Positions 1 to 64,000 of a DNA stretch of 64,000 bases are shown here, piece by piece. Numbering within the stretch: the stretch's first letter is position 1; every line of letters begins with the position of its first letter. The notes under the pieces are model-generated. The model did not search any database, was not told the origin of the DNA, and saw only the letters and a list, made by a program, of their open reading frames with translations. This stretch comes from Amoebidium appalachense (Eukaryota; Protista; Ichthyosporea). Where the stretch lies: the NCBI GenBank assembly GCA_963693365.1, contig CAVNZM010000001.1, positions 21,459,210-21,523,209 on the forward strand, written 5' to 3'. Made by a program: the position numbers and the translations under genes.

Positions 1-53
1 CTGTGGGGTTGCGTGGGATGGGTACTTGTTTGTTTTGTGTGTGGGGTTTTTTT

Positions 54-104
<51 letters not shown>

Positions 105-128
105 GGGGGGGGGGGGGGGGGGGGGAAC

Positions 129-615
129 CTGCATCCATGTAGAAACAAGAAGTGCGGCCATAGAGCGTGCATCCCATGTTGATAGGTCCCAGTAGTCCTT
201 GGATGCGCACTTCCTTGTCCGATGACACACGGGACGGGACCACCACCTTCTTCTTGTCTTGTGCATCGCACTCGATCATCATCACCTCAGTAGGGTTGAT
301 GAGGGCCCTGCGGATGCAACTGGTATAGTGTGCACGGGCAGCCCTGTGCTGACAGACGCAAACGGTGAGACGGGGTGTGGACTCGCCAGCACCTTACTGT
401 TTGTGGTTGCATGGGCATTAGGGTGCGACGAGCCTTCAAGCAAGTATCCAAAAACAGGGATTTCAGTGCAAACTTCTCTGGCATATTCGCATGAGCCACA
501 TGGTTTTCAAGCCAGTACCATTCAGATAGCACCCTTCCCAACCCCAACTCTGAAGTTGTTCTTTGTTAAGGGTGACTTTGGTGGGTGGGTGGGTGCGGAG
601 GTGAGTGGGAGGGGG

Positions 616-651
<36 letters not shown>

Positions 652-786
652 AAGAGCTACGTGAGGAAGGGATTAGGTTAGGGATCATCGGTGTGTACTT
701 ACAGTTATGTAATTTTTCAATAACGCCTTAACTGAGCCTTGATTTTTTTTTGTGAGCAGGGATAAATGGTGGTGTGTGTGTGTGTG

Positions 787-824
<38 letters not shown>

Positions 825-1379
825 TGCGTGTGATAAGAAATGGATGGATGAAGGGGATTGGGGGGAGGAGGGGGGGGGGGGAGGGGAGGGGGGGGGGGGG
901 GGCGACCTTTGTTGCTCTCTGTGGTACTGCATTTTCTCTTGCAGCGTTGACCGGTTCTCCAGTGACAGCCGTTTTCTCGCACGCACTCGGATAGCCATAC
1001 AGTCACCACACTCGCTAGTTATGGAACGATTTGGAAACGTAAAGCATTGCAGTCTGAGGTCGGACGCCAGTGTTTGGTAAAAGAATGCCTCCGACACTAC
1101 CGGCTGGTCTGGGCCGCATCGCCGGTATATGCAGTAGTCGACGAAGATTGTTCTTCTTGTGAAACCTGGGGTAAAAACATTTGTCAGGAAAAGTTCGCTG
1201 TGTACATCAACTAACTCGCTTTCAGCAGGGGAGCACGTCATATTCCACCCCCCCCCTCTTACGCGCACACATGCACTTCCACACACACACCAAACATTCC
1301 CGTATGTTCCCCTTGAAGAACATGGCGTAGCAATTTATGGTAAGGGTGGGGTTAAGGCAAGGGGATATGGGGGAGTGAA

Positions 1380-1423
<44 letters not shown>

Positions 1424-2008
1424 CTTACCGGCTGGGCACACAAATATCCCGTCATGCACCGGGCTGTGCTCGAAGAAAGTAATGAGCTCCTCATGTAGCC
1501 AACCCACCAACATGTCGCGCTCAAGTACATGGTGAGAGGACATGTGTAGACCCCGGCATTCCTTTACTTTCATAATAAACGGTGGATCCTGAAACCTCGC
1601 TAGTCTCCGGAACGTCTGGGGGTTGATGTTAAACAGGGTTGAGACGGCAAATGGGCATCGCAGATGCCCGTGGAATGGGACTCGGTTTTTCTGGCTCAAA
1701 CGATCCCCGTGTGTTAGGGCTGTAGCCAGCTCCCACAGTTTTACTCTCCTTTCGGCCAGGCTGTACATTTCATATAAAAGTGATCGTGACTCCCGAACCT
1801 GGTCAATCGAGTACGGGTGCAATTCCAAACATCTGCCCTTTGAGCAACACCTTCGGGTCGATGCGGCCAACTCTATGTTTTCGTTAGAAAGGGCTGTGTC
1901 TCGCCTTTTCGTGCGTGCTGTTTGTGCACCGGGAGGTCGTTTCTGACCCGAGTACTTCCTGGCGGGCTTGAGCACCACCCTTTGCACGTTCGCTAAACTT
2001 AAAGCCAT
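129..2008 (-). CDS. Spliced putative DDE-type transposase (DUF7869-like), continuing off the left window edge; exons ~2008-1429, ~1220-907, 343-129
   Basis: Exon translations give CCSKGRCLE..., SECGDC...HREQQR|AARAHY...MIECDAQDKKKVVVP...GCTLYG, resembling the CxxC / HxxxQxxxRxxY / IDxMDQxKxxxP pattern of DUF7869-type transposase-like proteins. GT/AG sites at 906/344 join in phase. The exon1-exon2 junction is unresolved. Confidence 0.55.
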
Positions 2009-2388
2009 TGTGTTGATTAGGCTATATCATGGTATTCACCCAAGGTCCACTGTGCACTATGTACTACAACACATGTCTGATTGTGGTCTGATTGTGGCGC
2101 GGTTGTGAGTGTATCCCGCTTTTATATGACATGCATTGTACTGCATGCGCCAATAGGAAATCTCCCTCGTTGGGCGATGGTTTTTCGCTGATCAACATGG
2201 TTCTTTTATGACGGCGTCTCGCGAGGTTGATATCGAGGGTGAACTTTAAAAGTACGCAAACATTAACGTACAACCTTGATCAGTCGTCATCTACTGTGTG
2301 TACATACGGGGTGCATACTGTATGTCGCATGTACATTACACAAAAATATTGACAGTATGCGCGTGTGATAGTTTGCGTTGTTCAGGGG

Positions 2389-2424
<36 letters not shown>

Positions 2425-2849
2425 GGGGGGGGAGGGGGGGGGGGGGGGGGGGGGGCAGTATGATCTCTACCGCACCACGAAACCAGTTACGGAACGATCT
2501 TGGTTTAGCAGCCTTAGCAAAAATCACCTCAATATCCGGACTCTGGTCGTCCGCGATCGACATCTAAACACGCGTGATCAGGTGTCATCATTTAAAGGAA
2601 TATGGTATGTCCAATAGGAACGCAGCAATATCATACGACATATGATGGTGCTGGCGCACCGAAAATCGGGGTTAGCATATGCCGCACATGTACATGGTCG
2701 TCGTCAATCGAGTGGCCCGGGGCCGCCACTGTCTTATGACATTAATATGCAGTGAACCGCATATACTTGCGTATGGTCACTCGTGCACATGCACATAAGC
2801 CTTCTGTCCGACGATTGCGTCGTTTCGCCTCAGTGTAAACACACGATAT

Positions 2850-2886
<37 letters not shown>

Positions 2887-3128
2887 GGGGGAAGAGAGAA
2901 AGCTTTGAGGGAATCGAAGGGAGACCTGAGGATGGGAGGAAGGGACTCTGAGAGAGGGGGAGGGAGAGGGGAGAGGGGGGGAAAGTGAACTTCGAGAGAT
3001 ACTGGGAGGGAGAGGGGAAGGAGGGGGGGGGAAATGTGATACTGATGGAGGGAGACTTGGAATGGCCAAGGGACGTGGCCAGATGACTTGATGGAGCTTT
3101 GGCCTGGGGACTCCTAGGAAAGGAGGAA

Positions 3129-3162
<34 letters not shown>

Positions 3163-3199
3163 GAGCCTCGGACTCTGAGGCTGACGGAGAATGGGATGC

Positions 3200-3650
<451 letters not shown>

Positions 3651-3768
3651 TTGAGGAGGACACTGTAGGATTAGACCCTGGAGAGAGCAGGGGAGGAAGT
3701 GTGGGGGGGGAACTTGGATCGAAACACAGAATGTGCTCACATGAGTTTACTTTGTATTTTCAATACGG

Positions 3769-3897
3769 ATATGTTGGTTTTATTGAACGGAAAACGTCTT
3801 ACGATTCTTTCTCCCCTGGCCTCTTATGGGAAAAGCTTGCTGCACGGGGGGGGTGTACCACCCTGCATTGGTGATTTGTTAGAAGCACTCTTGTCTC
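3769..3897 (+). pseudogene. Degenerate ~130-bp fragment of the LINE family-2 RT domain
   Basis: Aligns by eye with 41481-41607 (atatgttgg..tttattga..ggaaaac..ttacgattct..tatgggaaaagcttgctgcacgggg..gtacca..ctgcattggtg..gttagaagcactcttgtctc), with indels. Confidence 0.85.
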
Positions 3898-3972
3898 TAC
3901 AAAACGTGTTACAATGTGCCCCAATTGGGAAACAGTGCCAGTATAGCTTCACTGTCTGACTGGGCCGGGTGG

Positions 3973-4019
<47 letters not shown>

Positions 4020-4384
4020 TGGAGGGGAAGGGGGGGGGGGGGGGGGGGGGGGGGACTTTGGATCGATCCACAGAATGTGTTCACATGAGTTTTCTTTTTA
4101 TTTTCAATACGGGCGTGAATGGCTTGACGTTGTCCTGCAAATACTTATCACACCTGGCACCCAACACTACAAGTGGGCATCAGCACAGGTTACGTTTGTA
4201 AAACAGGCCAACCGCTATTTCGTACTGGGAATGCAATGTAAATCCGAAACCTAAGTGACACAAATCGCCCTTCCACAAAGATATGGTGGTACGGTGAAAA
4301 CATAGAGAGCAGGGAGCACACAAGCCATTATAGGGTTTCAGACCATTTCGTGAAGTCCAAAACCAACATCCAACACTAAACGAT

Positions 4385-5308
4385 TCAGTACAACCTAGAG
4401 CACTGTGCAATAACTAGCTGCAGGTAAGCCTGAAGTTCATCGGCGGCCTCCAGATAGTCTGCACGGGCACTACGTATGCGAGCGTCGTGTGAGGATGCAA
4501 TGACAATTGTGTTAACGGTATCCACAATTTCCCTCGCAATCTTGTTCACCCTCTCGGTGCGCAGAGACCGCAGGGTGTTGTTTGTGCCGTTGGCATGCCT
4601 GCAACGGAAGCAAAGGGATGCGCGGCTGTCGTGGTATGTTCTCCACGCCATTTCGTCTTCCGGTGTAAGACCCATGGCACGGATGTGTGCCCCTCTAGGC
4701 ACGGTTCCGATGCTGCGGCCAGCATGCGCCTGCTCGAGCAGAAATTGATCACTCAATGCTGCAATGGTTTTCTCTCCGTGCTCGACGGTGGCTGGTTGAA
4801 TCCCACTGGCCACCTCTCCGGGATCCAGTGTGACTGGGTGCTCTAGCCACCCGATGCCTTGGTGTTCCCCTTTGCACATCAACTCAATACCCGCGGCAAC
4901 CATGCGTTCGGGTAGACCCTCCATTGCAGATTCACGGATAATGGCCTTCAAGGTCTGCGAATTCGAAGTGGACACCCTCAGTAGAAAATTGGCCTCGGGG
5001 TTGGATGGTTCTGCAGCCCTGATGTAGAAACTGGTGTTGATGTCGTCGAATGTACCATCCTCACGTGGCCCACGGTTGGGGTACACGTAGATGTTATCAG
5101 GGCGCAGAAATTGCTCGTACCCAGCTGGAACATGCTTGGATAGTCCATCTGCAACGAACTGGAGTGTGGTTGGCCAATCTCTTACACGGACAGCATATGG
5201 GTAAATTCTCTCTTTACCAGTTATTTTTTTTGCCCAGCGCGTACGTATCTCAGAGAGGTCTTTTGGGGCCGTGAAACAGCTCCATACAGTATTCAAAAAA
5301 TTACCCAT
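4385..5308 (-). CDS. Intronless 307-aa protein of unknown function; possible N-terminal lipidation (MGNFLNTVWSC)
   Basis: Long ORF of normal complexity in an otherwise low-complexity region; no family recognised. Confidence 0.65.
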   Translation of the reverse strand: MGNFLNTVWSCFTAPKDLSEIRTRWAKKITGKERIYPYAVRVRDWPTTLQFVADGLSKHVPAGYEQFLRPDNIYVYPNRGPREDGTFDDINTSFYIRAAEPSNPEANFLLRVSTSNSQTLKAIIRESAMEGLPERMVAAGIELMCKGEHQGIGWLEHPVTLDPGEVASGIQPATVEHGEKTIAALSDQFLLEQAHAGRSIGTVPRGAHIRAMGLTPEDEMAWRTYHDSRASLCFRCRHANGTNNTLRSLRTERVNKIAREIVDTVNTIVIASSHDARIRSARADYLEAADELQAYLQLVIAQCSRLY

Positions 5309-5739
5309 GTTTGACTATGTGCGTACTGTGCGTACTGCATGTACCGTTGACAGGATGCACGGTTGTGAGACGATGCTACTTCGATTTACAGAGTTTATTA
5401 ACTGCAGTCCAGCACCCTGACTGGTTCGTGGCTCGTGAGCCACTGCCCATAGCAGATCATTCTAATTATCAAGCTCAAGTCTTGGACGATCACCCCGACA
5501 TCAGCAATCTCCCCCCCCCCTCGTAACCCCACCGAAGACCTCGTCGATGGGTTGGAACTGGTTTAGGACTGTCTAATGGATGGGTTTACGCTATATGAAG
5601 GAAAAACCTCCAAACCCGTCGACGACGTCGTAGACCGTCGGGAGAGTGGTTTACGACCCCCTTAGGGATGACCGACAGTATTGGGACAGCCCAATGTATA
5701 ACCCTAACCACACCTATGGATGGGTTTACAGCAACCACA

Positions 5740-7745
5740 ACTTTTGTGGTACTCCTAACCCCATACATTGGATGTACACTGGATGTCGTGCACTCCTCCA
5801 GATTACGACATCATAAGATGGTCTTGCTGCACCCCCTCGAAAGACTCTCTTACGACGTCGGAACAAACTGTCGAATGGATGGGTTTACAATATCCATACG
5901 AATGTCCTCGACAACCATTAGTTGTCGTAAACCCCACCTGTGTACGACATCGTAACATGCTCCTACGACCCCCCACGTGAGACTGTCGCTAGACGTCTGA
6001 AACCCCGCCGCATGGATTGGTTTACAGTATCCATTCGAAGGTCCACGATACACTGTGTATGTCGTAAACACCTACACATTACGACATCGTAAGATGATAT
6101 TATGGTGGTACTCCTAACCCCATACATTGGATGTACACTGTATGTCGTGCACACCTCCGGATTACGACATCATAAGATGGTCTTGCTGCACCCCTAGGAA
6201 GACAGTCCTACGACGTCGGAAAGAACTGTCGAATGGATGGGTTTACAATATCCATAGACAACCATTAGTTGTCGTAATCCCTGCCTATGTACGACATCGT
6301 AACATGCTCTTACGACACCCCACGTGAGACTGTCGCTAGACGTCTGAACCCCCGCCGTATGGATTGGTTTACAGTATCCATTCGAAGGTCCACGATACAC
6401 TGTGTATGTCGTAAACACCTACACATTACGACATCGTAAGATGATATTATGGTGGTACTCCTAACCCCATACATTGGATGTACACTGGATGTCGTGCACA
6501 CCTCCGGATTACGACATCATAAGATGGTCTTGCTGCACCCCTCGGAAGACAGTCCTACGACGTCGGAAAGAACTGTCGAATGGATGGGTTTACAATATCC
6601 ATACGAATGTCCTCGACAACCATTAGTTGTCGTACACCCCACCTGTGTACGACATCGTAACATGCTCTTACGACACCCCACGTGAGACTGTCGCTAGAGA
6701 TCTGAAACCCCGCCGTATGGATTGGTTTACAGTATCCATTCGAAGGTCCACGATACACTGTGTATGTCGTAAACACCTACACATTACGACATCGTAAGAT
6801 GCTATTATGGTGGTACTCCTAACCCCATACATTGGATGTACACTGTATGTCGTGCACACCTCCGGATTACGACATCATAAGATGGTCTTGCTGCACCCCT
6901 CGGAAGCCAGTCCTACGACGTCGGAAAGAACTGTCGAATGGATGGGTTTACAATATCCATACGAATGTCCTCGACAACCATTAGTTGTCGTACACCCCAC
7001 CTGTGTACGACATCGTAACATGCTCTTACGACACCCCACGTGAGACTGTCGCTAGACGTCTGAAACCCCGCCGGATGGATTGGTTTACAGTATCCATATG
7101 AAGGTCCACGATACACTGTGTATGTCGTAAAGACCTGCACATTACGCCATCGTAAGATGATATTATGGTGGTACTCCTAACCCCATACATTGGATGTACA
7201 CTGTATGTCGTGCACGCATCCGGATTACGACATCATTAGATGGTCTTGCTACACCCCCTCGGAACTTGACTGTCTTAAGACATCGGAAACAACTGTCGAA
7301 TGGATGGGTTTACAATATCCATATGAGTGTCCTCGACAACCATTAGTTGTCGTAAACCCCCCCAATATACGACATCGTAACATGCTCTTGCGACACCCAA
7401 CGTGAGACTGTCGCTAGACGTCTGAAACCCCGCCAGATGGATTGGTTTACAGTATCCATTTGAAGGTCCACGATACACTGTGTATGTCGTAAACACCTGC
7501 AAATTACGCCATCGTAAGATGATATTATGGTGGTACTCCTAACCCCATACATTGGATGTACACTGTATGTCGTGCACACCTCCAGATTACGACATCATAA
7601 GATGGTCTTGCTGCACCCCCTCGGAAGACTGTCTTAAGACATCGGAAATAACTGTCGAATGGATGGGTTTACAATATCCATATGAGTGTCCACGACAACC
7701 ATTAGTTGTCGTAAAGACGTCTGAAAACCCCGCCTGATGGATGGG
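5740..7745. repeat. Subterminal tandem array, ~358-bp unit, ~5.5 copies
   Basis: GGTACTCCTAACCCCATACATTGG recurs at ~5748, 6107, 6454, 6812, 7170 and 7532. Units are rich in ACGAC/GTCGT and GGAT(G/T)GGTTTAC. Confidence 0.95.
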
Positions 7746-8315
7746 TTTACCGTATCGATAGGAAGGTCATGGCAGGCCATGTTGAAATCACATAAATTAG
7801 CACTGGTAGTAAAAAACCAAGCTGTGTACATTTTAATTGAACATCTGGAGGGGCTGCTGTATAGCTATATGATACCACTATCATTAGGCAGGTATGTGTA
7901 ATATAGATGTTAATAATTTTCTTGTAAAATTGTAAATAATAACTGGTGGCACGGCCTTCTGGATACATATAACAATGGATGTTTTATGGGGGTTTCGTGG
8001 TAATGCTGGCAACTTGAAAGAGAATACCTAAGAGAACGAATCGGATGCTGACTCGGAGGGGGTACAACAACTAGCAGAGTTTGTGGGTGCCTGGAACGGC
8101 AGGGGATTATAGTAGTGGGATAATTATATTGCGGAAAGCTGAACAGTGTAGGGTATAGACGGCGGTGAACATGCCGGTATGAAGTCCATATGCGTGTACA
8201 TGTATTAAAAGTGAATCAAGAGCGGTGCCAAAAGAACTTATTTAATAAACAAAAAAAACAAAACTGAAGATAATCTGATAGAAAACACCTGACATTTACA
8301 AACCATGCACTCAAT

Positions 8316-9258
8316 TCAAGAGTTACGACCCATGTGCACGTATTTGTTAACGAGGAACTCCTTCCTCCCCCCTACAGGGACCTTCACCGGGATGCAGTGG
8401 AAAATCCCCAATATAGACTCGACGTCAATAACGTCGTACCTCGGTCTTCGCTGCGCATTCGCACCAACCATCTCCCATGTCAGTCGGGGACAACGTGTGT
8501 GTTCGTCCAGATGTCTGCGCTCTGTGTAGTATCGAACGAAGGCACGATTCAGAAGCTTGTCCCCATGCTCTGAAGTGCAGGTGAAGAGAAGCACCACCTT
8601 TGCGTAGAAATGCACCTCATCGCCGTCCTCTTCTTCCCCCGCACCAATAATGACGTCATCGTACCTATCCCGAGCCTTATAGAATGAATCGCATGCAACA
8701 ATCCTAACCCAATGATTGTCGTCAATTCCCACCAACCGTATGTAGCAGCTGTTGTAGGGGGTTATTTTCTTGGACGCGGGGACGGGAAGGGTGTTTCGAT
8801 CAACCCCCCCCTGTTGGACCCCCCCCATGGACAGTTGCAACTGTAGGGGAAGATACTTCAGACATTCCCCACGTTCGGTTGACAAAATCGGGTGAGGGAT
8901 GTAGGACTCGCGTGGGTCAATATTCTTGTCAAGTGCACCGAGCAACATGACGGATTTCGTCTGCGGACCTGACATTATAGATAACTCTTTCAATTTGTCC
9001 AACTGCACATCTTCCGCAACCTCAGGTTCCGGATCGTCCAGGTGCTCGTTGTGTTCCTCTGCCTCGTACAGCTCCTCCGCCAACAAATCCGGGAGCTCGT
9101 CCTCGACAACCACTCGGGGAGCCTTCATCTCTTGCAGTTCCTCCCACAGAGCCCTGCGCAGATCCATGGCGTCGAATCGACGAACTTTGGCTGCAACCTA
9201 AAATGGTGAAGAATTGGAGATGCCAATTAATAAAAGTTTGTGTGTCATTGCCCATTCT

Positions 9259-9319
<61 letters not shown>

Positions 9320-12300
9320 ACACACACACGGCACACACACAAATACACACACACACAAACCCAAACCAAATATATATATATAAATTCTCCATGTTTCAAA
9401 CCCCCCCGGCCCATTACGCCTCCCCAATGTAAACCGGGTACTAATTTATTGCCCCTCCCAAAGTTTGGTTGTGCGTGCTCCCATCAATCCCCTGCACATT
9501 ATTAACTGTTGCCAACCCCCCCTTTCCCCTATGTATTATAGCGCATTTTGGGTAATATGGACGTACAACGGTTAATAAATTTCCCCACAGAAATGGGGAG
9601 ACAGTCCGACCGGTTTTTTTAGACCCCCCACACAGAGACACTGCCTAATGCAAATTTTGGTTGTGCTCCCATCAATCCCCTGCACGTTATTAGCTGTTGA
9701 ATCCCCCCCTTTTCCCTATGTATTATAGCGCATTTTGCCTAATATGGACGTACAACGGTTAGTAACTTTCCCCACAGAAATGGGGAGACAGTCCGACCGG
9801 TTTTTTTAGACCCCCCACACAGAGACACTGCCTAATGCAAAGTGTGGTTGTCCTCCCATCAAACCCCTGCACGTTATTAACTGTTGAATCCCCCCCTTTT
9901 CCCTATGTAATATAGCGCATTTTGCCTAATATGGACGTACAACGGTTAGTAACTTTCCCCACAGAAATGGGGAGACAGTCCGACCGGTTTTGTTACCCCC
10001 TCACACAGAGACACTGCCCTAAAATGCAAAGTTTGGTTGTGCTCCCATCAAACCCCTGCACGTTATTACCTGTTGAATCCCCCCCTTTTCCCCACGTATT
10101 ATAGCGCATTTTGCCTAATATGGACGTACAACGGTTAATAACTTTCCCCACAGAAATGGGGAGACAGTCCGACCGGTTTTGTTAGACCCCCCACACAGAG
10201 ACACTGCCTAATGCAAAGTTTGGTTGTCCTCCCACCAATCCCCTGCACGTTATTAACTGTTGAATCCCCCCCTTTTCCCTATGTAATATAGCGCATTTTG
10301 CCTAATATGGACGTACAACGGTTAGTAACTTTCCCCACAGAAATGGGGAGACAGTCCGACCGGTTTTGTTACCCCCTCACACAGAGACACTGCCCTAAAA
10401 TGCAAAGTTTGGTTGTGCTCCCATCAAACCCCTGCACGTTATTACCTGTTGAATCCCCCCCTTTTCCCCACGTATTATAGCGCATTTTGCCTAATATGGA
10501 CGTACAACGGTTAATAACTTTCCCCACAGAAATGGGGAGACAGTCCGACCGGTTTTGTTAGACCCCCCACACAGAGACACTGCCTAATGCAAAGTTTGGT
10601 TGTCCTCCCACCAATCCCCTGCACGTTATTAACTGTTGAATCCCCCCCTTTTCCCTATGTAATATAGCGCATTTTGCCTAATATGGACGTACAACGGTTA
10701 GTAACTTTCCCCACAGAAATGGGGAGACAGTCCGACCGGTTTTGTTAGCCCCCCACACAGAGACACTGCGCTAAAATGCAAAGTTTGGTTGTGCTCCCAT
10801 CAAACCCCTGCACGTTATTACCTGTTGAATCCCCCCCTTTTCCCCACGTATTATAGCGCATTTTGCCTAATATGGACGTACAACGGTTAATAACGTTCCC
10901 CACAGAAATGGGGAGACAGTCCGACCGGTTTTGTTAGACCCCCCACACAGAGACACTGCCTAATGCAAAGTTTGGTTGTCCTCCCACCAATCCCCTGCAC
11001 GTTATTAACTGTTGAATCCCCCCTTTTCCCTATGTATTATAGCGCATTTTGCCTAATATGGACGTACAACGGTTAGTAACTTTCCCCACAGAAATGGGGA
11101 GACAGTCCAACCGGTTTTGTTAGCCCCCCACACAGAGACACTGCCCTAAAATGCAAATTTTGGTTGTGCTCCCATCAAACCCCTGCACGTTATTACCTGT
11201 TGAATCCCCCCCTTTTCCCCACGTATTATAGCACATTTTGCCTAATATGGACGTGCAACGGTTAATAACTTTCCCCACAGAAATGGGGAGACAGTCCGAC
11301 CGGTTTTGTTAGACCCCCCACACAGAGACACTGCCTAATGCAAAGTTTGGTTGTGCTCCCATCAATCCCCTGCACGTTATTAACTGTTGAATCCCCCCTT
11401 TTTCCCTATGTATTATAGCGCATTTTGCCTAATATGGACGTACAACGGTTAGTAACTTTCCCCACAGAAATGGGGAGACAGTCCGACCGGTTTTGTTACC
11501 CCCTCACACAGAGACACTGCCCTAAAATGCAAAGTTTGGTTGTGCTCCCATCAAACCCCTGCACGTTATTACCTGTTGAATCCCCCCCTTTTCCCCACGT
11601 ATTATAGCGCATTTTGCCTAATATGGACGTACAACGGTTAATAACTTTCCCCACAGAAATGGGGAGACAGTCCGACCGGTTTTGTTAGACCCCCCACACA
11701 GAGACACTGCCTAATGCAAAGTTTGGTTGTCCTCCCACCAATCCCCTGCACGTTATTAACTGTTGAATCCCCCCCTTTTCCCTATGTAATATAGCGCATT
11801 TTGCCTAATATGGACGTACAACGGTTAGTAACTTTCCCCACAGAAATGGGGAGACAGTCCGACCGGTTTTGTTACCCCCTCACACAGAGACACTGCCCTA
11901 AAATGCAAAGTTTGGTTGTGCTCCCATCAAACCCCTGCACGTTATTACCTGTTGAATCCCCCCCTTTTCCCCACGTATTATAGCGCATTTTGCCTAATAT
12001 GGACGTACAACGGTTAATAACTTTCCCCACAGAAATGGGGAGACAGTCCGACCGGTTTTGTTAGACCCCCCACACAGAGACACTGCCTAATGCAAAGTTT
12101 GGTTGTCCTCCCACCAATCCCCTGCACGTTATTAACTGTTGAATCCCCCCCTTTTCCCTATGTATTATAGCGCATTTTGCCTAATATGGACGTACAACGG
12201 TTAGTAACTTTCCCCACAGAAATGGGGAGACAGTCCGACCGGTTTTGTTAGACCCCCCACACAGAGACACTGCCTAATGCAAAGTTTGGTTGTGCTCCCA

Positions 12301-13579
12301 TCAAACCCCTGCACGTTATTAACTGTTGAATCCCCCCTTTTTCCCTATGTATTATAGCGCATTTTGCCTAATATGGACGTACAACGGTTAGTAACTTTCC
12401 CCACAGAAATGGGGAGACAGTCCGACCGGTTTTGTTACCCCCTCACACAGAGACACTGCCCTAAAATGCAAAGTTTGGTTGTGCTCCCATCAAACCCCTG
12501 CACGTTATTACCTGTTGAATCCCCCCCTTTTCCCCACGTATTATAGCGCATTTTGCCTAATATGGACGTACAACGGTTAATAACTTTCCCCACAGAAATG
12601 GGGAGACAGTCCGACCGGTTTTGTTAGACCCCCCACACAGAGACACTGCCTAATGCAAAGTTTGGTTGTGCTCCCATCAAACCCCTGCACGTTATTAACT
12701 GTTGAATCCCCCCCTTTTCCCCACGTATTATAGCGCATTTTGCCTAATATGGACGTGCAACGGTTAATAACTTTCCCCACAGAAATAGGGGGACAATCCG
12801 ACCGGTTTTGTTACATCACCCACACAGAGACACTGCCTAATGGAAAGTTTGATTGGGCCCCCATCAATCCCCTGCACGTTATTAACCGTGCAAATGTATC
12901 CAGCTTGTAGTGTCCACCTTTGAAGGTGGTTCACATGTCTACGGTGTAATAAAGATGTCCAAACATAGTCCATAAGACGCCTTATGTATATCCATGGACC
13001 ATCCCCAAGACTGTAACGATACCATCCATAATACTGTCGTAAAACGATATATTGTTCGGTACAACAGTCGTAGGACGATACATAATATCGTCGACATATG
13101 GACTGCGACATACAAACATGCTCGCAGGATATCGTAGATTTCACCATATTTTGGAGTACTAGTACTCACTTGCAAAATGAATGCAGAGTTCTTGTTGGTC
13201 ATACGATACGGCATCTTGCAGTAGTATTTGTGTGCACGCTCCCAGCTCTCAGCTGACTCCACCGGGCCAAAGAGGCGATAGTCGTCAGAATAATGCACAC
13301 CAGCATGGAATTTCGATGTTTTGAGTTCGTTCTTGGTGGAGTCCTTGAAGCACTCGTACGCAGCTTTGCCGAACCTGCGTTTTTTGTTGGTGATATTACT
13401 TTACAATATAATGCACTAGAGCGGCACGGAGTCCATTACCAAATGGCAAAAGTTCTGCCATCGTTACCTGTAGGATCTATACACCTAGACACGTGCAGGG
13501 GGGCGGGAGGGGGGGGGGGGGGGGGGAGGGGGTCGTAGTGGGAAGGAGGGAAGACAGGGGGGGTTGGGTGTGTGTGTGT

Positions 13580-13613
<34 letters not shown>

Positions 13614-14329
13614 ACACGTACGTTCTGTAACACTCGTTCATCTCGTTGAGTGAGTCCTCGGTGAATTCGTATCCTGTCACCATGCTATACCACTCATTCC
13701 AGGAAACAAACACCCTTGTTGCTTTGCTGTTTGCGGCCGGGTTGTCTGGGATTAGGTTCCGTACGACGACTGGTATGACCTGTGAATATGTAAGGACAAT
13801 ATGGACAATGTGTGTGTGTGTGTGTGTGCATCTTGATGGTTGGTTGAGTGGCTCCCGGGGGGGGGGGGGGGGGGGGGGGGGTGTTGGTCAGATGAAAAGA
13901 AGCAGGAACCCTAGTCAAATAGTATGACCTGTGAGTTTGTAGGTGTGGGTGTGTGGGAGTTTGTAAGGGGAGGGGCTGGGGGTGGGGGGGGGGGGGGGGG
14001 GGGGGTCAGATGAAAAGAAGCAGGAACCCTAGTCAAATAGTATGACCTGTGAGTTTGTAGGTGTGGGTGTGTGGGAGTTTGTAGGGGGAGGGGCTGGGGG
14101 GGGGGGTGTTGGTCAGATGAAAAGAAGCAGGAACCCTAGTCAAATAGTATGACCTGTGAGTTTGTAGGTGTGGGTGTGTGGGAGTTTGTAAGGGGAGGGG
14201 CTGGGGGTGGGGGGGGGGGGGGGGGGTGTTGGTCAGATGAAAAGAAGCAGGAACCCTAGTCAAATAGTATGACCTGTGAGTTTGTAGGTGTGGGTGTGTG
14301 GGAGTTTGTAAGGGGAGGGGCTGGGGGGT

Positions 14330-14365
<36 letters not shown>

Positions 14366-16501
14366 CAGATGAAAAGAAGCAGGAACCCTAGTCAAATAGT
14401 ATGACCTGTGAGTTTGTAGGTGTGGGTGTGTGGGAGTTTGTAGGGGGAGGGGCTGGGGGGGTGTGGGGTGGGGTGGGGGGGGGGGGGGGGGGGGTTGGTC
14501 AGATTAAAAGAAGCAGGAACCCTAGTCAAATAGTATGACCTGTGAGTTTAGGGTGTGGGTGTGTGGGGGTTTGTAGGGGGAGGGGGCTGGGGGGGGGGGG
14601 GGGGGTGGGGGGGGGGGGGGGGAGGGGGGGGGGGGGGGGGGGGGGAGGCACCGCACAAAAACCCTAAAAAAATGATAAATATATTCATACGCGCATCACC
14701 CCTACACCCACCTTCATGATGTCTCTGTATTCATTGGCACGCATGAATGACAGGTCGGATACATTGCCGGTGAAATGTCTCAGGCCACTGTAGCGAGCCA
14801 TCCCATTGAACCGGCTGTCAAATTCCCGAATGATGGCGGCAGCTTCTGAGTCTGCTGCGGCACCCTCACCGTGTGTCTGCTCACACACGTATTTGACGTA
14901 CTGCACGTATTCGATAATCATCTGCTTGAATACGCCGCTGTCTCCCTGGTGCATGCGCTCGGTGGTTACACCCCATATCCACTGGAAGCCAGGGAATCCG
15001 ACGCATGCGTTACCATCGAAATCCGACAAAGAGCTGAACTTCAGCAACTGCGTTGCGGTCGCCTTGTCTCCCTGGTTGCCTTGCCGCAGTTCCGCGACCT
15101 TCGCTCGTATTTTGGTCACGTTGCTCTCGTGGTTGGGTGCATATGTTTCCCAAACCTTGTGCAAGTGCTCACAAGGAACCCGGCACTTATGGCAAGGATA
15201 GGCCGTTGACACGCCCGACCTGCAGGGGGCACACACAGCAGTGCTTGTTAATGCCAATGGCAGCAATGTACATGTCGACGACGTAAAAAAGATGACCAAT
15301 GGATAGTCCGGTTTAGCCCCTATGTACATACATACGACACCCACACGCCGTCCGTCATACGATCCATGGTACGGTCGTAATGTAATCCATAATATAGCTT
15401 GTACGGTCGTAAGACGATGCATAATACCATCGAGGATTACTTTCCGGCATACGAAGATATAAATACGAGAATTAAAGGAGTCCATTACATGCACCATGCC
15501 ACCACGATTGTTTTACTACTTGAACAAACCATGCACATGGGTGCTGTCAAAAGAGAGTACCTTGTACAGGTGACCTTGCGCCCTTCAGGCCAGTCCGTAA
15601 TGTAGTAGGCGACACGTGGGTAGAACTTCCGCCAGCGTTTGTCGCTGCCACAGAAAAACCACCGACCCTCCGCATTTATTTCACGCAGGGGGCCGCCTAC
15701 CACTTGGTCCAGTGCGTGGTGGAACAGTGCAAGTCGAGCCTTTGTCTGTGCCGCCTGTGATATCTTCCCGGTGAACTCGAGCTCAGGTATGTACGCCACG
15801 GGAAGCCTGTCAAGTTGGTATTTAGATTGCGAAACAGGGTTCATGAACTATGCACAACCCTGAAATATTCCCTGCCTCTGTTTGCACAAGCACAGAAACT
15901 GACACGTGCTTATACTCGGCAGTTTTATCTACGCGTGGACACACGTGCGATGGAAATAAACCAGGCTAACCCCCCCCCCCCCCCCCCCCGGTCCATACAC
16001 ACACAGGCACACACACAAACATGTGCAGCTAAGCTGTACACGCACCTAGCCCAGTCTTTGGACCTTACATCGCCCTTGATGTTGCCCAAACTGATGTAGA
16101 TAGGATACGCCTTTTTCCCGGCAAACTGGGTGAGTTGGGTCTGGTCAGAATAAACAATGATGGGCGCAATGACCCCGTCCCCAGGCACGTTAAGGGCATC
16201 TCTGATGATCCAGTCGCCGTCCATGACACTCCTGTACACACGTTTTCCTTCCTGGTTTGTTGGGAACTCAACCTTGTAGCTGATGGCCCCCTCCTCCTGC
16301 AGGGACGGATGCAATAGCATTCGTTGCAGACAGTCGCCCAGTGGCCGCCACATGATTTCCGTTTTCTTCACGCCCGGCAGACGCAGGTCCACCTGCATGC
16401 GAGTGAAATGCTTTTTTTTTTTTTTTTGGGGGGGGGGGGGGGGGGGTTTGGGGGGGTGGGGGGCCGGGGGGGGGTTTGGGTGGGGATGGATGTGGATGTG
16501 G

Positions 16502-16548
<47 letters not shown>

Positions 16549-16570
16549 GGGGTGGGGAGGGGCAAGGGCA

Positions 16571-16616
<46 letters not shown>

Positions 16617-16765
16617 GGGGAGTGTGAGACAGCGTTGGTGACAGATTATTGCCTGCTGGACTCGGAGGCGTATTGGCTGAAGGTGACAGTGGTGTTGTTT
16701 GTGGATTTTATCTATTTATTTGATTTATTTTCTATTTTTTTTATTATTTTTTTTTCCCCTGGGGG

Positions 16766-16798
<33 letters not shown>

Positions 16799-16923
16799 GG
16801 GTTGCACATGTTTGTGTGCATTACAGAACTCGGGCAGGAATGATGGCTCGACTGCTATGTCTAGTGTGTGTGAGTGTGTGTGTGTGTGGGTGAGTGGTGG
16901 TGGTGGTGGTGGTGGTGGTGGTG

Positions 16924-16954
<31 letters not shown>

Positions 16955-18186
16955 GGGGGGGGGGTTATGCACGTCATGATGATAATTATTATGTGTGAAT
17001 TGGAGAGCTGAGGCCGGAATGATTCTCAACCGCTATGTTTTGGGTGTGTGGGGTGTACATACCAGGCCAGGAATTTTGTCTGCCTTGCCGAGCGAGGAGT
17101 TTATCTACTTTTTCTGGAAGAGACATGGTGGCATCCGTAAACTGCTCGCGCAAGATGCTCAACAGCCGGTTGGCAGCACCGTTGGACACGTGGAAGTCTT
17201 GAAAATAGTGGGCCAAATCCGCCTAATATGTGTGTGTATGGAACCAGGGAGTGTTTGGGGGGAGGGGGGGGGGGGGGGGATCAGCAGTGTGAATGGCATA
17301 CTATAGTAAGAGACCTTATAACTTAGTATTCCCTTAGGACACGTCGAAGTCTTGTAAATAGTGGGGCACAATATCCGCCTATTATGTGTGTATGATGGCA
17401 CCAGGGAGTGTCGGGGGGGCGGGGGGGGGGGGGGGGGGGGGGGGAGGGATTGCCCGGGGGGGGGGGGAGGGGGGGGGAGTCACGGTGGGGGGGGAGGGGA
17501 TCAGCAATTTACCCCATACATAAGAGACCTTATAACTTATTGGAAGTCCAAAGCCCCTTTTTCATGTATGTATCAGATATCCAATCAGATTCATGTATCC
17601 AATATGTGGATGAATGTTGCGTCATGTGTGCGTACTTGCATGATATAAGGTTGAATACTCAATACCATACCTCCGCTTTGTTTTCAAACGGGTAGTTTGG
17701 ATCCTCCCTGAGACAGTCGATGAAATCACTGACACCTCTGATGTATGCCTTCTGTCCATCCGGGACGTCTACAGAAGATAAAGGCGAGTCGATATCATTC
17801 TCCACCACCAACTGGTTTGCCTGGTGTGTTTGCACCATGTTCCTCATTTTCATGTATGCATCCCCGTCCCCTAAAAATTCAAGGTAGTGTGTACACTCTG
17901 GTGCTACTTCGTTGTCATCACACTCATCAGAATCTTCCCATTCCTCCTCCCCATAGTCACCATTCTGTGGTGCGTTTTCAGTGTTGCCTGCGAGGTCAGG
18001 TTCTGTTTCCCTATCATATTGCTGTGTATGAGATGCAGTTGTGCTGCGAGTACGGCGTTGGCCATTGTTGCGTTCGATTAGCAAGGCCTCTGGTGAGACC
18101 ATGTGCACCCAGGTACGGTGGGATTCCAGGGCACCACGGTTCACAAACATCAAACTGCATTGGCCATGGGGACATGGAAGTCTCAT
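8316..18186 (-). CDS. Plavaka-family transposase, ~1000 aa, spliced; exons 18186-17671, 17222-17063, (unresolved small exon/s), 16392-16046, 15806-15561, 15219-14712, 13779-13622, 13374-13170, 9197-8316
   Basis: N-terminal C2H2 finger (CPHGQC...HRTWVH). Plavaka motifs PIIVYSDQTQLTQFAGKKAYPIYISLGNI, VAYIP, YITDWPE, PCHKC, RMHQGDSGVF, GLRHF, KFHAGVHY..RLFG..ESWERAHK..PYRMTNK and C-terminal RYDDV...FLVNKYV. GT-AG junctions are phase-consistent except 17063-16392. Confidence 0.9.
9455..12890. repeat. Intronic satellite, ~188-bp unit, ~18 copies, largely as a 376-bp dimer
   Basis: GACAGTCCGACCGG recurs every 187-189 bp with alternating variants (e.g. tgcctaatgc vs tgccctaaaatgc). Lies in the 3972-bp intron 13169-9198. 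Confidence 0.95.
13881..14590. repeat. Intronic tandem repeat, ~100-135-bp unit, 6 copies separated by G-runs
   Basis: GGTCAGAT(G/T)AAAAGAAGCAGGAACCCTAGTCAAATAGTATGACCTGTGAGTTT occurs six times. Confidence 0.95.
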
Positions 18187-18944
18187 CTTGCACGTGTGGT
18201 GCCCTCGGCGCCTCGTAATACTGTCTGCGACTGTACATAGGATAGTATTCAGATGGGGTGGTATGGTGATTGCGCAAACAACATGGGGCGCTTGCCCATT
18301 GGACTGAAATCATGTGGTTCCCGCGCACACAGCAACACCACGTACTGTCCGCGGTATGTTGAGGCTAACAACACTGTGAAGGTTTATCTTGTATGAGTTA
18401 TTACTGAAACACCACGTTTTAGAATCTCACGTGTAGTTGCATTACTTAATTCATTTTTCTCCAGTGTTTACGTATGTTTCATCACCGGACAGGTATGCAG
18501 CCGGCTCAGATCCGCCCAAGCGGATAAATATGATTGGCCAACAATATTATTCTGGCGCATAATGTCCACCTTGACATGTGCTTTATGACCATGAAATACC
18601 TCATATAAGCGCTGCGCTCTTAAATTATAAAACAATATACTATGTAAATATATTACTGTTGCTGGCTGTCTATTCATTAACCATGTCGCTATGATAAACG
18701 CAGGACTGACAACACAGCGTATTTACTCGCCCTTTGTATTGGTGAGTTGTCATGTAATTGCAAACGATTGGCTACTTTCCGGGCATGCAATGTTGCCTGA
18801 TCTCAGCGATAATTGGCCAGCGACAGCCAATGAAAAGTTTCTCAGATGGAATGCCCGTGAATCCCCGCATGGTCTGGCTGCAGTCGCAGACGCTGTATAT
18901 TCTGTATTACGAGCGGTTTCCGACCGTCTAGCATTGAAGAAGAA
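18187..18944. promoter_or_regulatory. Putative bidirectional promoter region between the transposase and the JmjC gene
   Basis: Positional inference from divergent start codons; several ATTGG (CCAAT) motifs and an AT-rich core. Confidence 0.35.
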
Positions 18945-20360
18945 ATGGGTCCCCCTGCCGCCAAGAAGGTCGATGGGAGAGGCAAAGAGGGGAACGGGCT
19001 TCGCAAAAGCCCACGCAAAGACAGTAGAGCTGCCGCTCCTGCCACCAAGAATAAGACCGGTGGCAAGAAAGGCGTGTTGCCCTCTTTAAAGGGGGCGGGT
19101 GGGGGGAAGGCAGACGGGGAACGGGCCAAGCCTAAAATTAAGGCTGCGGAGAATGCAAGGCGCATCATGCAGGCACTGGAGACGTCCCCCGCAAAGAGCA
19201 GGCCCAAGAGGAAAGGTGGGGGTCCCTGTCGTGAGTTTTTTGGTGTTTGTGTGTGTTCTGCACGCGGCGGATATAAGAAGCCCCGTTAACGCTTGTACAG
19301 GTTCAGTGTAACCTTGTTGCTGTTGTGGACACACCCCCTCTATTTGTCATCACATCTTTTGACATCCTCTCACCTTGCCTACGTTGTTTACTATGGCTTG
19401 CCCTAGGGCTTTAAGCGCTCTTGCTGCGCTGCACAAAGCAGAAAAAGAAGGGAAAGGCGTTGTAGTTACACCATCATTCTCGTCCCCCATACCTTTCCAA
19501 GATGCAAGAAAGTTTATCAGTTCACAAGATGTAGCAAGGGCCGTGGTCAAGCACACCGTCGTGCCTGTTTCGGACACGTGGTGTGAAATAAAACGCACAA
19601 AAGCACAATGTTCAATCACACAGTGTGACGGTCATGAGGGAGATTCTTCTTGGTTGTTAAACATGGAACCAAATGCGCTGGTGGCATTATACGACGAGAT
19701 TATTTTGGGAGAAGGAGGCCTTTATTTGTCAGACGCACACGTGGACCATGCAAACATCACAGACAGTCGTTTTTATGACCTCACTGAGTTATGCAATCAC
19801 ACTCCCTTGGGCGTTGACCACTACAAAGAAGAGATGGAAGGGCTAAATCTGGACTTGGCATATGCACATGTGTCGAAGGACGGTCTTTCAGGTTTTGGTT
19901 CTCACGTTGAAGATGCGGCGTTCGCAGCTGCAAGCCTTGTAGTTTGTGGGTACAAGGCTTGGTTTGTACATCCACCATGGCAGTACCCACACATCCTTAA
20001 CCTTGCCCGGCAAGGCATCCCTGGCCTGGCCTGCGAGAATCCTTTGCAGCACAAGTGTTTTCTTCCGCGAACCGTTTCATATCTCATAAAACAGGGACTA
20101 GCCCCAGATGTTGTTGTTCAGGGCCCAGGTGACCTTGTACAAACAACACCTCTTGCGCTGCATTATGGCTTCCAGTGCGGCCCCAACGTAGCGTTCGCTA
20201 TTAACACGGCCACAAAGCGGTGGCTAAAGATGTATGCACAATATCAGGCGTGTGCATGCAACATACATTTCCATCCAAGTGCCGCAAAAATGACACGCGC
20301 ATTTGAGTCCGTGATGCAGCACGGCTTGCCAGTATGCAATGGTGCTAACCCCCCCCCCCC

Positions 20361-20407
<47 letters not shown>

Positions 20408-21362
20408 GTGAAAATCGCTTAAAAGGTAAAGGGTTCAACTAGCGATCGAGCTGGTTTTGTGTGTACCTTGTGTTTCCTTGGAGTAGGTGTAAGTCAATGT
20501 TATTGTTTTTCCTCTTTCTGTGCTCTTGTCTGGTCTGTTTTGTAACTAACCCCACACGTTCAACACAGAAGAAGACCTACTACCAACTCATACACTCTGA
20601 ACGGTATGACACTCTAGCACTGGTACACAGTGTTCCAATGGTTGCTTGGTGAAACATGTTTGGGGCTTCGTTTTTGATGCGGAACATACTTATGTATGGG
20701 TTTCGCATCATGTTAGTATATCCTGGACACAGCGGAAACCTCTCGAATGTATAGCATCGACCCGTCCGAAGGATATCGAATGGATGGCATTCGTATGTCG
20801 GACGTTGCATCGACCCGTCCGAAGGATATCCAATGGATGGCATTTGTACGTCGTATGTAGCGTCGACCCGTTCAAAGGATATCAAACGGATGGTATTCGT
20901 ATGTCGTACGTATGGGTTACATGTCATCGTAGTGGATAGCGTATACCTCCTACGCTATCGTATCGATAGCATGATGGTGGGAGTAATGCATTTTGAAGAC
21001 AGTGTATGGATAACATAGTCATGGAATTATGGTGTCATTTCATATCAACCTCTACACTTGTTATCATACCCTTACTTTGCAATCGACCAACATACGACCA
21101 GAATGTTCTAACGTTGACAAACTGTCCCCCCCCCCCCCCCCCCTCCCCCCTCCCCCTCCCCCCCCCCCCCCCCCCAAAAAAAAATAAATAAATAAAATAA
21201 AATAAAAAAAACACACACACAAACACACACACACCACCACAAGACAAACATCCACAATACACAAATCAATCGCAACCCCTACTCCAAAACAAAACAAATA
21301 TGCAGTTTTGATATTCTTCCAACGGCCCAGCGCATCGCCACCATGAAGGGCGTCACTGAGGC
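18945..21362 (+). CDS. KDM4-like JmjC-domain gene, 5' part: probable Lys-rich exon 18945-19230 (junction unresolved), JmjC exon ~19407-20331, exon 20569-20603, exon 21306-21362 cut by copy B
   Basis: FGSHVED...GYKAWFVHPP...CENPLQHK...VQGPGDLVQTTPLALHYGFQCGPNVAFAINTATKRW...CAC parallels KDM4 FAWHTED...PKSWY..PP...CxxFLRHK...TQxxGEFMITFP..YHAGFNHGFNCAESTNFATxRW...CSC. Splice phases 20331/20569 and 20603/21306 are consistent. Confidence 0.9.
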
Positions 21363-21602
21363 CATCAGCAATCTCCCCCCCCCTCGTAACCCCACCGAAG
21401 ACCTCGTCGATGGGTTGGCACTGGTTTAGGACTGTCTAATGGATGGGTTTACGCTATATGAAGGAAAAACCTCCAAACCCGTCGACGACGTCGTAGACCG
21501 TCGGCGGAGTGGTTTACGACCCCCTTAGGGATGACCGACAGTATTGGGACAGCCCAATGTATAACCCTAACCACACCTATGGATGGGTTTACAGCAACCA
21601 TA

Positions 21603-23260
21603 ACTTTCGTGGTACTCCTAACCCCATACATTGGATGTACACGGGATGTCGTGCACTCCTCCGGATTACGACATCATAAGATGGTCTTGCTGCACCCCCT
21701 CGGAAGACTGTCTTACGACGTCGGAAGAAACTGTCGAATGGATGGGTTTACAATATCCATACGAATGTCCTCGACAACCATAAGTTGTCGTAAACCCCAC
21801 CTGTGTACGACATCGTAACATGCTCTTACGACACCCCACGTGAGACTGTCGCTAGACGTCTGAAACCCCGCCGTATGGATTGGTTTACAGTATCCATTTG
21901 AAGGTCCACGATACACTGTGTATGTCGTAAACACCTGCACATTACGACATCGTAAGATGATATTATGGTGGTACTCCTAACCCCATACATTGGATGTACA
22001 CTGGATGTCGTGCACACCTCCGGATTACGACATCATAAGATGGTCTTGCTGCACCCCTCGGAAGACAGTCCTACGACGTCGGAAATAACTGTCGTATGGA
22101 TGGGTTTAAAATATCCATATGAATGTCCTCGACAACCATTAGTTGTCGTAAACCCCACCTGAGTCAGACATCGTAACATGCTCTTACGACACCCCACGTG
22201 AGACTGTCACTAGACGTCTGAAACCCCGCCGGATGGATTGGTTTACAGTATCCATTTGAAGGTCCATGACAGGCTGTGTATGTCGTAAACACCTGCACAT
22301 TACGACATCGTAAGATGATATTATGGTGGTACTCCTAACCCCATACATTGGATGTACACTGAATGTCGTGCACTCCTCCGGATTACGACATCATAAGATG
22401 GTCTTGCTGCACCCCCTCGGAAGACTGTCTTACGACGTCGGAAATAACTGTCGAATGGATGGGTTTACAATATCCATATGAATGTCCTCGACAACCATTA
22501 GTTGTCGTAAACCCCACCTGTGTACGACATCGTAACATGCTCTTACGACACCCCACGTGAGACTGTCAATAGACGTCTGAAACCCCGCCGGATGGATTGG
22601 TTTACAGTATCCATATGAAGGCCCACGATACACTGTGTATGTCGTAAAGACCTGCACATTACGACATCGTAAGATGATATTATGGTGGTACTCCTAACCC
22701 CATACATTGGATGTACACTGGATGTCGTGCACACCTCCGGATTACGACATCATAAGATGGTCTTGCTGCACCCCCTCGAAAGACTGTCTTACGACGTCGG
22801 AAATAACTGTCGAATGGATGGGTTTACAATATCCATATGAATGTCCTCGACAACCATTAGTTGTCGTAAACCCCCCCAGTATACGACATCGTAACATGCT
22901 CTTGCGACACCCAACGTGAGACTGTCAATAGACGTCTGAAACCCCCCGCATGGATTGGTTTACAGTATCCATATGAAGGTCCACGATACACTGTGTATGT
23001 CGTAAACACCTGCACATTACGACATCGTAAGATGATATTATGGTGGTACTCCTAACCCCATACATTGGATGTACACTGGATGTCGTGCACACCTCCGGAT
23101 TACGACATCATAAAATGGTCTTGCTGCACCCCCTCGGAAGACTGTCTTAAGACATCGGAAACAACTGTCGAATGGATGGGTTTACAATATCCATATGAGT
23201 GTCCTCGACAACCATTAGTTGTCGTAAAGACGTCTGAAAACCCCGCCTGATGGATGGGTT
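21603..23260. repeat. Subterminal ~358-bp array of copy B, ~4.5 copies
   Basis: Same unit as 5740-7745, with starts at ~21611, 21970, 22328, 22686 and 23044. Confidence 0.95.
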
Positions 23261-23834
23261 TACCGTATCGATAGGAAGGTCATGGCAGGCCATGTTGAAA
23301 TCATATAAATTAGCACTGGTAGTAAAAAACCAAGCTGTGTACATTTTAATTGAGCATCTGGAGGGGCTGCTGTATAGCTATATGATACCGGGCCACTATC
23401 ATTAGGCAGGTATGTGTGATATAGATGTTAATAATTTTCTTGTAGAATTGTAAATAATAACTGGTGGCACGGCCTTCTGGATACATATAACAATGGATGT
23501 TTTATGGGGGTTTCGTGGGAATGCTGGCATACTTGAGAGAGAATACATAAGAGAACGAATAGGATGCTGATTCGGAGGGGGTACAAGAACTAGCAGAGTT
23601 TGTGGGTGCCTGGAACGGCAGGAAGTTATAGTAGTGGGATAATTATATTGCGGAAAGCTGAACAGTGTAGCGTATAGACGGCGGTGAACATGCCGGTATG
23701 AAGTCCATATGCGTGTACATGTATTAAAAGTAAATCAAGAGCGGTGCCAAAAGAACTTATTTAATAAACAAAAAAAACAAAACTGAAGATAATCTGATAG
23801 AAAACACCTGACATTTACAAACCATGCACTCAAT

Positions 23835-24194
23835 TCAAGAGTTACGACCCATGTGCACGTATTTGTTAACGAGGAACTCCTTCCTCCCCCCTACGGGGAC
23901 CTTCACCGGGATGCAGTGGAAAATCCCCAATATAGACTCGACGTCAATAACGTCGTACCTTGGTCTTCGCTGCGCATTCGCACCAACCATCTCCCATGTC
24001 AGTCGGGGACAACGTGTGTGTTCGTCCAGATGTCTGCGCTCTGTGTAGTATCGAACGAAGGCACGATTCAGAAGCTTGTCCCCATGCTCTGAAGTGCAGG
24101 TGAAGAGAAGCACCACCTTTGCGTAGAAATGCACCTCATCGCCGTCCTCGTCTTCCCCCGCACCAATAATGACGTCATCGTACCTATCCCGAGC
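23835..24194 (-). pseudogene. 3' remnant of the Plavaka transposase in copy B
   Basis: Nearly identical to 8316-8674, then jumps to sequence equivalent to ~9352, a deletion of ~680 bp that includes the splice acceptor. Confidence 0.9.
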
Positions 24195-24304
24195 ACACAA
24201 ACCCAAACCAAATATATATATATATAAATTCTCCATGTTTCAAACCCCCCCCCGGCCCATTACGCCTCCCCAATGTAAACCGGGTACTAATTTATTGCCC
24301 AGGG

Positions 24305-24792
24305 CCTCCCAAAGTTTGGTTGTGCTCCCATCAATCCCCTGCACGTTATTAACTGTTGCCAACCCCCAACCCCCCCTTTTCCCTATGTATTATAGCGCAT
24401 TTTGCCTAATATGGACGTACAACGGTTAATAACTTTCCCCACAGAAATGGGGAGACAGTCCGACCGGTTTTGTTAGACCCCCCACACAGAGACACTGCCT
24501 AATGCAAATTTTGGTTGTGCTCCCATCAATTGTTCCCCTGCACGTTATTAACTGTTGAATCCCCCCCTTTTCCCTATGTATTATAGCGCATTTTGCCTAA
24601 TATGGACGTACAACGGTTAGTAACTTTCCCCACAGAAATGGGGAGACAGTCCGACCGGTTTTGTTAGACCCCCCACACAGAGACACTGCCTAATGCAAAG
24701 TTTGGTTGTCCTCCCATCAATCCCCTGCACGTTATTAACTGTTGAATCCCCCCCTTTTCCCTATGTATTATAGCGCATTTTGCCTAATATGG
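24305..24792. repeat. 188-bp satellite of copy B (resumes at 29458-29645 after the LINE)
   Basis: Same unit as 9455-12890, interrupted at TAATATGG|ACGTAC. Confidence 0.92.
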
Positions 24793-24951
24793 GGTTTACA
24801 CACTTTTTATTGCGTGGACATTGCCGGAGGCCCAGCCACATTCGACGGCCTACTGCGTTTTCCAGCACAGCCAATCAAATGCAGCCAGTGACATATGTAC
24901 ATGCTAGGCAACAATGAGCGCCATCGTAGTATCTGACACCCCTATTACATA

Positions 24952-27900
24952 TTATGGGTAAGCAGATGCTAGCATCGGTAGCTCCGACAGAAAGTTAAGG
25001 CACCGGATCACAATATCATACTGTGCAGCATTAATAAGGTGATCTAGGATAGTCATCTTAAAACGGATATATTGAGGAAGAGAGGGAGAAAAGAGAATAA
25101 AACCGCCAATAACCTCCGGTTCTAATACACTAGCTAACAGGTTGCATTTATTGATAGATATGCAGCCGCGAGTAAACCGCCCCCCACACATATTACACAT
25201 ACGAGCAGGAGACACCAGAAACCGATTACACCGCCAAGCCATAATCATCTTTGCGTTTTTACACCACACCACATTACGAATAAACGAATCTATGTATGAA
25301 CGAGACTCTCTAACCGTATCCGCCATATAGGCTACTAGTAGTGGGTGTTTGTGCGGTCCTAACACCGGAAGGGACTCAACACGTAGAGTAAAAAGATATC
25401 TATCAGCCATAGATTTGAAACTATTCATATTCACACTATGATCTAGCCGTACCTCCGGGGGGGTCGCCAGCCATTCCACATAGCGCTCGGCAATGGGCAG
25501 AGACGATGGGGAAGGGAAGAGGTACAGGGACGAATCCGGCGGGGATGCGTGTAGCCGGAAGAGCGGGTGGTCCGGGGCACAAGCGGACAGGCGGGTGATG
25601 TGCTCGTGAAATTTAAGGGCTAATTCGTGTACGCGTTGTGATGGTGGTGTGAGTGCGTAGAGAGAATCAAAAAGGCGTCTAGGGATAGGTGTGGAAAGAC
25701 CAGTGAGAAACATACAACAAGTTGTGTAATGGAAATCATCTAATGATTTGAGGACATTAGTAACAGTATCAGGGGGTGCCATAGCTAGTAAGGGCAACCC
25801 GTATTCCGACAAAGGGCGAATATATGTGCGAAATATACTAAGACGATTGTATAGGTGGACAGTATGAGAAAGAGTAGCAAGATACACATCCCGAAATAAC
25901 CGAAGACACCTGCCTGCACTCTCCACCCGACGGTCGATCATCCGTTTGAAACATATGCCCCATTCGTCCACCGGAATCCCCAAATACTTGTATTCGATTG
26001 GGCGAGGGAGGGGACTGCCGAAAATACAAACGTCGTCCCATGCCGGTATCGATTTTGATAAAAGGGCACACTTTTTGACATTAATCTGCATATCGTTGCG
26101 CTGGCACCAATGTTCAACCACACGAATGTATTGCCGTAGTTCGAGAGGATCGGATGACATAAGCACAATATCGTCGGCAAAAAAGAGGGCGGGAGGAGCC
26201 TGGGATGGCAACCCCCCGTCAATTTGTGCCGCAGAAAGAGTGTCGGCTAAATCATCAATATACAGGTTGAAAAGAAGAGGACTTAGCAGGGACCCTTGAA
26301 GTACCCCGCGCGTGCGGGTAAACCCTGGGGATAGCCGCCCATTAACCACCGCTCGTCCGCGTGTAAACGTAAACATAGCTTCCAGTAGCCGACCCATTTG
26401 GAATGGGACACCGCGAGTGGCTAACTTGGCCCACAGACGAGGGAGGTCGACCGTGTCGTACGCGTTCTTAAAATCGATAAATACGAGGTGCTCGGTATCA
26501 CTTTGAGTTGCATTATGTAGAGTGAGGATTTGTGCGTAACATGAGTGTCGATGCCGAAACGCCGCCTGAAGAGGGCTCAGCTGGGAAGCCTGCTTAAGGG
26601 TGGGGTTATGGGAAAAGGCCTGTAAAAGGCCACTTTCGAATAATCGGCGAAAAACGGACGTAAGGGTGATAGGGCGAAATTCGTGGATGGGACCCTGTGC
26701 AACCGTTTTCTTGATGGGAAACACTAAGGTGGCTAGCCACTCCGAGGGCACTTTACCGACATCAGAATACCAGCTAAACAACTCGCTAAGAATACATGTA
26801 AGTGGTGGCGGCGGGCCACGCTTTTCGTCTTTCTCGGGTCGGGGTGGGATGAGTACCTTAAGTAGTGCCATAGGGATGCCGTCCGGCCCGCACGCTTTGC
26901 GGGACGGGTAACGGGAGACTAACTGCCATACCGCATCTGGGGTAAAAAGTTCCCCCAATGCCGCCCCAAACTCAGCCGGCCCCGCTGGCCACGCCGTGTG
27001 TGGTGGTGGTGGTGTGTCGGAGGGTGGAACAAAAACAGGAGGGGGCGCCTGCCCCAGGTCCGTGGCCATACATGTCGGGTTACTTTTAAACAGGGTGCCG
27101 TAAAAGGAATCGGTTGCAGATTCCGGGTCGGATGACGGGTCGGCCGTTATTCGAATCGAATGATCGCCGCGATCAATCTTCCGAATATTACCCAATAGCA
27201 TGTGATACGGTAGAGGCTTACGTAAGGCAGCCTCCGCTCGAGGGCCGCGAGTGTGTGTAGTTCGTGCTTGTGGGTAAACTTGGGCACCTAAACAGGCATA
27301 TTCACCTATGTCCCACAAGGTTTCTCGTACTGTAGACCAGACGCTATCGATGAAGGTCTGGTCGGTGCGTAGTGGGGTTTGGCGTCCATCACGCACAAGC
27401 GATAATAGACTCGGTTGCACCGTCTCGAAAAAGAAGCGAGTGTCTGCTTGGCCGCGCTGGCTTTTAAGTTCGCGTACGTTAAGTCTGTAAGTGTGTTGTG
27501 GTGACGGCGTAGAAAGGCTAAGTGTAGTGCGAAAGACTATAGGTAGGTGGTCTGACGGTGGGGGGTGTAGGTTGTGGTGTATGTGTAGGGTGCAAGGACC
27601 AGAGGCTGCCCCCCAGTCCGTGCGGTGTTCTTGTACTACAGATGGAAGAGTAAGGCGTAAGGCTGTAACAAAAGTGTGAAAGGTTGGCGTGCGTGGGTGG
27701 TTGGGTTTAAGTAGGGCCTGTGGGTGGCCGTGTAGGGGGTGTGGGGTGGTAGTTAGCGGGCTATTAAAGTCTCCTAACACTAGTGTGGGGTTATGTGAGG
27801 CGATGGTGTTAAGCTCGTGTTTAAGTGCTAGAAGTGGAAGGCTAGGTGGAAAATAAACAAAAGTGCATATATGGCCACAAACTGAGATGGTGAGTGTGTG

Positions 27901-28155
27901 TATTGTACGTGCTATAACTGAACAGTGGTTAACAAAGTGGTAGGCGGCGATGAACACTATGCCGGAGTGAGGCTTGTGGCCCACAGGCTGAGTAGACTCG
28001 CCGACGAGCCGTCCAGACCGACGGAGTGTGGCGTGGTCTCGCCACCACGTTTCTGCGACAACAATAAACGGGAACTCCTGTTGGGGTAACGAAAGAAGAA
28101 ACTGTGCTTTACTCTTATTTAGACTACGAGCATTCCAGAAAAGAAAGGAGAGCAT
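24952..28155 (-). CDS. LINE family-1 ORF2: AP endonuclease + reverse transcriptase + C-terminal Cys motif (1067 aa)
   Basis: WNARSL, AETW, LGDFN, SDHLP; GPDGIP, FRPITL, FIDFKNAYD, GVLQGSLLSPLLFN, FFADD, YKYLG; CNMC...C. Confidence 0.96.
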   Translation of the reverse strand: MLSFLFWNARSLNKSKAQFLLSLPQQEFPFIVVAETWWRDHATLRRSGRLVGESTQPVGHKPHSGIVFIAAYHFVNHCSVIARTIHTLTISVCGHICTFVYFPPSLPLLALKHELNTIASHNPTLVLGDFNSPLTTTPHPLHGHPQALLKPNHPRTPTFHTFVTALRLTLPSVVQEHRTDWGAASGPCTLHIHHNLHPPPSDHLPIVFRTTLSLSTPSPQHTYRLNVRELKSQRGQADTRFFFETVQPSLLSLVRDGRQTPLRTDQTFIDSVWSTVRETLWDIGEYACLGAQVYPQARTTHTRGPRAEAALRKPLPYHMLLGNIRKIDRGDHSIRITADPSSDPESATDSFYGTLFKSNPTCMATDLGQAPPPVFVPPSDTPPPPHTAWPAGPAEFGAALGELFTPDAVWQLVSRYPSRKACGPDGIPMALLKVLIPPRPEKDEKRGPPPPLTCILSELFSWYSDVGKVPSEWLATLVFPIKKTVAQGPIHEFRPITLTSVFRRLFESGLLQAFSHNPTLKQASQLSPLQAAFRHRHSCYAQILTLHNATQSDTEHLVFIDFKNAYDTVDLPRLWAKLATRGVPFQMGRLLEAMFTFTRGRAVVNGRLSPGFTRTRGVLQGSLLSPLLFNLYIDDLADTLSAAQIDGGLPSQAPPALFFADDIVLMSSDPLELRQYIRVVEHWCQRNDMQINVKKCALLSKSIPAWDDVCIFGSPLPRPIEYKYLGIPVDEWGICFKRMIDRRVESAGRCLRLFRDVYLATLSHTVHLYNRLSIFRTYIRPLSEYGLPLLAMAPPDTVTNVLKSLDDFHYTTCCMFLTGLSTPIPRRLFDSLYALTPPSQRVHELALKFHEHITRLSACAPDHPLFRLHASPPDSSLYLFPSPSSLPIAERYVEWLATPPEVRLDHSVNMNSFKSMADRYLFTLRVESLPVLGPHKHPLLVAYMADTVRESRSYIDSFIRNVVWCKNAKMIMAWRCNRFLVSPARMCNMCGGRFTRGCISINKCNLLASVLEPEVIGGFILFSPSLPQYIRFKMTILDHLINAAQYDIVIRCLNFLSELPMLASAYP

Positions 28156-28157
28156 GC

Positions 28158-29303
28158 TTACTGGGAGTTGGCTGGTGCGGCGGTGGGGTCGTAGGGCTTG
28201 CTGAAGACCTGCACGTGCTGAGCCTCCCAGTAGGCACGGACCTCAGCTGCTGTTTTGGCCCGGCTGTCGTATGCCGGGTAAAGTGTGGCTGCCTTGACAG
28301 CCCATGCATGGGCGTTGGCCATTCTTGCAAGCACCCGGCGTTGCCAAGAGGCCCGGGCAGCGGCCTCTGCATCAACACGGTTAAGTGTGGTGTTGTAGGG
28401 AGCCGTAGGATCGAAGTCTGCGAGAAAGGTGGCGTCGGTAGCACGTTGGATGATGTTTATGAGGGTATCACGGTAGCCGGCACGCACAATGAACACTGTG
28501 TAGCGACGGCCAATGAAGAGCATGTCGGGAATCATTCGGTTGAGGACACCGAGGGTGTAAAGACGGTCACGCATGGTGCTGATGTTGGCCGGCACCATGG
28601 TGAAGGCTGCAGTGGTCAACTCGGACTCGTCGGTACCCTGAGGGGCAGGGTCAGACGCCACCCGAGGGCGGCGGGTTGGGTGCAGTGCTGACGCTGCGGC
28701 AAGGGCTGCCAAAGCCTGGGTAGCCCCGTGGGTCTGGGCCACCGACTCGGCATACGTTTTGACTTTCTCGGACACGTACACGGTCTTGGCGTCCACCGTA
28801 GTGCGGTACACCTTAGGATTCGTTGTGGGTATGAACTTGGGAGACCCCGGGGGGGTGGGTAACCCATCGGGGGTTCCCTGTGCTGCAGGGGCCGGGCCCG
28901 CGTGGGCAGGGCCGGTGGGGGTTGCCCGGTCAGCTTCCAGCTGCCGTAAGCGCGTCTCCATTTGCTGAACAAGGAGGTCTGTGTGGTCCTGTTTGGCTTT
29001 ATACTCAGCTACTTGGGTTGTTAAGTCGGAGACTTGGGTGCGGAGCTGCTCATGATGCGCCATAAGTTTGAGCACGGCTTTCCTAGCCTTCTCGGGTATC
29101 AAGTGCAGTTGTTCTTTCGTAATAAAACTACTTGCTGGCGGCACGGCCGGTGGCGCTTTAACCTCGGGAAAGGGAACCTGTTCCGCTCGGCTCAGTTTAG
29201 TTAGCCGCTTATCTGGGGATTCTCCTTCCCGTGTATCACGTTTGCGGCTCCCAGGCGGTGTCCCAGGAGGGTCCGGGGACAAGGATGCATCCTGAGACGC
29301 CAT
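28158..29303 (-). CDS. LINE family-1 ORF1 (381 aa; coiled coil + putative RNA-binding domain)
   Basis: Lies 2 nt upstream of ORF2 and has a heptad-rich segment. LGVLNRMIPDMLFIG...FDP is similar to family-2 ORF1 LGFRCSRILCLSFIG...YDP. Confidence 0.88.
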   Translation of the reverse strand: MASQDASLSPDPPGTPPGSRKRDTREGESPDKRLTKLSRAEQVPFPEVKAPPAVPPASSFITKEQLHLIPEKARKAVLKLMAHHEQLRTQVSDLTTQVAEYKAKQDHTDLLVQQMETRLRQLEADRATPTGPAHAGPAPAAQGTPDGLPTPPGSPKFIPTTNPKVYRTTVDAKTVYVSEKVKTYAESVAQTHGATQALAALAAASALHPTRRPRVASDPAPQGTDESELTTAAFTMVPANISTMRDRLYTLGVLNRMIPDMLFIGRRYTVFIVRAGYRDTLINIIQRATDATFLADFDPTAPYNTTLNRVDAEAAARASWQRRVLARMANAHAWAVKAATLYPAYDSRAKTAAEVRAYWEAQHVQVFSKPYDPTAAPANSQ

Positions 29304-29691
29304 GGGTGGGTTCTAGCTGCCCCTCAAGGGGCCTAAGTAGAGGTGGATGCCTAAGTAAAGGCCGATGCCTAAGTAGAGAAAGTAAAGAAAGAAAAAAAAG
29401 AAAGAAAAAAACAACGTGTGAAAGAAAAAAACGTGTGTGAAGAAAAAAACGTGTGTGGGACGTACAACGGTTAATAACTTTCCCCACAGAAATGGGGAGA
29501 CAGTCCGACCGGTTTTGTTAGACCCCCCACACAGAGACACTGCCCTAAAATGCAAAGTTTGGTTGTGCTCCCATCAAACCCCTGCACGTTATTAACTGTT
29601 GAACCCCCCCCTTTTCCCCACGCATTTTGCCTAATATGGACGTGCGGGGGGGGGGGGGTCGTAGTGGGAAGGAGGGGAAGACAGGGGGGGG

Positions 29692-29735
<44 letters not shown>

Positions 29736-29869
29736 CGGCAGACACGTACGTTCTGTAACGCTCCTTCATCTCGTTGAGTGAGTCCTTTTTTATAATGTAT
29801 TTCCGTTTATATATTTACACATAATCGCCACATGCATTTACCGGTGCGCCATGATAAACACATGGCCGG

Positions 29870-29879
29870 CTTATCATTG

Positions 29880-29915
<36 letters not shown>

Positions 29916-30041
29916 CACACACAGCATTCGATACTGTCCAATCTTGCTCTTCCCAAGGCATCCACATGCTCGCACACAATGCAGAAACATGCACTCACAC
30001 ACACGCACGCACACTGGCACACCGGGACACACACACACACC

Positions 30042-30137
<96 letters not shown>

Positions 30138-30338
30138 ACACACACACAAACACACAACACACACACACACACATACAGAGAGACACACACACATATGCAC
30201 ACACACGGTGCATTTCCTCCCCTCCCATTCCCTCTCCACAGAGCACACACACACACACACGTGCACACATGCACACACATGGTGCATCCCCCCCCCCCCC
30301 CTTCCCTCTCAACCGAGCACATACACACACACATACAT

Positions 30339-30373
<35 letters not shown>

Positions 30374-30542
30374 CACACATGCACACATGCACGGACACGA
30401 ATCCCCCCCCTTCCCCTTCCCTCTCCACCGAACACATGCACACATGCACAGACATGCACGCACACACACACACCACACACGACGCACACAGGCATGCACA
30501 CACACACAAACACACAACACACACACACACACATACACACAG

Positions 30543-30575
<33 letters not shown>

Positions 30576-31120
30576 TGCACACACACGGTGCATTTCCCCC
30601 CTCCCCTTCCCTCTCCACAGAGCACACACACACACACGTGCACACATGCACACACACGGTGCATCCCCCCTCTCCCCCCCTGCCCTTTCAACTGAGCACA
30701 TACACACACACAGACATGCACACACACACAACATACACAGACATCCACACATCAGACACAGACACGCATACACACACACACACAGGCACACACACACACA
30801 TGCACATATGCACACACAGACACACACACATGCACATGCACACTCACATATGCACACACACACACACACGCAAACACACACACACACACACACATACAGA
30901 TATGCACACACACACACTGTCTCTCTCTCTTTTCTCCCTCCCTCCCCACCCACCCTCCCCCCCTCCCCCCTTCCCTCCCCTCCCTCCCTCCCTCCCAACC
31001 ATCCCTCCCTCCCTCCCTCCGTCCCTCCCTCCGTCCCTCCCTCCCCCCTCCCTCCCTCCCTCCCAACCATCCCTCCCTCCCTCCCGCCGTCCCTCCCTCC
31101 CTCCGTCCCTCCCTCCCTCC

Positions 31121-31166
<46 letters not shown>

Positions 31167-31200
31167 GCACACACACACATGCACATGCACATGCACATGC
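29870..31200. repeat. (CA)n-rich and (CCCT)n low-complexity tract with internal duplications
   Basis: Directly visible; cacacggtgcatttcc...ccctctccacagagc is repeated at ~30203 and ~30583. Confidence 0.9.
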
Positions 31201-34200
31201 ACCCCTTGTAGCATAGAACCCCCCTTGTAGCATAGTATATGTACATATGTTACCTAGACATTATTGGGTTTTCAATAACTACCCACAGAACAGCCTCTAG
31301 CACGAGACATTTACCACAAAGTTTATGGGGGGGATGGTAAATGTGCCCCTGGAGTACGAGGGTCACACGAAAAAAACACAACGTTGTAGCTCGTATAGAA
31401 CCCCCCTTGTAGCATAGTATATGTCCATGTGTTACCTCAGTAGACATTTTTGGTGTTTTCAATAACTACCAACAGAACAGCCTCTAGCACGAGATATTTA
31501 CCACAAAGTTTATGGGGGGGATGGGGAATGTGCCCCTGGAGTACGAGGGTCACACAAAAAAAAACACAACGTTGTAGCTCGTATAGAACCCCCCTTAAAG
31601 CATAGAATAGGTACATATGTTACCTAGACATTATTGGTTTTTCAATAACTACCCACAGAATAGCCTCTAGCACGAGAACTTTACCACAACGTTTGTGGGG
31701 GGGATGGTGAATGTGCCCCTGGAGTACGAGGGTCACACGAAAAAAACACAAAGTTGTAGCTCGTATAGAACCCCCCTTGTAGCATATTATATGTACATGC
31801 GTTGCTTACACATTATTGGTTTTTTCAATAACTACCCACAGAACAGCTTCTAGCACGAGAACGTTACCACACAATTTATGGGGGGGATGGGGAATGTGCC
31901 CCTGGAGTATGAGGGTCACACGAAAAAAACACAACGTTGTAGCTCGAATAGAACCCCCCTTGTAGCATAGTATATGTACATGCGTTGCTTACACATTATT
32001 GGTTTTTTCAATAACTACCCACAGAACAGCTTCTAGCACGAGAACGTTACCACTCAGTTTATGGGGGGGATGGGGAATGTGCCCCTGGAGTACGAGGGTC
32101 ACACGGAAAAAACACAACGTTGTAGCTCGAATAGAACCCCCCTTGTAGCATAGTATATGTACATGCGTTGCTTACACATTATTGGTTTTTTCAATAACTA
32201 CCCACAGAACAGCTTCTAGCACGAGAACGTTACCACACAGTTTATGGGGGGGATGGGGAATGTGCCCCTGGAGTGCGAGGGTCACACGAAAAAAACACAA
32301 CGTTGTAGCTCGAATAGAACCCCCCTTGTAGCATAGTATATGTACATGCGTTGCTTACACATTATTGGTTTTTTCAATAACTACCCACAGAACAGCTTCT
32401 AGTACGAGAAATTTACCACACAGTTTATGGGGAAGATGGGGAATGTGCCCCTGGAGTACGAGGGTCACACAAAAAAAAACACAACGTTGTAGCTCGTATA
32501 GAATCCCCCTTGTAGCATAGAATATGTACATATGTTACCTAGACATTATTGGTTTTTCAATAACTACCCACAGAATAGCCTCTAGCACGAGAAATTTACC
32601 ACAAAGTTTGTGGGGGGGATGGTGAATGGGCCCCTGGAGTACGAGGGTCACACGAAAAAAACACAAAGTTGTAGCTCGTATAGAACCCCCCTTGTAGCAT
32701 AGTATATGTCCATGTGTTACCTAGACATTTTTGGTTTTTTCAAAAACTACCCACAGAACAGCTTCTAGCACGAGAAAGCTACCACACAGTTTATGGGGGG
32801 GATGGGGAATGTGCCCCTGGAGTACGAGGGTCACACGAAAAAAACACAACGTTGTAGCTCGAATAGAACCCCCCTTGTAGCATAGTATATGTACATGTGT
32901 TGCTTACACATTAATGGGTTTTTCAATAACTACCCACAGAACAGCTTCTAGCACGAGAAATTTACCACACAGTTTATGGGGGGGATGGGGAATGTGCCCC
33001 TGGAGTACGAGGGTCACACGAAAAAAACACAACGTTGTAGCTCGAATAGAACCCCCCTTGTAGCATAGCATATGTACATATGTTACCTAGACATTATTGG
33101 TTTTTCAATAACTACCCACAGAATAGCCTCTAGCACGAGAAATTTACCACACAGTTTGTGGGGGGGATGGTGAATGGGCCCCTGGAGTACGAGGGTCACA
33201 CGAAAAAAACACAAAGTTGTAGCTCGTATAGAACCCCCCTTGTAGCATAGTATATGTCCATGTGTTACCTAGACATTTTTGGTTTTTTCAAAAACTACCC
33301 ACAGAACAGCTTCTAGCACGAGAAAGTTACCACACAGTTTATGGGGGGGATGGGGAATGTGCCCCTGGAGTACAAGGGTCACACGGAAAAAACACAACGT
33401 TGTAGCTCGAATAGAACCCCCCTTGTAGCATAGTATATGTACATGCGTTGCTTACACATTATTGGTTTTTTCAATAACTACCCACAGAACAGCTTCTAGC
33501 ACGAGAACGTTACCACACAGTTTATGGGGGGGATGGGGAATGTGCCCCTGGAGTGCGAGGGTCACACGAAAAAAACACAACGTTGTAGCTCGAATAGAAC
33601 CCCCCTTGTAGCATAGTATATTTACATGCGTTGCTTACACATTATTGGTTTTTTCAATAACTACGCACAGAACAGCTTCTAGCACGAGAAATTTACCACA
33701 CAGTTTATGGGGGGGATGGGGAATGTGCCCCTGGAGTACGAGGGTCACACAAAAAAAAACACAACGTTGTAGCTCGTATAGAATCCCCCTTGTAGCATAG
33801 AATATGTACATATGTTACCTAGACATTATTGGTTTTTCAATAACTACCCACAGAATAGCCTCTAGCACGAGAAATTTACCACAAAGTTTGTGGGGGGGAT
33901 GGTGAATGGGCCCCTAGAGTACGAGGGTCACACGAAAAAAACACAAAGTTGTAGCTCGTATAGAACCCCCCTTGTAGCATAGTATATGTCCATGTGTTAC
34001 CTAGACATTTTTGGTTTTTTCAAAAACTACCCACAGAACAGCTTCTAGCACGAGAAAGCTACCACACAGTTTATGGGGGGGATGGGGAATGTGCCCCTGG
34101 AGTACGAGGGTCACACGAAAAAAACACAACGTTGTAGCTCGAATAGAACCCCCCTTGTAGCATAGTATATGTACATGTGTTGCTTACACATTAATGGGTT

Positions 34201-34715
34201 TTTCAATAACTACCCACAGAACAGCTTCTAGCACGAGAAATTTACCACACAGTTTATGGGGGGGATGGGGAATGTGCCCCTGGAGTACGAGGGTCACACG
34301 AAAAAAACACAACGTTGTAGCTCGAATAGAACCCCCCTTGTAGCATAGCATATGTACATGCGTTGCTTACACATTATTGGTTTTTTCAATAACTACCCAC
34401 AGAACAGCTTCTAGCACGAGAAAGTTACCACACAGTTTATGGGGGGGATGGGGAATGTGCCCCTGGAGTGCGAGGGTCACACGAAAAAAACACAACGTTG
34501 TAGCTCGTATAGAACCCCCCTTGTAGCATAGTATATGTACATATGTTACTTGCACATTATTGGTTTTTTCAATAACTACCCACAGAACAGCTTCTGGAAC
34601 GAGAAATTTACCACAAAGTTTATGGGGGGGATGGTGAGTGTGCCTCTGGAGTACGAGGGTCACCCGAAAAAAACACAACATTGTAGCCCGGATTGAAACC
34701 CCCTTTGTACCATGT
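31201..34715. repeat. Satellite, 183-bp unit, ~19 copies, with a 7-unit (~1280-bp) higher-order duplication
   Basis: GCCCCTGGAGTACGAGGGTCACACG recurs every ~183 bp. The variant series starting at ~32264 repeats at ~33544. Confidence 0.95.
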
Positions 34716-34852
34716 ACATCATATATCATGCAGCATGTGTTACTTTCGCGTTATTGGTTTCCTAGCACGAGATATTCAGCACACAGTTGGGGTTGTGGGG
34801 GCAGTGTACACCTACAATATCAGGGGTACCGCGTGGCAAAAACACCCCCCCA

Positions 34853-34904
<52 letters not shown>

Positions 34905-36034
34905 CACGCGTGCGATGGTGCACCAGTTATTACGTCAACTAGGCAGGGTATAGCATCAACGTTATTATATGTGCTGCTGAGTTTCTTTGGTTGTACACCC
35001 GTCACCAGCCAATTTATTGGTGTTGGCGCCCACCTATGACACCACCTCGGAAGACTGGGGTCACGTGGAGGACACGTAACTATAGCCTGATAGTTGTGAC
35101 TAAGGGCACCGCTAAGGGCACCAAGCTGATGCACGCGCGCGCGCGAGCCGAAATCTATTTTTATCTTTTCCCTAATCAGGCGCGGCGGTTACTAAACCGA
35201 ACTATAGATAGCAAATAGTGATTGGCTAAACCCAATCCGGTTTGCAATTTTTTGTCCGTTTAAGCCTGTACGCACGTTGTTTGCTCCATTTCTTTTCCCC
35301 CTTCCCGCAGGTCCGCAGTTCCGCAGGTCCCTTCCCGCAGGTCGCCTGGTCGCAGTTCCCTTCCCGCAGGTCGCCTGGTCACAGGTCCCCTGCGCAGCCA
35401 CCGTGCTGCATGGTTTCGACCATGCTGCATGCTGAACACGGCCATCTGGTGTTTCTAGATGGCCGTGATGCTGAAGCATCTTCGCCTAACGGCTGAAAGG
35501 CCGTTTGAAGGTTAGTTTTGTGTTGCCTGCTTTTGTGCATATGGCGTTTGTCTGTCTGGTCTGTGTCCGTGCCTGTGATTATATCTGTGTCTGTGTCTGT
35601 GTCTGTGTGCGTGTGTGTTTATGTGTGTGTGTGTGCGTGCGTGTGCGTGTGTTCTGCTGGCTGCAGATGCACATTGCCTTTTCACGTTCATGAACCAGCG
35701 ACTGTGGGCACTACTTTTCCTGTTAGCACTATAGCTATCATCCCCTCCACCAGTCGTTCAAGCTATTTTCTGCTTCTCTAGACTTCATAAGTTTGTGCTT
35801 TTGTTTTTCAGCACAACGTACGCGTGTTTCACATGTTAGCATTTAGTGTTATTCATTCATTCTAACCCCCCCCCCCCCCCCCAAACACACACACACACAC
35901 TCACTCACTCACTTCCCCACCCACACATACAAAAAAACACACACACCAAAAGCCCCTCCCCATCCCCCCCCCTCCCCCCCCTCCCCCCCCCCCTTCCAAA
36001 AAACTGTCAAATGCCTCCATGCCCACCAACACAG

Positions 36035-36461
36035 ATGTTCCAGGTTGCCCCTGTCAATGCCGCCGACCCCGACAAGTTGGCAGACCAGGTTAGGTGCCGC
36101 AAGAAGACGTGGGAGGGGTGGCTGGTGGAGGTTCAAGTTGAGTGCAACAACCATCCCTGTGGCCACATGTATAGCGTCGATCCGGTGAGGGGCAACCCAT
36201 GGGGCAACTCCGCCCTTCACCGCATCATGTGCATGTCCCCCATCAACGGCTCCTACATCAAGAACCGCCTCAGCAGCTTCAAGACACTAAACGTTTGTGC
36301 CCATCTCCCCCCCCCCCCCCCCCCCCCCCCCCCCACACACACACACCACACCCCAATCAAAGACGAAGTCTTCTCATGCTGCTTTTTTTAACATGCTTAT
36401 TCATGTTTAATGTTGTTGTTCTTCCTTATTGGTTCATTCTTAATGCACTGTGACCCCCCCC

Positions 36462-36492
<31 letters not shown>

Positions 36493-38165
36493 ACACTCAC
36501 TCCCACTCCCTCCCTCCCACCTCCCCCTGTTGTCCCACGTACGAATCACCAACACATAACCACACAAGACATCAAATCCTTATCACTCAGAGCAACGGTA
36601 CATGCATGGTTATCCAGTATCCATTCAGCTTCCCACTTCCTCAAGTCATTTCAGATTTTTCATTGTCGTATTCGGTTTTATTTGCTGCTAATGGAGAATA
36701 CCCCCTTTCGTCATCACCACATACACACATGATTACGTGTACGTACACGCAACACACACACCAACACCCACACAGGAGTTTCAAAAGGCGTTGCCCGAGC
36801 TCTTCAGCTTCATGCTCCACACATTTGAGTGCGGACTGCGGGATCCAATGGCCCACAAGTCTGCCACTCAGATTTCGTGGTCAGCTGTGAAGTATGGAGC
36901 TGACATGCCTGACTACGAGGGTGGTGCTCGGCCATCAGAGATCAGCAAGGTATACAACTACCCCCCCCCCCTCCCCCCCCTTGCGTCCTCCCTGAGGATG
37001 GGCTCTGCTTATGACGCATACTGTGCACATGGCTGATGTTGCGTGCTTGAATGTTTGCCTTTGCATGTGTCCTGCACCATGCTTCTCATCGTGTATGCGT
37101 ATTTCGTACCGTGTTCTGCATTCAAACCCCCCCCCCCCCCCCCCATCATTGTGTTTTAGCTCCCGTCCGAAAGACAACGTATGGATATCGAAATGATGAT
37201 ATTTATAAGTCGTATGTATGGGTTACGTATCATCGTAGTTTTTTAGGATATCTCCTAAGCATGGGCAAGTATCATCCTATCATGTCATCTTTAGGTTTGG
37301 TATGGTAACATTGTGATAGCATTTTTCCCAGGTACATACATGCTTCAACCCCCCCCCCCCCCCCCCCCATCATTGTGTTTTAGCTCCCGTCCGAAAGACA
37401 ACGTATGGATATCGAAATGATGATATTTATAAGTCGTATGTATGGGTTACGTATCATCGTAGTTTTTTAGGATATCTCCTAAGCATGGGCAAGTATCATC
37501 CTATCATGTCATCTTTAGGTTTGGTATGGTAACATTGTGATAGCATTTTTCCCAGGTACATACATGCTCAGGCTAGCCAGAAAAGTTAAAAACACTCACA
37601 CAATCTCCTTCTGTCCCAACCCAGTATGCAAAGACCTGGGAAAAGATCTGCAAGGTCCGGGAGAAGGCAGTCCTCAGCCTGTCAGCTGATGAGCAAGACG
37701 AGAAGGGGAGACGACAAGCCCTCCACGAAGCAGTCCACGGCAAAAGACGACACCGGCGAGGTTTCTGATGACACTGGCATGGCGGCTGATGAGATGGAGA
37801 ACTCTGGCTCCAAGAAGCGGCCCAAGTCAGACGACGACTTGTCGGATGCCAGTGCCGGGCGCCCCATGAAGAAGGGTAAAAAGGCCCAGGGCGTGGCGTC
37901 TAGCGTGGTGGGTGGTGATGTGCATGGGTCACCTGTGTCTTGTGATAGAGCGGGTGGTTCTGATGAGCAGGAGGGTGTTGCGCAAGCGGGGGGGGATGAC
38001 AAGTATTGGGAGGAGTTGGCCAAGATTAGGGGAGGTAAAGAGGTGGTGGATGGCGATGTTAGTAGTGGCGGGGGAAAACGTGCGAGGGAAGTGAGTGATG
38101 AGAAGGGTGAAGGTGGGGTTAAAAAGCAGAAAGGCGATGTGGGTGGGAGGGTTGAGGATGATTAG
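36035..38165 (+). pseudogene. 3' exons of the JmjC gene carried by copy B (36035-36292, 36776-36949, 37625-38165 with probable frameshift near 37710)
   Basis: Nearly identical to 45284-46858. The last exon YAKTWEKICKVREKAVLSLSADEQDEK switches frame into an acidic/basic low-complexity tail. B has no JmjC-domain exons. Confidence 0.75.
37126..37567. repeat. ~220-bp intronic tandem duplication specific to copy B
   Basis: 37126-37345 is repeated at 37346-37567; copy A has a single unit at ~46537-46755. Confidence 0.9.
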
Positions 38166-38906
38166 AATGAGGAGGAATAGGGAAAGACCCCCCCCCCCCC
38201 CCGGAGGAAAAAAAAAAAAGAATTAATACTTAGTTTATGTCTCTTTTCAAGTGTAGTCCCGGCCTCTGCAGGGGGGAGATAGGGAGATAGGGGGGACATG
38301 TAGACTTCGTATTTTATTTGTGTGATGATGTTTGTTTTGTTTTGTTTGTTGGTTTGTTGGTTTGTTTAGTTTGTTCGGTGAAAGCTGGACTCCTGTGGAG
38401 TCTAACAGAGTGAAATGGTCTCTACTCCTGTGGCGTGAGACTTAGAAATTTTTTAACATGAACAACTTGTGCGGTCTCTGCTCCAGTGGAGCGAGACATA
38501 AAGGAACAACAGTCTTAATGGTATCTCGTGTACAAATTGTGAAAAAGTTAGAAAGGTAAGAAGGAAGGGGGGGGGGGGGGGGGGGGGAGGGGGGCACAAC
38601 GGTGGTGGTTACTTTTCGTATTATGATATTACGACAGCTCGTAATCGTATATTACGACATTCCGTAATATTGTATTTAGTTAGTCATGGTATACTCGTAA
38701 CATATTATTTGGCTATGCATAGGATATCTTATGGATGGACAAAGAGCTGTCGTAATGATGTATACACGACATGCTATGTATATACATACGAGTGGTGTAC
38801 GGGCTCTTATGGAAATGTCTACGACGGTTTTATGGGGGTCGTAATGTACCCCAGGACCAGCCATATGTATATCACCACACCACTCCGTAGAAACACAATA
38901 ACAACC

Positions 38907-39881
38907 ATGCCGAAACTTTCGGTTGATACAGTACTGGCAGAACTTGCCCTCGTTAAGAAACAGCTAAATGAGCTGTTACCACTCAAGAACATGATAGAAA
39001 AACTCCAAACAGAAAATACCCAACTCAAGCTCACCATTGATTCACTCACAGCCCAGCTAAACATTAGTGGATCGCAAAACCCCAAAACTCATGAGCAAAC
39101 ATCTCGCGACGGAGACATTTCCACCCCAACACAAAACAACACAGGACCGGAAGCACAGCTCCCGGCAGAGTTCCTAGAATATGCGAACTCTCGTAAAACA
39201 CCCGAGCTCCGCCAAATTGCCAAGGAAACATATGCCAGCATTCTTGCAGGCAACGAGTACCGCCGCAACTCCCCTCCCAAACCGCCGGCTAAGGGGAACA
39301 CCCAAGCAAACGGTAACATCAACATCCCACCCAAATACGAGAGGGTGTATTTCAAAGTCAAGCACGGCAGACGCCCACACAGGGCCATGTGGTCCATCTT
39401 CAAGGCTCTCGGCTTCCGGTGCTCTCGCATCCTTTGTCTGTCCTTCATTGGATACGATGTGCTGGAAGTAGCAGTACGGGGCGACTATAACCGTGCGTTC
39501 ATCCGTGACGCGACAAAGGGGTGTGGAAGCTTCTTCACCCACCTCCCAAGCTACGACCCATGCGCGCCGGAAAACATTCAGAAAGCAGACAAAGAACGTA
39601 AAGTGTCTGCTAAGAATGCGTGCGCCACACGTTGTCGTGTACGCATCAGCAAGGCAAAAGAGTTCCTCGCAAAGTTGGAAAACGATGCTACGAGCGTGAT
39701 AGACACGGACACGAAGGAACCAATGTTTTCTGGTGAGAAACTGCTCGAGCGCAAACGCCGATGCGAGATGGAAATCGAGCTCTTCTGCGAACTGTTCGCG
39801 CTGGCGGAAGGTCGTGCATACGACCCCGTAAGCGACAAGTGGGAACCAACCCCACAGGTGTCGGACCAAACCGATGCCTAA
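38907..39881 (+). CDS. LINE family-2 ORF1 (324 aa, starts MPKLSVD)
   Basis: First ATG inside the TSD-defined element; N-terminal coiled coil; overlaps ORF2 by 8 nt (ATGCCTAA). Confidence 0.88.
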   Translation: MPKLSVDTVLAELALVKKQLNELLPLKNMIEKLQTENTQLKLTIDSLTAQLNISGSQNPKTHEQTSRDGDISTPTQNNTGPEAQLPAEFLEYANSRKTPELRQIAKETYASILAGNEYRRNSPPKPPAKGNTQANGNINIPPKYERVYFKVKHGRRPHRAMWSIFKALGFRCSRILCLSFIGYDVLEVAVRGDYNRAFIRDATKGCGSFFTHLPSYDPCAPENIQKADKERKVSAKNACATRCRVRISKAKEFLAKLENDATSVIDTDTKEPMFSGEKLLERKRRCEMEIELFCELFALAEGRAYDPVSDKWEPTPQVSDQTDA

Positions 39882-42800
39882 TTTATCCTTCTTCTTCTGG
39901 AATGCTCGGACACTGGGCCCCCAAAAGGGCCTCCCCCCCGGGACACTCGACGATAAAATCAGCTACATACAACAACAGACAAACAACCACACGTTTACAG
40001 TGATTTGCGAAACACAGTTTAAAAACCACCACAAATTCAACTCTACATTGGTCGACACATCCACACACCCCGGTTACGCGAAAAACCGAGGCATTATTGT
40101 ACTTGCCGCACCACACGTGAGAGTGAAGTGCAAACCGGTAGCAAAAACGGAATTCTCGGTTTCTATAGAGTTTCTTTCTAATGTTTTTACTTTTGTATAT
40201 TACCCACCATCTATGTCGGTTGTCGAATTGACTCACGAGTTGTCACAGTTACCAATGTCCACTGTTATTTTAGGTGATTTTAACACGCGACTCCACCACA
40301 CAGACACACTGCAAGTGAGTGTCGGGTACCCATCTAAGCCCCCGGAGCGTGCTATCCCTTTAGCAAGGTATGTCCAAAGTCACACTTTGCGGTTCCCTCA
40401 AATATCCCATGCCCACAACACCGACTGGGGAGTGGCCTTTTGGCCATCAACCATGTCAAAACTCTCTCTCCCTCCTAACCTCTCTAGGTCATCTGACCAC
40501 TCTCCTATCCTTTTCCTACCTAAGATCTCCCTTGATCTGCTCCCCCCTCCCCCTCCCACCTTTCGCCTCCGTCTATCCCAGCTTAAGTCACAGTGGGGTA
40601 GAGTTGATGTATGTGTATGCTATGCTACGAAACACCCTATATATATGCGCCTATTAGAATCTGCACAAGCCAGGCCAGATTCACATCTCGTACTAGATAC
40701 ATGCACTAACTTTATTGTTGATGATTTGATAGATCTCGGTGATTATGCTGGCGGTGGTAGGAAGGAATACCCCGATGCTCTCTTGTTACCAAACACCACT
40801 CCCGCTAGACTAGGTGAACCCCTGTCTCAAAAGGAAAGCTTGCGCCGGCTTGCTAGTATGAATCGATTTGGCCCCCCTGCTCGTATTATTGGTGATACCA
40901 CTGGAGACCCCCTCATAGACTCTGATAAGTATTTCTCGGAACTGTTTAAAGATAGGACCCCCGCTCAGAAACCTATTGTGTGGCCTGTAGACCCATCTAT
41001 CCCCATAGAAACGATCCTCCCCTTTTTCAGTCCCGATGCCATATGGTCTGTGATATCTAGTTATAGCTCTAGTAAGTCTTGTGGACCTGATGGACTCCCT
41101 GCTGGGTTTCTTAAAATCCTTGTTCCCTCCTACCCACAAAAGGAAAGTGATCGTGCTATTAAACCTGATCTTACTATCATGTTAAGCTCTCTCTTTTCTT
41201 GGTGTGTTAAATGTGGACATGTCCCGTCATCTTGGTTAGATACCTTAGTGATCCCCATAGTTAAGAAGGACTCTGAGGGCCCCATATCATCCTTTCGCCC
41301 CATTACACTAACCCAGGTTGTTCGTAGATTCTTTGAAGCTTGCTTACTTAGGTTATTTGCACATCACCCTAGGTTTCAATCTATTCTTCACATACACCCA
41401 TGCCAATCCGCTTTTCGTAAAAACAATTCATGTTATGTTCAAATAATGGCACTGCACGATTCTATGCAAGTTGGTGCACAATATGTTGGCTTTATTGATT
41501 GGAAAACTGCTTACGATTCTGTCTCCCCTGGTCTCCTATGGGAAAAGCTTGCTGCACGGGGTGTACCACACTGCATTGGTGTTCTGTTAGAAGCACTCTT
41601 GTCTCAAACCTATGGTAGAGCTGTGGTTAATGGGCATCTTTCATATGGTTTTGCTCGTACTAGAGGTCTCTTGCAGGGTTCATTGCTTAGCCCCTTTTTG
41701 TTTAACCTATTTATAGATGATTTGGCTGTCAAGATTTACGCCGAAAACGATGACCCTATTAATAACTTTCCGCCTGCACTTCTCTATGCTGATGATCTGT
41801 CCCTCCTTGCCCGTACCCCTAGACGCCTGCAAAGATTGTTCGATGTAGTGTCAGAGTGGTGCAAGGCAAACCTTATGATCCTTAACATAGACAAATGTGG
41901 TGTTCTTGTACCTGATATAGCTAACAATTTACACACATTTACATTATCATCTAAACCTGTACCTATAGTTCCAGAATACAAATATCTTGGTGTTCCGGTT
42001 GATTCTGTTGGTGTTATGTTTCCCCATATGGTCGAAAAGAGGGTAGAGTTGGCTCGTAAGCGGTTAGCTTTCTTCTCGGCTAATATTTTTAAAGACACAC
42101 CCCTCCATCCTTCTATTAGACTTACATTTATTCGCACTTTTGTCTTCCCGGCATGTGAATATGGTTTACCCCTTCTCGCCGCTTGGATCAAGAAAGAGAG
42201 AACTAGAGCGCTTAAACCCTTGGCAAATTTCCTTGAAGCAGAAGTTGCCTCCTTTCTATCTAACAACTGTTGTAAACCTGGGCCTGTAACGCTCTCGATA
42301 TATGGTCTGGTCCCAATAGCTGCTAGAGTATCCTATCTCGCGCTGAAATTCAATAAGCACATAAGCCGCTTAAAGAAGTATTTGCCCTCCCACCCTCTCT
42401 TCTCTATCCGACCTGTCCCCTCCTCACCTCTCCCCTCTTTCCTCCCCTCTCTCTCCCCTTCTCCCCTGGGCACAAATACAAATAAACCCCGCAATAGTGT
42501 GTGTGTGACTTTGGACTGCCACTTACTTATTAAACATGTACACAATCACAAGATAATCACGCAATATAACAAATGGAAAAAGATACCACACGACACTAGA
42601 CCCGATGAAAGCATACACCTTGAAAAACTAAGCCTTATGTCTCGTTTTATATATACTGACCGCCTCAACCATATTGCCAAATATGGCACTCGCAAGTGTA
42701 TAACACCTAAATACATATTACCTTCCTGTAGAACTGGTCTTTCTCTAGCTGATGGTATTATTGATCAATTACCACGCTTTTACTGTACACGTGCTATACA

Positions 42801-43068
42801 GTGGAGATCTAATAAGTATAAGGTGGCATCATTTGCATGCCCAAACAACACACACACACACCAGTTTAACCGGTCATGTATCGCCAAATGTAGTTTGATA
42901 GACCACATAATACCGCAACACACACACGTCACATTCACAACAGACACCCAGAAAGATAGCCTACCTGTAAATTACAACATCCTTGATTTTATACTAAACA
43001 CGCGTAACTACGACCTGTTTATTAGATGTATTGATTGGCTTGAGAAACACATCACTACAAAATTATAG
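39874..43068 (+). CDS. LINE family-2 ORF2: AP endonuclease + RT (1064 aa)
   Basis: WNART, CETQ, LGDFN, SDHSP; GPDGLP, FRPITL, FIDWKTAYD, GLLQGSLLSPFLFN, LYADD, YKYLG. Confidence 0.96.
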   Translation: MPNLSFFFWNARTLGPQKGLPPGTLDDKISYIQQQTNNHTFTVICETQFKNHHKFNSTLVDTSTHPGYAKNRGIIVLAAPHVRVKCKPVAKTEFSVSIEFLSNVFTFVYYPPSMSVVELTHELSQLPMSTVILGDFNTRLHHTDTLQVSVGYPSKPPERAIPLARYVQSHTLRFPQISHAHNTDWGVAFWPSTMSKLSLPPNLSRSSDHSPILFLPKISLDLLPPPPPTFRLRLSQLKSQWGRVDVCVCYATKHPIYMRLLESAQARPDSHLVLDTCTNFIVDDLIDLGDYAGGGRKEYPDALLLPNTTPARLGEPLSQKESLRRLASMNRFGPPARIIGDTTGDPLIDSDKYFSELFKDRTPAQKPIVWPVDPSIPIETILPFFSPDAIWSVISSYSSSKSCGPDGLPAGFLKILVPSYPQKESDRAIKPDLTIMLSSLFSWCVKCGHVPSSWLDTLVIPIVKKDSEGPISSFRPITLTQVVRRFFEACLLRLFAHHPRFQSILHIHPCQSAFRKNNSCYVQIMALHDSMQVGAQYVGFIDWKTAYDSVSPGLLWEKLAARGVPHCIGVLLEALLSQTYGRAVVNGHLSYGFARTRGLLQGSLLSPFLFNLFIDDLAVKIYAENDDPINNFPPALLYADDLSLLARTPRRLQRLFDVVSEWCKANLMILNIDKCGVLVPDIANNLHTFTLSSKPVPIVPEYKYLGVPVDSVGVMFPHMVEKRVELARKRLAFFSANIFKDTPLHPSIRLTFIRTFVFPACEYGLPLLAAWIKKERTRALKPLANFLEAEVASFLSNNCCKPGPVTLSIYGLVPIAARVSYLALKFNKHISRLKKYLPSHPLFSIRPVPSSPLPSFLPSLSPSPLGTNTNKPRNSVCVTLDCHLLIKHVHNHKIITQYNKWKKIPHDTRPDESIHLEKLSLMSRFIYTDRLNHIAKYGTRKCITPKYILPSCRTGLSLADGIIDQLPRFYCTRAIQWRSNKYKVASFACPNNTHTHQFNRSCIAKCSLIDHIIPQHTHVTFTTDTQKDSLPVNYNILDFILNTRNYDLFIRCIDWLEKHITTKL

Positions 43069-43092
43069 CGCACGCGCACACACACACACAAA

Positions 43093-43141
<49 letters not shown>

Positions 43142-43205
43142 CCAGCTGATACCGAGTGTCCCGAGGGAAGCCCCTTTAAAAAAATTAAAATTAAAATTAA
43201 AAAAA

Positions 43206-43245
<40 letters not shown>

Positions 43246-43664
43246 GGGGAACCCCAACTAATTGATTTCTCCTTGTAGTCTTTATGGTGTCTCGTAGAGA
43301 AAGTAAACCCTGATATATAGTCACCACCCGACATCTATGTACGTGATCATGATATACCGCTGAGGGGATATTCCGAGCAAAACCCCCCCCCCCATACCTG
43401 AGACTGGTTCTCTTTGCCTCGAGTAAACAGCGTAAACCCCCATATGTATATCATATGTATATGGTTGGTAATTCGTAAAATACATCGATGTATATCATAT
43501 GTCATGGGTTACGATGGTATTAAGCCGCTCCTAAACATATACTTAAGATATCCAACGGGATGGGTTTGGATACTCGGATGGTGAAGATTACGATGGGTTT
43601 CCGACCCCTCGTAACGCTCTCGTATGTATGTTCTATGTATAGTCGTATGTATATACATAGGTTA

Positions 43665-43830
43665 TACATTGGATATACATTGGTTATCCTATGTATAGTG
43701 CAATGTATATACATTGGATATCTTATGTACAGTGCAATGTATATACATTGGATATCCTATGCATAGTGCAATGTATATACATTGGATATCCAATGTATAG
43801 TGCAATGTATATACATTGGATATACATAGG
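43665..43830. repeat. 34-bp tandem repeat (~4.5 copies) in the right subterminal region of copy B
   Basis: GTGCAATGTATATACATTGGATAT at ~43698, 43732, 43766 and 43800. Confidence 0.9.
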
Positions 43831-44091
43831 ATATACATATGACATACGCTTTACGACATCCATAAACCCTATGGATGTCGTAAAGAGGGTTGATGGATGT
43901 CGTAAAGCGTATATCCAATGTATATACATAAGACGGTCCGTTAACCCCATGGAACTCTTTACACTATCGTAAAGAGGTCGTGCAACCACTCCATATGAAC
44001 TCGCGGTGTGCTTTACGATGGGTGACAGGTTTACGCCATCGAGGATGGCATTACGAGGGGTATACGATCCCCGGTGGAGATTGCTGATGGC

Positions 44092-45210
44092 AGAGATGCG
44101 CGCAGCCCTGAAGGCACTGGGCATCATCTTCCAAGAGGTCGGCAAGGGTAAGACGCCCAAGGCCAAACAACCCCGGGCTCAGGAGTCCGAGGATTCTGAC
44201 GACGGGCCCAGGAGGCTTAAGAGGGCGGAAACCGTGATGAAGCTGGTACGTAACATAGTTTTGCTTACCCCCTCCAGTTCTAGAGAGGACCCACAGAGAG
44301 TATTCCGGACACTACGATATGTGAAGTATGCGATTGTGTAGATGTCCGCGTTGCATGTACTAGATCATTATTACGAAATTCATTTGCGTAACAAGTAAGA
44401 CCATATCAAGTATGACACCTGCACAAAATATGGGGACTTCTATCAGTAATGTGCCAGCACATGTGTCGATGAGGGATATGGTGTGGTTCCTGCTTTCAAG
44501 CCTCTAACAGCATTCAGGACTCTAACCCATTTTTCTTTTGTCTGCCTCTGCAGTACGACCACAGCAAAGGGATGTCCAAGTCCCACGTCGTTTTTCAAAA
44601 TATGACGCTGTACTTCCCATTCAGCAACACAAACAAGACGGATAACGAGCCCGTCATCAGAGCGTGGCTTGCGAGTGTGAAGGCCACCAACCGCGCCCTC
44701 TACAACATCCTCCACCCAGAGGGGATCGAGGATTGGGTTCAGGAGCTCAGCAACCCCGCAAAAAACACGGACGCCCAGAACCGTGTCACCATCATCCGCA
44801 ACGGCCTGAATTCGTGCAAGTCCGAGGTCAATCGAGGGATGCACAGCTCAATGAGGGCCTTCTCCTTGGCTGAGTCCAACCTGGATGTAAGTCAAAGTGT
44901 GCACGGTTCACCTCTTATTTTGTTTTCCTGCATGATTAAACGATTAGTTACTATTTCTATGCTGTGATTGGAATACAACAGCAACCTCGGGTCCCTCTTC
45001 AATGTATTATTACATGCGCATGTTTTCTTAATTTTTGTGCTTTTGTTTTTCAGCACAACGTGTTTCACATGTTAGCATTCAGTGTTATTCATTCATTCTA
45101 ACACCCCCCCCCCCCCCCCCCCCCCCCCCCCAAACACACACACACACACACTCGCTCACTTCCCCACCCACACATACCAAAAATCACACGCACACCAAAA
45201 GCCCCTCCCA

Positions 45211-45241
<31 letters not shown>

Positions 45242-45548
45242 TTTTCCAAAAACTGTCAAATGCCTCCATGCCCACCAACACAGATGTTCCAGGTTGCCCC
45301 TGTCAATGCCGCCGACCCCGACAAGTTGGCAGACCAGGTTAGGTACCGCAAGAAGACGTGGGAGGGGTGGTTGGTGGAGGTTGAGTGCAACAACCATCCC
45401 TGTGGCCGCATGTACAGCGTCGATCCGGTGACGGGCAACCCATGGGGCAACCCCGCCCTTCACCGCATCATGTGCATGTCCCCCATCAACGGCTCCTACA
45501 TCAAGAACCGCCTCAGCAGCTTCAAGACACTAAACGTTAGTGCCCATT

Positions 45549-45593
<45 letters not shown>

Positions 45594-46858
45594 ACGCACC
45601 ACACACACCACACCCCAATCAAAGACGAAATCTTCTCATGCTGCTTTTTTTAATATGCTTGTTCAGGTTTAATGTTGTTGTTCTTCCTTATTGGTTCATT
45701 CTTAATGCACCAGTGTGACCCCCCCCCCCCCCCCCCCCCCCCCAACACACACACACACCACACCCCAATCAAAGACGAAATCTTCTCATGCTGCTTTTTT
45801 AACATGCTTATTAATGTTTAATGTTGTTGTTCTTCCTTAATGGTTCATTCTTAATGCACTGTGACCCCCCCCCCCCCCCCCTCCCCCCCCCACAGACACA
45901 CACTCCCACTCCCTCCACTCCCTCCCTCCCACCTCCCCCTGTTGTCCCACGTACGAATCACCAACACATAACCACACAAGACATCAAATCCTTATCACTC
46001 AGAGCAACGGTACATGCATGGTTATCCAGTATCCATTCAGCTTCCCACTTCCTCAAGTCATTTCAGATTTTTCATTGTCGTATTCGGTTTTATTTGCTGC
46101 TAATGGAGAATACCCCCTTTCCTCATCACCACATACACACATGATTACGTGTACGTACACGCAACACACACACCAACACCCACACAGGAGTTTCAAAAGG
46201 CTTTGCCCGAGCTCTTCAGCTTCATGCTCCACACATTTGAGTGCGGACTGCGGGATCCAATGGCCCACAAGTCTGCCACTCAGATTTCGTGGTCAGCTGT
46301 GAAGTATGGAGCTGACATGCCTGACTACGAGGGTGGTGCTCGGCCATCAGAGATCAGCAAGGTATACAACTACCCCCCCCCCCCCCCCCCCCCTTGCGTC
46401 CTCCCTGAGGATGGGCTCTGCTTATGACGCATACTGTGCACATGGCTGATGTTGCGTGCTTGAATGTTTGCCTTTGCATGTGTCCTGCACCATGCTTCTC
46501 ATCGTGTATGCGTATTTCGTACCGTGTTCTGCATTCAAACCCCCCCCCCCCCCCCATCATTGTGTTTTAGCTCCCGTCCGAAAGACAACGTATGGATATC
46601 GAAATGATGATATTTATAAGTCGTATGTATGGGTTACGTATCATCGTAGTTTTTTAGGATATCTCCTAAGCATGGGCAAGTATCATCCTATCATGTCATC
46701 TTTAGGTTTGGTATGGTAACATTGTGATAGCATTTTTCCCAGGTACATACATGCTCAGGCTAGCCAGAAAAGTTAAAAACACTCACACAATCTCCTTCTG
46801 TCCCAACCCAGTATGCAAAGACCTGGGAAAAGATCTGCAAGGTCCGGGAGAAGGCAGT
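44092..46858 (+). CDS. 3' part of copy A's JmjC gene: exons 44092-44245, 44554-44886, 45284-45535, 46188-46361, 46812-46858 (last exon truncated by a deletion)
   Basis: In-frame continuation of exon 21306-21362. All subsequent GT-AG junctions are phase 0 and open. At 46858 the sequence jumps to the equivalent of 43881. Confidence 0.8.
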
Positions 46859-47540
46859 AAAGAGGGTTGATGGATGTCGTAAAGCGTATATCCAATGTAT
46901 ATACATAAGACGGTCCGTTAACCCCATGGAACTCTTTACACTATCGTAAAGAGGTCGTGCAACCACTCCATATGAACTCGCGGTGTGCTTTACGATGGGT
47001 GACAGGTTTACGCCATCGGAGATGGCATTACGAGGGGTATACGATCCCCGGTGGAGATTGCTGATGGACACCCCGACAATCAACGGTTACCCCCCCCCCC
47101 CCCCCCCCCCCCCCTGGAATGATGAAGAAAGCATAAAAAAAAATTGCCTTGGCCGTCGGTGCGTGTAACAAACTGTTCGAGGTCGCTGTACTCCACAAAC
47201 ACAGTGGAATAGAGTGTTTCCTCGAGGCACTCATCACGCTCGTCGTGTGTCCAGAAAAGTTCTTGAACTGAAACCACCCTGGCATGGAACCAACGACGCA
47301 CACTTGCACGGCCACCAGGTGGTCTGGTTCCGTGTCCTGTGCAGTAACGGTGGCCCAGTCTGGCGAGACCGTGACAGTGGCAGTCCAACTCCTTGGTTTC
47401 GACATCAACATGTTTGCGGTAGTACGTGCAGCATAAACTAATCAGATCGAGCGAGGGTGACTGCGCTTTGACGTTCGCGTATTACGTCATGGTTATTTGT
47501 ACACCACACATGGCCCACCCGCCCACGACCCACCCGCGCT

Positions 47541-47571
<31 letters not shown>

Positions 47572-47603
47572 AAAAATTGTCTGGCCTTTGGACGGACGTA
47601 CCC

Positions 47604-47634
<31 letters not shown>

Positions 47635-47794
47635 ACACGCGCACACACCCCAACACCCAACACACATGCACACAAAACCATGTACACATGTGTACACCAG
47701 CCCACACAAACACACACACACACACGAACATGCACATTCGCTCACACGCTTCCACCCACACTCGTACGTGCCATCGCAATGTTGCAATGTTACA

Positions 47795-48480
47795 TATAAA
47801 GACAGTGCACGCGACATCTTGAACACACACGCCATCCAAAGTGGTGTGACCGCATAAATTGATATTTATGCCCAGTTATCGAATTTGATTGGCAAACCCG
47901 CTATCTGGAATGTTTGCCTGATGCTCTTCCGTATGGAATGTTCGCGTGCTGCGGGCTTCTTTCGATTGGGCTGTTACTCTGCACGCAAGATTACAACTGT
48001 TTCCACATGAACCAGAGTCTACGGTGGACTACCAGAGTCCCCTGCACCATGATAACGCGTCCCTCCGGCTGGCGTCCCCCAAATGATCTTCCTATTGTTT
48101 AAGGACCACGTTTCCTCGTCCCGCTAGTACTATTACATAGAGTACTATTACATAGCAACATTTACTTTCCATTGTCCATAATTTTAATCCATTCAACAAA
48201 CGAAGTCCATACACCTGTGTCCTCGCAATGTCATGGCAATCCAGCCCCCCCCACATATAAACACAGCGCACGCGATACCTTGAATGGAGCGCATAAATTG
48301 TGCGTCATTTTTCTTATGTCCCGTTAAAATATTTTTTATGGCCCGTAAGTGAATGGAGCGCATAAAATGTGGGCCATTTTTCTTATGTCCCGTTATAATG
48401 ATTTTTATGCCCCGTTATCAAATTTGATTGGCAAACCCGCTATCTTGAATGTTTGCCTGATGCTCTTCCATATAGAATGG
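47795..48480. repeat. Diverged ~450-bp direct repeat; the second copy is split by the LINE and resumes at 52218-52560
   Basis: 47861-47940 matches 48400-48480, and 47941-48235 matches 52219-52555. Confidence 0.8.
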
Positions 48481-48672
48481 GGGTTTACGCTGTTTACTCG
48501 AGGCAAAGAGAACCAGTCTCAGGTATGGGGGGGGGTTTTGCTCGGAATATCCCCTCAGCGGTATATCATGATCACGTACATAGATGTCGGGTGGTGACTA
48601 TATATCAGGGTTTACTTTCTCTACGAGACACCATAAAGACTACAAGGAGAAATCAATTAGTTGGGGTTCCCC

Positions 48673-48705
<33 letters not shown>

Positions 48706-48772
48706 TTTTTTTTTTAATTTTAATTTTAATTTTTTTAAAGGGGCTTCCCTCGGGACACTCGGTATCAGCTGG

Positions 48773-48835
<63 letters not shown>

Positions 48836-51800
48836 TGTGTGTGTGTGCGCTATAATTTTGTAGTGATGTGTTTCTCAAGCCAATCAATACATCTAATAAA
48901 CAGGTCGTAGTTACGCGTGTTTAGTATAAAATCAAGGATGTTGTAATTTACAGGTAGGCTATCTTTCTGGGTGTCTGTTGTGAATGTGACGTGTGTGTGT
49001 TGCGGTATTATGTGGTCTATCAAACTACATTTGGCGATACATGACCGGTTAAACTGGTGTGTGTGTGTGTTGTTTGGGCATGCAAATGATGCCACCTTAT
49101 ACTTATTAGATCTCCACTGTATAGCACGTGTACAGTAAAAGCGTGGTAATTGATCAATAATACCATCAGCTAGAGAAAGACCAGTTCTACAGGAAGGTAA
49201 TATGTATTTAGGTGTTATACACTTGCGAGTGCCATATTTGGCAATATGGTTGAGGCGGTCAGTATATATAAAACGAGACATAAGGCTTAGTTTTTCAAGG
49301 TGTATGCTTTCATCGGGTCTAGTGTCGTGTGGTATCTTTTTCCATTTGTTATATTGCGTGATTATCTTGTGATTGTGTACATGTTTAATAAGTAAGTGGC
49401 AGTCCAAAGTCACACACACACTATTGCGGGGTTTATTTGTATTTGTGCCCAGGGGAGAAGGGGAGAGAGAGGGGAGGAAAGAGGGGAGAGGTGAGGAGGG
49501 GACAGGTCGGATAGAGAAGAGAGGGTGGGAGGGCAAATACTTCTTTAAGCGGCTTATGTGCTTATTGAATTTCAGCGCGAGATAGGATACTCTAGCAGCT
49601 ATTGGGACCAGACCATATATCGAGAGCGTTACAGGCCCAGGTTTACAACAGTTGTTAGATAGAAAGGAGGCAACTTCTGCTTCAAGGAAATTTGCCAAGG
49701 GTTTAAGCGCTCTAGTTCTCTCTTTCTTGATCCAAGCGGCGAGAAGGGGTAAACCATATTCACATGCCGGGAAGACAAAAGTGCGAATAAATGTAAGTCT
49801 AATAGAAGGATGGAGGGGTGTGTCTTTAAAAATATTAGCCGAGAAGAAAGCTAACCGCTTACGAGCCAACTCTACCCTCTTTTCGACCATATGGGGAAAC
49901 ATAACACCAACAGAATCAACCGGAACACCAAGATATTTGTATTCTGGAACTATAGGTACAGGTTTAGATGATAATGTAAATGTGTGTAAATTGTTAGCTA
50001 TATCAGGTACAAGAACACCACATTTGTCTATGTTAAGGATCATAAGGTTTGCCTTGCACCACTCTGACACTACATCGAACAATCTTTGCAGGCGTCTAGG
50101 GGTACGGGCAAGGAGGGACAGATCATCAGCATAGAGAAGTGCAGGCGGAAAGTTATTAATAGGGTCATCGTTTTCGGCGTAAATCTTGACAGCCAAATCA
50201 TCTATAAATAGGTTAAACAAAAAGGGGCTAAGCAATGAACCCTGCAAGAGACCTCTAGTACGAGCAAAACCATATGAAAGATGCCCATTAACCACAGCTC
50301 TACCATAGGTTTGAGACAAGAGTGCTTCTAACAGAACACCAATGCAGTGTGGTACACCCCGTGCAGCAAGCTTTTCCCATAGGAGACCAGGGGAGACAGA
50401 ATCGTAAGCAGTTTTCCAATCAATAAAGCCAACATATTGTGCACCAACTTGCATAGAATCGTGCAGTGCCATTATTTGAACATAACATGAATTGTTTTTA
50501 CGAAAAGCGGATTGGCATGGGTGTATGTGAAGAATAGATTGAAACCTAGGGTGGTGTGCAAATAACCTAAGTAAGCAAGCTTCAAAGAATCTACGAACAA
50601 CCTGGGTTAGTGTAATGGGGCGAAAGGATGATATGGGGCCCTCAGAGTCCTTCTTAACTATGGGGATCACTAAGGTATCTAACCAAGATGACGGGACTGT
50701 ATGTCCACATTTAACACACCAAGAAAAGAGAGAGCTTAACATGATAGTAAGATCAGGTTTAATAGCACGATCACTTTCCTTTTGTGGGTAGGAGGGAACA
50801 AGGATTTTAAGAAACCCAGCAGGGAGTCCATCAGGTCCACAAGACTTACTAGAGCTATAACTAGATATCACAGACCATATGGCATCGGGGCTGAAAAAGG
50901 GGAGGATCGATTCTATGGGGATAGATGGGTCTACAGGCCACACAATAGGTTTCTGAGCGGGGGTCCTATCTTTAAACAGTTCCGAGAAATACTTATCAGA
51001 GTCTATGAGGGGGTCTCCAGTGGTATCACCAATAATACGAGCAGGGGGGCCAAATCGATTCATACTAGCAAGCCGGCGCAAGCTTTCCTTTTGAGACAGG
51101 GGTTCACCTAGTCTAGCGGGAGTGGTGTTTGGTAACAAGAGAGCATCGGGATATTCCTTCCTACCACCGCCAGCATAATCACCGAGATCTATCAAATCAT
51201 CAACAATAAAGTTAGTGCATGTATCTAGTACGAGATGTGAATCTGGCCTGGCTTGTGCAGATTCTAATAGGCGCATATATATAGGGTGTTTCGTAGCATA
51301 GCATACACATACATCAACTCTACCCCACTGTGACTTAAGCTGGGATAGACGGAGGCGAAAGGTGGGAGGAGGAGGGGGGAGCAGATCAAGGGAGATCTTA
51401 GGTAGGAAAAGGATAGGAGAGTGGTCAGATGACCTAGAGAGGTTAGGAGGGAGAGAGAGTTTTGACATGGTTGATGGCCAAAAGGCCACTCCCCAGTCGG
51501 TGTTGTGGGCATGGGATATTTGAGGGAACCGCAAAGTGTGACTTTGGACATACCTTGCTAAAGGGATAGCACGCTCCGGGGGCTTAGATGGGTACCCGAC
51601 ACTCACTTGCAGTGTGTCTGTGTGGTGGAGTCGCGTGTTAAAATCACCTAAAATAACAGTGGACATTGGTAACTGTGACAACTCGTGAGTCAATTCGACA
51701 ACCGACATAGATGGTGGGTAATATACAAAAGTAAAAACATTAGAAAGAAACTCTATAGAAACCGAGAATTCCGTTTTTGCTACCGGTTTGCACTTCACTC

Positions 51801-52217
51801 TCACGTGTGGTGCGGCAAGTACAATAATGCCGCGGTTTTTCGCGTAACCGGGGTGTGTGGATGTGTCGACCAATGTAGAGTTGAATTTGTTGTGGTTTTT
51901 AAACTGTGTTTCGCAAATCACTGTAAACGTGTGGTTGTTTGTCTGTTGTTGTATGTAGCTGATTTTATCGTCGAGTGTCCCGGGGGGGAGGCCCTTTTGG
52001 GGGCCCAGTGTCCGAGCATTCCAGAAGAAGAAGGATAAATTAGGCATCGGTTTGGTCCGACACCTGTGGGGTTGGTTCCCACTTGTCGCTTACGGGGTCG
52101 TATGCACGACCTTCCGCCAGTGCGAACAGTTCGCAGAAGAGCTCGATTTCCATCTCGCATCGGATTTCCATCTCGCATCGGATTTCCATCTCGCATCGGA
52201 TTTCCATCTCGCATCGG
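48481..52217 (-). mobile_element. 5'-truncated LINE family 2 (intact ORF2, ORF1 tail only)
   Basis: Near-identical reverse complement of ~39758-43439. Confidence 0.95.
48850..52047 (-). CDS. LINE family-2 ORF2 (1065 aa)
   Basis: Differs from 39874-43068 by H>N, T>S and one inserted Thr. Confidence 0.95.
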   Translation of the reverse strand: MPNLSFFFWNARTLGPQKGLPPGTLDDKISYIQQQTNNHTFTVICETQFKNHNKFNSTLVDTSTHPGYAKNRGIIVLAAPHVRVKCKPVAKTEFSVSIEFLSNVFTFVYYPPSMSVVELTHELSQLPMSTVILGDFNTRLHHTDTLQVSVGYPSKPPERAIPLARYVQSHTLRFPQISHAHNTDWGVAFWPSTMSKLSLPPNLSRSSDHSPILFLPKISLDLLPPPPPTFRLRLSQLKSQWGRVDVCVCYATKHPIYMRLLESAQARPDSHLVLDTCTNFIVDDLIDLGDYAGGGRKEYPDALLLPNTTPARLGEPLSQKESLRRLASMNRFGPPARIIGDTTGDPLIDSDKYFSELFKDRTPAQKPIVWPVDPSIPIESILPFFSPDAIWSVISSYSSSKSCGPDGLPAGFLKILVPSYPQKESDRAIKPDLTIMLSSLFSWCVKCGHTVPSSWLDTLVIPIVKKDSEGPISSFRPITLTQVVRRFFEACLLRLFAHHPRFQSILHIHPCQSAFRKNNSCYVQIMALHDSMQVGAQYVGFIDWKTAYDSVSPGLLWEKLAARGVPHCIGVLLEALLSQTYGRAVVNGHLSYGFARTRGLLQGSLLSPFLFNLFIDDLAVKIYAENDDPINNFPPALLYADDLSLLARTPRRLQRLFDVVSEWCKANLMILNIDKCGVLVPDIANNLHTFTLSSKPVPIVPEYKYLGVPVDSVGVMFPHMVEKRVELARKRLAFFSANIFKDTPLHPSIRLTFIRTFVFPACEYGLPLLAAWIKKERTRALKPLANFLEAEVASFLSNNCCKPGPVTLSIYGLVPIAARVSYLALKFNKHISRLKKYLPSHPLFSIRPVPSSPLPSFLPSLSPSPLGTNTNKPRNSVCVTLDCHLLIKHVHNHKIITQYNKWKKIPHDTRPDESIHLEKLSLMSRFIYTDRLNHIAKYGTRKCITPKYILPSCRTGLSLADGIIDQLPRFYCTRAIQWRSNKYKVASFACPNNTHTHQFNRSCIAKCSLIDHIIPQHTHVTFTTDTQKDSLPVNYNILDFILNTRNYDLFIRCIDWLEKHITTKL

Positions 52218-52353
52218 GTTCGCGTGCCGCGGGTTTTTTCCGATTGGACTGTTACTTTCCACGCACGTTTCCACATCAAGCAGAGTCTCCGGCGGACTAC
52301 CAGAGCCCACGTCACCATCATAACGCGCCCAGTCGGCTCGCGTCGCTGTGAAA

Positions 52354-52384
<31 letters not shown>

Positions 52385-52959
52385 CTCCCCCCCCCGCCAT
52401 ACAAAATCAAATGAGTGATATCCCTATTGTTCCAGGGCCACGTTTCCTTCTCCCGCTAGTACTATGACATAGAGTGCTATTACATAGCAACATTTACTTT
52501 CAATTATACATACTTTTAATCCGAAGTCCATACATCTGTGTGGTCGCAAGTTGTGGAATGCCCGCATGACGCGGGCCTCTAACGATTGGATAAAAACATA
52601 AGAAACTCAAGCAGCGCCAAGGAATGTTCGCCTGACACGGCCCGCAAATGATTGACGGAGTGCTCTCTCTATTCAGTCGGGGCGTCCTCTAATTAGGGGA
52701 TCACACAAAACACATGTTATCAACATCTTTGGGCCGCTCGACCTGGCATGCGGGACTCTCAAAGTCCACATGTGCATACAACCCCCCCCCCCCCCCCCCC
52801 CCCCTCCCCCTTCCACCCTCCCAAAACATTACACACATTACACCCATCCACCCCACTTGGGTTTGAATTGTACATACGTAGTTATAGAAGATTTCTACGA
52901 ACTCCCTTTAGATAACATGTACAAACATTGCGTGACCCGCGCGCGCGGTTGTTCATGCA

Positions 52960-53861
52960 TATGACACAAGCAAACCTCGTGATCTTATTGCGGGATCACC
53001 TTTTGGGTCCGACACTCACCAAACAAAAGGCGGTCGCATTCCAAATGCACGAGCACATTTTAACGCACACGCTAGCTGTTCAGAACACAGTCTTTCCAAC
53101 AAGCAGTGTCGACATGCCGAACTTACGGGGTAGAGCCTCAGGGCCCGTAGGGCCCGGTGGCGAAACATTACGTGGGGTGTCGCCGCTTACTGCAGACTTG
53201 GACAGCATGATGCCTCTAGATGAGGACGCAGATTCCTACATCATAACCCCTAAACAGGTATGCATTGCGTCTTACCACCACTCCCTGTTTCGGTCGCAGG
53301 TGCCGCTTTACTCTGAGTAGGCTATCCGTTTGCTTGTATGGCATCGATGCATGTGTGCCCCTAACTTTGAGCTACGTAAGACCGACTGAACACAAAGGTA
53401 CCTTCTCACATTAGGGGTTTGTGCTGGTGTGGGGTCACTCAGGTCGGATGGCAGGAGGACCTGGAGAGGAACCTTTTTGTATTCCGCGGGCACATTCAAT
53501 TAACAGAAAAATCAATCAAACACGTGCGAAGGCTGGCTAGCAACCACATTGCTCAAACGATTTTGGTGAACGATACGGTTGACGTCCACGATAACGATGG
53601 GACGCGTTTCTCTGTTCCTCTGACCCCGAAAGACCCTCTGTTAAAAACTTGGTATGATGAAATCAGGCATTTTCTGGGAGACAACGGCCTACCATGCAAT
53701 CTCAAGATTTGCGGTCTCTCAGTTATAGGCAGCAAGCCCAACGGATCACCCCAGGTGTGCCACTGGGATCACAATGTCCATGAGATATTGAAGAAACAAA
53801 CCCCATGGCAAGATATACCGTGGTCAATATTCTATCACGTCGAGGATGGGGGCACACTCAT
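52960..53861 (+). pseudogene. 2OG-Fe(II) dioxygenase-like gene truncated by the Copia LTR (exons ~52960-53257 and ~53443-53861)
   Basis: LSVIGSKPNGSPQVCHWDH...PWSIFYHVEDGGTL resembles the S-x-P-x(3-4)-Q-x-x-H-x-D start of a DSBH fold. The distal His is missing because the LTR begins at 53862. Confidence 0.6.
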
Positions 53862-56800
53862 TGTTGTAATACGTAGTATTTACATATTGTAAGATCTTCT
53901 CAGTTCGTGTTATGTTTTCATTCATTTACTTAATGAAAAAGATGTGCTCCTTGTACGTAAATTATGACATCGATCTCCAGTGTATTTGAGTACTTGTAAT
54001 CGTGTTGTGTCGGCTATATTTGTGTGTTTAGATATCGATTACAGCAACTGATTATAGGTACACGAGTCTACCCAGTGAGGAAGAAACGTGTACATGTTAT
54101 GTGTACATGAATATCTTCGGTTATAACTGTGTTTTCATGTTCGTGTTTTCTGTCCTGCTTTCTTTTCTTTTTCCTCTTTCTTCTTCTTTCTTTTCTCTTT
54201 CTTTCTTCTCTTGTTTCCTTTCATTTAATTATATTTCTCTCTCACTAATATACGTTGAGTAGATTTATATTACTCGTTATGTTTTGATTGGTAGAAAAAC
54301 ACTTAGGTTACACTTTAGCTTGTCAGGCATGATTCATAGCTTAGTCAACCACTTTTGTTTTGTGTGTTGCCGTACTATATCCAATCAGTGGACTTAGTCA
54401 GAAAATGTCTGAGTCTTTGTAGCCGATGATAGGTTAGAAACATCACCTCTTTCCTCGTTACTCTTCACCTCTTTTCTTTCTTATAGCTGTGACCTATGGT
54501 GTGTGTTCCCGCGTCTCCGGATCTATCCGGGAAATAATCAGTTAATTGTGATTGGTTATTTTAGACATAGATCTGATTTCCGACTGGTCGGAAATCATGT
54601 ATGGATTTAACTTAAGGGAATTTCAGGTATTTATTAGCGATCAAAATAAATTGAGTTCAGTCGTGTCTAAACATTGATGTCTGTTGTGTACACTTCTCCG
54701 ATCGTTTCCGTGTTTTGTTGTTGTGTGTGTCTGTGGTGTTTTTACCCTGCACCACTGTGTCTCTGCTTACTTCCCAAATACTTATACAATTTAACAGGTT
54801 ATGCAGCCCTTTTGCACGCTCCCTACACACATCTAAAACTAGCGCTCGTTTTTCAATCATGGATCCAAACAAAACTGGCGTAAACAAAATCACCATGTGG
54901 AAAGGTGAAGGGAAGACTGGTCCCGATAGCAAAACCACCTATTTTCAATGGGAAATCATTTTTCTCGGCATGATGACCGGCACTAAAGGTGTCCGACTCG
55001 TGGATGTTGTACTTGCTGACAACTACGTCCCCCCTACCACCGTCGCGGTTGACGGTGAACCCCCCTTCTATGGCTACGGCACTACCGCGGAACTCAAGGA
55101 GGCCCGCAATTGCCTCCTGCTCCATATGATACAGAACATCGACCCTTCCGTACTCACCACCGTTGCCCAGTACCGTATTGGCATGGACCCTGAACGGGCC
55201 ATGTGGAAATTCCGTCAACACTATCTCCAAGGCAAACCCGATCAGATCCGCATCCTTCACCGTCAGTGGGATGCCTGTGCCCTTCAGCCCGGTGAATCAT
55301 TCACCACCTACCTGAGCCGTCTGCAGACCATCGTGAACCAGCTCCAGTCTCTTCAAGATGAGTCCATTCACTTCACTCGTCTAGCTGAGAAGTTCTTCAA
55401 TGAACTCACCACCAGAGACGACCTCACCCCTGAGTTCAACCATCTTATCGAAGACTATCACTTCGGTGATAAGCTATTCCCCGACTTCGAGTCCCTCCAC
55501 AACCACGTCAAGGGCATCGAGTTACGTCAAGACCTCAAGATGCAACTCCGGAGCAACCGTGCCCACCGTGCCTCCAAGTCCAGCATGGCATTAAATGCCA
55601 GTGCTCCCCCCCGTGATCTTCCTCGCCGTGACTTACGCACCCGACTTGACCGTACCCCTGGTACGGACCTCCGAACTCGTCTCTCCCGACAGCACACCCG
55701 ATCCCGTTCCCCCCACCGGCCTGCCTTCCGGTCCACGTCTCGTTCCCCCAGTCGTTCCCGTTTCTCGGGTTCCCGTCGTTCTGATTCCCCGGCTCGCTCT
55801 AACACCCCGTCCGTGAAAGAATGCTCCTACTGCCACGAGCCTGATCACACGATCATCGATTGCCCTGAGCCGAAATGCCGTATGTCCAGACACAACCGTT
55901 CCCGTCAAGGCAGTGAGAAATCTGTCTCCTTTGCTTTCTCGGCATACAATGCTAGCTCCGTCCCCGTGTCCCCCGACCCTGCCTGGGATTCCGGGTGCAA
56001 CATGACTGTCTGCCCCACCCGTGAGTTCTTCCATGACCTCACTCCCCTTCCGACACCGACTCCCGTTGCTGCCTTCAATGGCACCCCCGTCTTGGCCACT
56101 CACACCGGCCATATCGTCATCAACACCACCACCGACCATGGCACTGCCACCCTTACCATTGAAGCCTACTACACCCCGTCTGGCCAAGCCTTCCTCATTT
56201 CAACATCCCAAGCTGCTGCCGAATACATCAAGGGTGATTTGAACGATGCCTCCACTCCGTCATTCCTCTTCGACCGACTCACCGGCCGTCACCTCGTCAA
56301 CCTCCGTCTACACAACGGTCTGTATTACTTCAAGGACTACACCATTCAACCACCCACTCGTCCTGTGGCTCTGGCTGCCACTACCAGTGTTAACCCATCC
56401 ATCTGGCACCATCGTCTGGGGCACCGTGCTATGACCAGCGTCAAGGACATGGTCAAACACGACCTTGTTATTGGTCTCCCCTCCTCTGTCCTCGACTGTG
56501 ATGTTCCTGATTGTCATGGCTGCATTATGGGTAAAACCACCAAGGCTCCGTTCAAGGGTGACTGTCCTCACTCCAACATCCCCGGTCATGAATGGCATTG
56601 GGATTTTTTTGAGCCTACCACAACATCGTACGGAGGTTCCAAGGTTGCTCTCGTCACTGTCTGCCGTGCCTCTGGACTCGTCAAGATCTACCCGATGGCC
56701 GACCGTACCACCACCCTGGACATTCTCACAGCTCACACCAACCTCGTTGCCACCCATGCCCCCTCCAAAGTTGGTGTTTACCACTTCGACTCCGGCTCTG

Positions 56801-59800
56801 AGTTCACCTCCAAGGATACCCGTGCCTTTTGCCTCTCCCAGGGCATCAAGGCCAGCTATGCTCCGGTGGACTGCCCTCAACTGAACGGCTATGTTGAACG
56901 ACGTATGCGGTTCCTCCAAGAGATTGTCCGTTGCCTCCTCCATCAAGTCCAAGATCAGTCTCTGTCTCCCAAACTGTGGGCTGAGGCCCTCCAACATGCC
57001 GCCTACATCATCAACGTCACCCCGTCCACGACTGCCAATGGTCGTACACCATTCGAGGTTTTCTACGGTGTCAAGCCCGACATCTCCGAGCTCAAAGTGT
57101 TCGGTTGCCCTGCCTACACTCACGTGCCAGCCTCTAAACGGACAAGCTGGCCCCCACCGTCACACTCGGCATGTATATCGGCTATGATCTTCAATCACAC
57201 TGCCACCGGATCTTCAATGCCACCACCCATCGTGTCGGCCTCTTCCGTGATGTGATTTTCGACGAATCAGCTTATCTCCCGTCCGACATTCCATCAACCC
57301 TTCCGACCCCCGACACCACTACTACCTCGACCACCCCACCCCCCACGGTTGACACTGAAGATGATGTTTGTCTGGTGTACTCTGGCCCCCCTCCTGCCAT
57401 CGTCGTTCCCCCGACACCCCCCCCACCGGCCCCCCTGCCCCCGTGCCCGTCCAGCCTGCCGACCCTCATCCTGCCCCTGGCAACGTCACACCCATCCGAC
57501 CCGGCTCCCCCGACAACTTCCACTCGGCCCCGTCCAGCCCGGAGGTTGCCCCCCCTGCACTTCCGAACTTCCAAGTTCCCCCCCCCACCGTCTCCACCTC
57601 CCCCGGTTCCTGCACCCCGTCGTTCTGCCCGTCTACAGGGCAAGGTTAGACTTCAAGCAACCACCACCCTCCCAGTCCCCCCCGGTCCCCCCATCAACAT
57701 CGACCAACTACCCAAACTTGTCCGTCAACTGTGTTCCGGACCCAATGGTGACCAGGTCAAGTCCGCCCTGACTGCTGAGTATCAGGCCTTCGTCGACAAA
57801 GACATCTTTGAACTTGTTGACCCTCCCCCTGGTGCTAACATCGTCGGCTTCAAGTGGATTGTCTCCGAGAAAACTCTCAACTCGGCTGGTGACACCAAGA
57901 TCAAGGCACGTGGTGTTGCTCAAGGCTTCAGTCAGCAATACGGTGTTGACTATGAGTTGATTGAGAGCCCTGTCATCCGTCCGGCTGCTCTCCGTGCCAT
58001 CCTAGCTCTGGCCGTTGTTGAAGGTCATGACATCCATCAACTCGACGTGTCTACGGCCTTTCTCAACAGCCCACTCACCGAGACCATCTACATGAAACAA
58101 CCCCCGGGATTCATCACCATGGCCACACTTGGCAAGGTCTGGAGACTCAAGAAAGCCCTGTACGGCCTCAAGCAAGCCTCCAAGGCTTGGTACGACTTCC
58201 TCGACGGCATTCTTCTTGCCCATGGCCTGACCCGTACTAAGACCGACCCGTGCATCTACCTCCGGTTCTTCCCCAACAACTTTGTGGTTCGGGCTGGTAA
58301 CTACGTCGACGACTCCACCATCACCAACACCCGGGGTTCTACTGCTGCCAGTGACCTGGCTGCCCACATCAGCAAGATGGCCAGCTGTCGTATGAGTCCA
58401 TTTGACCGTATGCTCGGTGTTGATTTTAATCACTCTGATCCCCATCACCTCCACATGCACCAGAGGTCTTACATCATGGATATCATCCACGACTTCAAGC
58501 TCACCGATGCCAATTCCAAGTCTACCCCCATCCCTGCAGGCACCACCGTCTCCCTGGCTGACTCCCCCCCCCAACCGTTCACCGTGCCCTACCGTGAGTT
58601 ACTCGGCCGTCTCCTCTGGGTGGCACGGTGCACACGTCCCGACATTGCCTATGCCATCGGCTTCCTTGGTCGGTTCAGCACCAACCCCGGCAAGACTCAC
58701 TGGGACCTTCTCCGTCGTGTGGCCCGGTACCTGCTCGGCACCATTGACCTTGGCATTGACTACAAGTACTCGGCCACCCAGTCCCCCATACTCGCATGCT
58801 ACACGGATGCTGACTTTGCTGGTTGTGCCGACAGCAAGAAGTCTACCACCGGCTACATTATCGAGTTTGCTGGTATGCCCATCATCTGGTACTCCAAGCT
58901 CCAGCCCATCACGGCCACCAGCACCACTGAAGCTGAGCTGATTGCTCTCAATGCTGGTACCCAAGAAGTTGTTTGGGTCCGTGACCTCTTCAAGGAACTC
59001 GGCTGTCCCATGCTTACTCCGACTCCGGTGTACTGTGACAACCAGTCGACCATTGCCATCGTCAACTCCACCGGCATCAAGCACCGTACCAAACACATTG
59101 CCGTCCGGTATCACAACACCAAGGACTACATTGCCAGTGGGGACGTGGTTGTCCACTACGTCGAGTCAGCTCACAACTTGGCCGACATCCTCACCAAACC
59201 CCTCCCTGGCCCGAGTCACGTCACCCATCGTGCCCGACTTTGTGTGCCGGACATTGTCGATTGACCAGTCCTACTTCAAGAGTGATTTTCTAATGTTTAC
59301 TACTTACTTTATTATGATCATTATTTCATATGTATTGCCTTTGTGGGTATGCCCACTTAGGGTTTATATATAAGGTTTGACCTGTACCGCGACTCTACTC
59401 TATCTTTCACTGGTTTCACACCCAGTTAATCAAACCCCGACTATACACGGTATATATATTCGTTGTTTTTGCCCCGGTTCCTTCCCCCCCCCTCCCCCCC
59501 CCCCCCGGGAAAAGTCCACACTTTAATTTTTTTTTTTCCGTTTCTGTTCTCAAGTGGGGAGATTTCACTAGTTCAGTGGGGATATGATAACACAAACTTC
59601 AAAGTCTTAAGTGGGGATGTTGTAATACGTAGTATTTACATATTGTAAGATCTTCTCAGTTCGTGTTATGTTTTCATTCATTTACTTAATGAAAAAGATG
59701 TGCTCCTTGTACGTAAATTATGACATCGATCTCCAGTGTATTTGAGTACTTGTAATCGTGTTGTGTCGGCTATATTTGTGTGTTTAGATATCGATTACAG

Positions 59801-60562
59801 CAACTGATTATAGGTACACGAGTCTTAGACTACCCAGTGAGGGAGAAACGTGTACATGTTATGTGTACATGATTGAATATCTTCGGTTATAACTGTGTTT
59901 TCATGTTCGTGTTTTCTGTCCTGCTTTCTTTTCTTTTTCCTCTTTCTTCTTCTTTCTTTTCTTTTTCTTTCTTCTCTTGTTTCCTTTCATTTAATTATAT
60001 TTCTCTCTCACTAATATACGTTGAGTAGATTTATATTACTCGTTATGTTTTGATTGGTAGAAAAACACTTAGGTTACACTTTAGCTTGTCAGGTATGATT
60101 CATAGCTTAGTCAACCACTTTTGTTTTGTGTGTTGCCGTACTATATCCAATCAGTGGACTTAGTCAGAAAATGTCTGAGTCTTTGTAGCCGATGATAGGT
60201 TAGAAACATCACCTCTTTCCTCGTTACTCTTCACCTCTTTTCTTTCGTATAGCTGTGACCTATGGTGTGTGTTCCCGCGTCTCCGGATCTATCCGGGAAA
60301 TAATCAGTTAATTGTGATTGGTTATTTTAGACATAGATCTGATTTCCGACTGGTCGGAAATCATGTATGGATTTAACTTAAGGGAATTTCAGGTATTTAT
60401 TAGCGATCAAAATAAATTGAGTTCAGTCGTGTCTAAACATTGATGTCTGTTGTGTACACTTCTCCGATCGTTTCCGTGTTTTGTTATTGTGTGTGTCTGT
60501 GGTGTTTTTACACTGCACCACTGTGTCTCTGCTTACTTCCCAAATACTTATACAATTTAACA
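53862..60562 (+). mobile_element. Ty1/Copia LTR retrotransposon (LTRs 53862-54796 and 59618-60562)
   Basis: TG...CA LTRs; PBS-like GGTTATG after the 5' LTR; PPT AAGTGGGGA; gag-PR-IN-RT-RH order. Flanks CTCAT and CCGTG do not match. Confidence 0.95.
54859..59264 (+). CDS. Copia gag-pol polyprotein with a 1-nt frameshift at ~57140
   Basis: CSYCHEPDHTIIDC knuckle; DSG protease; WHHRLGH/CHGC; integrase WDFF, DSGSEF, NGYVER; RT QLDVSTAFLN, LYGLKQA, YVDD; RNase H DADFA, EAE, DNQS, ADILTK. KR-x-KLAP...GMYIGY is split across two frames. Confidence 0.93.
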
Positions 60563-61006
60563 CCGTGAGGAGGACCCTCAGGGCGGCGACATGCACCAGC
60601 TGCCTCCGCCGCCCAATGCCCTGCAACTGGCCGTTTGGGGGGCCAGCCAGCGCAGCCAGTCGAACCCACCCTGCCCCCACCTGTCCCCGGAGGTCCGGGG
60701 GGCTGCCATCTTCGAGCCTATGCAGCATTTCGCTTTACTCTACCTGCTGCCGCCCACGGGCTCTTCTGTCCACACGCAGCGCCAGCCGGTTTCCCTGCCT
60801 GGCCTGCCTGCTGGCACGGTTGTGCTGCAGACGCCTGGCACCCAGCGCCAGCCCGCCCTGTGCCCGGACCTGCAGACCTACCTGCGCTGCATCTTGCAGC
60901 TGCTACGCCTACGTATCAACGCCAACGCCCCCGTCACGGCCCTGCTGGCCCACGCCGAGTTTGTGGCCACTGAGTTGGCACCCGAGTACCAGTGGGCTGC
61001 CATCAT
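60563..61006 (+). pseudogene. GC-rich coding fragment, possibly gag-like ORF of a DIRS/Ngaro-type retroelement
   Basis: Open frame through the whole interval, ending ...LLAHAEFVATELAPEYQWAAII, reminiscent of the Y-x-W-xx-V-xx-YD motif region. Bounded by LTRs on both sides. Confidence 0.4.
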
Positions 61007-64000
61007 TGTTATAATACGTAGTATTTACATATTGTAAGATCTTCTCAGTTTGTGTTATGTTTCAGTTCATATGCTTAGTGTAAATGCCACACTCCTATTA
61101 TGTAAAGTGTAGCATCGATCTCCGATATGCTTGTATACTTGTAATCGTGTTGTATCGGCTTTAATCGTGTATTGTAATATCGATTAGAATATTTATATGT
61201 GTGTACACGGATCCACCCACTCAGGGAGAGACGTGTACATGTTCGTGTGTACATAAATATCTCTGGTTATAGTTATGCTATTACTATCTTGTTTGTTGAT
61301 CTGTGCTCTCTTTTCCTTCCTCTTTCTCCTTCCTTATTTTCTTTTCTTTCTCTCCTTGTCTTCATGTGTATAATCGTATTTCTTTTCTACTAATATATGT
61401 TAGGTAGATTTGTGTTACTTAATACGTGTTCATTGGACGGTAACACACTTAGGCTACACTTAGAATAGCATGTGTGTTTAGACTTCATTAATTCACTTTA
61501 GTTTTCATGTGTTGCCGGGCTTTAACCAATCATCAAGGTTAAGTGTGATATGTCTGAGTCTTTGCAGTATGTCATAGGTTAGAACTTCCTTGATGATGAC
61601 ACGAGTTGATCTTAACTAGTGTCTGTGTCCTATCGTGTACGCCTCCGCGTACCGGATCTCTCTGAAAGCAATTGGTTCTTAATGATTGGTTTCTATTAGA
61701 GATGGATCTGATTTCCGACTGGTCGGAAATCATGTATGGATTGGACTTAGAGGAATTTCAGGTATTTATTCGAAGTTCAGAATAAATTCAGTTTAGTCGT
61801 GTCTAAACATTGATGTCTGTTGTGTACACTGCTCCGATCGTTCCGTGTTTTGTTGTTGTGTGTGTCTGTGGTGTTTTCACACTGCACCACTGTGTCTCTG
61901 CTTACATCCCAAATACTTATACAATTTAACAGGTTATGGGCCCAGATGCACGCTCCCTACACACACCTAGACCTAGCGATCGTTAAATTCCTGGTACACA
62001 TCATAGCTGTGGTCAGCTCCTCATGCATCTTGGTGCTGAGGCTGTGTACATCCATCCCCGGCGTCCGTCCGTAACCGGTCCCACGTGACTCCTCTTGACA
62101 AGATCTGACTCATCTTGACAAGAGCTTTTGTCACGACTTGACACCCGTGACATCCTCGCAAGTTCAAATTCCAGCTTGCACTCCTTCCAGCTCCGTCCTG
62201 GTTTCGTTCCGTCACGCCAAACCGTCCTCCACCCTTGGTTCTGCAATCGCGCTCCAAGTTCCTTGACACTTCACCGACGTGGTCTCAACCGCGCCGCCCT
62301 GTCTACCCAGGCCTGAGGATCCTGCATCGAAATCCCATTCCATCCGATTTCGGACCCCGTCGACCCGCATTCGAATATAATTTCACACCCCGTCTGCGTT
62401 CCAATCGACGATAATATGACACCCCGTCTCGATCCGACTTGACCATCATCCATCAAGTCCATCTGAAGTATCCAAATTCGGTACTTCTTTCCAGTCTACC
62501 GTGTTCCACCCCGTCCAAGCCCTTTGTGCTTCCCTCCTCCCTAGGAGTCCCGACCCTGAGTCCCTCCAGAACCGTTTACCGTGTCCAACCTGCTTCCTTC
62601 CAGGATTTCCAACCCTGTTTTCGGCCATGTCTCCCATTACCGTGCCGTCACTGTCAATGGCCCCCTCACATTCCATTGATCTGCCCTGCATTCCGGCAGC
62701 AGTTTCCCCCCATCACGTGGCCAACCTCGTCGAGATGCCAGCTACCACCAGCTCTGCACGGGCAACAGCTACCCCTGCAGCTGTTTCCCCCCATTACCAC
62801 CCGACCCCGGCCAGCAAGACACGTGCTGCCAGGTCCGGCCGTTCCCATCCACGTTTCTAGCCAGCCTACCGTGCTGCCTGCCCGCGTTTCCGAAACCCCT
62901 GCCCCCGACCCAGTTAGTACCAGTTAGTGGAATGATTACTACCTACTTTACCACCATCATTATATCATATGTATTGCCTTTGTGGGTATGCCCACTTAGG
63001 GTTTATATATAAGGTTTGACCTGTACCATGACTCTACTCTATCTTTCACTGGTTTAAAACCCAGTTACTCAAACACCGCCTATACACGTTATATATATTC
63101 GTTGTTTTTGCCCCGGTTCCTTCCCCCCCTCCCCCCCCCCCCTTCCCCCCCCTTCCCCCCCCTTCCCCCCCTCCCCCCCCCCCCCTTCTCCCCCCCCCCC
63201 CCCCCCCGGGAAAAGTACACACTTTAATTTTTTTTTTCCGTTTCTGTTCTCAAGTGGGGAGATTTCACTAGTTCAGTGGGGATATGATAACACAAACTTC
63301 AAAGTCTTAAGTGGGGATGTTATAATACGTAGTATTTACATATTGTAAGATCTTCTCAGTTTGTGTTATGTTTCAGTTCATATGCTTAGTGTAAATGCCA
63401 CACTCCTATTATGTAAAGTGTAGCATCGATCTCCGATATGCTTGTATACTTGTAATCGTGTTGTATCGGCTTTAATCGTGTATTGTAATATCGATTAGAA
63501 TATTTATATGTGTGTACACGGATCCACCCACTCAGGGAGAGACGTGTACATGTTCGTGTGTACATAAATATCTCTGGTTATAGTTATGCTATTACTATCT
63601 TGTTTGTTGATCTGTGCTCTCTTTTCCTTCCTCTTTCTCCTTCCTTATTTTCTTTTCTTTCTCTCCTTGTCTTCATGTGTATAATCGTATTTCTTTTCTA
63701 CTAATATATGTTAGGTAGATTTGTGTTACTTAATACGTGTTCATTGGACGGTAACACACTTAGGCTACACTTAGAATAGCATGTGTGTTTAGACTTCATT
63801 AATTCACTTTAGTTTTCATGTGTTGCCGGGCTTTAACCAATCATCAAGGTTAAGTGTGATATGTCTGAGTCTTTGCAGTATGTCATAGGTTAGAACTTCC
63901 TTGATGATGACACGAGTTGATCTTAACTAGTGTCTGTGTCCTATCGTGTACGCCTCCGCGTACCGGATCTCTCTGAAAGCAATTGGTTCTTAATGATTGG
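61007..64000 (+). mobile_element. Non-autonomous Copia derivative (5' LTR 61007-61931, ~1.39-kb non-coding interior, 3' LTR from 63318 to the window end)
   Basis: Two LTRs with no differences noticed over the visible part; PBS GGTTATGGGCCCAG; same PPT and ~370-bp 3' internal region as the autonomous Copia; no retroviral ORF. Confidence 0.9.

What the first reader, a model, noticed from the sequence alone, without database searches (positions are those of the whole stretch)
5499..47066. Giant Plavaka transposon carrying its own KDM4-like histone demethylase: candidate self-anti-silencing system
Seen: TIRs and TSD enclose a spliced Plavaka transposase and a divergently transcribed JmjC gene. 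Copy B carries the 3' exons of the same gene next to its right end, so the gene is a stable part of the family and not a bystander. The JmjC domain keeps the Fe ligands (H-V-E...H), the 2OG lysine (GYKAW) and the KDM4-type Zn ligands (C..H...CxC). Known: KDM4 enzymes remove H3K9me3/H3K36me3, and fungal Plavaka/KDZ elements are linked to TET/JBP dioxygenases. Inference: this element may erase repressive chromatin on itself. Novelty needs a literature check, since giant Plavaka repeats and mobile JmjC genes may already be reported in some protists.
Basis: partly seen in the sequence, partly recalled or inferred. Interest (0 to 1): 0.92.

Follow-up and report, generated by a model that had tools for sequence, protein, structure and literature searches.

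The report
Plavaka transposon carrying KDM4-like demethylase gene
A jumping gene in the single-celled animal relative Amoebidium carries, head-to-head with its cutting enzyme, a gene shaped like a histone demethylase that would likely help it resist silencing, although this copy is split by a second, demethylase-free copy and no enzyme activity has been shown.

Summary
Real, but not one 41.6-kb element. It is two nested PlavakaB transposons in Amoebidium. Copy A (5499-47066, 18.8 kb net, 14-bp TIRs, 2-bp TSD) holds a modelled DDE transposase and, head-to-head, a 313-aa KDM4-type JmjC exon (predicted fold Z 26 to KDM4A; Fe, Zn and most 2OG ligands kept). Copy B (21363-44089) has jumped into a downstream exon of that gene and has neither the JmjC domain nor the transposase core, so it does not prove the cargo is stable. 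Its exons are spliced and transcribed from B's own first exon, without JmjC. Better support comes from public runs: JmjC and transposase sit on one contig at equal depth, and two diverged JmjC variants match two diverged transposases in depth (linkage not shown). Listed differences in one variant are mostly third-position (21 of 29). Anti-silencing is inferred only. Chromatin cargo in Plavaka (TET, SET, 2OG oxygenase) and KDM4-like genes in Amoebidium giant-virus insertions are published; I found no paper with KDM4-like cargo inside a TIR-bounded Plavaka. This scan earlier noted JmjC-carrying Plavaka in Psilocybe (KDM2/7 type, unchecked). New variant of a known kind.

The parts
5499..47066 (.). 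Copy A, PlavakaB-type DNA transposon, 18,839 bp once copy B is removed; 14-bp TIRs starting CATCA, 2-bp TSD GA
   Evidence: termini and TSD length as described for PlavakaB in PMC12730594
5746..7715 (.). Left subterminal array, 358-bp unit x5.5 (two ~179-bp halves 72% alike)
8316..18186 (-). Plavaka transposase gene, model of 9 exons (18186-17671, 17222-17063, 16860-16808 uncertain, 16392-16046, 15806-15561, 15219-14712, 13779-13622, 13374-13170, 9197-8316), about 1024 aa; D, D, C(2)C, H(3)H and E motifs present
   Evidence: Pfam PF18759; splice model (model only, no spliced RNA seen)
9475..12886 (.). 187/189-bp tandem array (about 18 copies) in the last transposase intron
18187..19392 (.). 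1.2-kb head-to-head spacer, likely bidirectional promoter; six CCAAT/ATTGG boxes; holds a Lys-rich ORF (18945-19283) that may be a first exon
   Evidence: bridged with both genes by one contig in X1 and in X3
19393..20331 (+). KDM4-type JmjC exon, 313 aa, covering the whole catalytic core (KDM4A residues 22-327 in the structural alignment)
20569..20603 (+). Modelled exon downstream of JmjC
   Evidence: model
21306..21362 (+). 5' half of the exon split by copy B
   Evidence: uninterrupted form inferred from a 432-nt contig
21363..44089 (.). Copy B, non-autonomous derivative of the same family (shared parts 97-99.7% identical to A), TSD GC; lacks transposase core and JmjC
24793..29457 (-). LINE (ORF1, endonuclease-RT ORF2) inserted in B's copy of the 187-bp array
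29787..35791 (.). Segment found only in B: CA-rich tract, 183-bp array x19 (31213-34705), CCAAT boxes and a first exon ending at 35510
36035..38165 (+). ORF-X exons in B (36035-36292, 36776-36949, 37625-); matches transcriptome protein P0159 from the Met at 36035
38890..43245 (+). Second LINE inside B's right subterminal region (5' limit approximate)
44092..44886 (+). 3' half of the split exon (44092-44245) and next modelled exon (44554-44886)
   Evidence: model
45284..46858 (+). ORF-X exons in A (45284-45535, 46188-46361, 46812-46858); last exon cut by a deletion that leaves 211 bp of the right end
   Evidence: intron 46362-46811 seen spliced in RNA contigs

Best explanation
Copy A is a PlavakaB cut-and-paste transposon of Amoebidium that carries a KDM4-type JmjC gene head-to-head with its transposase, likely as a selected accessory gene predicted to remove repressive H3K9 (or H3K36) methylation and so keep the element transcribable. 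Shown: ends, TSDs, nesting, domain and residue content, linkage on one contig. Inferred steps: the shared 1.2-kb promoter co-expresses both genes; the Fe/2OG core demethylates histone tails as KDM4 does; the C-terminal exons, or the separately expressed ORF-X product, would give targeting to the element's repeat arrays; JmjC-free derivatives such as B are mobilised in trans and outnumber the full elements. The copy in this window is decaying: B splits the gene after the intact catalytic core.
For: TIR/TSD-bounded and recently mobile: B inserted into an open exon, and removing B plus one 2-bp TSD restores the frame; a 432-nt contig of the same depth lies on both sides of B's site in X1 and X3, so an empty-site form is inferred. 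Transposase exon 1, spacer and JmjC lie on single contigs with 0 differences in X1 (2483 nt) and X3 (2887 nt), at the same depth as the transposase core (51.5 vs 51; 143.6 vs 118); X8, another study, tiles the block with few differences. Two diverged JmjC variants have depths close to two diverged transposase variants (X1 461-538 vs 453, and 45 vs 52; X3 597 vs 657, and 185 vs 142). In the deeper variant 21 of 29 listed differences are at codon position 3 (binomial p 2e-5), 17 of 25 codons are synonymous, and the K188 and H257 codons change silently. RNA run X15 holds contigs of that JmjC variant and of that transposase variant; X15 is shown to be RNA by a GT-AG joint that is not listed for the DNA runs. 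Model pLDDT 91, Z 26.4, rmsd 3.4 over 280 residues to KDM4A; KDM4 chains rank above KDM5 and KDM6. Precedent: Plavaka elements carry TET/JBP in fungi and SET/2OG-oxygenase genes in red algae.
Against: No activity, substrate or chromatin data. The gene at this locus is interrupted and 3'-truncated. Most family members appear to lack JmjC: left-end depth is about 19-27 times, and B-type depth about 10-15 times, the JmjC depth (contig depth is only a rough guide), so JmjC in cis is not needed to spread. The diverged JmjC and transposase variants are matched by depth only, no contig links them, and Amoebidium has many KDM4-like genes in giant-virus insertions (52 insertions) that could be their source. 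The 29 differences are 29 of 45, from an alignment limited to 80% identity. X1 and X3 are identical over 2.5 kb and may be one strain, possibly the window's own source. The published silencing mark in this organism is 5mC, which KDM4 does not remove. Identity to KDM4A is only about 22%, the Asn198 position is Ser, Pfam JmjN is not detected, and no PHD/Tudor reader is present.
Confidence: 0.5

Rival explanations
1. Passive capture: one Plavaka copy picked up a KDM4-like gene from a giant-virus insertion or a host paralogue, and it rides along without benefit. The constrained, transcribed paralogues are viral or host genes, not element cargo.
For: KDM4-like JmjC-only genes are abundant in this genus's viral insertions and a couple lie among host genes. 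The window's own JmjC is at the lowest depth class and is broken at this locus. No contig links the diverged JmjC to the diverged transposase. B-type copies thrive without it.
Against: Tidy head-to-head layout on a 1.2-kb spacer; JmjC depth equals transposase depth in three variant classes in two runs; near-identical uninterrupted downstream exons at about twice that depth; all metal ligands kept although only 35-41% identical to the nearest relatives.
Confidence: 0.3
2. The JmjC gene is a selected accessory gene but does not act on the element's own histone marks: it acts in trans and unspecifically (loosening host heterochromatin, opening target sites, promoting breaks) or modifies a non-histone substrate such as the transposase.
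For: No reader domain or recognised DNA-binding domain; low identity to KDM4A and changes at positions 155, 179, 181 and 268; PMC11244446 proposes a break-promoting role for viral KDM4-likes; derivatives without JmjC are the more numerous.
Against: Methyl-lysine pocket positions (G150, Y157, E173, N271) and D114 are kept; every one of the 50 entries listed in the structural re-alignment is a KDM4 chain; cis-acting anti-silencers are known in plant VANDAL elements (mention).
Confidence: 0.15
3. Sub-question, gene structure: ORF-X (the last three exons) is a separate Plavaka accessory gene with its own promoter, and copy A has lost that promoter by a deletion that joins it behind the JmjC gene. 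The 663-aa JmjC fusion would then be an accident of this copy, not the family's product.
For: RNA contig in X16 splices B's exon ending at 35510 onto the exon that begins with ATG; transcriptome protein P0159 starts at that Met; A and B become homologous only from inside that intron; weak ESM Atlas likeness to DUF6532 (0.94, but 151 shared features and recognition 1553, below the tool's thresholds).
Against: The fused model is open with canonical splice sites over 663 codons; other copies follow A's sequence to 45023, ten bases short of the junction; Pfam gives P0159 no hit at E 10.
Confidence: 0.55
4. Assembly artefact or remnant of an endogenous giant virus rather than a transposon cargo.
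For: Repeat-rich window with long homopolymers and arrays; JmjC genes mark 39% of viral insertions in this genus.
Against: Two independent TIR pairs each with its own matching TSD; transposase-JmjC block bridged by short-read contigs; no viral-marker or tyrosine-recombinase family in 93 translated stretches scanned.
Confidence: 0.05

Closest known systems
PlavakaB DNA transposons, including TET/JBP-carrying families of Agaricus bisporus (PMC12730594; passages and part 4 of the text read)
   Same: CATCA..TGATG termini, 2-bp TSD, C(2)C and H(3)H motifs, a 2OG/Fe dioxygenase as cargo, proposed escape from silencing (untested there too).
   Different: Cargo here is a KDM4-type histone demethylase fold, not a DNA-modifying TET/JBP; host is an ichthyosporean; the term JmjC does not occur in that paper's main text.
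KDM4-like JmjC-only genes of Amoebidium giant-virus insertions (PMC11244446; passages, sections 6 and 9, supplement legends read)
   Same: Same genus, KDM4-type domain without PHD/Tudor, multi-exon, anti-silencing role proposed.
   Different: Reported in viral insertions and at a couple of host-like loci, not inside a TIR/TSD-bounded transposon. Whether this gene falls in their clade could not be tested (their sequences were not retrieved).
Plavaka-associated giant repeats of Amoebidium (PMC11244446, fig. S4C legend only; figure not visible)
   Same: Same genus, Plavaka transposase, example of 42 kb.
   Different: Described as clusters of intron-poor genes, many tyrosine recombinases; here the genes are intron-rich, no recombinase family was found in 93 stretches, and the length comes from nesting. 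I cannot exclude that this family was counted among them.
Giant Plavaka families of Bostrychia moritziana with PAG1-3 (bioRxiv 10.1101/2025.02.11.637652; passages and section 8 read)
   Same: 17-19 kb size, accessory chromatin-type genes, tandem arrays, proposed self-modification.
   Different: Cargo is N6A-methylase/SET and ParB-like plus 2OG oxygenase, not a KDM4-type JmjC.
Human KDM4A-E / yeast Rph1 histone demethylases (PDB matches)
   Same: Whole catalytic core superposes (Z 26.4, 280 residues); Fe triad, 2OG Tyr/Lys, Cys3His zinc site.
   Different: About 22% identity, Asn198-equivalent is Ser, degenerate JmjN, no PHD/Tudor; activity unknown.
VANDAL/VANC anti-silencing transposons of plants (one-sentence mention; otherwise recalled)
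   Same: Concept of a DNA transposon carrying its own anti-silencing factor and repeat arrays.
   Different: VANC is shown to act and is not a JmjC enzyme; here nothing is shown functionally.

Membership tests
PlavakaB (CMCT clade) | Plavaka transposase domain | tested here: met
   PF18759 74 and 38 bits, cut-off 26.3
PlavakaB (CMCT clade) | Termini CATCA..TGATG | tested here: met
   both copies (definition)
PlavakaB (CMCT clade) | 2-3 bp TSD | tested here: met
   GA for A, GC for B
PlavakaB (CMCT clade) | C(2)C and H(3-4)H between second D and final E | tested here: met
   read from the splice model; assignment of the catalytic D, D, E is by recalled motif
PlavakaB (CMCT clade) | Phylogenetic placement with PlavakaB rather than PlavakaA or EnSpm | not tested
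   no reference transposases were fetched
KDM4/JMJD2 demethylases | JmjC domain with H-x-E...H iron triad | tested here: met
   H171, E173, H257
KDM4/JMJD2 demethylases | Cys3His zinc site | tested here: met
   C214, H220, C287, C289; all three Cys in 113 of 122 aligned relatives
KDM4/JMJD2 demethylases | 2OG contacts Tyr132, Asn198, Lys206 (numbering recalled) | tested here: inconclusive
   Y111 and K188 kept, Asn replaced by Ser181 (also in 19 of 122 relatives)
KDM4/JMJD2 demethylases | JmjN domain | tested here: inconclusive
   no Pfam JmjN hit, but model residues from 1 align to KDM4A from residue 22
KDM4/JMJD2 demethylases | Closer to KDM4 than to KDM5/KDM6 | tested here: met
   profile E 1e-20 to 1e-26 for KDM4/Rph1 chains, 1e-13 to 1e-16 for animal KDM5, 1e-3 for KDM6; plant JMJ14 (4e-21) overlaps the KDM4 range
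Canonical full-length KDM4 | PHD and Tudor reader domains | tested here: not met
   no hit in any modelled exon; so KDM4-like, not a canonical orthologue
KDM4/JMJD2 demethylases | Demethylation of H3K9me2/3 or H3K36me2/3 | not testable with these tools
   needs enzyme assay
Amoebidium GEVE KDM4-like clade (PMC11244446) | Groups with the published viral-insertion KDM4-likes | not testable with these tools
   no labelled member retrieved; quick tree only pairs it with unnamed P0002 (SH-aLRT 92)
Amoebidium GEVE (giant-virus insertion) | Viral hallmark genes around the JmjC gene | tested here: not met
   none among 93 translated stretches in Pfam; not all 147 listed ORFs were scanned
Transposon-encoded anti-silencing system (VANC-like) | Cargo protein binds its own element and removes repressive marks there | not testable with these tools
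   needs ChIP and perturbation

The most novel reading that the evidence does not exclude
Several Amoebidium Plavaka subfamilies encode an active histone H3K9/K36 demethylase, exchanged with the endogenised giant viruses of the same genome, that is co-expressed with the transposase and targeted to the element's own arrays: a DNA transposon that enzymatically erases host heterochromatin on itself, convergent with a different JmjC captured by mushroom Plavaka.
Probability: 0.25. Interest if true: 0.87.

Novelty: new variant of a known kind. Interest (0 to 1): 0.62.

Why it matters
No transposon-borne histone demethylase turned up in my ten paper searches. If the cargo works, it adds a histone-level eraser to the DNA-level (TET/JBP) and binding-protein (VANC) counter-defences. 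Amoebidium grows axenically and has a mapped methylome and drug-induced reactivation (PMC11244446), so the idea is directly testable. It also offers a carrier that could move KDM4-like genes between host, giant viruses and transposons, a direction that paper left open, and may account for KDM4-like loci found outside viral insertions.

Tried and rejected
No whole genome is held, so copies could not be collected. Word-seeded protein searches found no relative of the JmjC exon and only P0002 with a 3-sequence profile. Viral contigs: no relative of JmjC or P0159; the transposase exon gave one confirmed stretch but no locus. Metagenome contigs: one distant 2.3-kb locus, L001 (31%), not analysed further. 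Single-sequence AlphaFold failed (pLDDT 31). No RNA holder was listed for 17600-20335, and no RNA contig covered the window-identical JmjC exon or exons 44092-44886; this blank is not used as evidence. No RNA joint linking JmjC to downstream exons was listed. An 8-bp TSD reading was rejected: the octamer in the right flank is offset by 2 nt from the terminus. Five donor/acceptor pairs for the Lys-rich ORF were tried and all gave stops; an in-phase acceptor at 19442 exists by arithmetic but was not run. BFVD fold search gave only weak cupin/JmjC matches (TM 0.44 or less). The tree (122 of 150 hits, 28 very long, short or repetitive rows left out) is the quick version, unrooted and lacks labelled host KDM4, so it gives no donor. 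P0159: no Pfam or PDB match. CpG depletion is not informative across the element (o/e 0.54-1.06). Iyer et al. 2014 is not held: I saw nothing of it and it may mention JmjC beside Plavaka/KDZ transposases. Figures S4C and S6C of PMC11244446 and the Bostrychia supplements could not be seen and may bear on novelty. No complex prediction was run.

Full report
Anatomy. Self-comparison and a motif scan show two left ends (5499, 21363) and two right ends (44089, 47066) with the same 14-bp inverted repeat. The outer pair is flanked by GA, the inner pair by GC; for the outer pair only a 2-bp duplication fits among lengths 1-10. Termini and TSD length match the PlavakaB definition in PMC12730594 (passages). 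The 41,568-bp span is therefore copy A (18,839 bp) with copy B (22,727 bp) inside it. B contains two LINEs (RT hits). Shared parts of A and B differ by 0.3-2.7%, so both are young members of one family.

Host. The only relative of the exon at 36035 among 12 scored candidates is an EukProt protein labelled Amoebidium parasiticum, 99% identical. The host genus is thus Amoebidium.

Transposase. PF18759 hits two minus-strand exons. A GT-AG model from 16392 to 8316 is open for 781 codons and holds the D, D, C(2)C, H(3)H and E motifs. Three further 5' exons bring it to about 1024 aa, one of them on a weak donor. This is a model; no spliced RNA of it was seen. A may be autonomous. B keeps only the end of the last exon and scraps of introns.

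JmjC. One exon (19393-20331, 313 aa) starts 1.2 kb from the transposase ATG on the other strand. Best solved relatives are KDM4 chains by sequence. With an alignment of 122 of the 150 listed hits the model reached pLDDT 91 and superposes on KDM4A residues 22-327 with Z 26.4 and rmsd 3.4. The iron triad, Y111, D114, G150, Y157, K188, K221, N271 and the four zinc ligands are kept; the Asn198-equivalent is Ser (KDM4A numbering recalled). Nearest relatives are unnamed and only 35-41% identical. No PHD or Tudor domain was found.

State of the gene here. A splice model continues the frame through six more exons to 663 aa without a stop, provided B and one TSD are removed; of ten rejoining offsets only 2, 5 and 8 stay open, and only 2 is a duplication. 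With B in place the frame stops about 20 codons into B, after the intact core. The last exon is cut by a deletion at 46858. A 432-nt contig with depth 108.8 (X1) and 317.7 (X3) ends at B's left junction and aligns from 44089 at its position 149, from which I infer uninterrupted copies elsewhere.

B lacks JmjC. In RNA runs X15 and X16 (one sample) the intron 46362-46811 is spliced, and the loose end of an X16 contig at the first ORF-X acceptor is identical to 35479-35508, a B-only exon followed by a GT donor. P0159 begins at the Met that opens the next exon. So these exons are expressed as a JmjC-free transcript. Whether ORF-X is the tail of the JmjC gene or a separate accessory gene fused in A by deletion is open (about 55% separate). 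Its Atlas likeness to fungal DUF6532 is weak and Pfam is silent; unchecked scan notes list DUF6532-like genes in fungal Plavaka elements.

Is JmjC a family cargo? Eleven runs of four studies hold the stretch or part of it, eight with half its words or more. One contig bridges transposase exon 1 and JmjC with no differences in X1 and X3, at transposase depth; X8 tiles the block with few differences. X1 and X3 may be one strain and one may be the window's source. Both also hold two diverged JmjC variants and two diverged transposase variants with matching depths (about 9x and 1x in X1, 4x and 1x in X3, relative to the window-type contig), though other pieces of the deeper transposase in X1 are only about 5x. 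The tool warns that depth is not copy number, and no contig links the variants. The deeper JmjC variant shows 21 of 29 listed differences (of 45) at third positions, 17 of 25 codons synonymous. X15 holds contigs of this variant and of the matching transposase variant; neither crosses a splice joint, so DNA carry-over is not excluded. Left ends are about 19-27x and B-type sequence about 10-15x, so JmjC-free derivatives appear to dominate.

Mechanism. Most likely the autonomous elements co-express transposase and a KDM4-type eraser from one spacer, lowering H3K9 or H3K36 methylation on or near themselves, while B-type derivatives hitch-hike. Everything after the fold is inference from KDM4 biochemistry (established knowledge) and from parallels. 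Against it: the silencing mark demonstrated in this organism is 5mC (sections 6 and 9 of PMC11244446), no targeting domain is recognised, and this copy is broken.

Literature. Searches: Plavaka+JmjC (one work), Plavaka+transpos (16 listed), transposon-encoded+histone demethylase+anti-silencing, Amoebidium+KDM4 (one work), JmjC+cargo terms (none), JmjC/transposase/KDM4 (30 of 69 listed), Plavaka+histone+accessory gene (20 of 825 listed), Amoebidium+H3K9me3, JmjC+EnSpm, DUF6532. PMC11244446 reports Plavaka giant repeats with tyrosine recombinases and, separately, KDM4-like genes in 39% of viral insertions with an anti-silencing hypothesis; the passages, two sections and supplement legends I read do not join the two. 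PMC12730594 covers TET cargo; the Bostrychia preprint covers SET and 2OG-oxygenase cargo. PMC12344493 and PMC11512509 (passages) add nothing on JmjC. Iyer et al. 2014 was not available. The scan's own unchecked notes describe an 18-kb Psilocybe Plavaka with a KDM2/7-type JmjC, and none on this genome or sequence.

Verdict. A real PlavakaB element with a KDM4-like cargo gene, a combination I did not find in print but close to three published patterns. New variant of a known kind; interest 0.62.

Noticed in passing
window 35300-38165 (and 45284-46858): B-type non-autonomous copies express a spliced, JmjC-free 173-aa-or-longer protein (P0159) at very high RNA contig depth; it has a C-x4-C-x19-H-x3-C spacing that recalls a zinc finger (recalled likeness, untested) and a weak DUF6532 signal.
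   Followed up: partly
window 48480-52217: A LINE 99% identical to the one inside B, inverted, carries about 190 nt of B's right subterminal flank beyond its poly-A and ends in an 18-bp tandem repeat: either target-site preference for Plavaka ends or DNA-level copying.
   Followed up: no
window 46390-46546 (and 36980-37130): A roughly 150-bp sequence in an ORF-X intron has very high genome-wide contig depth with many flanks, a likely SINE- or MITE-like repeat.
   Followed up: no
window 53858-60562, 61003-61984, 63318-64000: Copia-type LTR retrotransposon with 98% identical LTRs and a frameshift between integrase and RT frames, plus two further LTRs of a 75%-related type.
   Followed up: no
window 4385-5314 (minus): Single 309-codon open frame just outside A's left end with no Pfam match.
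   Followed up: no
window 18945-19283: Lys/Gly-rich ORF with a GT donor at 19231 upstream of the JmjC exon; possible first exon with nuclear-localisation character.
   Followed up: partly
window 37127-37568: Perfect 224-bp tandem duplication inside a B intron, absent from A.
   Followed up: no
proteins P0004, P0020, P0034, P0051, P0057, P0061, P0093, P0116: Thrips genomes hold many divergent KDM4-like JmjC proteins on long branches; they may also be element-borne.
   Followed up: no

Follow-up and report, generated by a model that had tools for sequence, protein, structure and literature searches.

The tails of LINEs are believed to evolve in concert with their nick-site preferences, and in L1 a T-rich primer pairs with the poly(A) tail. 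LINEs of the stringent type, such as the I factor with its (TAA)n tail and eel UnaL2 with (TGTAA)n, need or recognise a specific 3' end and vary the tail by template slippage (PMC3747384). Site-specific APE-type LINEs include TRAS1 and R1 of the silkworm and microsatellite-specific families (PMC4640811, PMC5035012). The transposon PlavakaB is described with a CATCA terminus (PMC12730594).

Here we characterise three LINE copies in a transposon-packed, 64,000-nucleotide stretch of Amoebidium appalachense DNA (hereafter, the window). One copy (A) represents one family, and two copies (B and C) represent a second:

24791..29457, minus strand: LINE A, full length, 4,667 bp, with RVT_1 and Exo_endo_phos; the host array resumes on both sides
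29457, minus strand: LINE A 5' end, CACACACG
29303 to 28158, minus strand: LINE A ORF1, ATG at 29303, open frame to 28158
28242-24952, minus strand: LINE A ORF2 frame
24799-24791, minus strand: terminal GTAAACCCC of the LINE A 3' UTR (~160 nt)
38875..43441, plus strand: LINE B, full length, 4,567 bp; 3' limit set by copy C, the depth drop and the duplication
38875, plus strand: LINE B 5' end, CCACACCAC
38907 to 39881, plus strand: LINE B ORF1, ATG at 38907, open frame to 39881
39832-43068, plus strand: LINE B ORF2 frame
43432-43441, plus strand: terminal GTAAACCCCC of the LINE B 3' UTR, which contains an internal (CA)n and a long A tract
38861..38874, plus strand: upstream copy of the LINE B target-site duplication, (CC)ATATGTATATCA
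43440..43453, plus strand: downstream copy of the same duplication, its first CC overlapping the C run of the LINE
48479..52217, minus strand: LINE C, 5'-truncated B-family copy, 99.3% identical to LINE B over 3,701 columns
LINE C 5' end, minus strand: 18-nt piece in four tandem copies
52089-48850, minus strand: LINE C ORF2 frame, intact
48488-48479, minus strand: LINE C terminal GTAAACCCCC, the last C possibly host

The elements are non-LTR retrotransposons (LINEs) with an APE-type endonuclease, as seen from their reverse transcriptase, endonuclease, and duplication and truncation pattern; ORF1, endonuclease, reverse transcriptase and Cys/His region are all intact. Pfam detected RVT_1 in every ORF2 (E = 1.4e-29, 6.1e-28 and 6e-28 for A, B and C, respectively) and Exo_endo_phos in LINE A at E = 1.3e-4, under Pfam's cut-off. 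The N..E..GDFN..SDH motifs, which we take to be the catalytic motifs of L1 endonuclease, are conserved across A, B and the relative P0002. A low-confidence model of the N-terminal part (pLDDT 54) had its best Foldseek fold matches in the L1 endonuclease 1vyb (8e-7) and the TRAS1 endonuclease 1wdu, the top matches being L1, TRAS1 and R1 endonucleases at 8e-7 to 2e-5 (including 1wdu, 2ei9 and 6a43). Searched against the PDB, the ORF2 profile had its best hit in human L1 ORF2p (2.7e-24), with R2 (2.9e-23) matched at similar strength. ORF1 of neither family matched a Pfam family at E ≤ 0.001, and thus no L1-type Transposase_22 was detected. Protein searches returned a near-identical fragment (P0001, 99%), a 46% relative (P0002) and a remainder at ≤31%, while ESM Atlas matches fell into generic APE-RT clusters. 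In a protein-based scan of metagenome contigs, the 80 loci retained from 234 confirmed ones showed 23–37% identity (27–32% for the best full matches); GTAAACCC occurred in those loci twice in 345,917 bases versus 5.3 expected and never at a LINE end, these relatives being too distant to judge the tail. The last 23 bases of LINE B had no exact match in the metagenome contigs.

The host array resumes at 29458 and 24792 around LINE A, whose final CC (24792-24791) doubles as host sequence, and self-comparison of the window revealed no terminal repeats around LINE A or B. Target-site duplications measure ≤2 bp at A, 12–14 bp at B and ≤1 bp at C, and the 14-mer at B occurs exactly twice in the window versus 0.02 expected, even with one mismatch allowed. 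The duplication at B speaks against both near-blunt integration lacking duplications as a family trait, which A and C had suggested, and a reading of B's 436-bp flank as a 3' transduction. Judging from the near-identity of B and C, their different flanks and their open ORF2 frames, the B family appears to be young and to have been active recently.

The sequence-only reading proposed that two divergent families with otherwise unalike 3' UTRs share a poly(A)-less 3' end, and both parts of this proposal were borne out. A and B have 35% identity in ORF2 across some 1,100 aa; their ORF1s can hardly be aligned (E = 8e-4), and the 3' UTRs align over the last ~9 bases alone. The terminal GTAAACCCC(C) is nonetheless common to all three copies; by simple arithmetic, two homologous elements would carry the same 9-mer at their exact ends by chance with a probability of ~4^-9. 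The junctions read GTAAACCCCATATT at 24799-24786 (A, minus strand), GTAAACCCCCATATG at 43432-43446 (B, plus strand) and GTAAACCCCCATTCT at 48488-48474 (C, minus strand), the latter two exactly as first read and the one at A starting one base away from the 24800 given earlier. Poly(A) is absent from the 3' end of all three window copies. Folding of the last 120 nt gave no significant structure and no hairpin common to both families before the end (z-scores of −1.9 for A and +0.9 for B), no Rfam family was found across the window, and no partner SINE was seen in it. The literature listings consulted showed no paper on C-tailed LINEs, although such elements may have been described before.

Contigs from public runs extend this terminus to both families, which are present there as thousands of pieces and at very high copy number. 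The last kilobase of B was found in 4067 (run X1) and 4052 (run X3) contigs, and that of A in 2494 and 2092, respectively. Depth across 43443/43444 falls from 595,263 to 4,002 in X1 (~149-fold) and from 805,262 to 10,846 in X3 (~74-fold), with a drop of ~8- to 13-fold at the end of LINE A; these drops coincide with the C run, whose length varies from 3 to 6 Cs among the contigs. Among the loose ends listed, those of the B family fall at 43440 (20 in X1, 17 in X3), 43441 (24 and 20) and 43442 (6), and those of the A family at 24792 (8 and 9), 24791 (12 and 12) and 24790 (9, X3 only), with no A-run in any listed consensus at either 3' junction. The best-supported junction classes listed break right after 3, 4 or 5 Cs into unlike flanks, with an agreement of 0.38–0.49. 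In the B family, the consensus following four Cs starts with ATA in both runs; after five Cs it reads CTTGA (24 and 20 contigs listed), and a further class reads CCCCCA and then A (6). Every listed A-family class (9 + 12 + 9 in X3) departs from the reference before AT, the next base being T or A; these are consensuses among the loose ends listed, from which proportions cannot be derived. Contigs from X19 and X20, which we guess to be RNA runs, cover the 3' UTR of A and include two loose ends, neither with an A run.

To place the insertions in their host context, we list the transposon copies and uninterrupted targets in the window, a slash marking the insertion point:

5499..7750, plus strand: left end of PlavakaB-type copy 1; terminus CATCAGCAATCTCC at 5499-5512; subterminal arrays with a 358-bp unit; 9 of 16 GTAAACCCATCCAT motifs
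9459..12886, minus strand: LINE A empty site, 187-bp array of 18 units in PlavakaB copy 1, ...GTTGTACGTCC/ATATTAGGC...
15488..16707, minus strand: Plavaka transposase fragments in two frames (PF18759, E = 1.4e-20 and 1.3e-9)
21363..24792, plus strand: left end of PlavakaB-type copy 2; starts with CATCAGCAATCTCC; 7 of 16 motifs, then the 187-bp array interrupted by LINE A
47860..48190, minus strand: LINE C target, uninterrupted paralog, ...CACGCGAAC/ATTCCATACGGAAGAGC...

The host is a PlavakaB-type transposon, with Plavaka transposase fragments and with the 5'-CATCA terminus in both copies, whose left ends share the same orientation and are about 95% identical. Reconstructed empty sites put all three insertions at C/AT. 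At LINE A, intact 187-bp units read GTACGTCC/ATATTAGG (GTACGTCC/ATATT), and empty-site contigs (6 in X1, 5 in X3) run from the flank straight into ACGTACAACGG at 24792. The target of LINE B, taken from the upstream duplication copy, reads CAGCC/ATATGTATATCA, and that of LINE C, taken from the paralog, GCGAAC/ATTCC. These are three different sequences with C(C)AT alone in common, and the earlier statement that every insertion abuts CCAT therefore holds for the string at all three junctions and for host sequence at A and B, the host at C providing CAT only. In the window, AT directly follows a C run at a frequency of 0.119 (2571/21647 runs), giving p = 0.0017 for three out of three, for a pattern chosen post hoc and with three known empty sites.

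Since B and C diverge only beyond ...CCCCCAT, CCAT could be part of the element, with the RNA ending in ...CCCCAU and the apparent target representing the last bases of the LINE. The empty sites, however, already carry C(C)AT (CCATATT in uninterrupted array units at the site of A, CCATATG in the upstream duplication copy of B and CATTCC in the paralog of C), and many contigs depart from the reference straight after the Cs, so this reading is largely refuted and, in our estimation, barely credible. Alternatively, there may be no target preference at all: the reverse transcriptase would recognise the shared oligo(C) end, nicks or breaks would be essentially random, and the AT and CC at three sites would be coincidental. 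The heterogeneous flanks directly after the C run (agreement 0.38–0.49) are consistent with this, as are the lack of AT in every listed A-family junction class and the range of duplication lengths, from 0–2 to 12–14 bp, as in unspecific LINEs. We nevertheless consider it rather unlikely, given that AT follows the run in three of three cases, that a host C or CC precedes each nick (window counts of CAT and CCAT being 0.31 and 0.085 of AT sites, respectively), and that the four-C consensus of the B family starts with ATA in both runs. As junctions break after 3–5 Cs into unlike flanks, CCAT is a preference at most and not a fixed site. The sequence-preferring group proposed earlier thus narrows to, at most, a mild preference for C(C)/AT; the three differing window targets and the low agreement of listed loose ends in two runs speak against site specificity, while leaving room for a short preferred motif.

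The sequence-only reading also saw the junction as a mimic of a motif repeated in the arrays of the host, and suggested that the LINEs may form a group parasitising this transposon. The motif GTAAACCCAT occurs 16 times in the window versus 0.30 expected, always within the arrays (5580-7750, 21443-23263), where the full subterminal motif is GTAAACCCATCCAT (16 copies). The likeness amounts to eight bases plus CAT, with one or two more Cs in the LINE junctions. LINEs sequence-specific for PlavakaB, with tail and target together mimicking this motif, would account for A lying within a PlavakaB-type copy at 3.4 kb from its CATCA terminus, for the GTAAACCC common to LINE end and motif, and for similar short motifs in the flanks of B (e.g. 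ATGGGTT and GTCGTAA), whose likeness to Plavaka is putative. None of the 16 motif sites contains a LINE, however, C(C)AT is the sole sequence common to the three targets, the empty site of A lacks GTAAAC, flanks in public contigs are heterogeneous, and by simple arithmetic the 128 kb of two strands should contain any given 8-mer about twice by chance. Moreover, CCAT/ATGG density reaches 26.7 per kb in the PlavakaB arrays versus 11.2 in the whole window, and CCATAT/ATATGG density 5.25 per kb in the 187-bp array versus 1.19, so passive landing in CCAT-rich arrays needs no special targeting. Sequence specificity for PlavakaB is accordingly very improbable, and we found no support for Plavaka parasitism. 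Because the putative transposase-binding motif ATGGATGGGTTTAC holds the nick site beside a copy of the LINE terminal hexamer, one could also imagine a DNA-transposon-adapted retrotransposon in which an oligo(C) tail replaced poly(A)/T-rich pairing, matched to endonuclease nicking after ...ATGG, with PlavakaB subterminal arrays as preferred landing pads; this scenario, too, strikes us as improbable.

On balance we favour the reading that two related APE-type LINE families ending in GTAAAC plus 3–6 Cs, with no poly(A), probably insert by target-primed reverse transcription from nicks ending in G; C(C)/AT(AT) sites are predicted to be mildly preferred. We regard this as ordinary LINE behaviour in an uncommon form, with no sign that the elements are specialised parasites of the adjacent DNA transposon. 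The terminal GUAAAC(C)n would be a conserved, inherited site at which the reverse transcriptase recognises its own RNA and starts, which would explain why this terminus alone survived while the remaining 3' UTR diverged. On the bottom strand, the endonuclease would nick behind ...AT(G)G; the last Cs of the RNA would pair with one or two Gs of the target, and the register may slip on the C run to yield 3–6 Cs. The C:G pairing with a nicked ATGG-3' end proposed earlier fits the targets as reconstructed for A and B, whereas C would offer ...ATG-3' and a single G. LINEs would occur in PlavakaB only through its abundant, CCAT-rich arrays.

Like L1-type LINEs, these families combine an N-terminal APE-type endonuclease, a reverse transcriptase and a C-terminal Cys/His motif in two overlapping ORFs, with 5' truncation, variable duplications and a predicted nick end complementary to the RNA tail; they differ in the tail itself (GTAAAC plus 3–6 Cs), in that this nick end would finish in G rather than Ts, and in an ORF1 with no Pfam match. 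With the I factor and UnaL2 they share a specific 3' end and a tail of variable length, but here a mononucleotide C run stands behind a fixed hexamer, and no conserved stem-loop or partner SINE was found at the ends or in the window, respectively. TRAS1 and R1 are alike in endonuclease fold (by the predicted model; 1wdu, 2ei9 and 6a43) and in a tail matching the target, but occupy one defined repeat, whereas here flanks vary from copy to copy. By description and not by sequence, the families can also be likened to marY2N, a LINE of Tricholoma (Agaricales), from a fungal group with described Plavaka transposons.

Abundant CCAT-rich arrays account for the resemblance to the Plavaka motif as well as for the location within the transposon, so no transposon-on-transposon specialisation need be assumed. 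For annotation, the analysis provides exact ends for two LINE families, which approaches expecting poly(A) could mis-set. A young, very abundant C-tailed pair with a fixed hexamer and exact empty sites would offer a clean natural case for how reverse transcriptases choose their start, and the families also show how far one or two primer base pairs matter.

The window consists of repeats throughout, and three LINE copies lie within range of the finding, representing two families (A alone; B with its truncated relative C):

29457 to 24791, minus strand: LINE A, 4,667 bp
38875 to 43441, plus strand: LINE B, 4,567 bp
52217 to 48479, minus strand: LINE C, 3,739 bp, a 5'-truncated copy

All three have an open ORF2 frame, 1,078–1,096 codons long, that matches Pfam RVT_1 (1e-28 to 1e-29), and A has an additional, weak match to Exo_endo_phos. 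Over their first 270 residues, A, B and P0002, the sole mid-distance relative found (46%), retain the N, E, GDFN and SDH motifs. For a low-confidence model of the ORF2 N-terminus (pLDDT 54), the best PDB matches were the endonucleases of L1, TRAS1 and R1 (8e-7 to 2e-5), and the ORF2 profile matched human L1 ORF2p (2.7e-24) and R2 proteins (about 1e-23). By domain order and mode the copies are L1-like APE LINEs; their ORF1s are not of the Pfam L1 type, and a Pfam search with those of A and B returned no family match. Between A and B, ORF2 is 35% identical over its full length and ORF1 can barely be aligned. B and C share 99.3% identity across 3,701 alignment columns but have different flanks, and therefore represent two distinct recent insertions from the same family.

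At the 5' end of C (52217-52146, minus strand), an 18-nt piece, CCGATGCGAGATGGAAAT, occurs in four tandem copies; in full-length B it is single (about 39761-39778). The arrangement resembles the product of repeated template switching, or of slippage, at 5' joining. Some 2.5 tandem units of CACACACGTTTTTTTCTT open the 5' UTR of A (29457-29400, minus strand), and C(C)ACAC forms the first bases of both A and B. P0001, a 751-aa fragment 99% identical to B ORF2, is a EukProt record whose transcriptome-assembly-style name hints that the B family is transcribed somewhere. Six coded organism labels contain 82% or more of the 31-mers sampled from B.

The sequence-only reading had proposed that both families share a 3' end, GTAAACC(C), devoid of poly(A). 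Its three junction strings are present (with A's start coordinate off by one base), the two 3' UTRs are alignable only across the terminal GTAAACCCC, and poly(A) is terminal in none of the three copies. The B-family 3' UTR has an internal (CA)n and a long A tract, yet no terminal poly(A). This segment (43071-43258, plus strand; likewise in C) comprises about 70 nt of (CA)n and an A-rich tract in which more than 30 As stand in a row; roughly 185 nt of further unique sequence separate it from the C-run end. Some public contigs lack 43006-43277 and have 22 different letters in its place.

Other copies were sampled by comparing Logan contigs of public sequencing runs, among them X1 and X3, with both LINE 3' ends. 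B's last kilobase was matched by 4067 (X1) and 4052 (X3) contigs, and A's end by 2494 and 2092. Across the 43443/43444 bin boundary, summed depth fell from 595,263 to 4,002 in X1 and from 805,262 to 10,846 in X3. Among the matches listed, the best-supported B-family loose ends fell after 43440 (four Cs; 20 contigs in X1 and 17 in X3, with ATA opening the consensus of each), after 43441 (five Cs; 24 in X1 and 20 in X3, the consensus CTTGA... opening with what reads as a sixth C), after 43442 (6) and after 43451 (8 contigs). A-family loose ends, again among the matches listed, started from 24792 (three Cs; 8 contigs in X1, 9 in X3), 24791 (four Cs; 12 in each run) and 24790 (9 contigs, X3). Internal agreement of these listed classes was 0.38–0.49 in both families, and at neither 3' junction was an A run the consensus among the matches listed. 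Termination at the C run, lack of poly(A) and very high copy number thus hold family-wide. The C run ranges in length from 3 to 6, and CCAT is no fixed junction. One X1 contig has a joint at 24889, where a six-C end of B type (...CTCGAGTAAACAGCGTAAACCCCCC) abuts the 3' UTR of an A-family copy, beside ACATATG; such a joint would mean one LINE nested in another.

Tails other than poly(A), subject to slippage, are known from the I factor, (TAA)n, and from UnaL2, (TGTAA)n (PMC3747384); the present families have a C run instead. marY2N, a LINE of Tricholoma (Agaricales), is described as poly(A)-tailed (PMC10627285). Among the papers listed by a literature search, none dealt with a C-run LINE tail.

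Insertion A interrupts a 187-bp tandem array, of which 18 intact units at 9459-12886 supply the empty site, GTTGTACGTCC|ATATTAGGC (the bar marks the insertion point). Public contigs continue from A's flank directly into the array (6 in X1, 5 in X3), so the host supplies CCAT at A and the duplication is at most CC. At C, the uninterrupted paralog at 47860-48190 reads CACGCGAAC|ATTCCATACGG; the host has CAT only, and any duplication there is no longer than one C. Copies of CCATATGTATATCA flank B at 38861-38874 and 43440-43453, the two sole occurrences in the window against 0.02 expected, which gives a duplication of 12–14 bp and a target of CAGCC|ATATGTATATCA. The proposal that every insertion abuts CCAT thus holds for the host at A (empty site) and B (duplication), but gives way to CAT alone at C (paralog).

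A second copy of the region around B (45034-47067 versus 35792-44090, 90–100% identical) is without 37672-43879, that is, the whole of LINE B together with some 1.2 kb on its upstream and 0.4 kb on its downstream side. The two sides of the joint have GT in common, which suggests a deletion following segmental duplication. The window further contains:

53862-60562: Copia-type element, with gag-pre-integrase, integrase and RVT_2 in ORFs 54655-57255 and 57138-59264
31213-34713: satellite, 183-bp array (19 copies)
13860-14627: satellite, 107-132-bp arrays, rich in long G runs
30027-31120: satellite, (AC)n of about 900 bp, then (CTCC)n

The flanking repeats of the Copia-type element (53862-54796 and 59618-60562) are 98.3% identical, with more distant copies at 61003-61984 and 63318-63895. 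G/C homopolymer runs of 20–45 bases recur in the window (e.g. 13590-13610, 29690-29740, 38567-38595, 52340-52390).

Two copies of a multi-kilobase block, about 95% identical and oriented alike, lie at 5499-9934 and 21363-24792. Both begin with CATCAGCAATCTCC, a start that fits the PlavakaB terminus, 5'-CATCA (PMC12730594). The two PlavakaB-type left ends (5499; 21363) are in direct orientation, 15.9 kb apart; between them lie Plavaka transposase fragments (15488-16707, minus strand; PF18759, 1.4e-20) and a JmjC-domain ORF (19363-20439, plus strand; PF02373, 4.6e-10).

The LINEs had also been read as possible parasites of this transposon. The repeated host motif is real (fuller form GTAAACCCATCCAT); its 16 occurrences all lie within subterminal 358-bp arrays and 0/16 hold a LINE. 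A lies 3.4 kb inside Plavaka copy 2, within the 187-bp array, B's flanks carry similar short motifs that may be Plavaka-like, and C is located in an unclassified repeat. CCAT/ATGG reaches 26.7 per kb in the arrays versus 11.2 in the window, and CCATAT/ATATGG 5.25 per kb in the 187-bp array versus 1.19; because the arrays are CCAT-rich, a LINE preferring CCAT(AT) would land there passively. By our arithmetic, an 8-base likeness of the LINE end to some window array unit has a chance of about 1–5%, with about two chance 8-mer matches across the whole window; such likeness to a repeated motif is not rare. Parasitism is thus not borne out, and we regard strict Plavaka targeting as very improbable. 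That the CCAT seen at the junctions belongs to the element itself is more improbable still, since the empty sites contradict it.

The main rival reading has the same tail with no real target preference. The insertion point is C|AT in 3/3 cases and CC|ATAT in 2/3; AT after a C run has a chance of 0.119 in the window, giving 0.0017 for 3/3, a figure for a pattern picked post hoc with n = 3. We consider this rival rather unlikely, and a C-run reverse transcription start at G-ending nicks, with a mild C(C)|AT preference, is the probable explanation. The endonuclease would nick the bottom strand after ...AT(G)G, with a predicted cut within GTACGTCCATATTAGG after ATGG, and one or two primer Gs would base-pair with the terminal Cs of the RNA. 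Varied pairing registers or slippage on the C run could yield 3–6 Cs, and second-strand cleavage would vary in position, 0–14 bp downstream. GUAAAC(C)n would be an inherited reverse transcriptase start site, retained in both families while the remaining 3' UTR diverged.
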